DNA of 64,000 bases, taken from the NCBI GenBank assembly GCA_000934665.2, contig KZ537981.1, positions 124,001 through 188,000 on the forward strand. The letters are read 5' to 3'. This document shows, one piece after another, positions 1 to 64,000 of this stretch. The stretch is from Catajapyx aquilonaris. Lineage: Eukaryota. The notes below the pieces were generated by a model. It ran no database searches. It was given only the letters and a program-made list of their open reading frames with translations, and was not told the DNA's origin. Each line of letters starts with the position of its first letter. Position 1 is the stretch's first letter. A program made the translations under genes and the position numbers.

Positions 1-1675
1 AAAAAAAAACTACCGGTGCGTGCAAAATAAATAAAAAAAATGAGGAATTTGTGACGCGAGAGGGAAACGTTCGCTTACAGGAATTTTACCGGCGTCGGTA
101 AAAGCATAGTCATGTTATGTTAATTGACGGTACATTATTTTTTATCTCGGTGAACCTTCGATAGGAAGGGAACAACAGATGCTTCATTTCCTATTTGAAG
201 CTTTTAAAAAACCATCCATAAATCTGCAATGAAAGCTACTTATATGTAATCTGACATTTCCTATTTAATTGCAGGTAATTCATTAAATTAGCGCCATACA
301 CTACTGCAACAAAATTGTCCACTGCACAGTGAAGCCAAATGGAGGTCACAAAAGTCAACGCAATAAATCAGTTACATATTTTTTTGTGCACACATGTTGC
401 CATCCCATCGCATTGACCTCTTTGATACTCTTCCTATTCTTCAGATAATTCCACATAATATTGTAACAAAGATTGCAAGCGGTCAAGCTTGGGTCAGCCA
501 ATCACCAAGATACAACGTCTCTCTCTGGCCATGCACATGTATATTTGGAGCCGTACCCTGACCGGCAATTTAAAACGGACTAATCCATGCCAAGTATCCT
601 TGATTCTTTAAAAAGACGTGTCATTATTTAACAGATGGCCTTTGGCCCGATCCGTAATCAGGCCTTGAAGCATCCTCTGGCCTTCCGGGTTTTGAATGTT
701 GGATTATCCGACGACATTACCATAAACTCCACGCTCCATACAAACTGGCAGGTGAGACATCAAAATGTAGCGGTGTAAACAACCTCGCTCCAACATGACG
801 CCAAGAAGCAAAAGATACTCCGCTGTTGGGATAGGTACAGATTATGCAACATTGGCTTATACATCACTGCGAGGTTATCGCATATGTGTGTTGCAACACT
901 GTAGTAAGCTATCTGTAATCAGCCTTCTCACATACTGAACCCATATTGAAATAGACCAGTAACAAAGTAACTGAAATGTACACATGGCGCTGCAAATATT
1001 GACGCTGCAATCTCTTGATACAATGTATACGGCTTAGATATTTAAGCCGTCCAACTTAATTAAATGCAACGAGCAATCATGTAATTTTGTACTGAACATA
1101 CCTGGAAACAACAGAACAACTTGCATTAAATAAATTACTAATTATTTACTACATAATTACGTATAACACGTGTGATGTCAGAATGTTGTCGATACTGGGA
1201 AAGTAAGTCACTTATCTATTGCCGCATCCCACTTGAGCAGCGTAACTAGGGCGTACATCATACTTCCTAGGCATACGCTTTTATCTACGGAGACAACTAA
1301 ACTGTCGCCAGGTGATCACTTGCTTCACATACAAGCCATATCGCAAATAAAAAAGGGGGGAAAATGAGGTGCTCGTTCAAGTAGCAAACAAGTGACGCAA
1401 TCAATGAGACACTCATTTCCTACCACAAATCATGTCACTTTAGAGTGCCAAGTAACTGATAATGTGCACTTGCTGCACTTTCACTAAGCAATTACATAAC
1501 CTTGAGGTTGTTAGCATGGCCTTTTTTTACTCCAATTTGATGAAATCATCTTTGTGAGGTTCCCAACAGCTGCGGCACGATAAAAAGGTGTTTCTTGAAA
1601 TTAATAGGCCGCTATGCCAAAATAAGTATCATTCTGAATGTAACGACAGCATGCTCAAGCAGAAATAGTCCTTAC

Positions 1676-2670
1676 CGTGCAATCTTCCGCCTGTTGTTGG
1701 GATGCAGCTCGTCGGCCGACTCCGGATCAACTTTTTGCAACTTTCTGTACATGTCCTGAGTGGAGCAGTCGGCCATGAACGACCCAGGTACGTCGTCATC
1801 GCTTCCATGGTCACCGCTGTTCTTTCGCTTCCTCTTGCCAACCAGCACGTCCCAAAGAAGAGACTCGATGTAGTAGTTTGTTCCGCCTACAACCACCGGC
1901 AGCTTCTGCTTGGACAGAAGGTCCTCCACCTGACTTACAGGTTAAGGAACCCGCATCATAAATGTGCCCATGGGTTTAGTCAAAATAATCATCACCGGAA
2001 TTATTCAGTATGGTGGTCAATATCTCGCCACATTTCTAATTGAAGGTCATATAGCTCAAATGCAAAGCAGCATTATCACATGGTTAAGGTCCAAAAAACC
2101 AGACTTATCACACCCCATTCAAGCGACTCATTCAGTCCTAGGTCAACCCGCTTCCTACTCGACCTCGGCTGACCGATAAGAACAAAGAAATTCTTTGTTT
2201 CACCTTATCTCGTCCCCTCCCTGCTGATCTGGAAAAAAGCCTCACAAATAGTCAGATAGCCTTCGATGTAAACATGAACTGGGGGCCAACCATAATCAAA
2301 AAAAGGATACAATTGGAAGCGCCTTGTCTCTAAAGTCAACGACGGTGTAGTTGGCCTGCGGTTCCAAGAAGTCCAGAAGATGATGCTTGACCTGCTTCCG
2401 CTCCTCTGGGGTCACCTTGTTCGTTATGACATCCAGCCCTTTGTACACCTGCGGGTTGAGGAGGCCATTAACTTTCCCTTTTTCTTTTTCGATCTCCAAT
2501 GTTCCTTTTTGGTTCGGGGCGGGGTGTGTCTCTACCTGCATGGAATCCGAGCTGATGACCTCCCCTTGGAACCTGGCCGCCAGCTGCAGCGCCAGCTTGG
2601 ACTTCCCGGTGCCAGTGGCACCCAAGACCACCACAACTGGCAAGGAGAAGCGTGCTCCACACGCCGCCAT
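1676..2670 (-). CDS. TRIT1: tRNA dimethylallyltransferase (IPP transferase), 5' part; the gene probably continues past the left edge of the window
   Basis: Exons 2670-2536, 2448-2311 and 1929-1676 with GT-AG boundaries in consistent phase. They encode the P-loop GATGTGKS, DSMQ|VYKGLDVITNK, HHLLDFL, VVGGTNYYIESLLW and LHPNNRRKIAR, all IPPT-family motifs. No further exon was recognised in 1-1675. Confidence 0.93.
1930..2310 (-). other. U12-type (minor spliceosome) GT-AG intron, intron 2 of TRIT1
   Basis: The 5' splice site reads GTATCCTTT from 2310. The branch point TTCCTTAAC (1949-1941) lies about 11 nt before the AG at 1931-1930. There is no polypyrimidine tract. Confidence 0.9.
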
Positions 2671-2766
2671 CTTGTCCGGTCGGTTGGAAGGCGCGTTCGT
2701 GCCGCTGCCACCCCCCCGAACAAACCGGGTGCGTTCCCAATCGCGCTTCGAGGAACAGCCGCGAAC

Positions 2767-2776
2767 GTGACGTCAC
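2767..2776. promoter_or_regulatory. CRE/ATF palindrome GTGACGTCAC about 100 bp upstream of the TRIT1 ATG
   Basis: Perfect 10-bp palindrome in the GC-rich region 5' of the start codon. Confidence 0.45.
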
Positions 2777-5544
2777 CCAGGGTAACCACCCTCTGAAGCG
2801 TCATGGTAGCCAAAATGCTGGCCTTTTTTTTCAAAAAAAATAATCATAATCATAATTTAATTTCAAAAAAATTACCTGGCTGCTAACGATGAATGAACTA
2901 CATTTTACGGACACTATCTTCGTACTGTGCACGTATGAAAGAAAAATGGTCATGCAATAGTTGATGTAACAAATAAGATACGTACGAAAACATGTTTAGA
3001 AAAAGTTGCGTAATTCCAAAATTAAAACAGTAGATAACCTAGCATATCACCTGTTACGTCATGCCCATTAACCTCTTGTTGTTTTGCTATCGACATATTT
3101 CATAACAGATAACTTATTAGATCGTAGGTCACCCCACAATTATGCGACCCCAAGATATAAGTTGTCGTCACTATTTTTTTGTACTTCAATGAAACTAATT
3201 AGCTGTTTTGATTTTTTTTGTGTGTGAACCTATAGCCCAAGTGTGCATTAGACACAACTTTCTGCGAAAATATTTTTTTGGCATGAAAGCGCAATTTGAG
3301 CGCCAGAAAATCAGCAATTAAAGGCGGATTAAGTGTGCCGGGCCGGACAGCCAGACGGACCAAAACCAAGGACAGACACTCCGCCTCCCCCCCCCCAAAA
3401 AAAAAAAAAAATGTGCAACAAAAAAAAAGGTGGCCGGAATCTACAAAGGTGGGCCAAATGGCAAGCAGAGAAAGTCACGCTCATCAGGAAGGGACCCAAA
3501 AAAAATGTCGTTTTTTTTGTTTCTTCCAAGGACTCTAGCCAACACAAAAAATACGCAAAAAGTGGACCAAAATTACTCGCACCTTCCGTAAATATGTGCT
3601 TCCTTCCTGGCCTGCTTGCCACCTGCGCAAATTCAGAACAAAAAAAGTGTGTAATTTAGTGTACTTATTGGGCCAGGTGCAGTGACCAAGTACACAAGCA
3701 CCATTTATCCTGTGGATATCTTCTGATTTATAGAGTCTGTGCCTATGTTTGTCCGAGATAGTGGCTGTCATCTATGTGAGGAATGTGGTACTACATGGAC
3801 AGTCCAGGTATAGGGCAGCTATAGAAATCTCCGAGGATGCTGCTGGTCATATGTTTTTCTTGACCAAAAACAACGCAATATGTGTGGGAGGATGGTTAAT
3901 GAGCAACAATCCAATTAGTTAGTTGCCAGGTGACATCCAGTCGCCGGAATTCCGATCGGACCAGAAACGAAGCTCGTGTATTCTTAGAAACTCCGCCTTC
4001 TTCTTCTCTGGTCTTTTTTACCTGTACCTATACTTGTTGACACTTCTTGTGCAACACAGACCTTTTGGTGCGGCCAAGTACAATCGACAACCCCGCTTCT
4101 TTTTTCTCTCTCCGCAGCGACTACCAGGCAACAATGTCACCAACTTTACACATACAGCCAGAGATGGAAATAGTCCGACCCAATTATTTCCTCTAGGTTC
4201 AAAAGCAGGCGTTTTCCTGTGCCCTCCGTTTGTTTGAGAACAGTGCTGGACATTCATGGTGTCTTACTGGGGGCGCCACGAGACGCTTAAGGCAAAAGAG
4301 CGAATCGCAATTGTATGACTCATACGGAGGCAAATTTGGATTCGCTCTTTTTGCCGCCAACTGCTCGTGTCCCCCATCAGTACTGCACAACCCTGATTGG
4401 CAGATGAATGAACCGTGCACAGGTTCGTAGCCCCTATACGAAAAAGGCGCCAGCTACGAACTATTTTCGACCCGGGTTCAGGAACCAACCCCAATTCTTT
4501 ACTCTCTATAGTCGCTAACCACCCGGCTTCAAAAATAAAACACTAGACAGATTGTTCACTCCAGCAACCGGATGCCCCTCTCCGTTGGCTGGCCATTGTC
4601 CATCGGCGCCGTTTGACCATTTGCCGACAATGTATGTATATGACTTCATTTTTTTTATATATACAGCATATATATTCCAGGGTGCTAGACCTCTCTCAAG
4701 GTGACGGGGCGAATGATTCACGACCCCGCCTGCTCATAGTCGCAGTCTATAGATAGTCCGCACGGTCTATCGCGCCATAAACACAAGGGATTCTCCCGCC
4801 AAAACAAAGAGCTCGTGCACCTCGCATAGATGGCGCACCACATGATGACTCGCCCCGGACAAAACATTGCTGCCAGATGCCAAATTTGGCAACGTTGCGC
4901 AACTTATTTGGCAGCGGGATAGATTGCGCATTCCATAGCATTTCGGATGGAATGGCGCGCCTCGTTTTCAAACCTTTGATAATGCGGGTTCTCCAACCTG
5001 GCTGGGGGGACTTGGCGCAGGATTCGATCTACGTCAAAGTGCTGGGGGGGGGGGGGGGTNAGCGTCGAGAGGGGATGAGGTTGTAGGGGGCAGTGGCCCG
5101 ACCCGGATCAATGCCGACGTCGGTGACGCCGTCAGTTGTGGAGGGGAGGGGAGGGGGAGTGCGGGGAAGAGAGGAGGGGGCATTGGCTGCAGGGGTGCTG
5201 CACTCAGGATATCCACCCCTGCCCCTGCCTGATTGTGGCCTCCAACCAACCCTTCCGTCCTCCCCCAACTTCAACCCAAAAAATACATCACACGTGACTC
5301 AAAACCCATGCAACAAACACATGCAATGAGACCCGCTCATAATTATCCATTTACATTACAAACGACAACAATGCGGACTATTCTCTAACGCGATGATAAT
5401 AATAATAATGGGTGAACGACCCTCTCTCTTGTCTACGCCGCAGGATTTTACTCTAGAGCTAATAGTACACATTACCCATCCCGCTATCAACACTGCATCG
5501 GGTTGTACCGCGCGCCAATTATTTTCTAACCACTTAAAATTAGC

Positions 5545-6075
5545 AGCTAATGTAGCCGAGACAGGCAACTGTTACAGTTGGCGAAAAAAATGTAGCTAAT
5601 AATAAGTAGCTAAATATTAATGTAGACACCACCGAAATAACTAATAGTAGCTAGAGCCAGTATCCTATATTCATAAGTTGGCGCCGAAATAACGCCTATA
5701 TAGCTATAATAGTAGCGATAGCCGGTAACTTATTAGTTATTAATAATAAGTTGGTGTCGAAATAGCCACGGCTAATTTAAGAGCTATAGCCGCTACAAGT
5801 AGCTGCGTAATGAGCAGTCTGGCGCCCCAAAAATAATGGCTATGCACAGCTATACTAATAAATGAGCTAAAGTAACATCTACAAATAACGGATTAGTTGC
5901 GTAACCAGTTGGTGCCGGAATACCTAGATAGTGTAGCTACTATCAAATAAGCTAAAAATTATTGAAGCCAATAAAAGCATTGTAGCAAATAATAGCTGTA
6001 TATTAGGAGCTATAACCACTACCAGTAGCTGCTTAAAAGCTGGCAGTTGTCGCCGAAATAATGGCTATAACCAAT
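5545..6075. repeat. Degenerate AT-rich tandem repeat (TAGCTA-rich, recurring AGTTGGCGCCGAAATA-like motif)
   Basis: Motif variants recur at about 5577, 5677, 5749, 5816, 5907 and 6045. The segment at 5701-5729 matches 55261-55290 in reverse complement. Confidence 0.6.
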
Positions 6076-9000
6076 TTAATATTTCAACTGCTCAACTTGA
6101 TCACTGGGAAAATCGTCGATTTCGTGTACACAGCCGGTTATGTCAAGTACCCGAAGTTGTTACCTTTGTGTGTATACAGTACCCCCCCCCCCCTCCCCAG
6201 CAATGAAGGTAAGTGCGCAGTGGGCATGTGTCGGTGCCAAGGGGTGCGGGTGCAGCAGACCAGGCAACAAACTGGTGGCCTTGGCAGAGGTTCGCCGACT
6301 CTCTTTTTCTCTCTAGTTCAGCGTCCCCCCTCCCCGTGTGTGTGGATGTGGATGGATGGTTGGATGGCTGATGAGGAGGACACGTACAGGAGGAGACTCG
6401 GGATGGTGGCCTCCAAGGCATGAACAGTGGGAGGTTGGAAGGGAATGGGTGGGTGGGGGAGAGCCCTTTCCTGCTGCCCCGGCGTTTGGATGGCCCCCTG
6501 ACCTAATTCTCGAAAAGCACGTGGGCATGTGTATGCACACACACACCCTCCCCAAAAAGGGACACGCATGGACGCCACCTGTTCTCATACGGCCAATCAG
6601 CTCATTTCGCGCGCAAAAGCCTCAGGAATAAAGGAAATGTTTTTTTCTCGCCAAAGTCGCGACAAAGCAACTTTCTCATTGCCAATATTGCAATTTTTTA
6701 ATCATCACCACCACCACCGAAGGAAAAAAAAAAAGTATTATCGAACGGCTCTGTCCGTCCGTCCGTCTGTGGACATGTATCAGGGCCTAAACCGCAAGAG
6801 ATACCAACAAACGGTTTTCGGATTCGGATTCAGCGTGACCAACACATGTTTAATGGCAGCCTTTCCGGGTGCACTCTATCCTCCAAGGTCGAGTCTGCAT
6901 GCTAATTTAGACATTATTTTCCTTGGGTTAGCAAAACGTAGTCCAATTTTAATTTCTTTGGCAATGATAAAAAAAAGTCTACTCGAATGTCGTGACTTCA
7001 TTATTTTGCCTAAGATACAACCGAATTTCCGGACGATCACTGCCTCAGAATAGTTGGCTGATTCTCCGGATTTTCCCTTCTTCAGCGCAACATTAGCTCG
7101 AGTCACACACACCCCCCCAGGTGAGTCAGTCTGGCAAAAAGGTCTGCAACCCGCCCTATACTCGATTGTAGGACGTGACCTCACCCAATCGTCCCAGACA
7201 CGCAATAGTCGAAACCTACATTACAAACACTTATCGATCTCCTAGATCACAGACCGAGATCGCGTGACATCCCGAGACAAGCCACCCCCTTCTATTGGCC
7301 CCTTTTCACTCGTCAAAAAAGTAAATAAAAATGTACACAGTAAGACTTACCCAGCAATATCCTCAATGAATTCCTTCTGGTAGTCTCCAGCAGTCTCCCC
7401 CGAAGATTTCCTTGATCCTTATCCTGTTTGTTCCCCAGCCCGTTGCGCAACTCACGAGGAACAAACCGTATCTTTCAGATAAGTTTGCGGCGGGAACTAC
7501 CAACTGGATGTGGTCATTTGGTCCTTGGGAATCTGCCCAATTAATAAATCCTGGGGGCCCATTGATATGCATCCAACTTGAACAACCAGGCAAAAAAAAA
7601 AAAAACTCCCAACAAGGAATGAAATAAAACAAACTCTTTTGCATCAACTTGATTTTTTTTTTTATCTTTCTATATTATATCGGACCCCTCAATCATATTT
7701 ATAGTAATAAAAGGAACTTTCGGGCTTTCTTTTTCTCTGTCCCGCTGTCACAACAAGCGGGTGGTAGAAAAAAGAAAATTGATACATTTAACATGGGTAG
7801 ATTACATTTGTGCAAGTTTGAGCCGATGACCCGTGCTGGCCTATGGGAGGTCAAACCGATCATGATTCCAAGTAACTTTTTTTAAACATGATTACGCAAC
7901 ATATAATTTCCTTATTCGTGATTCAAAGACCGGACCAGCACAAGTCATCCAGCCACTGAGGGAAGGAAACTACAAGTACATGAGGGGAGCTCTTCTTGCC
8001 TTTTTTTTTAAGCGAGTTCCTTCCCACAGGTTCCAAATAACTTGTTTGCCATATATAACATTTATAAAATAAAATGGGAGTAAAATAATAATTAAAAAAT
8101 AATAACAGGAAGTAAAGGAAAACGAAGGCCGACCTCGACCACTTTGGACGTGAAAAAACAAAACAAAAAATGTGGAGGCGGTACAAAAAGTATGGGGGTG
8201 TAAACATTTTTGGAATGTCCGGAACTGACTGAAATACACTTTACCAGAAATGTAATGTGTCGAGTGGTTATTTCAATTTGATGAATTATGCTGCTTTACT
8301 GATATGTGGCGCAACTTCCACGCCTGCTACCCTCAAAATGAACTCATAAATAAGCATCTGTGCAAACGTAGCAGGCGATGCAAACCGCATCATCAGAGTA
8401 TGTAGTTAAACCGTCCAGTGGTCAAAACAGTCGAGCGGACAAATGACAAGTGCATGCCGGACAGTCCCGGACAGACCAAAAAGCTTTTTCCATTATCTCT
8501 CTTTTTTTTGTTAAATAAATCTTTACAGAACATGATTGATAAACGGGGGTTATTTCCCTTGAGCTTTGTTTCTCTATCCATGATTTTTCTTAAATTCTCT
8601 CTTTTTTTTTGAAAAAATGGAGTATGTAAATGGCATGATTCGAATGAGTTTTTCTAAATATATATAAGCTCTCTTGATGTGTGAGTATCTGTCTGATTGG
8701 ATGCAAAAAAACGACATTTATCTAACATAAACATGGATAAAGACTGTACATGATTACGTGCTAGGAAAAAAAAATTCCCCTTTCTAAACTTTTCGTTACA
8801 TCCTCATGAAGTCACACTTTTTTAACCAACTTGATTCAGTTCAAGATATAACCAATAAAGATCTGGTATAAATTTGTCTTTTTTTTTCAGCGCATGATTT
8901 TGGGAAGACCAGGATTTATGGGGGAGGGGAGGGGAATTTTACTTGTCGGAACTGTGTGCCAATGGGAATTTTTCAAGGTGTTACTATTCTTATATAAGCA

Positions 9001-9571
9001 ACTGCTGGAGAGTAACTGCCGAATACTAACAATGACTGTCCTCTGGAATGCTGAACTACTGACATTCCGGATGCTACACAGCTTTTTAATCCTTTCTGAA
9101 TATTAATCGTTATCTCCTGGAGATGGCCTGCTTTTCTACCTACATCTTTTCCAGCAGAGGCAAAGTTCTTAAAACATGATTTTTATCCCATGATATGTTG
9201 CAAGACGACTACGGAGTGTACACAACACCGATCGAACCTGCCCAACATCTGCAAACACACACGATTCTTTGAAACACACACAACAGCGAGAGATGGAAAC
9301 GATGACATTATTCCACCTAACAGGCTAAAAGGACAAGCTTCGTTGACATCCCGCCAAAGATGACAGTAGGGGGGCGTTCAAGAAGCAGCAGGGGGCTGAG
9401 GTTTGTAACCCACACACTTATCTACCATTTTTTTAAAGGGTTGGGGGGACGAGGAGGAGTGGATCTGGAACGTGAAGGCAAGAAAAAAAAGTGACGCTAG
9501 ATCCAATTGGATAATAACACTGTGACGGCATAAGGATTAATAGGATGGGGGTATGTGCTGCGATTACTTTT

Positions 9572-12500
9572 TTAGTAGGGATGAACTCTGATGCTACTCT
9601 GAATCTGGTAGAGCCGCTTGAGGAGCTTGTCGTGGTTCCGCTGGAGCCTGGCCTTCTCCTTCTCCATGGCACGGTGACTGCTCCCAAGCTCCACGCAGAA
9701 CTGGGCCGCCCTCTCCAAGATCCTCACTTTAGGGGCCCGCTCATCTCCAGCCATCTCCGGGATCTGCCACGAGCAACACCCAACATTTTTACCACACCGT
9801 TCCTCCAGAGAGAGGACAAAAGATTGGAAGCTGCTGTTACCTGGTCCCGAAGATTGGCCAGCATCTTCCTCTGGGCGACACGCCTCTGCCTCTCCATGTT
9901 GTTGTGCATGTTCCTCTTTCCTGGCCCGACCATCTCATCGTCGTCGTCGTCGTCGTCGCTCATGGACTGCACGGCCGACCTCCTCCCGGTCTTCCTGGCC
10001 GTCTTTCGTCTGGTGCTGTTTGCTGGCCGTCCACGACCTTTGACCGGCTGGATGACGACAGCTCTCCTTGGCCTTCCAGTGGTAGCCGGTCGCTCCTGGA
10101 CACGTAGAAGAGCAGTGGTGGGCCTGTTGGTCATCAGGAGCGACCTGCCTGCCTGCGGGGCTTTCCTAGCCGCAGCCACGGCCATGGTCACCTGAAGCTG
10201 CCTGCGCACCAGTGCGCTCGGGTTGGCCGGAAGGGACGTCCTGGTCACTGCCTGCTGCGGCTGGACAGGCGTCATCGGCGGCGGAGACGGCGTCGGCGTC
10301 GTGGTCTCAATCTCCGGGAAGGTGGTCCTAGCTTGTGGGAGCAGCAGGCTGGTCCCTGGGGTCAAGATGGGTCTGGTCGTCCCCACGTTGACCACGTCAA
10401 TCTCCTCCTCTGTTAAAGAAGAAAAAAAGACGGCCAAGTTGAGACCCATGCTGGACACACGTGTTGCCCCGTGGCCATGAAAACTTGTCGGCCACATTCC
10501 TTTTACCCTAATTAACCAATCGAGGCCACCTCCACACCGGAGTAAGTACCATGAGGACAAACTGCCCTTGCACAACTTGCATTTCAGGCTGCCATAGCCC
10601 CTAATTACACACGCGACATATTCCCTTTCTTTTAACAGGTCGTCCAGTTTGCAAAATTTATTTACTGACAACCTAACCCGACGTGACGCAACTCAGGACC
10701 CCCAAGGTGACCTCAGATGCAGCTCCGCCAGGCCATTTCCCCTAAAATTTTCGACCCCCCGCATAAGGTGGTCCATCGGTTTTTTTTTGGTGGGGTGGTT
10801 TCGTCTAGAAGGCATTGATCTCGTTTTCCCGCCCTGCGAGTACTCTGCCTGGATCGATGCGGCGCCTGCTGCAGAGAGAAGCACTGGCCTTGACATTGGG
10901 GCGCCCCGTTCGACGCCCTCGACGCCTCCCCCCACCAACCCCACTCCGGACAGCACGCCAGTCCGCGCCCTATTCGACCCCGGACTCCCGGGTCTGCACT
11001 GCATCAACACCAAAGCCATGTAGCACTTCCCATTTCAATTACCTCAGGCAACTTTTGCCCGCCGTCTGCATTTTTGTTTTTTAAATTAAAGAGACTGGAT
11101 AAAAGGGGGGCGTCGTCGAATTCTTGACAAGGACGCTGTCCGACGGCCTGACCTTTCATTATTGCCCTCAGCCAGACGCCCCCCCCCCCCACTTTTTTTT
11201 TTGTAAAACGCATTTAAAAAAGACCAGTTTGGTGGCAGCTAAGTGTGACCATGCAGATGGAGGGCACCCTTCCCCCATCTACCACGCCCCGTCCCCTCAA
11301 AAACTGCATTTTAAAATATGCACAGGCGGGGAAGGGGGGGGGGGGTGCTTCTGTAAAAATTTTGACAACTAAGGCCAGCTGGTACACAAAACAGGGTGGT
11401 TCAACAAGCAAAACTCGCTTACAATGCGTCCCAAGCTTGTAATAATCACTGCATGGAGAATGCATGTTTATTTGTTTCTCATAACAGGCTTATTCTCTCC
11501 GTCTGATGTTTGGCCGTCCTGATAGTATCGCCATCTCTCGCCCGACCTGAGAGTGGCAGGGGTGTGCAGAGGGAGGGTGCGTCATCTGTGCCCGAAGAAA
11601 AATACTACGGGGTAAATCGGCGGGCCATCTCATTTAATTGTCGCTGCCATACTGATAGTAGGGTTTTTTTTCCTCCAGATTTTGGCAACGGGTTCGCTAT
11701 AAGTTTCATATGATCTGCCAACTGGTGCATTTTTCCGCCCCAAGTGTGCGGAAATGAACCCATTCCAAGACAGTGCTCGGGTGAAAGTGCGTGCATCGCT
11801 TCCGGTGTACACTGTGCACACTGGTCGGGACAGACAGCATTGTACCCCCCCTTCTTTACCCGCCCATCCATCCCCCCTCCGCCCCTGTAGCTCGAAGTGA
11901 AGGGCACTTTCACAACCAGTCGTCATTATCGTCGGCAACTATTTAAAAAAAAAAAAAAAACGTCGCCCCGAAGAATAGAGCAAGTGGACCACCACCATCA
12001 ACCATTGGTTTTGCCCACTTGTTGCTCGAACACGTGGGAAGGAATCTCTCACACACACCGGCACTGGCCTTCATGCAGGTCATACCTTCTCGCACGACTA
12101 TATGGACCGGTTTCATAGTCCGGGATGTCGCGAATCCAGTCCATCATGCAAAAGCGCACTTTTCCAGAGACGCTACCGTAAAAAAATAAGGGGGCGGGGC
12201 ATGGACAAGCGGTGGGCGTGGCTCGACTCAGGTCGCTCATGGTAGCCAACTGTTTTCACAAGTTCGCTATACTTTTATCTTGCCATGGCTGACACATAAT
12301 TTTCCGGCGTGAGCTGTGCCAGTGCCAATCTCCACTCGCGCCGCCCACGTCTGAAAATTCCCGACAATTACGTCCAACCGTGTACCGGGTGCGACGGCCA
12401 CGATGCACATGTACCAAGGGTTTACGACACTTAGGTCGGCGTAACGGGTCCTCTTTTTTTTCTTTCCTTCTAGATGGCCATCGCTGCCCCGCTTCTTTTT

Positions 12501-14883
12501 TGCGCGCCAATAAAAATCGCTGTGGTCCACGATCCGGGAGGGATGGTGGTGGGAGGCAAGGGGATGGGAGACCCCCGCCAAGAGCAAACCAGAATGCAAC
12601 AAGCAGCATTGTGAGTGGCATTCAACCTCCATTCATTCCATGCACTCGTATACTGTATGCGTGGAATGACACCACTCCCCCCNCCCCCCCCCCCCCCCAA
12701 AAAAAAAAAATATATTTAAAAAATTCTGCCACATTCAATCTGGCCAGCCCTCTCTCTACATCTATATGCGTCGGCCTGTCGGTTGGCGAAATATTGCTTT
12801 CACTGTTTGGCGATGAAGTGAATGGGCGACCCATATTCGAGGGGGCCCCCTCCAAATTATATGGAGCTTGGGCGCAACTCGCATTTGCCTTCCATCCGCT
12901 TGTCCTACTCTCTCATTGCAGACAAAACTATACACACGCACCTCGCATGTTCTGCATTCATACGTGGAATGAATGGCACATGTCCAAGCAGAGCCTGATA
13001 CACGTCCATTACCATGATCAGCCTTCTTACGCGCTGGGTGTGTCACCACAACACAAAGGTCAGATTGATGCTCTCCGCGACACCGATACTCTCCCTCAAC
13101 AGAAAAGGCCCTTTTGTTCCTAATAGAGGGGCTATACAGACACAATAGTCAGATTCTGAGAAAGGGGAAGCTGAGAAAAACTATCTCTGGGAGAGATATA
13201 GTCTTGCAGCAGCTATCTGGCCCCACCCAGGCCCCAGGGAATCATCTTTCTCTCTCCCCCTGCAAACCGACGGGGTCAAATGGGGCCAAGTTGACCCTCT
13301 TACCTGACCCATTTGCTCTCTTCCAACCGAGCCGACAAATAATTCCCCTTCGCCCGGCTGCTACCCCGACACCTTTCATTTCTTCACTAGAACCCGGACA
13401 CCATACTCTTTTATCTCTACTCCACATCGCAATTTCTCTCCCCCCCTCACCATCTCAACTGCATACACACGTGATGCTGACCTCGCATAAGTGTATACAC
13501 ATAACTATGCATGGTAGAGAGAGAGAGAGAGAGAGAGAGAAAAAACATCCCTGATCCAATGTCAATGCCGGTGACGCAGCAGTTACTGCAAAACCGTTGT
13601 GTAATAAGCACTTCCTGGACTTATCCCGATTGGTTTTTTTTTTGACACTTCCCGATAGACACACGGCGACTGCATTTCACAACGCAGTACGTGGTGGCGC
13701 CAAGATGTGTCCTCCCAGAATCGGTTGCTGGGGCAAACGACCAGCGAGATTCCTGGGACCAACCTAACCTCCCTTGCATATCGAAAGCGACCTCGAGGCG
13801 ATGGTTTAATTGGAAAAAAAGGGGGGAGTGATATACATTTTTTATGGCATCGGGAGAATGATCGGATAAGACGTAATGAGGTTAAACGGCTAGCAAAACT
13901 TCTAGTCCCCGATCTCCGGGCTGGACTAATTAACCCCCGGAGACACTTTCCCAGAGCCCGTCACTCGTCAGTCACGCCCCTATTCGTCATTGAGATTTTC
14001 CGCGTGTGTGTCGATATGCACTCAATTTCAGCTCCCAGCTGTTCAAATGTACGACTATCGCCGACGGAAGGGAACGGGCAGCAGGAACTGGACAGGAGCC
14101 AGCACTTCACACGAGCCAAGTTTGTTGACTCAACAATACCGACGTGTGAATGGCCCTCGTGCGCTTATAGTGGGCCGGGTCCACGTTCCCGGACGCTGCA
14201 TATATAGTGAATCTCGAGCCACATAATTCTGCCAGGAAAAATGGGCAATCAAATGGCCCCGACAATCGTGAAATGGACGAATGGTTTCAGGAAGCATCCC
14301 ACACACACAAGTCGCCATTTTTTTTCCCTCCCTTCTGCCGAAGTGCTGCTCTTATCACGTGGCCTCAAGAGTGAGTGGGAGGGGGTGGAGACATGGAGGG
14401 GAGAACCCACTTCCCGTGACTCGCCAATATGGAACGCCAAGGATTGGCAAACCTCAGTGCTTCTCGGAAGACTCCCGATCTGCACTCCCCAAGAAACGGG
14501 CACTCCCAGGTTGCCGGAGTCAACAACTGCCAAAAAACTACCTGCACAGTCCCCTCCCCAAGGTGGAATTTCCCTATAGGAATGTAACCCCCTGTACACG
14601 TGCGTGCGAAGCAATAGTTGTGACAATTTTCGAGGGCGTGAAATATGGCTGTGACAGTGGGATCCACGTGTGTTAGAAAAAGGGCCTCGATTTTTTGGAG
14701 CCTGGCCCAGTCGAGTAGGCCTCCCGCCTAAAAATAAGAATAGGCCCAGTCCAGCAGTGGCGGTGGGGCTTGGTGTGGGTAGGTGGGGAGATGGCTTCTC
14801 TCTTGGTGGGTACGGCGTGAGAACCGGCGGAGATGGCGCTCACGTGGGAAGGGGACAAACATTGGGGCTATTCAACACTACCT

Positions 14884-14930
<47 letters not shown>

Positions 14931-17900
14931 NCCCCCCCTCTCTAAAGGTACTTGTCACACGAGCAGCTGTCTGTCTCAAGGCCAGGACCTGTACCGGTAC
15001 AGCATCTCTCCTTACATGTTTGGTTCGGGGAATATACACAAGGGATGACTATAATATGAATCGCAGCTAGTGCTCATCAAATTGCTAATAAGAGAGAGAG
15101 AGAAAAATCGCTAACTTCTGGGTGTCGCCTAGTTCATAATTATCTCCAGCGATTTGTCAACACCCCCCTAAGGTTGCGGTTATGCAACATCCGATGTTGG
15201 GAAGATTCCGAGTCATGTAATGCGAAGGCGTTATCTGTTATGCGTGTGTACATATATACACGTATCGGTGCTTTTGCCTTGTACTTTGCGCCTCGGCGAC
15301 GGCATTGAGGAAGTCACGGCGCCGGATTGGCCCGAGTATGCCGGTGAGAAATATTCGCGACACGCGACAAATGCGCCCCCCCCCCCCCCCCCCCACCANN
15401 NNNNNNNNCCCCCCCCCCCCCCAACAACATACCAAAAAAAAATGCAGCGCCAAGTTGTGTCATCCGATTCCCGAGAAAATAACAAGCCGGTCTGTATAGT
15501 CAGCTGATCCGACGCATACCGCACACTTTCTTCCCAGGAAAAATGAGGCACCGCCCCCCTCCAAGTACATGCCAGTCTCAATAGGCAGTTTCCGTCTTGG
15601 GAAGACCAACAGTCCTCGCCCGAAGACAAATTAAGAGCTACGCCCCCCTAACCGGCTCAATTAACACGCGGAAAGGTCAGCAATGGTCACACTCGCAAAT
15701 ATAAAGATTGTTCTTACCTGAATCGGATGGTGTCTGAACTCCCAGATGGTCTGTGTTGATGGCGGGCCTCTTGGGCAGGAAATAACTGTGGTCACTAAAG
15801 GCGGAGTGGTACGGGTTGGAAGATGCTGAGGAGGAATCGGACGACGAGGGCGACGGCGCCTCGTCCTCGCCAGAGTCGTCCGAGGTGTCGTCCGAAGACG
15901 AATGGTACGAAGTGTCCCTGTCAAACTTAACTTCACTAACACACGCCCCCGCGCAAGAAGAAGAAGAGTCCTCCTCCTCCTCCTCCTCCTCCTCCTCCGG
16001 ATAAGAAGTCCTAAGCACTGATTCTTGGTGACTGTGATGGTGCTGGTGGTACTGGTGGTCGCTGCTGTTGGTGATGCTGTGCTGGTGCTGCTTCTGGTCC
16101 TTGTCGTTCCTTGGCTTGTTGTGCTCCTCGCTGCAGCAGAGTCCTGCCCACATGCAGTCGTGTCGCACGTCCTTTCCGCCGCTCCAGAGGAAGTTTCCTG
16201 GGTTCCAGTCGTCTCCGAGAGGGTCCACATTGCTGCTGCATCCGTCGTCGTCGTCGCTGGATCCGTACGGAGGCGTGCTCGGTGGGGTCAAACTGCTCTC
16301 GGGGAGACCGAACTTCTTCCACATGTCGTCTCCTGGCAGCAAGAACCCGTCGGTCGGATACAGGTACTCGCACAGGTCCATCACCAGCTCCTGGGTCAGG
16401 TCCCAGCGGGGCTGGCAAGGGGTCAGCAGGCTGTCCATCTGGCTGGACGATGGGCAGCACGACCTCATAGCCCGCCGCAGGTCACGGGGGGCCTCCTCCT
16501 CGGGAAAGTGCAACTCACTGCACAAAAGAAGGCAAGGAGAGAGAGGGAGAAAAAGAAAAGGAAAATAAGTCCCAAGTTATTTTGGAGGTCCTGTTTCTGA
16601 GGAGGGGGGGGGGGGGAGAGGTNGTGGTGGGGCTATTCTCAGACAAGACCCCCGAGCTACATGCGTAATCGGACGGCACAACAACGGTCCCATGCAGGGT
16701 CATAAACCTACTCTCAGAACCTGGTTAAAATAAAGGGCCTTCGGTTTTTTCCCCCCCACAAAAATACGCAGCAATTCCTCCATGGCTTGGCAATAATCAA
16801 CAACTCGATGATTTTTTCCCCTCCTTGATATTGTTCATGAATAACGAAATAGCGGCATCATATACCTGCTGCGTTCTAATTAGTGCAGCTTGCGTAAAAT
16901 AGCTTCCCTTGGTCGCTGTTGTTTGTTCCCCAATATTACACTCCCGGTGGTGCAACCGGCTCTACCGCCAAGGTGCAGGTTTGTCCTTGCTAATAATATT
17001 GTAGGAAACCAGACAAATCCCGAGTGCAATTGGGCCTTCATGGCCCACCAGGAAGGCACACTTGCTATCCAACATGTATGAAATAATGTCGATTGCACCA
17101 CTGCACGCATGCACAATATTTCTACATAATTATATGCTACCTATAAACCCATATACAACGTGATGTGGTGCAACACTCCGCAATAATTAGCAACAAAACA
17201 TATGTACCGATACACGACAACCTGTCAACTGGGGGTCAAGAGCCACGTCAACAGTTTGCGCCATGTGACGCAAGATTTTTTTTCTCCCCCTATTTTTTTT
17301 TCTCTCCCCAACGGAGACGGCCCTTGTCCTCTTCGAGCCGTCAATTTTACGAGCTCGCAACTAATGGCCGCTCTCTGGTCGGTTCCGCCGAAAAAGGTTG
17401 TTTTCGTATTATCGCACCCTCTCCAAAATTCCGCCTCTAGTGTCGTTTTGTTTCATTCTAGGTCGAGTCCACCAAAACGAGGGCCCCGGCTTGTTGTACG
17501 GTGGAAAATAAAGAAGAAGAAAAAAAAAGAATCCTCCGGTTTGCAAAGAGCCCTTCCCCAGACAAGCTCTTTAAAACGGCTTGAATGAAGCCTGATGGGA
17601 CCCGGCATGCCTGGCTCTCAAGGCCAACAGAGTGAAAAGAAGGGGTCGATATGCACCCAACATTCCTTCAATCACTGGCTCTCCCCCACGATTACTACCC
17701 ATACCCCTATCAACACTTCCGGTTTATATGGGCCACAAAGTAACACAACTCCCGCCAACTATCCGGTAGGCTATATACACACTGGGGAAGCAAACTGTAG
17801 GTCAGTAACCACACTTCCATAAGCCGCTATATTTAGCCGGCAGGTCGGTCACATTCCCCAAGAGTTCTCCCACAGGTATATATCGGACCTTTAAAAACTC

Positions 17901-18210
17901 GGTTGCTTTTTTTAAAAAGGCATGTTTACGCCTTCGCGATTTAAGCCTCGGTCGCGCGACCAGACGCTTTGCGACCGGAAAAAAATGTGGTCGCGCGACC
18001 GAGGCTCAAATTATTTAGGGCGTCGTCGTCGTAAACAGTGGTTTTGCGTCCCATAAGTTAAGCATGTCTCCATTGGACTATCGGACCGGCGTCTGTCTCT
18101 CCGGCGGCTAAAAAGGCTAAATAAATCACACGGTGTGAATGCACTCACAGAGTCTCCGCTTCGCTCCCTGGGCGACTCGGAATCCGGCTGCTGGCCGGGG
18201 TCCAACACAT
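9572..18210 (-). CDS. Myc: Myc bHLH-LZ transcription factor, about 540 aa, 4 coding exons
   Basis: Exons 18210-18149, 16517-15718, 10409-9841 and 9763-9572, with phases 2, 1 and 0 consistent. Motifs: MBI PGDDMWKKF..LTPPSTPP; MBII RHDCMWAG; DHSY; TPSDS|EEEIDVV (MBIIIb, split by a phase-1 intron); basic region KRNMHNNMERQRR; LRDQ|IPE..APKVRIL; heptad zipper L-M-L-L-I. The first coding exon is less certain; alternative internal ATGs are at 16468 and 16438. Confidence 0.93.
14890..14930. repeat. (CT)n microsatellite in Myc intron 2
   Basis: Uninterrupted CT dinucleotide run; a shorter (GA)n run is at about 13516-13540. Confidence 0.9.
17944..18006. repeat. Perfect 19-bp inverted repeat (hairpin) in Myc intron 1
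   Basis: AGCCTCGGTCGCGCGACCA (17944-17962) and TGGTCGCGCGACCGAGGCT (17988-18006). Each arm contains the self-palindrome GGTCGCGCGACC. Confidence 0.9.
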
Positions 18211-18230
18211 GCACACTCTCTCGATATACA

Positions 18231-18642
18231 CACGTGCACTAGCACATAACACCAACTTCCTACCGCGGCCGACGCTCAGCCGCGACTGAGACGAAACTCG
18301 CGCTCTCGACAAGCAGGCAGCGCACCAAGCGGTGGTCATCGAGTCGCCGTGACGTCACACGTTTTTCGGGAGATTGTTGGGGAGGGGGGGGGGGGGTGGC
18401 ATTTCCGTCGGCTCCAAGGACCCACCTACCCCTCCCAAAAAAAAATAATTTTAAAGGGCTTCGAAAAATGCGGGGTTGCCCCCTATACACCGCACGTGGA
18501 CCTTGGCCACGTTGCTACTACCGGCGAAGCTATAAATAACCATATTCAGCAATAGGCACAAGGCCTGATAAGCATACAAGCAACTTGCGGAAATGAGCAC
18601 CTGCGGGGGTGGGTTGTAAAAAGAGGAGAAATGCGCCACGTG
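18231..18642 (-). promoter_or_regulatory. Putative proximal Myc promoter
   Basis: Initiator-like TCAGTC (minus strand, 18289-18284), CRE GTGACGTCAC at 18349-18358, and CACGTG E-boxes at 18231, 18493 and 18637. It lies upstream of an exon ending in a GTGAGT donor at 18148. Confidence 0.5.
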
Positions 18643-18795
18643 TATTACACGGCGGGGGCCGGCTCAAGGCAAAAGCAATGCATGTGTACTTTTACAAACG
18701 CCGGCGTATCAACACCATTGTTCAACGAGTGCTAATTAATTTCCATTGTAAAAAGGTGCCCGATGCATTGCCACGTACGCGCTGCTCTGCCACTT

Positions 18796-18798
<3 letters not shown>

Positions 18799-18847
<49 letters not shown>

Positions 18848-19009
18848 TATATATAAAAAAGGAGTTTTAAATGGTGCACAGGTGCCCCTGACCCTGGGGA
18901 CACGCGCCGCTGACCACCCTACGTGGCCTTCGCCAGCATGCTGACCTTGCTCCGTGGCACCCTGCCTACATTTAATCATCCGCCCCCTCCGTCCATACGC
19001 AACAAGTGT

Positions 19010-19047
<38 letters not shown>
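18799..19047. repeat. (GT)n microsatellite at 18799-18844 and (CA)n microsatellite at 19016-19047
   Basis: Alternating purine-pyrimidine runs in opposite orientation. Confidence 0.9.
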
Positions 19048-19048
<1 letters not shown>

Positions 19049-19364
19049 GAGATACTCCGGTTCCGGTCCATCCTTCCATTCATAACCCCACGTAACAGAG
19101 ATGCCAATATGTCAAGGCCACGTACATATCTCTAGTAAAAGCCAGTACTGACCCGATTGCACCACTGAAAGTAATTGTCCTCGCCAGTCCGACGAGGCCA
19201 AACAACTCTTTTTCATGCGGTGCCGGAATCGCAAAAGGAATTGGCAAGTGCTAGTTACACCCCGAAACAAACTAATCGTTACAAAAAAACAAAAAAAAAA
19301 TCTGGACAAACTCCCCCTTTAAAAGTTTCAAAACCCGGCAACCTCGGGATAAAATCCCCGGAGA

Positions 19365-19732
19365 GCGCGGGAAACCCGGCGTCTGCTTTTCCACCCAACC
19401 CCACCCCACTCCGGCATTTCCCGCCAAAACTCTCGCCAGCCCCAACAATACACATACCTTTTCCACTGCTTTAAAGAAAAAAGGCCTCTTCTTTTAAATA
19501 ATCAAAAAAAAGGCAGGCGATGCACCACACACAGTTTTCTCTTATTTCTTCTTCTTCTCCGTCTCTATATTGCCCCCTTGAAGACTAGTATGGCGACCCG
19601 AACTTCTCTTTTTCTTCCCTCCCTTTTCCCCTAAACCGAGCGCAGGCAAAGTTCCCGCGCCGAGCTCTTCCCGCCAAATGCCGGCCGGGACGCTTCCCGC
19701 GCAAACAAAGCCCGCCAGACTGTGACGTCACA
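19365..19732 (-). promoter_or_regulatory. Putative distal Myc promoter with an E2F-site cluster, a CRE and a non-coding first exon (about 19590-19458)
   Basis: E2F-like TTCCCGC(G/C) sites at 19365 (reverse), 19417, 19652, 19668 and 19694. Palindrome TGTGACGTCACA at 19721-19732. Strong donor AAG|GTATGT at 19457. Confidence 0.45.
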
Positions 19733-22700
19733 AGGGAGCCACGGCACACGCACGCTTGGAAATAACGGCCGGCAGGCAGGAGACACACACCGGGGGGGTT
19801 GGAAATAAGGCACGACCTGGGAAAAAAAATATGGCGCGCGGATCGTCTCATATATCACAGCATATGTGCACTATTCGTCTCGCAAAATATTTCATTTCTG
19901 GACCGATTGTTGGACATCTGGGCGGGCGGTATTGCCTACTTCTCACCAAAAGTGGCCACCTCACTTCCGGTCGCCCCCATTTGCTTTCATTGGGAGGGTT
20001 TCATGCCAATTAAGGAGCAATCAAGGTTTGAGCCCAGAAAAGAAAGCCGGGCACGCGCCAATTTTCCCACGGGTGAAGGCCGGATATAAATTGACAAAAT
20101 GATGCTGATTGGTCCCATCTGTTTTTGAGGGGGCTGGGGGGGGGGGGTTAATCGGGACGGAAGTGTGGAAGACGGCAGCCAATCAGCCCCAATCATATGG
20201 GACAGGGAATTTTTTTTCTTTCCTTATTTTCAGAAGAATCACACGCTGGAGCTAATTGGAACACGAGCACTCACGACTGACTGACTCACCCGGTCGTCCG
20301 CTAATTAAACCATCACTCGGGACCCTCCAGGGGCAACAGATTCACACTCAAACAATGTCCAGAACCCCCGCGGAAACCTGACACCTACACTGCCGTGGGT
20401 ACGACCAGGGGAGGTATGCCAGTGAAGGCCAGTCCATCGATTTCTCGGAACACCCAGAATTTCTAGTCAGTTTTTTTTGTTTTTTTTTTTGCACATCGCG
20501 TAACATGACCGTGCAATCAAGTGCAGTCGAGAGGAAATTGGTTCCGCCCAAAAGTTGCCAACAGCCACCTGGCACTTAACATATGACTATCATAACAGAA
20601 GTCGCGCACAGGTGGGACCAATCGTGAGGGGGCACGCTCGGCAACACGTGTCGGACACGCTTCTCACCACCTTCCATATGGAAGCATTCGGACTGCATGG
20701 GCAACAATCACTAGCACGATAGTGTTGCCAACATCTGATTTCATGTCAACCGCAGCCGCGTTTTAAAATAGTTGCTGGGGTGAACAATCACCTCGCCACA
20801 TTCCTCCCTCGTGGGACCATGGCCTCAAGCAGTGACAATGGACGGTTGGACCAACGCTGGGTTGCCCGAGGGAGTTCAAAATCCCCAAAAGTCCCCACCT
20901 CCTGACCTCTGACCCCGTCGGCCAACTTCACCACTCTTGGCCAAGTGTCGACGGGGGTGTTGTAAAAAAAAAGTGCTGGAAACAAAAGCTCGAAGCATCC
21001 GGTACGCTCCCAGTGGCCGTAGCGAAACGAGGGGCTGACCTCCCGCTGACCTCCAGACTTTGCCTTTTTTCGGTCTTCCTTTTAGATGCCAGGCGTCGGG
21101 GCAGCGTCGCGCTAATTGACCCCTGGGTACAACCCCCTCCGGGAGCACCAGACTCCCATTTCCCAACCCTCCGGGATTGGGTTTTCCCAGCCCCGAAAAT
21201 TCCTACCCTTTTGACCTCCCAACATCAGTGGTGCCCACTGTTACGAATCGGGTCAAAACTTATGGTGACGCAAAAGGTGATAACAGATTTTTTTTTAAAC
21301 CCCCCCTCAAACACATGTGCATAGTTTCATATATATGGCTGGGTGGGTGTCTAGACTTGGAAAACCCTCCCCCGCCTCCAGGTCATCTCGAAAAGGGCGC
21401 TTTCGAAGGCCACCCCTCCTATAAAACTCCGGCGGAAATGACATTTGCTTAGCAGGCAACTCAAAAAAAAAAATCAACAAGCACACAAAAAAATATATAA
21501 TAACTCGAATGGCCGCTGAGAGGATTCTTCAAGGGCAACAAATATTATTTTACACGCGACTTCAGGTCACTCGAAGCACGTTTCATACTTGTAGCCACTC
21601 AGCCTTGATTGTTCGCCCCAGCAAAACACTCGAGCATTGGAATACGTTATATGAGGTTGTGATTGGCCCAACCCCGGATCGTGCAAGATTATCGCAACAT
21701 GCCCTATTCACTCCCAAGCATTGTATACAGTAACGAGCTACTATTCACAAAAATTACCCCAGAAATTACGTGCACACTTACGCGTTTTGTCGTATACGTT
21801 AGAAATCAGGCTGCATTTGTTGCCAGTAACGTGACGTAACGATGCCGTAACAACCCCCCTACTCGCATTATTATCAGGTCCGCCAGATAACTCCGGTTCA
21901 TTCATCAGACCAAAGGCAACACATGTACGGTACGTACACACTGGGCCAGCTCTCGTATACTATGTTGTTTCTTGGCCTGGGAAAGAAATTCCTTGGGTGT
22001 GATGTAACCACGTGCCACGTGTGCGTACAGATATGCAAGTGCGTGAGGAGAATATTCCGGAGCTCCGATCTCTTGCCAATAAACTTTACGCACTATTCCC
22101 CGGCCGGTCCGACTTGCTCTTGAATAAGCAGAGCTTCATACAAGGTTATCAACTCTTGAAAGATATATCGAGTTACCTCATCCGCAGGTATATATGGGAG
22201 GAAAGAATCGACGCCATGACACTCGAGGGCAAAATTTTTGTTTCATATTTTTTTCCGATTTTTTTTGGATAGCAGCTTCTGGCAGCAAAATGTGAATCCA
22301 GTTGAGTACGGTCAAGTTCGTTTTGTTATCTGTCCAGGCCCCCTCCTCAAAAGTGTGTAACCGGCTCAACAACCGGATTCCGTCGGTTTGTCGCCTCCTC
22401 CTCCTCCTCCGTCCTCCAGTGACGCTACACTCTACCCAAAAATCCATCCAGGATTATTCTTATCTGTGGTTTTCCAGAGTTGGCTCCCGAAATATGGACA
22501 AGGTCCTCCCCCAACACCGAAGCAACAAGTCAGGTATTTTTAGCCCCCCCACCCCCCCCCCCCCCCACTACACCAACATCACATCGGCTATTCCACGCTC
22601 CATTTCACCAGGCTTGACCTCCCCAAAAATAAACTAACTGCCCCTCGCAAAATGTCGGTTCAAGAGTGGAAACTCGACCAGATTGTTCTTTGAAAATTGC

Positions 22701-25700
22701 TGGTTGCTGGGGCTAACAGTTCGCTGTATAGGCTCGACTTCCCCCATAAAAATAGCAGTGTCCCAGCCATTTTCAAGCACCCTGTATATGTTGAATAGTG
22801 GAAACAACGGGCTTTTTCTTCATTGTAAGTGTATATTGCCCCGAAGGGCCGGCAAACACCAATAAGGGGACCGTTAGGTAGGAAAAAGGCAGCTTGTGAT
22901 TGAAGGGGGGAGAGAGAGCTTTGGCCTCTTCCCGAAAAAGAAAAAGCTTCACAGTGGCCACCCCGTGGATGAACCCACCCCTACAGTGTCCGCTACAACA
23001 CGGAATCATACTGGCCACACAGGTTTACACACTTGGGTGCTGCACTGACCGAGTCTCAAGGGGGGAGAGAGAAGTTACGAGTTGTTTACACTAGCAACCG
23101 GTTTTTAAAAGGAGCAACAATCGCAACAAGTGAATAATCCCCTATAGGATTGTGGCTGCAGGAGTAAACAACTGCCCAAAAAATTCGCCCTAGAAAATTC
23201 TAACGAAACACCCTGTAGGTACTTGCCCGGATTTAACAAAGTAATACAATGTAAAAGCGGATTTATATTTAAAAAACGCGAGTCAATTGCAGAGTCATAA
23301 ATGCCTAGGATGCAACGTGCAGGTGCAACAGTTTTACTGCACCTCGCTGCACTTGCGCTGCTTTATTGCTCGGTCGTGCAGCCACGGTTGTATGCACCCC
23401 CCGATATAGGCAACAATGTCCCTCGGTATCAATTAAACACTGGGAGTAAATCAGGCGATTATTACAGCTTCCTTCACGACCACCTGCAAAGATGTGGCGA
23501 TACCATTTCGTGATTACAGGCTTACCTACACTTGCACCGCAATAAAATAAAAAGTATAAGATCACGCGGTGCACATTTTGTTGGTATACGGTATATATCC
23601 GAACATTTTTAAACTTTTTTTTTTTCTGCCCATTACAAAAAGTGGTGGGTATACTCGTGAACCTGCCATCCGGAAGGTTACACCAGCTGACGTAAAAGCA
23701 GCTGGTGGACCGGAAACTAAACATCAAGCCAGATACAGTAAAGGTATTACGTTATTCATAGTTTTCCATATATAATGCCCCGCATCGCACAGGTGCAATG
23801 TGCTCATAATACTGTATTCTGACTAGTCGCACGAAAATGCTGTTTGTTGTCGCTTTTCGTCACAATACACTGAATACAGGACCAGGGGGGGCCAAAACAC
23901 CTCAAAAGTCAGTGTACCTGTGTACGTACCCGAAGCCTTCTGGGAGGCAAAGCATTGGCCTACAAAAATGCAAAACGAAGTAAACACGAAACACGGTTGG
24001 ATTGACAGCTCGACTGTGGCGACCCTGGTCGTGGCCCGGGCCAACTAACAATCCGGACCATTGTCCCCCCCCAGAAAATGGTTGGAATAGAGTGAAAAGT
24101 GAGTGAAAAGTGGTCCTGAATAGTCCCCAATGGAAGGAACCCAAAAAGATTGGCAGGGGAAGAAAAAGGTTCCCTCCTTCCTCCACCTCCACCACCACCT
24201 CCAACTTTCTTCAGTCTTCCAGGGTGGGTGAGATGACCTTGACCCGTCCATCGGCCAAAAAGGCCATTGTGACCACCTTTTGGTCCGAACCAGGTGGCAG
24301 CAGTTTTTGTCTCGCAAGTTGCACAAGGAAGGAAGGAAGGAAGGGAAAAAAGAAGAAGCAGAAAGAAAAAGGAGGGGGGGCTGCGTCCAAGAGCTGACCC
24401 ACCACCCACCCACCAACAATATAACCAGTTCCCCAAACCTTATGCTCTCTTTTTCCGAGTATACGCTCTTCTTTTTCCACCCTCCTACTCAACACCCCCC
24501 CCCCCNGAACAAAACCCAAAAGCTTGTTCCAACTTGAAAGCTTCAGCTAAACAGGTCTCCAGCTTTACTTGGGAGCAGGAGGTGCTCCCTAAAAAAAAAA
24601 AAAAAATCAAATGCCCTTGAACGTGGATTAAAACTATAGTCTCCTTTGCTAATAGCGAAACAAAAATAGTGCTTCGGGTAGTGCACATTGATATTCCATG
24701 ATTTTTTTTTGGGATTATTTCGAGTTTTTTTTTCCTGTTCCTTTAGCATTATCACTGAACCCCCACGCATATTTGTCGAAACTCTGCACGTGTTTTGATC
24801 CCATCCGATCAATCTCTCCACACGCACTCTAAGCCGGATCGCATTCACATTTGGTCACAGGTACACACAAGCTGTTGTCCACATGTCATAGCCTGTGATC
24901 CCTTTGTTTGGTGAGAACAAAACACTTTAACGGAGCTCCCGGTAAATGTTGCGGATCGAAAGACTGATGTCACCGCGCCTGCTGATCTCAGCCAAAAATC
25001 GCCCATTGTCACCGCGACTGGCTGGCGACTTTGAGTATTAGACTCTAGAGCTTAAATAAAAGGTGCGACCGGAAGAGACTCGGCAGGTTCATCTACGGTG
25101 TTAAGCCATGCAGACTAAGCACTGACGAGCAAATGAAGTGCTTCCAATTGTTTAAAAAACATATTGAAGCACTTAAACAATAGCTTGATCGAGGACAGTT
25201 GCAGATTGTTTACACCACACCTCCTTGTGAGAAAAGTAGTGATTGTTGCTTCTCATTCAATTGAACTGCTGCAGCCAGCAATACGTCAAACACAATGACA
25301 AGTCTATAACCCTGAAGCATGTCTCATTGCTGCAATCAGCATATCGAAGCTTCTAGTCTAGACCATTGGAATGAACTTAACCACTGTTGGGCAACATGTT
25401 TACGTCTAACACTTCAAATACGTCACCAAGTTAGTTAAGTCCCCTCATAAGTAAGTCTGAACAGCTGGGGTTAATTGCCCCTGAACATTTTTTAAAATAT
25501 ATTTCCTCCCTTTTTAGATGTGTCTCTTGAAAACACAGTGTAGCTGCTTGTCTGGACGAGGAAAATATTTGGTGGGGTTCGTGCCCCGGGGTGACCCCGT
25601 GGGGGAAAGAGATATAGTACTCAAAATGCAGAAGGACTGGAGTCAGTCAGGTTGAGTCCCCCCCTCCTGAGGCCTGAGTCACCAATCTGTCTGATGCCGG

Positions 25701-27592
25701 GATTACCGGGTCGCCAGGCAGCGTTCTGACCTTGGCCCCGGTCACGACATGGCGTCTCCTACACTATTTTTGGGCACTGATGGGATTCGGGTGCTCCAGA
25801 GGACGATAATTGGGGACAGGGGGCTCCCTGCAAATTCATAGCTTTCACAGTCCCCCACGAGATTGGAAGAAAATTGGAGTTTCCAAGATTCCAGGATATG
25901 TATACCATCAGATGCGTCGATGATCAACAATAATTAATAATGGAGGTTACACCTTCAGCGGTTCTACAGGGCCCGTCCAATTAATTAATCATGCATCTGT
26001 CCAATAATGGTGGGCATACCTGTCGATCACTTCCCACTGACTGATTGGGCTTCTCCGCTAACCGAATCAAACCAGCCCTACGAGTTGTTCCGACAAGGGG
26101 GAAAAAGAGCCTAATCAGATGACGAAAAAATTCTAATTTAAAATAATCTTCCAGCATCGCATCAGTCACTGACTGCTATAAATGTAGCAATGCTTGCCAT
26201 TCATATAGTCACCTGTAGGTCGGCGGTGTTTTTGAAGCAAGCTGCTGATTATGTATGAGTCTTTACATGATGCATAAAATGTTAGCTCGTAATATTATAG
26301 TTTCAACTGGGGCTAAAGAGTGTCCTTCCCTTCCCTATATCATTTGTAGCACCTACAGTTTTTGACTTTCTTCCGTGGACCTCTATTATTTTCCCCCTCC
26401 AAAAAAATTACATGTTCGACATGCCTGCACGACATCCCACTCGGCTAATTCGGTCACTTCGGACAGAACAGTTACGACCCGAAACCCCGTACTTTTCCGG
26501 CAAAATGAGCTGGATCCCCAACCCCTCTGACGTCAAAACCTGTGGACAACAGATCCCAATCTGAAGGAAGGTATAGGGTGCATAATGCAGGTGCAAACAT
26601 GCGACTGGGGAGGGGACCTTAAGAATCAACCGGAGCGATAAGAGAGCATCATCTCTCCACTCTTCTCTCAGATCGTGAAGATATACGCACTGCCAGGCAT
26701 TAATGGCCAGCATACAGCACAACCAAGAGGAGCAGATGGTCCTGGTGAAAGGGGGTGAAAAAAAAGAAGAAGAGAAGAAGAAAGAAAAAAAAAAGCACGC
26801 GTTCTTTTCTTTGGGAGCCTACAAGAGAAGCGGGGGCCTCTCTTCTTTTCTTGTGTAGGAACTAGCTGGCTTATTGGTCTTCTTCTTTCCATCGCATCCC
26901 ACCTGCCCTCTTGGAACGGTGGGTGCCCCTGTTACGCGTCGCACACACGCCGCCTTTTTCTCCAGACTCCCAGCTGCTCCAGCTTCTTAACACCAGCACG
27001 CACCACCCACAACAGCAAAAAAAAAATCAAAGGAGACTCAGGTCCCAGCCTGCATCTCACCGGTGGATGACCTCACCAGATTTTCAGACAGCCAAAATAG
27101 TGTATACGAGGTGATCAATCCGATCACTCATCAGCAGGTGCCCAAATAATATCATCAATCCGTGCTCTGTTGCTTCGTGTCTGTATGCATTTCTCGAAAA
27201 TGACGAGCCCTCCCCTGATGTAAGAGTTCGCGGGAAAAGTGCGTCGGAGCGTAACCTGAGCAGGTGAAACATCTCAGGGCACAAAAGAGACCTCCGGAGA
27301 TTAGTTGGTAATTTTTAAAAAAACTGCAAATTTCCCAGTATTAGTTATTATTATTACCACATCGCAAGGTCACCCCGGGTGAGGCTTATTTTAGCCGAGC
27401 TAACCGGAACAGCCTGCTAATGACACGTTATTATCAGCTGCCCCTTTCAGAGGTAGGCGTAACTGCAACATCGCAAGTATCCCAGGCATCTCCGTTCGAG
27501 CGAAATTGACAAATAATGAGTGGACCAAAAATATAGCGACCAGACCGTGAGACAACTATAGAATTGCGACAACAAAAGTGTTCGATATATAT

Positions 27593-27690
27593 CTCTCTAT
27601 ATATAAATCAGAAACTTTGTCTGGATGTCCGGGCTACCTAACCCACTTCCGGACTACTGAGAGTACTGAAACTTGACACTCTGATGTCTT
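27593..27690 (+). mobile_element. About 85-bp interspersed repeat resembling a non-autonomous Helitron 5' end
   Basis: TCTCTATATATAAA..AGAAACTTTGTCTG..GGGCTACC..GGACTACTGAGAGTACTGAAA. Homologous copies at 49560-49830 (minus, about 3 in tandem) and 52671-52845 (plus, about 2 in tandem). The Helitron label is inferred only from the TC start and TATATAAA-GTTTGT pattern. Confidence 0.55.
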
Positions 27691-27778
27691 GCGTGCCCGC
27701 TGATTGAGAGAAAAGTACTGAAGAGAGAAAAACTGCACTCGTTTGAGTCTATAAATGCCCAATAAATAAACCAACCAT

Positions 27779-28043
27779 ACCGAAGCAGTTGGTGTAGTGG
27801 TTAAGGAGTTCGACTGCTAATCGGGAGGTCGGTTCGAATGCCGGTGCCGGCAACTCTAACCGTGGTTTTATGTGGTTTCCCACGGTTCCTCCAGGAGAAT
27901 TCCGGAGTTATTTCCGTAAAAATAGGCCACAGCCGCTTTCTTCCGTCCCTATCATATCCCCAAAAGCTAAGTAAAAGTGAAAGCAAAGAGTTCCAGACAA
28001 AAAAATCCCCCCTAAAGAGCCGCCGGCTTATCACGAGGTACGA

Positions 28044-28121
<78 letters not shown>

Positions 28122-28130
28122 AATATTATT
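27779..28130 (+). mobile_element. tRNA-derived SINE with (TTA)n tail and 14-bp target-site duplication
   Basis: A-box TGGTGTAGTGG, B-box GGTTCGAATGCC, body GTGGTTTCCC..TCCAGG..AGGCCACAGCCG and a (TTA)n tail. TSD AATAAACCAACCAT at 27765-27778 and 28131-28144. A second copy is at 57507-57815. Confidence 0.88.
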
Positions 28131-31100
28131 AATAAACCAACCATCTGGCTGCCATATATGTAATCGTTTTATGTCGAGTACAAGCTAAGCTATAGTTTCT
28201 GTATGAAATATGACCGGTTGAGGTCACCCAAATCTGATTGACGCCAGTTGGCTATACAGAAGAGTAGCTGGGATCTCCCGATAAAGAGATGGTATGTTAC
28301 CCCTGTGAAAAGAGGGGGATGCCTGACGCAGCCGAAGCAGACCCTTCCTTTTGAGATCTCGCTTCTTTTTATCTATAAAAGAAGTCGACTCCTGCCCGCA
28401 GGGGCATCAGGGCACCGGAAATGAGCCCTCCCCACTTTTCCCTTTACCATCCGCCGGAATGGCCCGAAGTCAGGTAAGTACATGGTCGGAACAGATGGAT
28501 CACACACACACCGGACCAGCAGCAACGCTGGACAAATCCGGCCATATGGTCAGCCTGAACAACGCAACAAGAAGTGCGGGGAAAAAAACCGAAGAAAGGA
28601 AACCATCAGGACCATCCCAAAGACATCGGGAGGTCATCAAACAAAAAGAATTGGGAAAAAATTGAAGAGACTCGAATCTTTGCACACAGCCATTTCCGGT
28701 CGGATTCACGCGACAAACTAGGTAGGCTACTAAGGAAGTGGCCCACTTGTCTATCTTCAGTTCGTACCACAATATTGAGAATGTTCATGCTGATGATACA
28801 CCCTGCACATTTTGTACCATTTCCGAGTGTTCTGTGGGACAATATTAATCTTGAAACAATTCGGTTGTAATATTCCCAGAACAGACGCCACTGGACCTGA
28901 GAGTCCAGTCTGAAGACCCTGCAGCAAAATATTTCCGGAAAATGAACCGGTCATAGAGCAGGGCGTAGATCAGCAGCTGACAGGCTACCTGCAGCCCTCC
29001 CAAAACCCAAAGGGCAACATAAAGGAGCGGGCTGGGATCACCCTTTTATGCAATCAAAGCTTTTCTTCTTCTACCTCCCTGGCCTCTTTGTGGCCATTTT
29101 TTTTCTCTCCTTCTCCTGTGTACCCCTCCCCAACTTGCTCTTTTTCTTTTTCTTTTTTTGGGGGTTTTGCACAAGGCAGGTGTGGCGGGGGCACAAAACA
29201 CCCACCGCGGCCCCACATCCTTACACTTCTTACATCTTCTTGCGCCGGCCAGCAGCTGTCGAGCCAGCATGGTCAGAATAAGGGAGGAAAAAAAAAGCTG
29301 GATTGTATATAGTGGAAGAGAGTGGGGTCAAACCCAGATGACCTCTCCTTCTCCCGCAGGCGAGGGTATCCATCGCAGCCGTTTTCACTTTCTGTGTCCC
29401 CCTCCTCAGGACACATGATATGAGCTGCTATTGACCGCAGCTGAGGTCAGCAAACCGGGTGGTAAACAAATCGCTATCAGCTGCTTCTATAGGGCGATTC
29501 GGTTACCCAAAAATCTTTCGCTGGTTCCTCTGAAAGCCAAAGATTCTGGCGTCTGGTCGTGGAAAGATGCAGGGACTTCACCCCAAGAGCAGCCAAAACA
29601 AACCAATGTGCTTTCACAGCAAGAGTGAGAGACGACTTGGGCGCACAACAAGGGCATTTGTGTGCAACAGCGTCACACCTGCAGCCGCGTCTCTTGGGAA
29701 TAATCAGATGCTTCGGCTCATCCCTCCCAAACAATATATTTAAAATAATTAATGAATAAAATATAAGCTCCATACTTCCGTTTCGGTTTGTCATTCCTCT
29801 CTCCCCCCCCCCCCTCTCCCTGTAGGTCAATCGGGTCAGATCCCACAACACGAATTGTTACTTTGGCAGGTGTTTCCTCAGGAGAAATAAATAGCAGTGG
29901 AATTGGACAGGAAATACGAATCGGAAGGACAGACCGGTTTTTGTGTGGCCGTGTGCGGGCCCAGCACCATTGGGGGGCAGCATGATTTTTTTTTACCAGA
30001 ATAATAATAAAACCAAAAAAACATTTAGGGGTGACCCCGCGGGTAGGCGCGTGCCGTTTCGCCCCCGTGAAGGTGACGTCACAATCCAAGAGGTCAAACT
30101 TCACCTGCGGATTTCACGCTTGGCGACCCTCAATTAATAACCTACCAGCCCTCGCTAATGGCGTCTCGTGACCAACAGCCCGGTTAACAACATGCGAATA
30201 ATTTTTTTTTCCCTATCCTCAACCATATTTTTATCTGTGCACCTCATTACCCGCAGGTCATCAAACACAAAAAATTGCGCCTTCGCAATTAACGCCATAT
30301 CGGAAAAAAATATACAAGACCGCGCCCAGTCCAAAAAATCTGTTACCCACAAATCAGCCGTTGTTTTTTAAAAAAATTACAGATTAAAAAAAATGCAAAC
30401 CCTGTAATCAACGATACAGTCTGAGCTACTGTTAGCAACAACAAATTGTGCCGTTCCTTTTTTTTAAAACTAAGATATGCAAATCCGGCTCCCGAAAAAT
30501 GAAGCAACCCTGTAATCAGATTAGGCGAACAACATTTGGAGAGAAAAAAAAAAAATGGAGCGCAAGAAGTACGGCAAATGATGCCCGTTTCACACGAATC
30601 AAAGCAAAAACAATGAATTCATGTTGTTACTCCCAACTCCCCAAAAAATAGAGAAAAAACCCCACATGCAGCACACGTGATATGACCACATAAGTGTTAT
30701 TAGCTCCTCATTTTTTTTTTTTGGTACCTCCTCCCACCCAACTCCTCTTATATATATATTTTTTACAGATGTGTTTGACAGCAGGCAGCAGGTGGAGATG
30801 CCACCTGTTTGTTACCGCACCTGCCTCCATCAGGTCCATAAAAAAAATGAGGGAGGGAGGCACACATCACATCACACATAGTACGTGGAAAATACATGTC
30901 GTGGTAGGGGAGGACCAAGCACCTGTCGGTTGAGGTGCCAGGTCAACGATTCGGACAAGGTCATACTCAGGATGAGTCACATTCTATGTACTGGGTGAAT
31001 TTTCTAACATTATTGCAATGTACAGATCCCCCCCCCCCTCCCCCCTCCAAAAAAAAAGAGGCCGCTTCCTGACCCAATCCATCACCCCCTGAAACTGGAT

Positions 31101-32760
31101 GCCCAATTACCGCCCGCATTTAGACGCAATTGACAGTTAACAAGTGCGTGCCCACTGAACCTGCCAGATGGGACACACAGCACATGGAGAAGAGCTGGAC
31201 TCGAGAGAACAAAATTTGAGTTTGGTTCAAGATTGGACAAGATGATTCACTTCCTTGCGCCTTACCAATCAAGAGGCCCCCATCAGTCATCATTCGACAA
31301 AATGTGACTACATAATGACTTAACAGCATCGGAATCGGGTCAAAAGGCCAAATCACAGCACGTGCCTAGTTCCACGGCCAAATTGTTGCATAACTTGCTA
31401 CAATGTGCCTCAATGTGTAAACATGGATGAAACTTGAACTGTGTGTGTGTGTGTATGTATGTATTTGATCAATTGCAGCACATTTCAGTTGCAGTAATGT
31501 ACACAGCAACAATCTTTCGAAGGTCACTGTCAGCGAATAACACGTCTCCCGCCTGGACTCTTCCATTTATTTTGCGATACCGTAACCTTCGAGGTTGAAA
31601 ATACCCCAGCTGATTAGTGCCCAACATTGTATACACACGCGTTTGTTATATATGGGGGTGCGAACTATTCGCACAAACACATCAGGCAAGGTAGTCCCTT
31701 GGCCTAGGCCTAGTTGGCATCAGCCCAATTCGACCGCAGACTATGGTTTTTTTTATGCATTTCGGTGACCATAACTTATGGCTATGTGGTCTGGGTCCTG
31801 TCCGCCAAAAAGGCAGCGCTCGCCGCATAAACAAACTCTGAGTCACTCAACCGGAACGAACAAACTATTTTTACAAAAAAAAGTAATATCATTAAAAAAA
31901 AAAAGGTTGGCAATGGTTGGCATAGTTTGCATTGTTGCAACGAATCTAATTTCTGAGACCATGAGTAGCATGCATCGGTGGGTATGAGCAGTGGTGGCTC
32001 ACCGAAATGTTTTCTTCCTCATATCACCAGCCCTTTGGGACACCACAGTGATGACTAAGTGGAGGTCAGTTGGGGTCCTGCGGATGAGTGACAAGCAGGA
32101 CAGCTATCAAGACCTGTCACAAACTGAGCAGGCTGCCCATTCATTAGAGACCAATATCGCCCATCCCACACAATCTCCTTCCAGCAGCCACAAAGATACT
32201 TGCTGGATAGGACTTACCACCACCCCCAACCACGTTTGGCTCTCCAGGATGAAGGCAGCGATGGATTGCAGTTGGCTAAAAGAGTCAATGGGACACGTAC
32301 AGTAGATCTCTCTGTATACTGTATGCCCACTTGGGGCTTTCTTTTGTGTCACAGGGTTGCAGGGTGTATGCCATTGTGTACACATACACTCATTGCGTTT
32401 GCCTGTTTGGGTAAATGCATAATGGTGCAGACAAATACCTCTCCCTTCTGTTCAGTGGGACACCTTGTCTGCTTCAAAAAAAGTAATGATGCAGTACTCT
32501 TCCAGGATTGACTTTGCTGTATATGGCACGATTTTTCATTGAAAGTGGTTCGTAATAAAATTATGAGATGAAAATGTCTGAGTGCTGAAAACATGGACTC
32601 GAAAGTTGAGACCAGTTGAGACCTTTTTTTCCCAATTTCAAATGCTCACAGCAGGAACTATAATTACTATATCACTCAAAAAAAAAAAAAAAAACAATTG
32701 GTGACGATTGTGCATTTGGTTTCATTATAATATCATCTCCATCTTTTTGAGTGACATAGT

Positions 32761-32849
32761 CCCCACGAGCTATGCTGGTGGCAGCTACGTCTCCTGGCAG
32801 GGTCTCCCAAGCAGGACAGATCTTTGAGGGTAGGAGAGACAGACAAAGT
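32761..32849 (+). mobile_element. Fragment resembling the conserved 5' region of RTE-clade LINEs
   Basis: GAGCTATG...CAGGGTCTCCCAAG.CAGGACAGATC...AGACAAAG resembles the conserved 5' block of RTE/BovB/Rex3-type elements (recognised from memory, not by search). No RT ORF follows. Confidence 0.5.
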
Positions 32850-33541
32850 AATCTTATGCTGTGATTGCATGATTGTTATGTCTTTCAATATATGACTTTT
32901 GACATGATGAATTATGTAAAACAAAAAAATTGTTTGCAGTGTTATGTCGTTATGACAGTCAGCATTTGACATATTCCAGTCAAAGAACCAAATGAACTCC
33001 AGTTTTAGCTCTCTTTTCTCGTCGTTTCTGTCTCCATGTGTGTCCCACCTTTGTGGCTTCTGATAGCCATAGTTGCTTTGGCTCCACAGTCGGAGGGAAA
33101 TGTTGCCAAGTTTCGGCAAGAGGTTCACTCTCATTATGCAATGAAATAATTTGCTGGTTGCACAATATGGCAACATTGCATTTTTCATTATTTGAAGGGA
33201 AAAAAAATCGCTTGTGAACAATGTACACAATTGACCACCATCTGCCACCATCAGAAAAATTAAAATTAAAATTCTGGAAGGTTCCTATATAATGCCTGCT
33301 GTGGCCATTTGAAGTTTTTTAAACAAATTGTGAGATTTGGAGCGCATATTTTTAACTACTCACAGTCAGACAGCAGATAATTTAGAAACTGTGCTCCTCA
33401 CTTTTCCATAATCTAATATTACCAGGACCAACTTCCAACAAAATGGCGCCATCCCAGCATGACTCCAAAAGGATGCCCACTGGACAATATGGAATATGTT
33501 GAATCCGCTTCCAACCCCTGGCCCCGGGGTTTGCAGGGTGC

Positions 33542-35109
33542 TCATGATCCGGCATCAAACCTTTGAGTAGTGACAATAAACTGGATCAATCGGGGCGACA
33601 TCATTCCTTTTACCTTGTTGTTGTGCTGGTAGTGTGGGACTTCCTTGGCTCTGACAACCTTCCTTTCCCGGCCCGACCTGACCTGGCCTGGTCCGGGCAG
33701 CAGCACGCGATGCAGGGCTTCCACCAGCTGCTCATCCCTTCCCGCATCGTCTTCGCCCCTTCCCGGAGACGCGGGCCGCCCCTGGTCCTCATCAGGTACT
33801 GCGAAAGACGCGGTCCGAACGACGTTCGATTCGTCCGAACCGGTTGGAACGCTCAGGATGGTTTCAGAAGCATCCGCCGCGGCGTCTGTGGCGCTGCGGT
33901 CGGTAGGTGGCGCCCTCTCGCGGCCGATCGGGGAACTAACGGGGTCGGCGGAAACTTCAAACTGCGGACCGGACATTTCAACGCTGTCCACTCTTGGTAT
34001 GGCCACTGGAGTGTCCATCTCTGGGTCGACAAGTGCGGACAAGCCGGCATCAGCGGTACCCCCAAGTACGGCGTCGATTTCCTGCTTCATCAAATCGGAC
34101 GTACCGGTACGGTCAGCTTCAGGTACTGACCCGCCGGTGCTCATGACACTCTCAACGACGATTCCGGCGTCCCCTGAGGTACGGGTACGGATAGCACCGT
34201 CAGAAACTGACTCGTCGGTACTTAGGAGACGTTCGACAATGTTTGCATTGTCTTCTGATAGTACAGTGTCCACAATGGTTGAAACTGAACTGGGCATGAC
34301 ATAATGTGTGGTGGACTCCTGTTGCATCGGTGTACCAGCTGGCATACCGGTACTGCTAACCAGGGTTGTGGTACCAGTAGTTGTAGCGGTGTCTTCATGC
34401 ACGTCGATGAAATCACCGGACAACAACAATGCAGCAGGTACGTGACACAGCTGTCCAGCGTACTCGTTGGGACACTCACACTTTTGGATAATGGACACAT
34501 GTGCACCGTCCTTACCATCAGACACAACATGTTCTTCGGTGTGGCAGGTACCAGGTCCGCATGGGTTGTACGTAGAGCAGTACGATGCACGGACCGACCG
34601 AAGCTCCGGGATGCAGAAGGTCAGACCTGTGGTACACAATTCAGTACAAAGGTTATGTGACATTAAATGTACGGTACGTACCAGCATCTGGATATTGCGC
34701 GTGAACATGACGCGCATGACACCGACACATGTTGGAGCGTGTCCGTACCCTGCCTGGATCGCATCCATCGAGGACCACCACACGTTTGTCCTTGCAGCCT
34801 CTGAAGTACACATCCTGTCCGAAGCTCCAGGTCTGCAGTACTGAGCACTGGCACATACCAAGCAGGTCCACTGCTGCGTGTTGCGATACACCTTCGGCAA
34901 AGACCTACACCAGAGTTTGGATTTTCAGTTTGAACTACAAGGTAACTTACGGAGCAGGTGTCTTCATTGTCCAGACATGCTACGTAACATCGGACAGGCG
35001 GCGGGTTCAACTCATGTTCCGCCGATACCCAGCGGAAGTACTTGGTCCATACCGGATCGTTGTCTGAACATATCGTCGGCAACAATGCCATCAAGAGCAA
35101 TACATACAT
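33542..35109 (-). CDS. Secreted Cys-rich protein with one EGF-like domain and a Ser/Thr/acidic mucin-like region, about 488 aa (3' end uncertain)
   Basis: Exons 35109-34951, 34904-34682 and 34626-33542, joined by a 46-nt intron (GTAAGT..TAG) and a 55-nt intron (GTACGT..CAG) in consistent phase. These splice together three overlapping ORFs in different frames. Signal peptide MYVLLLMALLPTICS; EGF motif C-x5-C-x4-C-x21-C-x-C-x8-C. Confidence 0.72.
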
Positions 35110-36608
35110 CGCTGGATGTCATACAAATATTTTTGTGTGTGTAAAAGAAGACACTTCAACAGCGTATCGATGACAACATGTATACATTGTTACCTCACAA
35201 CAATCAACGTACAGAGGTATGGTAACTCTCATTATTTTTTATTGATTCGAAAACAACTGTACAGTCAGAGAGAAAATCATCCAATTTGAGTGACGTTCTT
35301 TGTTTTTCACTACATGTCATGTTAACATAATAATTAAATTAGTTCGTTCGTGCAATAAATAATTTTAGAGCCTGAAGTGTAGCGAGCCAAAAATTTTTTA
35401 AAAATACTAATTACCGGTGTCAAATAATCCAAATTGCTCGAGTTAAAATGACATGTGGTGCAATTGCGAACATAACGTGATATGTACATTGGCTTTGGTA
35501 CTGACAGTTTAAAAAAAGATGTTTAAATTAAAATTAATATCTAAAAAAAAATTGTGACCAAAATATCTAACCATACATTAGGCTTCCTCGTGAACTAAGT
35601 TTCAATTACTCTCTCTCTAATTGTGACATGAGCCATGCAAAAAAAAGGCCTCGGATATTCTGCATGTTTTGTTGACTAGCTCGTTTGCCTTAATTACACT
35701 TGCTTTTAATGAAGGCGAGTCTTTTTAAGGCATTGGTACAAATCGGGGGTGATGCTTCGTCATTTAAAAAGGTGCAAAAATATTTGGCTCAGACGGCTCT
35801 TTTTGTCAGCTTTGCCGGCAAAGAAAGCATATGAAGTGAACCAAAAAACAAAAAACAAAGTGCGTACAAGTCGTGGATTCCATTCCCGAAGATTCAACCT
35901 TACAATTAATTTGATGCTAACGAGGGCAACTCTAACACTTTCCGATTATCACGTCTGATAACAACCATCACAAACCAGCGAATTTTGACAACAATTTTTA
36001 AAACTGCAATCCTTTTAAAACACATTGTCATCATTATTCCACGACCAAACAACATGTTAAAAAATGTTCGTGTGAGACATACACACTAGGCCTAACAATA
36101 TTTTACAAAATTTTTTATCTGAAAGCAACTTGGCAAGTTCCGTGGTATTAAAATTAATCCGACTAATTGTGAGGGTAAATCTAAATATTTGTAATAATTA
36201 ATTCCGTACATGTACGCCAGGTAATAATACTCGTTTTAACATTGTAGACACTTCATGTTAAATGTTAAATGGTACGTAAAATATCCAACAATGCGCACTA
36301 AACAAAAAAAAAACTTGCCTTTTGTTACGCACATACACAATATCACATACACATACACACTCTTCGCAACAAAAAACATTCGATCCAATTACATTAGTGA
36401 CCAGACTGATGGCTAAAAAATACTGCGTCAATTGTCCATACGCACATGAAACTTATAAAAAAAACAGCACTGCGATGCATTCGTCCCACATTTTGGCAAA
36501 AAATTATCCTGAAGCATTTGTAAGAAGATTTTATACACAAGGCATGGTCGGTTTTTGCGGAAACAAACGGTTGGAATGCTGCGCAACAATCCGTTAATGC
36601 TGCTGTAG

Positions 36609-37928
36609 TTATGCGGCTAGAAGAGTCTTGATGTTCTTCGGTGTGTTCTCGTCATTCAGGTGCTTTGTCGTGTACCTGCAACGTCGCATTGTTTTAAGAA
36701 TTGTTGCAGAATTGCGGTTACGAATTTACCTTAAAGCGTTGAGAAGTCCTTCCGACTTGGCCGTGGGCTGCTCCTTTAGAACCTTGACGCATCCTTTCAC
36801 CTGCGGAGAGAACAGCGTTAAACATAATAGTTTTGCAGCGAATTGGACGAACTCACATCGACATTAGAGGCCTTAACGAACGCTCCTGAAGGATGCACAT
36901 GGTCATACAGGATTATCAGTCCCACCATGACTCGTAGGACGAAGTGTTGCGTCTCCTCTCTCCGGAAGCGAGCAATCAGATCCGGATTCTCAAGCATACG
37001 CTGGGACACCTTTGCCATCGTGCTGAGTGTCTCCGTCGTGTCTTCTATAGGTATATCCTTATTCTGTAATGAAAAATGTGCAATAATTATTGGCCCATGG
37101 GACGATCACACGAACTGGTACCTCCGACACAAATTTGGTGGTGGCATCGCTGAGAACTTTGAGCATTGGCGTCGCATGTGCGTAAAACAGCGACATCCTG
37201 TTGGCCATCTTATCGCTAACCTCCCCGTTGCATTCAAAGGCGTCTCGACTGGCCATCCGTTGCCTCGTAATAGTACGTCTGTAGTAGCTAAAGTCGTTCT
37301 GAATCGCCGGCATCGTCATCTGCAAGAAAGTCGGTTAGCCAAGTTCGCTTCCTGTCTGCAAGCGTACCTTATACTCATCAAACTTGAGCACAAACTCCAG
37401 AATCTCGGCAAACTGCTTCACTAACGCCTGCTGCGTCTCCAAGTGTTGGGTCGGCGTCATCGGCCCGGAGCACAGTTGGTACAGAATTTTCGGTACGATG
37501 CACTCTGCAATTAAAGTCGGATTAGCTTGCCGTATTCGTTGGCTCACACAGAACGCATACCCAGCTCTATGGAGAACTCGTAGAATCGCTTCAGCTTCAT
37601 AACGAGCGGCACGACTGCTTCCCACGCACGCTCCTGCATGTCCTCGGACGGGTTGGATATGGCTTCACGTATTTCCTTCCCGGCTCCCTTGTACGACTGC
37701 AGGTCCTCCAGGATAGACTCGGAGCTCTCTAGAACCATCTGTACTTCCTCAAACGTATCCTCCTCCAATTCGGTCGGCTCCGCATCTGTTAAGTACTCGT
37801 TAAACACACATCGTAAAGAGCCAAATAAACATGTAGCGCATACTTTCAAAGTCCAGGAACACGTCGTACTTCTGCGGAGAGCAGCAGTTGGAGTCGTCCC
37901 TGGCCAGAAGCCTCAGGAGGTTGCCCAT
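36609..37928 (-). CDS. FAM49: FAM49/CYRI (CYFIP-related Rac1 interactor, DUF1394), 329 aa, 7 exons
   Basis: Exons 37928-37844, 37785-37561, 37504-37368, 37319-37122, 37063-36857, 36800-36730 and 36675-36609. Motifs: MGNLL (myristoylation Gly), [62 protein letters not shown]. Confidence 0.96.
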
Positions 37929-38329
37929 CTTTTCTTTTGTTGCAAGGGTCAAAGTTCAGCTGCGCCCCATCAGTAGGTGGACCCAGGGGCGGATCCAGGG
38001 GCGAGACTCCTCTCTAGAAGGCATGTTCTTATGTTGAGCTGAAGTTTTAGAGGCGAGTGTGTGCTTCGGAGGAATGCGAAAAAATATGAGCTGATCATTC
38101 AAGTGGTTTGGAGCAATGTTCGATCCGCCGGCCGGGGATACGCCTCGCCTGATCGGCCATTTTGGATCCCAGTCGGAACCACAGCCCGACATTTTGGATC
38201 TCACAGTCCACCATTTTGGATCCCAAATTAATCAATGAACATATTAATTAATTAAACATTATTGGCTGTGTCTTTATTAATATTTCTATTGCGAAAAAAA
38301 TCGGATTAGCCTCAGAAATTACGCGACCA

Positions 38330-39110
38330 TTAGAATTCCGTCCACCTGGCAACATTGTGGCGGCCATTTTGACGCGTAGTTTCGCCCAAAATGGCGGCTA
38401 GAATTCCCGCTACATCTGGCAACTTTGCGGCGGCCATTTTGTCGCGTACTTTCACCCAAAATGGCGGCTAGAATTCACGCTACATCTGGCAACTTTGCGG
38501 CGGCCATTTTGTCGCGTACTTTCACCCAAAATGGCGGCTAGAATTCACGCCACATCTGGCAACTCTGTGGCGGCCATTTTGTCGCCCAGTTTCACCCAAA
38601 ATGGTGGTCAGAATTTCACGCGGCTATAGATGAATTTTTGTTTTAAATGAGCGCAACCGAGTACGCAACACAGTTCGCGCAAATTGTTTCCAACACTACG
38701 CTTGAGGGGATAACAATATGGCCGACATTTGCGACGTTGCCATGATTGTAGAACTAACCTTACGAGGCTACCGGTGTGAATTTTGGCCCTTGATGAGGAG
38801 TAACAGTGGCAAAATTGTTGTCGGAGAATGGAGCTGCGCGAGTATGGGTGCGCACTCGGTTGCACTAGTAAAAAAAAACGATATATCCAGATTTCACATT
38901 GCATCTGGCAACATTGTGGCGGCCATTTTGTCACTTTCCACCGTAAAATGGCGGCTAGAATTCACGCTACATCTGACAACATAGTGGCGGCCATTTTGTC
39001 ACGGTTTTCATCTCAAAATGGCGGCCAGAATCGACATCTGGCAACATTGTGGCGGCCATTTTGTCGTCACGGTTTCCACCCCCCCCCNCCCCAAATGGCG
39101 GCCAGGTGCC
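38330..39110. repeat. Two arrays (4 + 3 units) of a 65-70-bp tandem repeat, each unit carrying inverted GCCATTTT/AAAATGGC motifs
   Basis: The CTGGC anchor recurs at 38346, 38416, 38486 and 38556 (70-bp period) and again at 38905, 38973 and 39038. Confidence 0.9.
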
Positions 39111-40158
39111 AAAAAACAATGTTGGAAAACGATAATACTGACGGTTTAAAATTGTTCACAGCCTTGCCGGTCTCTCTGTCTCTTCGAAGTAGGGCTGTAA
39201 AAGGAAATGAGGCTCGAGTTTCCCGTCCCTAAAAGTTGACTGGGGGAAGAAAGAAAAAAAAACACACACACAGTGTGGGGGAGGATAGGCCTTTGCTTCC
39301 TACCCCCTCTTTTTTTCCCTCCCTCCCATGTGTTCATTATGCACACACACGAAGTTCAAGACCTGTGATTTGCTGTAAACTACTACTTGAAACATATAAG
39401 GGTTATTGAGTCGGCCGGGTGGGTTGAGTCACGCGGGTGGGGATCGATTTTGGAGGGAAAAGAAAGGCAGAAAGTGAGGCAACCAAATTCCCAGCATTTG
39501 TCATCACTCAAATGAGCTGGGGAAAACACTTAATTGACACTGTGTGTAATGTACTCCCGAGTTTGTTTGCGAATTTCTAAGTCGAAATTGTTCTAGTTGA
39601 TTTCGGCCTATTTGGCTTCGTTACGGAGATAATGCCTTGCTAGGGATTGTCCTGCACACTAGGCAACCCATGTTCTAGTCTGGTTGCCTAGCACGCAGGA
39701 AGATCCCTATCAGCCAGCGCGCTCAAAGCTATTATCTCCGTAATGAACCCGAATTCGCAACTTCGAAATTCGCAAAAAGTCCAAACCCGCCCGAATAAAA
39801 ATGACAAATATACTTTTAAACTACAACGAGCGCAACCGAGTGCGCAACCACACTCGCGCAGCTCTATTCTGACAACGTTGCCAGTTACTCCCCAGAGGTC
39901 TCTGAGGCCCGTTGCTTGGCAACGTCGCAGACGTCGGCCATTTTGTTCTTCCCCAATAAACGCGCAACGTTGGAAATAAAGAAGAAAATAAGAAGCCCTG
40001 CACTTATTTCCAACGCTACACTTGGGGCGTGATTTTTTTTACAGTTGCAACCGAGTGAGCACCATAATTCGCGCAGCTGTCAAGGTTATTGGCATTAGTA
40101 AGAACTAGGCAACTACTTGCCAAAATTGGCCAAAACAAAATAAGCAAAGTTGCGAAAG

Positions 40159-40159
<1 letters not shown>

Positions 40160-40216
<57 letters not shown>
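40160..40216. repeat. (GA)n microsatellite
   Basis: Uninterrupted GA run. Confidence 0.9.
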
Positions 40217-40217
<1 letters not shown>

Positions 40218-40501
40218 GCGGACCAGGCAGCGACATCCGACGGCGACGTACCGAAGTAAGAGGAAGGAGGTAGCGCCCATCGGCCGGAACGGCGTTTATG
40301 GGAACTCCGTGGTGGTTGGTTTTTTTAAAAGGCGGTCGGCGGTTTTTTGCGTTTTACAAATTCCCTGGACACTATTTCCGAAAAACAAAGGTTTATTGCA
40401 AATATAGGACACGCGGGATAAATTTTGACATCACTTCCAATGCTGTAGGCCGTACGCAGCGGGAGGAATCCCCATCACAGTAGGGTATTAATAATATATG
40501 G

Positions 40502-40574
40502 ATAGCTGGTAAGCGTAGCGTTGGAAATAACAAAAAAAGAAATACTTATTGCCAACGCTACGCTTACCAGCTAT
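40502..40574. repeat. Perfect 23-bp inverted repeat (hairpin)
   Basis: ATAGCTGGTAAGCGTAGCGTTGG (40502-40524) and CCAACGCTACGCTTACCAGCTAT (40552-40574). A related 12-bp-arm hairpin is at about 39968-40015. Confidence 0.9.
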
Positions 40575-41442
40575 TATTGATGATGCCAACCCCGCAAGCT
40601 GCGCGAACAGTGGTGCGTACAGAGTTGGGGTAGTTTTGAAAAAATCCGATAGAAACAATTTTCATTTAAAATTGTGGCGGTTCATAAAACCGTCCTGGAA
40701 TAGCTCCTTTACTTTTTAAAATGTGAAAATAATAAGAGTCAACTGGGTCCATGACCCTCGCAGGGGACGACCATCACGTACATTGGACACCCCCAGGATA
40801 TGCCCTTCAAAGGTCAAATCCATATGCCACCAATCATCAAGGCATGAAAACCTCAAAAAATAATAATTAGCGAACCTTTATTATTAAGTCCAGCGCGGTC
40901 CAGCAGTGTCTCTAATTGGATTCGCTCCACTTGTTCCGTTTACACGCACTGTACACAACAAGTGAAACGACCGTGTTTTCAATCGAGAGAGAGAGAGAGG
41001 AAAAAGGGTCGTGCAGTGTGTGAGTGTGTGAATGAGTGTGGGTTGGGACAAGCCAATCAGCAGCGTACGTTGGCCCCACCAGAGAGTGAGTGAGAGAGAG
41101 AGAGAAAAGGCTTTTCCTCTAGATGAGAAGGCTCGAGGACATATGTGTGAGCGACGCACACGCTTTCCTTTTTTCTTTTTCAAATGTTAAATGTTTTTTT
41201 TGCGCCCACAAGGCAGGAAACGACACACCGAAAAGCCCCCTCGGTTGTGGTGAATATAATATCACACATAACATACACCGATATCACGAATTTACATGGG
41301 GAGTATGTGCCTCTGTTTGTCCACGGCTATGCGCCATCCATGTGGGGGATATGGCACTACTGGCATGTCACATTTTAGCGATATCGCGCCTTGTGGAGCT
41401 GTGTGACCTTCAAACTATCCGAGGCCCGGGTTAGTCACTTTT

Positions 41443-41856
41443 GAAGTCCTTCGTACCTTGAGACTGAGTCTGTGAAGTCCAGATGAAGTCCAGACAAAGT
41501 CCTTGAAATCCGATTTAAGTCTGTGAAGTCCAGGTGAAGTCCGGACAAAGTCCTTAAAGTCCAGATAAAATCCTTAAAGTCCAGACAAAGTCCTTAAAGT
41601 CCTTAAAGTCCTGATAAAATCCTTAAAGTCCAGACAAAGTCCTTGAAATCCGATTTAAGTCTGTGAAGTCCAGGTGAAGTCTGGACAAAGTCCTTAAAGT
41701 CCAGATAAAATCCTTAAAGTCCGGACGAAGTCCTTGAAATCCAAGTCTGTCAAATCCGGACAAAGTCCTTGAAATCCAAGTCTGTCAAGTCCGGACAAAG
41801 TCCTTTACAGTCCGACTGAAGTCCTTGAAATTATTATTGAAGTCTGTGAAGTCCGG
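41443..41856. repeat. AAGTCC-based minisatellite with higher-order repeats
   Basis: 9-10-nt monomers (AAGTCCAGAC/AAGTCCTT) arranged in repeated blocks such as TGTGAAGTCC...GATTTAAGTC. Confidence 0.9.
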
Positions 41857-42758
41857 TTGTTGTGAAATTCTTCGTATGGACTACCGACGGTATCAACTAT
41901 CAAGTGACTAAAACCCCTTCGAAACTATCCCTTGAAACTATTCCGCAAACTACTAGCAAAATTTGCACAGTGAAAATTCGCAAACATGGGACCAGTGCTA
42001 AAAGTGTTGGGTCAACATTGATCCGCACACACTTCACCTCTCCCACACTCAGCGCTCTCCTTTAAATTATTTATAACCAGTTACACACACACTGTTGCAC
42101 ACAAGTTTCGCCTTTTAAAAATTAGTTAACTAGCACACACCTGTTTAAATTGGTATGAATGATGTCAATCCTTGGATCCAGGTTTTTTTTGGAACAAAAT
42201 TTCACAAATTTTTGCACATATTTCTGCACAAGAAAGAGACAACCCGACTGGCAGGCACCACGCTTGCACGCCCACTGGATGGCTCAGATTGGGTTTCCCC
42301 TTTGTAGGGGGGGACGACGGCTGGATGGGGGAATGAAAATGAGGGGGGCACAAGTAGGGGGCCACGACCCCCCATCATCATCTCTCCCCCACATATTTTT
42401 TTTTACACATTAGCCGCATGCAATTTAAATGCAGTTAAACAGCTCCCTTACAAACCAATTGCAAACATCGCTTTATTTGCAACGTAACTACATGCACCCA
42501 CTTGAAAGAAAACGCAACGAACTTTCAGGGGGGAGAAAAAAAAATGGTTGCAGAAGATATGAGGGAAGGAAGTGGACTTCCTCTGGTTTTCATACACAAG
42601 TCCTGCTTATCACTTGTCGCCCGGATATCTCTTCGCCTACAATCTGCATGCAGGATATGTACCCGATTAACTCAGGTGTTGGCGCCGAGTAATTGTCATT
42701 TTCGCAAAAGTCTGAGATCACATGAAAGTACAAGGCACATTTGGTGGGTCCACTAGTG

Positions 42759-43963
42759 TCACCAAAGGTCGCCGAAATTCTGAAGAGCGCAGGCATCGGC
42801 ATGTGCCTCCAGTTCCGTAGAGAGGAACAGCTTCTTGCAGATGGGGCATTCCCTCTCGGAATCCGGTTCAATCTGCATGGAAAAAATTTCGGCCATATCG
42901 CACGCATAGAACGAATGCAAAATACTCACCAGCTGACAGTCATCGTCCTGGCAGTTTGCGGCATGAGCCTCGACCTCGTCCGACCTGAAAATGTCGGAGC
43001 AAATGGGACACTCCTGCATGCATGCCACCTTCGCCTCGACCGCCTCCACGACCTCTTCCGTTACATCCTTCTCTTCTAGCACCTGCTTCCGCTTCCGTTT
43101 TTCCCTACCAGTGCCATTAACCGCAGTGTCCATCAACGCAACCGCATTGCGGCGCTGGCTTGGACTCATAGCAAGTACGGACTCTTCCATTTCCTCATCA
43201 TCCTTCTTAGCTGCCTCCTCCTTAAGAGCCGCCCGCTTTGCCACCTCCTCCGCAGTCCTCCCCTGCCTGCTAGTGGACGGTGACAAGCCCTTTCTTTTGG
43301 CGAGGATGAGCGCTCCTCGGGATAGCGCATTGGGAGGGGTGAACGACAGCGAGTTGTCTGCCGGCTTTGAGGACGTCGGTGTCCGCAGGAAGTCCAGCCT
43401 GCGCTCCGGCTCCGTACTGGGCAACTCATCCGTCACCTTCCGTTCCACCTGCAGAAAGGACAGGCCAAACTGCCGGCCTCTAGAAAACGGCTGCGTGCAC
43501 ACAACCTTCAGGCGATCCCACTGCTCAGTTGCGACCTGTTTGTTATAAAGTGAATCAGCTCTGTTCTTCGCCATATTGTTAACCGACATACCTCCTCGTT
43601 GAAGTGTTCCGCGTTGAACATCCTAACGCCTGACCCGTTGACCCCTGCCCTGCTGTCCACCGGGTTCATCAGCATAACCGTGGGCAGCAGTAACGACAAC
43701 GGATGATCCGGCTCCCAGCAGGACCGTCCGACCCACACCTCAAAAGTGGCCGAACCATGGTTTCCGACATTAATGTAGTCAATAGTGCTGGCCCGGTCCA
43801 ACTGAAAAAGAGCTTCTAATCGGGCCGAATGGGAATAAGACGGCGAGCACAGCCACGACTTCTTGCTTCCAACTCCGTCCGCACTAGTCAGCAGGTTGGC
43901 CGCAGGGTGATTCTCATCCTGGGAGGTGAAGGACACCACAAAGTCCAAACTGGCCAGCACCAT
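42759..43963 (-). CDS. XNDC1: XRCC1 N-terminal domain-containing protein (XNDC1-like) with two C-terminal UBZ-type zinc fingers, 363 aa
   Basis: Exons 43963-43592, 43535-42930 and 42872-42759. XRCC1_N/XNDC1 pattern: VVSFTSQD..AANLL..WL..QL..INVGNHGSA..VGRS.W..LLP..VRMF..WDRLKVVCTQPF..FGLSFL. No BRCT domains. Zinc fingers CPIC-x11-HAANC and CPIC-x11-HADAC. Confidence 0.8.
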
Positions 43964-45636
43964 TGTTGCTGAAAAGTAAAGAGAACAAATTTGTTGTCAT
44001 TTGCCAAACACTGCAGACGACGCTATAATAGTGGCACCCAGCTCTTAGCCCCAAGGCTTATTCAGACACCACCAAAATTCTACCTGCTCTTTCTCTGTCC
44101 CGTCCAGAACCTTCTCCAGCCGTCAGCACAGCTCAAAACCTGTCCGGGACACGAAAAATAGAACGAATTCCAAACGTTCCAAAGAAACTATTCGAACGAT
44201 TTGTCCGCCATATTGGAATCGGACAAGGGGAAACAATTGAAGATCGCGCTTAAAAAATGGAACACTGCGCAATTTATCGTAAATAGCTCAAATTCCGGTT
44301 CGCAATTAACCTAAATTGTTGGCGGCTCATTACATTAATTAGGGGCCCAAATAATATGCAAATAATTTGTTTAAAAATATGGGCTAGCAGGGTTGCCAAC
44401 AGCGCGGGACTTTCAAACGGTATGGAAAACGCACCGGTATTTAAATTAAATTAAATTAAATTACACGTAGATTTGTCATACTGGAACTTGCACTACGTCA
44501 ACAAGCCTGTAATAAATACCGCTCACCTTCAACTTGTACTGCAATCACAGAAGTGCACAAATCGAATGAATAAGTCGCAAAAAATCCGCTCCAAAATAAA
44601 AGAATTTATTGGCGAAAACAATCCTTACGTAAAATTTACCCAATTACATTGTACCTGTTTTTTTTGTGACATTCCCAGCAACTTGTATGTCTCATTACTT
44701 TGCGGGGAAAGTGAATCGGGTTAATACTGAACATCGGAAAATAAAAAACGAGAGAAAATCTGTACATGAGCATATATTGCGGAAAAAAATAATAATAATT
44801 CCCAATTCACTTTATCCCGTCGCAATTTGCTTCTGCAGCTTTTCAGTCTGGTCATATTTTATTTTATTTTTACAATATTTTAAGGTGTCCATGCCAACTT
44901 TTTAAAAATTGTAAATCTACATTAATTATCATTTAAGTAATGGAATGTCCTCACTACATTTTTTTTTACCCCTGCACATAAAGTAGGACAAAGTAATTGC
45001 ACACATGCAAATAAGGGAATAATATTAGCGTATGCTTCACAACCGAAAACGTGGAATCGTTTAAAAAAAAACAAAAAAACAGCAGCACAGGAATGCAACT
45101 TGTTTGCAAAAGGAACGTCTTGAGTATTTTTCTTTTCCTACTTCACTCGAGAAGGAAATGAAACAAAAAAAAAAAAAAAACATAATAATAATTTACCTAC
45201 TCAGGTATCACAACAAACTTAAAAATTGTTACTTTGCTTTAAATATTTTAAATTACGAGGCACTTGGCACGAACCAGACTCTCTCCTTTATTTATTTTGT
45301 AGCTTCAAAAGTTTGTGTAAAGTGTGGCCTCACTATTTAAAAAGTGTTTTTTTTTTTTTGGAAGAGTTCTACTTACAATCCCAACTAAAACATCAAATTC
45401 GGAAGAAAAAAAAACAACTCGCTACCAAATAGATTGCACAACTTTCTTTTCTGTCGATTCCGTACTAACGGCTCCAGGAAACAAATTTAAGTCCGGTACG
45501 AGCGACCCGACCTAACAAATATCTACGAGTACTCTTTAAAAACGAAGTCTGGCATTGACTTTGTGGCCTTAAATTTTACAGTTGCCATTTATATAGAGAA
45601 AGGGAAGTGGTTTTGACGAATGTCGGCTTCAGATGA

Positions 45637-48600
45637 TCACCAAACAGGCGTTTCCCTCGAGGGTGACTGCTGGTGACACTGTGTCGCCACGGTGACGTCG
45701 CTCTCCGAGTCAGACTCGGAGCTGTACTCGCAGGTGTTGCTCTCTCCCACTCTCTGCGGAAGGAAATCGACGCGTTAACACACACCAATCACTTTGTTTT
45801 AATGTCGACACGTACCTGCTGAGCCTTCGCAGCAACCTTATGGTCCTCCGGGACCGAACCGAGGACTTCCAGGTTCCGCGGCAGGTCTGGGTTGCTTTCG
45901 AGAGTCGACCTGAGCGAAGAGGGTGCCCGGCTGCGGTCGGATGTGTTTTCCTCCTCCGAGAACAGGTTTCCGTCTGAGGAAGTCAGGGTCGATACGGACT
46001 GTAAGGAGCGGCCTGTGCCCCATTTGCTGTTCGCACCCTGATGTTGAGGCTGGAAGCCGTGGTGGGAGTTGCGACGAGGAGCTATGGGCCTGCGAGTTGA
46101 GCTGAAATGAAAGCAGGTAAGTATTTCGAAGGCTGCTAAATCCGGGCAACTCACCATCTCCGCCTGAGAACAAAATTGTCGCTATCAGCCGACTCGCCCT
46201 CTTCATCTTCGTCCTCCTCTTCCGACCAGACCTTCCGCGGCTCCACTTCCGGCTCCGAGTCAGATGAGATGCCCCGTTTGGGCCTGATCATCATGACTCC
46301 TCGCCTTGCACCGCCTTCTCCCACGACCATTCCGACTCCGACCACTCCGACTCTCCTCTCCTCCTCCTCATCTTCACCTTCTCCATCGTCTCCGCATGGA
46401 TTTCCATTCAATATGGCGCTCACTCTCCGTCCAAGACGCTCCAACTGCTCATCGCTTGAGACCAACTTTGCAGAGGACACCAGCGAATTCTGAAAAAACA
46501 GTCGTTAACATCTGGACAGTACGTAACGTGCGCTGTACTTACATTGGCAGTGTTGCAGTTCGATTCGTCCAGTCTTCTCTCCGGGCAGCCAGGACAGGTG
46601 CAGAAGTGTCCGCACCTGCCGTCCCCTTCCTCATCTCTTTTTTTCACGTCTTCCGTTTCCTCCGCTTCCTCTTCCGGCTTATCCAGTTCCTCCTCGGCCA
46701 CTATGGTCTTTACGCTTTGAGGACTCCTTGGCGGACTGCTCTTTGGTGACGCCCTGATCATCGTAATCACGGATGACCTGCGGCTGCTCCCGCTGCTTCG
46801 GCCAGACCCGCTCCTAGTCCTGCTCACTGGCGGTCCGGACAGAGGAAGGTGTATGCGTCTGCTTGGAGCTGCCGAAATTGCAGCTGGGCTTGTATCGGTC
46901 TCGCTCACATCCATGGCCTCTGTTTGCGTTTCAGTGTCCACGACATGATGAGATGGCGACGAATGCCTGCGTCTAGATTTGCGTGGCCTCAGCACTGAGT
47001 GGGGCTGATTTTCCGCCCCAAGTTCAACATACAGCGACTTCTTATTGGGGTCGTCGGGCGAGTCAGGGCTGGTTGTTCCAGGGGACGACCCAGACTTGGG
47101 CCGTGAAAATCGCTTCTGCCGTCCAGCCAACTGCTCCTGCGCCCTTTTCATAATGGGCCTCAGCTTCTTTCCGGACGATTTGGTAGCACAACCTCTAGTG
47201 ACTTCCTGCTCCCTTTTCTTGAGCTCCCTTTCCCGCTGCTCTATCTGAAGAAGACAGGCATTCAGCTCCAAGTAGAGGTTGTTGGCTCTCTCCAGCTTGC
47301 GCTCGTAGTGCTCTCGTATGTCCTGGGCATGCTGGAGCTCCTCCTGCCGCTTCCGGATCAGATCCTGCTCGGCATGGGGAATGTTGCTTTCCGACGCACG
47401 AATCTGCTCCATTTGGGACCGAATCTCCTCTCGCCAGGTCACCTGCAATCAGTCGAGGGTCAGTCGTGACAACTTTTAGATGGAAGAAAAGCAATCGTCT
47501 TACCTGAGTCTCATAGTACTGCTCCGTCGGAGTGCTGAGGATCTCGACAGACGCAATATCAAGGTGCATCAGTATATGCTTGAAGGATGGCCTGTTGCGT
47601 GGCTTTGCATTCCAGCACTGCCTGACCAACAGCTTGAATCCATCGGGGCAGGTGGTGGGGATAGGAAGGTGCAGAGAGTTGCTTCCCACTCCCCAGATGA
47701 TGGCGGAGGAATCCACGTCCTTGTACGGAGCCTCGCAGGTCAGCAACTCCCAGAGCACGACCCCGTACGACCAAATGTCCACCTTCTCGGAGCAAGGCTC
47801 ATTCCGGATGATCTCAGGAGCCATCCAGGCCACAGTCCCGGCAAAACTCATCTTGGTGCTGATTTCATTCCACTCTCGGCATGTCCCAAAGTCGCTGATC
47901 TTAACCACTTCGCAGCGGCCAATCAGGACACTATAGGAAGGGAATAAATCATGTCGAACCGGATTACACGCAGAAGCATATGCAGGAATGTAAGAGCGAA
48001 ACTAATGATTGACTTTTGAATAGCGCCTTTCGTTGCGTAACTGTACGAAGCATCTCATCAACATTTTTATTCCCAAGCACTGATCAGCAGCTGACTGGCA
48101 ATAATACGCACACAGCAGCAATGCCGGTGGCGACTTACTTGGGACTCTTGAGATCCCGGTGGATGATCTTGTGCTGATGCAAATAATGCATCCCGGACGC
48201 AATCTGCTTGGCCCACTCAACAAGGCGCTTCGGAGGAATCTTCTGGCCTTCCTTCAACAGATTATACAGCGGTCCATACGGGCAATACTCCATCACGATG
48301 CAGTAGCATGGCGCCTGGGTGCACACGCCCCTGCGGAAAGGCACGATTATTACAAAGCAAATGCGGCAAAACGCAACAACTTACTTGAACTGCACAATGT
48401 TTGGATGGTTAAGTTTGCGCAGATGCTTGATTTCCGTTTCCTTTTGGTCTCGCACTTTCTTTACAGCGACCAGATCCTGGTTCAGCCTCCCTTGGAAAAC
48501 GGCTCCCTGGGCTCCAGAGCCGAGCCACAGCAGGTCCGTGATGTCCTCAAACGGAAGTTCCCAGTCGTCACCTGAACATCAACTCGGGTTATTCTCCAGA

Positions 48601-51600
48601 AAATATGGATTCAAGGCGTAAAATTTATTCATCAATCATAGAATGCGTAAGATATTGACATAACCGAGCCAAAGATTAAATTCGTGGTAAGCACTTCAAA
48701 TCTGTTTATTAAACCCTGGTGCGATATACTGATATCAAAATGACTCATGCAGTTTGGAATGACGATAAAATCATTGTTCCGGCTTCAAGCACCGATTGCG
48801 ACTTGCTCACCTTTGATTTCGTTGGTGGGCTTGATAAACTGGCTAAGGAAGGGACGAATGCATCCAAGGAGATTCTCCATCAGTCCTCCTCCTTTCGACT
48901 GCGTCGTGTCCCTCGGATGGTAGCCAATGTCCATCGTCTTGCAGCCTCCTCCGCCACCAACAACCCCGACGGCCACAAGTCCGCTCTGATCAACAATGCT
49001 GGATCCGTACCCTGGAATGTAATCCTCCGGGCTGCTCCCAGGACTTATAGTGTCGGCCAGGTTCCCATTGCTTGCGGACAGCGACAAAGACCGGGAAGGA
49101 GGTGCCAGCTGGTTCAGCTCCTCTTGGATGCACAGCATGCTGTCGACAAAATAATAAAAATGCAATTAGTATTTCTCTACACATTTCAAGTGCAAAATTG
49201 TCATTACACGCGACATTGTTGTAATAAATAGCCATCTTTATCTGCTTCCAAGGTGGTGCAGATAAGGCTGAATCCTTTTCCCCAGGTGGTTATATCAGAT
49301 TGTCAACACCGCCTTTCAAAAGGAGAGATCATGTGACTACACTGGGAGCCCCAGGAATGCTGGCGTGTGTGCCAATACTGCACAATATAATTTATGAAAG
49401 CCGCAGGGGGAATTCTAGGCACACACACGCTTTCCATTACTCTCAGCGTCAAGCTAAGGGAATATATAATCAAAGAAAAACACACACCGGAAAGGTCTCC
49501 TCGGAAGAAGAAAAAAAAGCTGCCAAAAATTAGCAATGAATATTACGCCACATCTCAAAAGGCATACGGACAAACTCTCTGTTTTATATGCAGAGATATA
49601 GAGACAAGTTGCAACACTTTCAGTAGGCTGAAAGTGGGTAGCACTGACATACATATATAGATTTCAGCACTCTCAGTAGTCCAACTGTGTGTTAGGTAGC
49701 CCAGACATACAGACAAACTTTCTGCTTTATATTGTAGAGATATAGAGATTTAGTTTCAGCACTCTCAGTGGTCCGGATGTGGGTTAGGTAGCCTGAACAT
49801 GCAGACAAAGTATCTGCTTTATATCAGATAAGTTATTTTTACAATCAGGATGTGTGTCTGCGTGCTCGTGTGGCTTTTCTCGGGGTTTTCATCCGCGGGC
49901 GATTGCCACGAAGTCTGTAAGCTCCTTCTGATAGACTCCAGCAGGATTATACAAAACAGGGAAACCCTTTTTTTCTGGTCTGGAAATCCTCTGGAAAAAA
50001 AAAAATAATTCCAGGGGAATTCCTTTCCTACATACTGATTTCCTCCAGCCTTTTTTTTCTTTTTCTCCCGAAGTTTATTCTGAACTGGCGCCAAAGTACT
50101 ATGAAGGGGAAAATCGATAGTCCCCATTGCTTCCTAGAAGTCTAGCGAGGATATAATAATGCCAGGGGGTTGAGAGGGAGGGGGGTTTGGGTGGGCGGGG
50201 GCTTCCCAATTCCATGACCCCCAAGCAATATTAAATGTATAGAAGAGGGAACCCAAGTCACGTCCTCTACAAGAATCCAATCGCGGAAAAACCTGTGGTG
50301 GCAATGGCCAGATGAGGCGACAGGAATCTGCATTTTAATTATCACCCAGGCCCTCGCTCATTAAATTTTTGATCGTTCCGGGCATATTATTTATGAAGAG
50401 AATGCGAAAGGTCGTGTCATCACGTCATGTTACGCAGCTCTTTTTATAGCAGCGAATTAAATTACTCAACTGGAGAGATTATTGGGATTAAAATAGCATT
50501 AATATCGACCAAAAAAGTTTCCTGGAAAGTTAGGTTACGTTACGTTTATGTAACGTTAAGGATATGCGTAAGTTAGGTTCTGTGTAGGTCAGGTTACGTT
50601 TAAGCAACGTTTAGGTTAGGTCAAGATCACGTTTACGCTACACTTACGTTAGTTTAGGTTACGCTTAGTTTAGGTAACGTTTAAGTTAGGTTAGCTTAAC
50701 GTTAAGGTTACGCTTAGTTAAGGTTACGTTCAGGTTACGTTTAGGTAACGGTTACGCTTAGTTTAGGTAACGTTAAACGTAACCTAAACTAAGCGCAACC
50801 TTAACGTTAACCTAACCTAACTTAAACGTTACCTAAACTAAGCGTAACCTTAACCTAACCGTTACGTTTAGGTGTAGGTTAAGGTTAGTTTAACGTTACG
50901 TTTAGGTGTAGGTTAAGGTTAGTTTAACGTTACGTTTAGGTGTAGGTTAAGGTTAGTTTAACGTTACGTTTAGGTGTAGGTTAACGTTACGTTACGTTAG
51001 GTCAAGGTTACGTTTAGGTTACGTTTAAGTTACGCTTAGTTCAGGTTAAGTTTAGGTTACGTCTAGGTTAGGTTACGTTTAGGTTAACATATCCACTGCG
51101 CAACCAGTAACAACATGTAACTTTCCATAATATATATTAATTAAAGCGCAATAACATATTACTATATCACGTCCCTAGACATTATCTAGTTGGAAAAGCG
51201 ACAGAAAAGTTTCTCAACTTTTCTGTCGCTTTTCCAGCTTTCCGTTTGATCGACCGGAAAAGTTTCCAGGCTTGTTTATGTAACGACAGCAAATATGCCA
51301 ACCACACTCACACGCGTCCAAGGTTCAGCTGTGCATTGTTCATAGTCCATGAACCATAATTTTTAAAACAGGGCTTGTATAATCACCACTTTTCATTTCG
51401 TCTACATGTCACAGTTTGTGTCAAACGCTACGTGCAAAAAATCCGCAAATGGCCGCGAACAATATTGCAAAACAATGTTTCGCAATAACAGCGTGACCCA
51501 CATATGACCTGTACTTTCACTGCTTATTATGGCTGGGGGGGATTTAAAACCTGACCTATTGGCCCCAGGGCTGCCCTGGTGTCGTTCCTTATTAGTCTTC

Positions 51601-53139
51601 CTGCTTCTCTTAGTCCACTTCCGCTGCACTATAGGGTGACCCTCCCCTGGGTCAAAGGTCGTGGGTGCCCCAGGAGGTGGCAGAAGGCACGAGAGGAAAG
51701 GCCAGCAGCACACAGAACAGCAACATCGGACCAGAAGGTACAACAATCGGATCATACTCGCTAAAAAAAAGAGCTGTGCACTGGCCACCTCCAACACTCT
51801 ATTTGCACTAACTTTATTCGCAGAGATCACCTGCTCCTAAGTACATCTCGGTACAAAAGTTGGCAGCAATTACTACGCCGCAATTATGTACAGAGTAACA
51901 CAAGCAATCACTCAGAACATACGAAAAATTCTGGTGGATTGTCACACCATCATCATCATCATGATCATCATTATTATTATTGATCATCATCATTATTATT
52001 ATGTGGTACATATATATTTTTTTGGATCGAATGTACAGTATGACGTCTGTAGTCACCTGAACATGTGGATTGCAGCTGTGTACCTTCTTCTTTTTTTCCC
52101 CCACCCTCCCCCACCAGACATACCCTTCACTAATCACTAACCAGGGTTTAACCCCTCCCACTACTTATTTGCACACACAAAAAATATACAACAAGATTTG
52201 CAAAAGTTGGCAACAACGGGCCAATATATTGACCTTCGATTCCAAGCTGAATGCACATGCGGTTATGGGAGCAAGGACTAATAAAAGTTTGCAACATTGA
52301 AGGTGAAAGTACAGAGAGTTTCGCCGGAAAAACAATTGTGCGTACCAGGCATTTTGTTTTTAAAAAAATAGTCCTTGACCTAACCCTACATACACATTTG
52401 CAATCGATATTGAACGACGCCAATCAACGTCCAAAAAGCCTCATTTTCGCGACGTGCCAATACTGCAGAATATTATATTCGCCAATACCTTTTCTAGATG
52501 ATACAAATACGCTCAGGAAGCTATAAAGAATTTTTTTCCCAATAAAAATTGGGCAACACTGCCCGGCCCGCTTGGACGTAGTACGATATGCCACTACCAG
52601 TTGACGCCTAGGCTCCTCCCACTCCACCACATGCACCTATAGTAGGTCGTGCAAAGCCAGGCATAGCCAATCTCTACATAAGCAGAAAACTAGTTGGCAT
52701 GTACGTCCGGGCTACCTTACCTACTTCCGGACTACCGAAAGTCCTGAAATCTTTATATATAAAAAAACAGAAAGTTTGTATGTACGTCCAGGCTACCTAG
52801 CCCACTTTTGGAGTTCCGAAACTTGTCTCCACTGTATATAAGGGGAAGTTTGTAGGTATGTTCCATCGTCGCTCCGCCCCCCGGCCCCTTCTGTACCTCC
52901 CCGACAAAAAGTGGGCCGGTTCCGGATCGGGCTCACCTGTTGGCAAAGTCCTCCTTGTCGCTGGCGTACAGAGAGGACTGCTGCATGAGCTGGTGCAACT
53001 GGCCACTGCGAGGACCACTTGGGGCGTCCTCATTGTTGTTGTTGTTGTTGTTGTTATTGTTGTGCGAGCTGCATGGCTCGGACATGAGTTGCAATGGACA
53101 GGCCATGGGAGGGGGCGAGACGGCCACGGGAGGGAACAT
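45637..53139 (-). CDS. MAP3K13: Dual leucine zipper kinase (MAP3K12/MAP3K13, DLK/LZK, wallenda orthologue), about 991 aa, 9 coding exons
   Basis: Exons 53139-52937, 49139-48811, 48571-48385, 48330-48139, 47930-47504, 47442-46543, 46489-46155, 46101-45816 and 45753-45637, with all phases consistent. Motifs: [40 protein letters not shown], and zipper [24 protein letters not shown]. An alternative start is at 53106 (MACPL). Confidence 0.94.
49560..49830 (-). mobile_element. About 3 tandem copies of the Helitron-like 85-bp repeat in MAP3K intron 1
   Basis: Reverse-complement similarity to 27593-27690. Confidence 0.6.
50529..51088. repeat. Degenerate TTAGG/GTTAC satellite containing an internal inversion and a 34-bp tandem repeat
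   Basis: GGTTA/TTAGG/TTACG monomers. 50776-50850 is the reverse complement of 50656-50730. A 34-bp unit starts at 50861, 50895, 50929 and 50963. Confidence 0.88.
51191..51236. repeat. Perfect 21-bp stem with a 4-nt loop
   Basis: TGGAAAAGCGACAGAAAAGTT-tctc-AACTTTTCTGTCGCTTTTCCA. Confidence 0.92.
52671..52845 (+). mobile_element. About 2 tandem copies of the Helitron-like 85-bp repeat
   Basis: TCTCTACATAAGCAGAAA..GTCCGGGCTACC..CCGGACTAC matches 27593-27690. Confidence 0.6.
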
Positions 53140-54311
53140 CACGCATCACCACCACCAACTGTGGAGGGGGGAAAAAGGAGAGACGCACACATCACTACAT
53201 GTGGCTGGACCATTCACAGTTTGGGAGCCAGAGAAGAACTATACGAAGCCGGATCGACGCCACCGACCGACGACGCCAGGCCGTCACGTGAGAAACGCGC
53301 GCTTTTCCTACCCGGGGAATTCCCAGTGACGAGACGCGCCTACTATACACCATCCATGGCTTAACTACGCCACCGCCAAAAACCCGGCACTGTACGTCAC
53401 ATGCCGGTCTTTATGTCATCAAATTCCCATGCAGAAGTAAAGGTCAAATGGGGACAGCAAGATGCTGTGGGGCGTTGGAGTGACCGCACCAGTATACTTT
53501 CCGGCCCTGCCAGGCACGGACCGTCGTCGCATTGCATGATGATTGCAGTTAGTCGCGCCTTATTGTGTGTTGGGTATCAGCAACATTACTGTCCGTCTTG
53601 TGGCGGCCAACGAACGTTATTGTGGCTTTGCCAACGCCGCCTAACTGACAATAAGGAGGCTTCATCGGGAAAATATGGGCTGTTTCTTGCGTTTCTACAT
53701 TATTTGGGACTTGGGCAGTGCTCCACTCTGCAATACTATTTGACGCGATGACGATGACGTGTGAAAGACGTGTGCATCATCACCACTGGATGACGGGTTA
53801 CTGAACCTCCTCCGTTGCCGAGCAACGTTCCGGAATGTGTAAAAATCGACCGCATTATCCTGACCTTCGCTAATTCTACCGGATCTGGAATAAGCCATTC
53901 TTCAGACGAAAGGTGCTCTTATTCTCACCGCCTCTAACAACCCTCCAGCTACATAGCGAACTCAATCGACTCGAAAAGTTGTCGGGTTTAAAAAAATATT
54001 GAACCTTATTTCTCAACTTCCAGGGGCGCGATATGCTGCTCTATAAACTCCCTTAGCTGCAGTTACATGGAATAAGTTTATGAGCAGACGCCATTGGGTC
54101 TGAAGAGGGGGGGGCGAGCGAGTTATGGCACTTTTCCCAGCCAATGACAAAGGCTCCCTAGGAGAGAAGATGACTGTTTACTCGCCCTGCTGCTGAGACT
54201 GCAATGCTATGGATTTGCTCCAGATATTTTCATAGACTGCGCGGCTCTACAACAAGTCTATATAGCTCTGCAAATGTAGCTACAAGGATCATCCAGTCTA
54301 ATTGCCCGTTT

Positions 54312-54662
54312 CAGCCGCTTCAAATAAGCAGCTTCATCTATAGTTACTTGAAATAAGCAGCTTCATCTAGCCACTTGAAATAAGCAGCTTTATATAGCCA
54401 CTTGAAATAAGCAGCTTCATCTAGCCACTGGAAATAAGCAGCTTCATCTAGCCACTGGAAATAAGCAGCTTCATCTATAGTTACTTGAAATAAGCAGCTT
54501 TATATAGCCACTTGAAATAAGCAGCTTCATCTAGCCACTTGAAATAAGCAGCTTTATATAGCCACTTGAAATAAGCACCTTCATCTAGCCACTTGAAATA
54601 AGCAGCTTCATCTAGCCACTGGAAATAAGCAGCTTTATATAGCCACTTGAAATAAGCAGCTA
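54312..54662. repeat. 27-bp minisatellite (TAGCCACTTGAAATAAGCAGCTTCATC), about 12-13 copies
   Basis: Period of 27 seen directly (CCACTTGAAA at 54371 and 54398). Confidence 0.95.
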
Positions 54663-54664
54663 CT

Positions 54665-55350
54665 CGTTGAGTAGGTAGGTTTAGTGGTTGTCACAAGTTT
54701 TAGCTGTTATTCGACCTAATATAGCCAAAATCCCAATAGCTTTTATTAACAGCTAGCTTTAGTGGTTATCACATAAGTATGAGCTATTCGACCTAATATT
54801 GCTGAAAACTACTACGGTATACCTAAAACCCCCTAATGGCGATTTTAAACAGCCAGCTTTAGTGGTTATCACATTAGCTATATGGTTCGACCTAATATTG
54901 AAAAGTAATATGGCTAAATCCCATAATAAATAGAGTTTTAAAAAAAAACTGTCAAGTATTTAAAACTACTGCATAGCTAAAACCCTTAACAGCGGCTTTA
55001 AACATCCAGCTTTAGTGGCTATCACAAGCATTAGCTATATGGTTCGACCTAGTACTGAAAAGTAATATAGCTAAAAACCCATAATGGCGATATTAAACAG
55101 CTATCTGTAGTAGTCATCACGGATATTAGCTATTAATTATTCGACTTAATTGAAAACTGATATGGCTCAAACAAATAGCTGTTTAATTTAAACAGCTAGA
55201 TTTATCGCCAGTATTAGCTAGTTCTCCGACCTAATATCGAAAACTAAGCTGTTTATTTAGTTCTATCGGTTATCGCAACTATTATAGCTATTTGACATTA
55301 ATATTGAAAACAGATGTGGCTCCCAATAAGTAGCTGCTTATGAATATTAA
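54665..55350. repeat. Degenerate TAGCTA-rich tandem repeat (TTCGACCTAATA / CTTTAGTGGTTATCAC units)
   Basis: Recurring motifs at roughly 75-130-bp spacing; related to 5545-6075 in the opposite orientation. Confidence 0.7.
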
Positions 55351-57506
55351 CCAATTTTTCGGCCTTTGCTGAGATAAACAATTGGCAACACACTCATTCC
55401 CGATAATAATTTTCCTCCAATAATAACGAATGTCACGGTCCGTCACATCACTCGCGTCACACCCAACTTTTGTTTTGTCACGTCCGTAACGCCTTTAGAA
55501 GCCACAATGAGCAGTGTCTTACTCCAATCCGGCTCCATGACGAGGCTGATTTGGCGCCAACCGGCGGCGTCGCGACAATCTCAAGTGTGAGAAGACAAGA
55601 AGGCGTCGTGGTCGTCGGCGTCGTCGTCGTCGGCGTCTGCAACCGGCCTGTGAAGCCCAACTGCTCACATGACAATCTGTCCGCAGCCAATGGCCTTGCC
55701 CCCACCTCCTCCCTCCCTCCCTCCCCCACACACACAATAATAAGATGGTGGCTCTCTTTGCATCGATCTGGTGGGCGTCGCGACGCGTCGGTTGCAACGC
55801 GCAGGTCGCTCTCACGTGCTCTGCGATCCTTACACATTGTGGCCAATTCTGTCACAACATATATCCCCGCATAAGTGTACGCGTCCACAACTCAAAATAT
55901 ATACACCAAAATCACGATTAACTGTATGTTGTTGGCCCGTGTGAACAGTCCAAACGTGTCCGGATCGTTCCGGATCGTTCCTGTCCCCCTGCAGTGCTTT
56001 TTTTAAAAAAATCCGGAAATAAACCCCTGATTTCCATCCCTCCCATTGGCGGCATGTCCCACCAGAAAATTAAGGATTCAGATCATTTTACAACAAAGTT
56101 TTTTTTGAACAGTCCTGTCACTTCCAGGCGACTTTTTGCGCCAGACCTATTGTCATGCAAAGTACGGGCTCCGGACAATTATTTTTTTATATATATTTTT
56201 ATTATTCCGAGATCCCCGGGTAATTAGAGCGTGAAATTTGCGGGTTGGAACCCCCCCAGCAATCTTAATTTGAATGGGTCAAGCTTAAAGGATCTGTGTA
56301 ATAATAAGTTTGTTTGCTGATAAGTATCTCTCTCTCGAAAAAGGAAGTTCCGGACAATTACTGCGCAGCTCTCGGTCTTGGTCTGTCGGCGTGGGAAAAA
56401 CAAGGACCGGGTCCGGAACACTTGACGCAGAACTGGGCAAGCGAATTATTCTCGGAAGGATACGCTGCCAGCAGGTGTGTGACTTCAAAAAGAAATTGTC
56501 CATGAACTTTCATCGGGCAGATGGCCACGAGCGAATCTCTCGGGACAATGCTGCTGGGGAGGGGGGCCCGTTCACACGGGACTGGATCCGATCTGGACCC
56601 GATCTGGACCAGGTCCAGTATAGTCAGTGTAGCCAACTGACACAACCTGTCCGTTCCAGGCTGTTCCCATATAAAGGTTAAGACTTTTTCTTGGGAGCCA
56701 ACCTGGCTCCGTCCCAGCAGCCAACCTGGCTCCCGAGCAGCGCCATTCTGGCTCTATCCTCAGACAACTAGTCTGCACGAGGATCATTAATGGTCGTGTA
56801 GCTATAGACAGTGTTGGATCGAGCCAAAGGAGAGTGACACCACAAGATGAAATGCTGGACACGAATGTGCAGTGGCGCCACACGCTCAAAGTCACGCAAT
56901 CAGGAGCCTGCGTAGTATATATATGTTATCGATCAATCGATTAACATCCCCCAACACAACCACCTCTTTGCTTCCGGACAAAGTCATTTACGCACATAAT
57001 AGTACGTACTATAATAGTATATCACAGCTTCAGGGGGGTTCAACAGCCAAGAATCAGGCGTAAATGGTGAACCATTGGGTGCACTCGTAAATCAGCAATA
57101 AATCACTCGTAAATCCGCTGTAAATCCCCATTGAATCAATCCTAAACCACTCTTGCCCAATTCATAAATCAATCGTAAATCACCCCCCCCCCCCCTTGAA
57201 TCAATAATCCTAAATCACTCTTGCATAATTCCTCAACACCAACGAATAAAACCCATCAGCACTCTTCTATCATCTGAAATCACTAAATAAATCCCGGTTA
57301 AATCCCAATCGAATCAGTCTTAAACCATATACGTAAATCACTCTTAAGAAATGATTTGATTAATCATTACCTAAGAGTGATATAAGACGATTTAAAAAAT
57401 TATTTAATATCACTCCGAAATCATCAATCGCATGTGATTTGAGTGATCTTAAATTTAATAACCAATTAATTAACCAACTTAAATAGCTTTTAAATCATCG
57501 TGAACG

Positions 57507-57815
57507 AAGCAGTGGTTGGCGGAGGGGATATGGTATCCGACTGCTAATCGGGAGGTCCTGGGTTCGAATCCCGGTGCCGGCAACCTCTAACCGTGGTTTT
57601 TCTGTGGTTTCCCACGGATCCTCCAGGAGAATTCCGGAGTTGTTTCCTAAACTAATAGGCCACAGCCGCCTCCTTCCTTTCCTATCCCAAAAAGCGCAGT
57701 AAAAAAACGAACCGAAGAGTTCCAGTCAAAAAATATATATCCCCCCTAAAGAGCCACCGGCTGATAACGGGGTATGAATTATTTATTAATATTAATATTA
57801 ATATTATTATTATTA
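57507..57815 (+). mobile_element. Second copy of the tRNA-derived SINE, inserted in an AAATCA-rich low-complexity repeat (about 57060-58030)
   Basis: B-box GGTTCGAATCCC, the same body as 27779-28130, and an AT-rich tail. Confidence 0.85.
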
Positions 57816-60800
57816 ACGAGTGATTTCATACGGTTTTAAAATATTTATCGCTCCTAAATCATCAGTGTAACTCACTCATCTTAATAAATCATTAATAAAC
57901 GCTTCAACATCGAGATTGGATTAAATCACGATTTCAGATGATTTTAAAACTTAAAGATAACTGAAATGGTAAAATTAAAGCCGGATTTAATGGCTCTTAA
58001 ATCGCGTTGAAATCATCAATTTTGATTCATGGAATCCAACCAATTTTTGTAAAAATGTGATACTTTTATGAGGAATCTCGTGCCTGCCTCAACGTGTGTA
58101 GGGTAGGGGTGTTAACAAGGGTTCTATTTCCAGGCCCGGTTGTTTCAGGTGAGAAAACTCGATTTTTTGGGAGGGGTTGATGGGGTGGGTGGCATGGGGG
58201 AGGAATCTGGTTGGAGCCAGTGACGCACACCCTGCAACAAACTTATCGCCTCAAAGTCTGAGGAGGGTAGGGGGTCGCGGGTATAATAATAGGTGTACAG
58301 GGGGGGAAAAGGAAGGAAGGAAAGGAAAGGAAAGGACCATCCCCTCCCCAACCAAACTTCTTGACACTGGTCAAGGTCTCACAGGTGCTGAAAAGAAAAA
58401 CGTGGGGGGGGGAAAGAAGAGAGCCCCCAGGCCTTCCCCAGGTTGAAAAACCCCTTCCCGAAAACCAGCTCTGCACCCGCGAACCGCCCCTTTTTGTTTC
58501 TCTCTGNCCCCCCCCCCCCCCATGCATTGCACCCAATAATAAAAGATATGCAGTTGCACCCACTCAATATCGTTGCTGGTGTGGACAATCCGCTCCCCAG
58601 CTAGGGTGCAATGTGTATAACTGTGCATGTGTATGCATAGGGTGTGTTGTGGTTGTCCAGTGTAGCGTGCTGTTGTGTGGAGGGTGGTCAACCTTGAGAT
58701 GGGTTCAATCCACTCTCTGCGACTCCCCTGTTTTGATTCTTACCTTGGTGTCCAGACTATGATGGTGGTGCTCCAACAGGTAGGACCATGCCCTGACGGG
58801 ACGCCCGATGCACTGTGCTCCTTGGGACAGACAGACACCTGCGAGAGAACCACCCTGCGTGTGCTCCTCAAACGCTGTTAGCAAAAGGTGGTGGGCAAGG
58901 TGGGGGGAGAGAGAGAGAGAGAAAAAAAAGAAAAAATCACGGGAGAGTGGGCGTGGTCCACCCACAGCATACCTTGCTCGATGGACCAATCGGAGGGGAT
59001 CAGCCTCTAGCGGGGTTTGGCCCGACCGGAATGGGGAAGCCATCTTGTATCCAGCCAAATAACCAGGTGTGCCATAACACCTGCGAATCGACCAATACCC
59101 CTTCAACAACGAAAATACGGGGCGTGGCTTGCAACCACCGGACCAATCAACCGTCAGAACAGGTGCAAATGCGGTCCGCCATTTTGAGTCCAACAATTTG
59201 AGCGGGAAATTCGAAGAAGAGTGTACGGAACACCCAAATAAAAAGTCTGCCCCTTATTGTTATGTTTATAATCCAGTCTGGCCTCCCAGTTTCCGCTCCA
59301 GTGACCACCTGTTTTTTTTCTAAAAGAGGGGGGGAAAAGCCCACCCCTGAGGAGAAAGAAGGGTGGTCAAGGTGAGGGAAGGGGGGCGTGGAAAAGGTGT
59401 ACCTGTGACCTCCATGTTGCCATATTAAGACACAAATCACAACAAGCAGTGTGCTCTCAAAACAAATTTGGCAACAGCTGGGAATCCTCAGGTGAGTCAC
59501 TCATGTACCCCCACCCACCTACCCTTCTCCCCTCTTTAAAAAAAAAAGGACACACACAAACAAAAAGGGGTGAACCAAGAAATGCACAGTTATGCACAAT
59601 GCACCTGAGAATTTATTCCGTTTTCAACAAGATTCAGGCTGAATAGGGGGGGGGCAAATCAGGTCAAACCAATCAAACTCTCTTTTTTTTTTACTGAAAA
59701 AACACTGCCATGACATAACAAGTTCTGGAAAAAAAAAAGTTAAAAAAAAAACCAAACATGCCACCACAGTATTTTTTTCTTGGGCACATCAGCAATGAAA
59801 ATTCTCTCCGCTCATTATTTTGTCATTATATATTATATCCGCTCTATGTCTTTTTTTTTTGTGACAGGTTCGTCAAAAGTGGGGTGTGAAAAAACAGTTT
59901 GTCCTTCTAAAAAAAAGGAATTAAAAAAAAAATCATTATCTGGCTGACCATCCATTTTTTTTCCATAGCCTTACGCATAGTACGGATATCACTGCCCACT
60001 TTCACCACTTTCCCAAGTGAAGGAAAAGCTTCTTACAACCTTTTGTTACACAGCGATAAACAAAAGTACAATTTAGAGATGTTTCTTTTTTTTCCCATTC
60101 GCATGATTTTTTTTTGGCACACAGGTTCTTTTTCGAGATAGGACGAAAAAACCACCAAAAAAACATTCACGGCTATGTCGCCATGAATTGAACAGCACGG
60201 TTTTACAAGTACAAAGTACTCCAGTGGGGAGAGGGGCTTTTCTTTTTAAAAAAAACATTCACAAAAAGAAATTACATACGACATACGCTGTGGTGAAAGG
60301 TCGACACCTCTTTGGGCTTATATTTATGACAATTTTCATTCACAGGGCGGCTGGTCAGGAGAGGCCTTGTCTTTTTTTTCCCGTCCCAAAAAAAAAAAAA
60401 AATTTGAATAAAAATAATATATAAATCGACAACAACAATAGTATGAGGCAAGACCACGCACAAGTTACACCTGCACGCAAAACACACTCATAGTCGCACC
60501 AGTTCAAAAAAATAACAATAAGGGGGCAACAATACCAGACACAAAAGGGGGGGGGGGGGGGAANCCACTTGAGAATTTTATTCAGCTAAATAACCGCGAC
60601 AAAAAATAATAGGCAGGAAATAAACTTTGGGGGGGGGAGGCAGAAAAACAAAAAGAAACAAACAGGATCAACGCCATCTTGGATTAATTGTTCTTTTTCT
60701 CTCTCTTTTCCACCATTTAATAGTCAGTCTACGCAGCGCCAATCACTCTGGCGCCAACAAGTCTCTCTCCAGCGCCAGAGGGCACCCTTCACAAATCGCT

Positions 60801-63800
60801 CACAATTCGCTACGTAAATTTCCCATCCCAGCAATTAATTTTCAAAACAAATTTAAGTTAAATCCCCTCCCCCAGCATATTTTCAATTTTTTTTCTCTTT
60901 TCTTCCCCAATCAAGCCCTGGTGCCCTCTGCACAAGGAACTTGCAGACGTAATAAGATTAGCCATAAATAATTGACCACAGCCCCTTTTCACAGAGCAAG
61001 TCCCATCGTGCAAACACATGTCATTAACCACTTGAAGAAAAAAAACATACATTACAGTGTTGAGTGAGGGACGAGTACAGGGGGAGAGGGGGGTGGATAG
61101 GCGGGGAAGCACAAACATGGCCACCGACATTTTTTGCATAACATTTTTGCATTGTGAGGAAAAACGAAGGATGCGCACATGCAGAGGGAAGGTTTAAACA
61201 GGATCAGGTAATGCAAGTGTCTCTTCACGTGCGACCAATTGTCACTCTACGGGTTTAAAAAAAAACAAAAAACTTCACTCGCCAAAAAAATGTACAGAAC
61301 TTTAAAAACGTCCCACGGGCGGGGGAAAAATATGAAATAAAACCGGCACAGCCCTATATACTTCTTTACACACACTCCCTTATAATTACATAATTCTTTG
61401 CCCCAACACGCCCAGCGAACTTGGGTTCTTTCCCCACTAGTTGGTATGCTATATCACATTGAAGTTTTTTTTTTCTTTTCTTAAACGTATCTGCAGTTAT
61501 GTGGACACGGCTTAGAAAAAGGGACGGGAAGGAAACAGTTCACTAACACTATCCCATAGCCTGGTGTGTGTCGGGAGAGGGGATTAAAAGCAGGTATGAA
61601 AAACACCTTCCGAAAAATGTTTCCGGCAAAAAAATACTCATTATCGCTACAACTCGCTCGTCCACATTAGTCCTGCTTAATGTATTTTTTTTCTTCATAT
61701 AATTACATTTATTTCAAAAAAACTCTTCCTATACTCGTATAGTAGTGTAGGTGCAAAGCAACTCACAACAATTGAAACATGGCAACCTTACAATTACATT
61801 TCATTGGTTATACTTTTAAGTATCGGAGCAGATAAGCAGTGCTAATGTGACGGGATGTTTTCCAGATAAGAGCACATTTTTCTCTCTCTTTTTTACGCAA
61901 GTACCCTCCCCGCTATAATTTTTCGGTGCCAAAAAAACCTAACACTGCGAAAAACGTTACACCAGCTGTTAAATACACGCTCTACACGTGGGGAGGGTGA
62001 AGGGGCAGGGGATTGAACTGGGAGGGAGGTATACAAAACGAAACAGGGGAAAAAAAATCCACAACACATCATTATGCACGAGGGCTCACTTGAGGAGCTG
62101 TGGCCCAAAAAATATAATAAACAAAAAAAAAAAAAAAACACATTGGCCACTAAAAGGCCTTCAAAAAACAGCACTGTACAACAAGGCTTTTTGCATTGAG
62201 AAGTCCTCGGATGGGGTAGGAGTTGGGGCAGGGGTCAAAAGGTGGGCGCAGAGGAGAGATGGGGGGGAGAAATTATTATTTTTTTTTTTAGCCACACACA
62301 CTCACATTATCACTCTCCACAACACCACCCTCCGCAACCCACCCCCCAAAATCTCCTCCCCATTTTCCAGGAATTTTAAAAAGAAAAAAAACCACAACCA
62401 GTGGTAACCCCTCCCAAAACTAGTATATACCATGTTTTTTCTCTCTCTTTCTCTGGCTCCTCGATATCACTACGCGTATATTACACACACGACTTTCGGG
62501 GGGGGAGAGGCGCATCACACGATCAAAGTCTTGGCTTCTTTTTCTGTCCTCGCCTCTCGAAAAGTTTGCTGCACAAAACTAGGCCCCACAAGATATATAT
62601 ATATGTACATATATATCCTTACTCCACTTCTATTCGTTTATTTATCATTATTTTGTTCTTCGTATTGTCCATCCACACGTCATCCCCCCCAATTCACTTT
62701 TTGTCAAAAATAAATCCTCTCTCCACTTTTTCCATTTTCTCTAAAATTGACGGCAACTGACTGCCTCGTTATTTTCTTTTCATTATTCTTGTGGCATGTC
62801 TGAGAGTGTGGCTGCATCTATAATATTTATATATATAATATGTACAAATCAAAAACTTGATAATTGTTTTTTTTTTCCTTCTTCCTTAATTGGGACTGGA
62901 TATAAAGGGGTATTGGAAAATGGGCGCTTTTAAGGTTAAGTAGGAGCTTTTTTGGGTTAGTAAAAAACATTACTGTGTCAGTTTTCCCATCTCTCGTTTT
63001 TTTGTTTTTTTTAAAGCCCTGGGCAGGCTAGTTTTTTAGGTCCCGGATCCATTAATCATTTCGTCTTGGGACTACAAGAAGGGAAGGTTGCCGCGCACTT
63101 CAGGCAGAGAAGGAAACAAAAAATAACCCGCCTGAATCAGCAACAATTGAAAACGACGAAAAAGAGTGCCAAGAAACGAACCTATCATTAAAGCAAAACT
63201 GACTGTGGGAGGTCAGGTAGGGACGGGTAGGAACGCAGGGGAAAAGGAGAGAAAGAAAAACCCACAGCCTATAAAAATGCACATGTAAAACAGTTGCCCC
63301 CACAAAAAAATGTCTGTCCAAAGTGTATAACTTTTTTTTTTCATTTTCTTCACAACGCTCGTTAATATTTTGAAAAGCGAGTTTTCCCTAATTTTTTCAT
63401 GTTTTTTTTGGCACACTGATTCTATACAAACTGGATGTAACCTTCGGAGGTCCGGGCGGGTTAAGTTAAACGATGCCTTGCAAAAAAAGGTTTGGGCCTG
63501 CCAAAAAAGCACAAATCCGTCAGGAGCACACTAATAGAAATCTGGGAACGCAAAATTCATAATCACAAAAGGGGAGGGGGAAATCAACACATCATATACT
63601 AGCTGCATCATTTGAGATTTGGATTAAAGTCTGCTAAGGGCAAATAAACAACCAAAAAAATTGCTTGCCCCACAAAATGCTCCTAAGGTGTTAATACTAA
63701 AAAAAACATGTCCACACACACACAAAAAAAATATAAAGAGAAATAAAGCTCTACGTCCAAACACTACAACCAGAGTAGCAAGGGGAAAAGTGGCTCGAAA

Positions 63801-64000
63801 ACTTCATTGCAAAACATAAACCCAACCCTCCAGTCTCCTAAAAAAATCTTCCTGCACTTTTTTTTGATTCTTCATTCGCTTCCCCCTTTGCCGTCCTTGT
63901 ACAAAATCATCAATGTGTAGACATGTCCAGGTCTGAAGTTCTCAAAAGAAAGACCATCAGCGGCCAAATCACAGGGATACGCCGGGCCCCCCCAGTGTTT

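Follow-up and report, generated by a model that had tools for sequence, protein, structure and literature searches.

Myc, TRIT1 and CYRI within 36 kb in Catajapyx aquilonaris, a probable remnant of an ancestral bilaterian block

Within 36 kb of the window, i.e., the 64,000-nucleotide stretch of Catajapyx aquilonaris DNA analysed here, the minus strand carries, in this order, CYRI (FAM49), a putative secreted-protein gene, Myc and TRIT1. This neighbourhood is probably what remains here of an ancestral, Myc-centred microsyntenic block of bilaterians, which would have been kept together by the regulatory landscape of Myc. The ancient three-gene block proposed in the first-pass annotation is largely supported: the Myc-TRIT1 half was already in print, and the inclusion of CYRI is supported by comparison of arthropods with human.

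The genes and their spacing

That the three genes lie on the minus strand where first placed is borne out by gene models, Pfam matches and contigs of X5, a run whose sample and study are distinct from those of the probable source runs (Table 1). The complete CYRI model (37928-36609) has seven exons encoding 329 aa, and its six introns, all GT-AG, are only 48–58 nt, so that enhancers could not fit in them. The exons lie in four raw open reading frames, whose matches to Pfam CYRIA-B_Rac1-bd (E from 1e-16 to 3e-29) follow one another along the profile; the match to CYRI-B in PDB has E 1.5e-22, and an orthopteran CYRI is 81% identical over 329 columns. In a tree, the window protein nests within an arthropod clade, separate from a vertebrate clade of four CYRIA sequences and one fish FAM49Ba, with SH-aLRT 99 for both.

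The Myc model (16468-9572) has three coding exons and 503 aa. The first encodes Myc box I (DMWKKF) and Myc box II (HDCMWAG) and had 11 HMMER matches, two of them from clusters where some proteins are named as Myc (Apis and Microplitis ‘Myc-B’); X5 contig 29 aligns to 16009-16517, starting at its 14th letter, and a non-coding exon further upstream is implied. The middle exon has EEEIDVV at its start and, at its end, the basic region and helix 1 (KRNMHNNMERQRR...). For the last exon, PDB gave three matches with E below 0.01, each of them to a MYC chain and the best at E 0.0017; of the six at E <= 1, four are MYC. The whole protein was aligned motif by motif with insect Myc/diminutive. X5 contigs on 7768-9390 (depth 47) and 9376-9763 overlap and run on into that exon. 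X5 contig 28 lies on 9376-9763, 9841-10409 and 15718-15952 with zero letters between the pieces, and these coincide exactly with the Myc exon borders of the model; as it skips the large Myc intron, it bridges the sole N-run of the window, 10 N at 15399-15408.

The 5′ part of TRIT1 (2670-1676), about its first 175 residues, is what the window holds; its modelled introns are all GT-AG, and as tblastn with three insect TRIT1 proteins as queries found no remainder in 1-1675, the gene must extend past the window start. Pfam IPPT is matched at E 1.2e-14 and 1.7e-15 over profile positions 1-126 of 243, and the open reading frame enclosing the first coding exon has Pfam IPPT and AAA matches as well as tblastn matches with insect TRIT1 proteins. 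The third exon matches bacterial tRNA isopentenylpyrophosphate transferases and the tRNA isopentenyltransferase 3eph in PDB; animal tRNA dimethylallyltransferases were the top matches of a TRIT1 exon in the homologue search. Positions 1676-1927 are covered by a piece of another X5 contig, which ends at 1676, the predicted exon border. Myc and one TRIT1 exon are expressed and spliced. The orthology of all three genes to their namesakes, which the first-pass annotation had left to be confirmed, holds as judged from the Pfam, PDB and homologue searches, including the best matches of TRIT1, together with the CYRI tree and the Myc alignment.

Table 1. Positions of the genes, their parts and the non-genic stretches in the window
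Feature	Position	Strand	Basis
TRIT1 coding exon 3, gene continuing beyond the window	1676..1929	-	Pfam IPPT E 1.7e-15
TRIT1 coding exon 2	2311..2448	-	AG/GT borders; Pfam IPPT profile positions 1-47
TRIT1 coding exon 1, ATG at 2670, P-loop GATGTGKS	2536..2670	-	model with GT donor
Myc-TRIT1 intergenic region, ~5.1 kb	2671..7767		spacing
Probable Myc 3′ UTR	7768..9571	-	X5 contigs
Myc last coding exon (loop, helix 2, leucine zipper, stop)	9572..9763	-	model; X5 contig 28 border
Myc middle coding exon	9841..10409	-	model; insect Myc alignment; X5 contig 28 at both borders
Myc large intron, 5,308 nt	10410..15717	-	model; skipped by X5 contig 28
Myc first coding exon, ATG at 16468, reaching ~16517	15718..16517 (coding 16468-15718)	-	model
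Stretch of 17 kb upstream of Myc without recognisable gene	16518..33541		spacing, Pfam, Rfam
Intervening ‘orphan’ gene between Myc and CYRI	~33542..35109	-	460-codon open frame; ATG and first intron from sequence
CYRI/FAM49 exons	37928-37844, 37785-37561, 37504-37368, 37319-37122, 37063-36857, 36800-36730, 36675-36609	-	model

Myc lies upstream of TRIT1 and is co-oriented with it, as in the human MYCL-TRIT1 pair, and the 6,901 bp from its stop to the TRIT1 ATG agree with the gap of about 7 kb first reported. One orphan gene does separate Myc from CYRI, though the distance, given earlier as about 18 kb, is 20,140 bp from the Myc ATG to the CYRI stop. The orphan, whose exons are modelled in part, has a signal-peptide-like start, a cysteine-rich EGF-like stretch and a Ser/Thr/Asp-rich tail, with no Pfam family at E <= 0.01 and no usable Atlas match, and is best explained as a lineage-specific secreted-protein gene. 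Between Myc and TRIT1 there is a high-copy repeat (~6671-7337) in whose bin summed contig depth is ~1900-2400, compared with ~20-75 in most others. In the long stretch upstream of Myc the four open reading frames (148-183 aa; 276 aa counting intron ORFs) have no Pfam match at E <= 1 and no Rfam family reaches gathering score, and small X5 pieces lie at ~17.3-18.7 kb and 19458-19664. The remaining intergenic gaps are 1.5-5.1 kb, and the 17 kb without a recognisable gene, with the 5.3-kb Myc intron, fits a large Myc regulatory landscape.

Linkage in other arthropods and in the published record

Does the linkage extend to other invertebrates, as the first-pass annotation had proposed for a test? 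It was found in insects: on a criterion of records of identical length, which shows the same record and not adjacency, Myc and TRIT1 are on one contig in 6/6 comparable species, Myc and CYRI in 3/3, and CYRI and TRIT1 in 8/9. The species are far from independent since all are insects, with Hymenoptera predominating. In five of them the linked genes have consecutive or near-consecutive accessions, viz. Leptinotarsa (Myc XP_023013030-33, TRIT1 XP_023013034-35), Apis florea (Myc ...646, TRIT1 ...648), Camponotus floridanus (CYRI EFN60432, TRIT1 EFN60433), Temnothorax longispinosus (TGZ57423/TGZ57424) and Pogonomyrmex (...000/...002). With the assumption that accession order can stand in for gene order, the order in these insects is probably Myc-TRIT1-CYRI. 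TRIT1 proteins of Megachile rotundata carry the NCBI names ‘Myc isoform X1/X2/X4’, taken to mean a merged Myc-TRIT1 locus. On these data, the genes appear to have stayed together in bees, ants, a braconid wasp and a beetle. In two damselflies CYRI and TRIT1 are on the same chromosome with accessions ~500-600 apart, in Bacillus rossius they are on different contigs, and in Drosophila melanogaster the three genes are not known to be linked.

How much of this is new? PMC7530604 (Touceda-Suarez et al. 2020) tabulates the set of Irimia et al. 2012, which the ‘GRS’ tag in Table S1 is read as marking. There, ancient GRB pair 35.0 (MYCL=TRIT1) is linked in five non-vertebrate species (key 01011101) and scored ‘SINGLE BS’, i.e., TRIT1 is the sole bystander; Table S3 gives 11,921 bp between MYCL and TRIT1. 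Because Myc-TRIT1 was thus in print as an ancient pair, the novelty implied at first was too high. As in that pair, the window has the two families adjacent, a transcription-factor gene beside a housekeeping ‘bystander’, but it has CYRI as well, within 20 kb and on the opposite side of Myc from TRIT1. The PMC7530604 supplement takes in the authors’ table of de novo pairs; its FAM49 passages considered here, a flank row and the FAM49A/FAM49B ohnologue row, do not pair CYRI with Myc, and a full-text literature search found no paper describing Myc-CYRI linkage. Of the two pairings, then, Myc-TRIT1 has been published as ancient, and Myc-CYRI seems to be a modest new addition.

Origin of the neighbourhood

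Juxtaposition by chance is unlikely: for two of ten candidate human-neighbour families to fall within two genes of Myc, p is ~3e-6 genome-wide with assumed gene numbers, and ~7e-4 under the generous null of a single 1000-gene linkage group. The ancestral order may have been Myc-TRIT1-CYRI, which Hymenoptera appear to have and which would account for the human arrangement, and a single inversion of the Myc and TRIT1 segment in the window’s lineage would yield the order seen. As the apparent hymenopteran order also fits human, it is the window’s order that is more likely to be the rearranged one; the claim that at least one local rearrangement is needed was right, with its place more probably in this lineage than in that of vertebrates. 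The Myc regulatory landscape may spread over the neighbours, which would select against breakpoints between the genes, TRIT1 being a bystander and CYRI perhaps the gene at the domain’s far edge. With CYRI differently placed relative to Myc in the window than in the apparent hymenopteran and human order, such constraint does not fix order.

That same difference in order between window and Hymenoptera would fit a block that was ancestral and had survived by chance in slowly rearranging lineages, free of selective or regulatory constraint, as would the looser linkage in Odonata, its absence in Bacillus rossius, and CYRI introns too short to hold enhancers. Chance survival is nevertheless unlikely, though the strongest of the alternatives, as under free scrambling it is improbable that both pairings would persist among arthropods and also in two or three human paralogous regions, the gene-free stretch on the CYRI-facing side of Myc is unusually large, and Myc-TRIT1 was found in a survey of metazoan-conserved pairs whose authors attribute conservation to cis-regulatory constraint (PMC3514665, tabulated in PMC7530604).

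Could CYRI instead have reached Myc independently in arthropods and vertebrates, with Myc-TRIT1 alone ancestral? The silence of the supplement’s FAM49 passages (PMC7530604), a comparison of two phyla, Arthropoda and Chordata, and the position of CYRI on opposite sides of Myc in window and human would suit such convergence. It is decidedly improbable, however, as in each lineage the probability of CYRI independently landing within two genes of Myc is a few in a thousand even in one linkage group, the apparent hymenopteran order matches the human side of CYRI, and both human CYRI paralogues flank Myc paralogues, from which it follows that the linkage predates the vertebrate duplications. A scaffold artefact joining unrelated pieces is very hard to credit: the 10-N run does leave TRIT1 on one side, with Myc exons 2-3, and CYRI on the other, with Myc exon 1, and among the listed contig pieces of the probable source runs, broken near repeats, none spans it, but an X5 contig joins the exons over the gap with exact splice borders, both flanks are otherwise N-free and other arthropods have these gene pairs together too.

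Vertebrate paralogues and gene deserts

If the block is ancestral, as is probable, TRIT1 would have stayed with MYCL alone after the two vertebrate whole-genome duplications, and CYRI with MYCN (CYRIA) and MYC (CYRIB). The split would then follow a known pattern of genomic regulatory blocks, differential bystander retention. The DIFF_OHNO multi-bystander blocks (e.g., HEY2=HDDC2 and HEY1=MRPS28) of PMC7530604 Table S1 likewise have two bystanders split among vertebrate paralogues; they differ in that the Myc-CYRI pairing is not in the part of that list consulted, and in that human CYRI is 0.6 Mb or more from Myc, not directly adjacent. The next gene to MYCN is FAM49A (ENSG00000197872), and the flanking gaps, 602,453 bp for MYCN and 2,006,763 bp for MYC, belong to genes both scored as bystander-lost (Table S3 and related parts of PMC7530604). 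In human cells the MYC super-enhancer is in contact with an enhancer close to FAM49B, and the mRNAs of both genes are affected by a single CTCF site (PMC8752836). Lost bystanders and large gaps at MYC and MYCN recall the Islet-Scaper model, in which bystander erosion makes gene deserts (PMC7530604); for MYC and MYCN this step, with any TRIT1 exon remnant or duplicated conserved non-coding element in their deserts, is inference. Should the ancestral order have been Myc-TRIT1-CYRI, the gaps beside MYC and MYCN would be the sites of eroded TRIT1 copies.

Neighbours of Myc and their identity

Genes were sought with a list of stop-to-stop ORFs and Pfam, after which the DNA was read and models were built by coordinates. 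The three genes that the first-pass annotation had named as linked, TRIT1 (tRNA isopentenyltransferase), Myc (the diminutive or Myc-B of insects) and CYRI (FAM49, human CYRIA and CYRIB being FAM49A and FAM49B), are recognisable from the ORF list, Pfam and the gene models, on the minus strand and at the positions tabulated here. A tblastn search with three insect TRIT1 proteins did not find the remainder of TRIT1 in 1-1675, and so its 3′ two-thirds lie off the window, where the C-terminal zinc finger of the eukaryotic enzymes would be expected.

Genes recognised in the window, in window positions
Gene	Position	Strand	Features
TRIT1	starts 2670, three exons ending 1676	minus	~175 residues encoded in window
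Myc	coding exons 16468-15718, 10409-9841, 9763-9572	minus	503 aa; introns 5,308 and 77 nt
Orphan gene	~35109-33542	minus	signal-peptide-like start; cysteine-rich, EGF-like stretch
CYRI/FAM49	37928-36609	minus	seven exons; six GT-AG introns, 48-58 nt; 329 aa, start MGNLL
XRCC1_N-domain gene	42759-43996	minus	Pfam E 1.7e-26; then two short Cys/His zinc-finger-like motifs (ECPIC…H…C)
MAP3K12 (DLK)-like kinase gene	~46420-49165	minus	kinase ORF matches human MAP3K12 structures, E 1.6e-75

From the Myc stop to the TRIT1 ATG is 6,901 bp, of which ~5.1 kb is left after the probable Myc 3′ UTR, and from the Myc ATG to the CYRI stop 20,140 bp. For the orphan gene within the latter interval neither a Pfam family at E <= 0.01 nor a usable Atlas match was obtained, and Rfam, together with Pfam on ORFs, recognised no gene in the 17 kb between it and Myc; the remaining intergenic gaps in the window are 1.5-5.1 kb. 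The two genes beyond CYRI, with the XRCC1_N domain and the MAP3K12-like kinase, are without bearing on the human Myc regions. All six recognisable genes in 1-49165 are on the minus strand.

The near-contiguous CYRI exons in shifting frames raised the idea of a decayed retrocopy, which was rejected as the canonical introns restore one frame for the whole protein. Four exon-bearing CYRI ORFs match the PF07159 profile in order, from 7 to 265 of its 301 positions, with E 1e-16 to 3e-29. A search with exon 2 yielded 95 proteins at E <= 0.001 among 121 candidates, every one of the 95 with PF07159 and the best being insect CYRI at 64-73% identity and barnacle proteins at 65-66%, while exon 5 matched solved CYRI-B structures with E 1.5e-22. 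The spliced protein is 81% identical to an orthopteran CYRI over 329 columns. Its N-terminus has M1 and G2 that are invariant in a 13-sequence alignment, and the glycine is a predicted myristoylation site. In a quick maximum-likelihood tree of 25 rows with one outgroup, the window protein is inside an arthropod clade (SH-aLRT 99) and outside the insect clade (99). The vertebrate clade (also 99) is separate and comprises four CYRIA rows together with a fish FAM49Ba row, vertebrate CYRIB being represented in the tree by that fish sequence alone. This placement, in neither vertebrate paralogue, makes the window gene a single arthropod pro-orthologue of the vertebrate CYRI genes, belonging either to an arthropod other than an insect or to a hexapod lineage that branched early, and bears out by phylogeny the orthology that had been proposed for it.

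For TRIT1 the P-loop GATGTGKS is present, two Pfam IPPT matches have E 1.2e-14 and 1.7e-15, and the PDB matches are bacterial tRNA isopentenylpyrophosphate transferases and the tRNA isopentenyltransferase 3eph. Exon 3 retrieved 214 proteins at E <= 0.001 among 273 candidates; the IPPT domain (PF01715) is in all of the best 120 of those 214, and most of the named proteins among the matches listed are animal tRNA dimethylallyltransferases, in agreement with the orthology first proposed.

What of Myc itself? Its N-terminal motifs DMWKKF (Myc box I) and HDCMWAGLCCSEEH (Myc box II) align with DDIW(K/Q)KF and HDCMWAG.C.S.EH in the Myc proteins of Leptinotarsa (‘diminutive’), Apis and Microplitis (both ‘Myc-B’). 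The C-terminus has the bHLH-leucine zipper order, with KRNMHNNMERQRR and then ERAPKVRILERAA preceding the zipper. Spliced window Myc aligns over its whole length with the Apis, Microplitis and Leptinotarsa proteins, the shared motifs being DMWKKF, HDCMWAG, SDHSY, LGVQTPSDSEEEIDVV, KRNxHNNMERQRR and APKVxIL, followed by the zipper. Local blastp gave E 1.6e-32 for Microplitis Myc-B, 7e-26 for Leptinotarsa diminutive and 6e-26 for Apis mellifera LOC100576392 isoform X1, which clusters with ‘Myc-B’. All three PDB matches of the last exon at E < 0.01 are MYC chains, and at E <= 1 four of six are MYC, the other two being coiled coils. Together the whole-length alignment, the blastp scores and the exclusively MYC structures at E < 0.01 uphold the orthology of the gene.

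Searches with single exons were sparser. The only match at E <= 0.001 among 6,040 candidates of a word-indexed search with the middle exon was Leptinotarsa Myc; HMMER with exon 1 gave 11 at that threshold, four with HLH or Myc_N domains and two in clusters where the proteins that have a name are ‘Myc-B’ of Apis and Microplitis. Scanned separately against Pfam, the Myc exons gave no family at E <= 0.01, Myc_N included, and HLH reached only E 0.59 on a half-domain because the short intron (9764-9840) splits the domain, with helix 1 (…LANLRDQ) on one side and the loop (IPEMAGDE…) on the other. As a beetle Myc protein scores for HLH only and not for Myc_N, and as the window's bHLH is divided by this intron, the Pfam blank is judged uninformative. 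Vertebrate MYC is not known to have an intron at that bHLH position.

Contigs, gap and repeats around Myc

Five runs cover the Myc region: four DNA runs of one sample, the probable source of the assembly, and X5, a run of another sample and study; their contigs were aligned to window 1-20000. Besides eight single Ns, the window has one run of 10 Ns, which is at 15399-15408 in the large Myc intron. One X5 contig of 1,237 letters (contig 28) lies on 9376-9763, 9841-10409 and 15718-15952, and as its own coordinates are unbroken across these pieces, it skips both Myc introns, the one that splits the bHLH among them, with borders exactly as predicted, and bridges the N run. It is solely for such skipping of introns at exact borders that X5 is treated as transcript-derived. 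Other X5 contigs lie on 7768-9390, probably the Myc 3′ UTR, and one on 1676-1927 matches the predicted border of TRIT1 exon 3. A further X5 contig matches 16009-16517 only from its 14th letter, which implies an upstream non-coding Myc exon. Small low-depth X5 pieces are also present upstream of Myc, at 17343-18676 and 19458-19664, and could be the missing 5′ non-coding exon or separate non-coding transcripts.

No listed contig piece of the source-sample DNA runs spans the 10-N run, and so those contigs add nothing on long-range contiguity. Their many apparent joints near 15395 have sides of only 19-22 letters and were dismissed as repeat effects. The single Ns are at 5060, 12683, 14931, 16623, 24506, 39088, 58507 and 60564; those inspected are in or beside homopolymers or low-complexity sequence and resemble uncertain base calls, not gaps.

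The summed depth of the DNA-run contigs is ~1900-2400 at ~6671-7337, ~310-360 at 11340-12006, 120-150 at 15342-16008 and 185-225 at 17343-18009, with most other bins at ~20-75. Such peaks suggest that the gap between Myc and TRIT1, the Myc intron and the sequence upstream of Myc contain repeated elements, of which one is very abundant. Elsewhere in the window a short element has two copies, at 57450-57760 and 27811-28026, with 84% identity over 229 nt, the latter followed by a long (ATT)n run. A weak Rfam tRNA match at 57515-57582 (31.2 bits, the gathering score being 29; ARAGORN made no call) overlaps the other copy, and the element looks like a tRNA-derived SINE. Tandem arrays are at 54285-54722, 41466-41742 and 38343-39032, with periods of ~27, 20 and 70 nt.

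Linkage in other insects and in human

Outside the window, linkage of the three genes is supported pair by pair in several insects. Two proteins were inferred to be on the same record where their carrying records agree in size to the base, and protein accession order was assumed to be a proxy for gene order. Myc and TRIT1 share a record in all six species compared (Apis florea, with a record of 506,015 bp, A. cerana, A. mellifera, A. laboriosa, A. dorsata and Leptinotarsa decemlineata), and Myc and CYRI in three of three (A. florea, A. cerana and Microplitis demolitor). CYRI and TRIT1 do so in eight of nine: A. florea, A. cerana, Camponotus floridanus, Temnothorax americanus, Ooceraea biroi, Chelonus insularis, Ischnura elegans and Hetaerina americana, Bacillus rossius being the sole exception. 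Pogonomyrmex and Wasmannia, whose entries pool several assemblies, and Trichogramma kaykai, with TRIT1 lacking a contig, were left out of these counts. As the comparators are all insects, and mostly Hymenoptera, they are not independent samples.

Accession order is often tight. Myc and TRIT1 are XP_023013030-33 and XP_023013034-35 in Leptinotarsa, and end in 646 and 648 in A. florea. CYRI and TRIT1 are EFN60432 and EFN60433 in Camponotus (also XP_011267829/831 against 832/834/835), TRIT1 and CYRI are TGZ57423 and TGZ57424 in Temnothorax longispinosus, and the same two end in 000 and 002 in Pogonomyrmex. The CYRI-TRIT1 distance is five accessions in Ooceraea, ~200 in Chelonus and ~500-600 in the two damselflies. 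In Megachile rotundata, full-length TRIT1 proteins, with IPPT and a zinc finger and no Myc sequence, are named ‘bHLH transcription factor Myc isoform X1/X2/X4’ by NCBI, older versions of the records being tRNA dimethylallyltransferase; the naming probably arose when annotation merged two genes that are adjacent and co-oriented. In Drosophila melanogaster the three genes are not known to be linked. A metagenome scan with the CYRI alignment kept 80 loci, 76 of them < 2.5 kb and mostly full-length, uninterrupted and transcript-looking, and none of the 80 had a TRIT1 or Myc match at E <= 1e-3.

Could such neighbours have come together by chance? For two of ten candidate human-neighbour families to be within two genes of Myc, rough figures of our own with assumed gene numbers give p ~3e-6 genome-wide, and p ~7e-4 for the same event if all are in a single linkage group, taken as 1,000 genes that are freely shuffled.

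Part of the linkage is already catalogued. In the available part of its supplement, PMC7530604 (Touceda-Suarez et al. 2020) has in Table S1, as ancient regulatory-block pair 35.0, MYCL=TRIT1, linked in 5 non-vertebrate species, with MYCN and MYC as unlinked paralogues and the mark ‘SINGLE BS’. That catalogue comprises 595 pairs of Irimia et al. 2012, 18 of McEwen et al. 2006 and 1,538 from a new search, and the ‘GRS’ with which the key of pair 35.0 begins is read as the Irimia set. Its Table S3 has MYCL and TRIT1 11,921 bp apart, the gene next to MYCN (ENSG00000197872, FAM49A in the same file) at 602,453 bp and that next to MYC at 2,006,763 bp. FAM49 occurs there three times, in the passages listed as the MYCN flank and as the FAM49A/FAM49B ohnologue pair, and not as a Myc partner. 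The main text of Irimia et al. 2012 (PMC3514665) mentions none of Myc, TRIT1 and FAM49, and TRIT1, FAM49, CYRI, MYCL and MYCN are each absent from the supplement of PMC8809688. The main texts of the literature searched had nothing on Myc-TRIT1 linkage, and the full-text literature nothing relevant on linkage of Myc to CYRI or FAM49, which supplementary pair lists may hold. Myc and TRIT1 are adjacent in the window, in Leptinotarsa and Apis (going by accession order) and in human, and the supplement of PMC7530604 has them linked in 5 non-vertebrate species. Linkage of CYRI to Myc or TRIT1, for which the comparison covers arthropods and human, is found in the window, in Hymenoptera and, by the same tables, as the next genes MYCN and FAM49A in human.

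The inference of an ancient block is therefore supported in the main; with pair 35.0 of the PMC7530604 supplement its Myc-TRIT1 half was already in print, and CYRI is what is added. The CYRI half was not found in print, and with it a kind of system already known is modestly extended.

The order of the genes is not the same throughout. In the window it is CYRI-(orphan)-Myc-TRIT1, all co-oriented, and for Hymenoptera accession numbers and shared records suggest Myc-TRIT1-CYRI. In human, TRIT1 is 3′ of MYCL and co-oriented with it, and CYRIA and CYRIB are 3′ of, and convergent with, MYCN and MYC, respectively. An ancestor with Myc and TRIT1 in tandem and a convergent CYRI after them would fit both human and Hymenoptera (in the latter, order only), and one inversion of the Myc and TRIT1 segment would then yield the order and orientations of the window. 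The local rearrangement postulated in the first-pass annotation agrees with this comparison of the window with the inferred hymenopteran order and the human one, and it was more likely on the window’s side, as the ancestral order fits the other two.

A candidate regulatory block

In the window a transcription factor, Myc, is beside unrelated bystanders, going by family names a tRNA-modifying enzyme (TRIT1) and a Rac1 regulator (CYRI). Most probably an ancestral block was retained around a gene with a putative wide regulatory landscape, with the vertebrate duplications then leading to differential loss of Myc neighbours, which is the pattern that the available part of PMC7530604 describes for multi-bystander blocks. 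The large gene-free stretch upstream of Myc and the large Myc intron, in an otherwise compact locus, fit a wide landscape. By the distances in the supplement of PMC7530604, MYC and MYCN have very large flanks where a lost TRIT1 would be expected, which fits the block reading. Contact of the MYC super-enhancer with an enhancer near FAM49B in human cells, where one CTCF site affects both mRNAs (PMC8752836), fits it as well, as an indirect hint that shows interaction of MYC and FAM49B over distance only and not gene neighbourhood. Against strict constraint argue the unfixed order, CYRI introns too small for enhancers, and linkage that is loosened or lost in some insects.

A more far-reaching version, possible if somewhat doubtful, is that Myc-TRIT1-CYRI was a regulatory block of the bilaterian ancestor with CYRI as the far edge of the Myc domain. 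The TRIT1 copies between MYC and CYRIB and between MYCN and CYRIA would have decayed after the vertebrate genome duplications, and the deserts of 8q24 and 2p24 would be the remains of the TRIT1 loci together with the old intergenic enhancer landscape. If that is true, TRIT1 remnants or duplicated conserved elements are to be expected in the interval that separates MYC or MYCN from its CYRI neighbour, and so is a contact domain that ends at CYRI.

The gain is incremental, a further example of a known phenomenon and no new principle. With CYRI added, this would be a block of several bystanders, its parts having been divided among MYC, MYCN and MYCL. The 8q24 desert of MYC is among the most studied non-coding regions in cancer genetics, and the Myc-TRIT1-CYRI linkage would provide a concrete evolutionary frame for the vertebrate deserts, and the compact arthropod locus, where the same neighbours are within 36 kb, is small and tractable enough to serve as a model of the regulatory domain that Myc had ancestrally.
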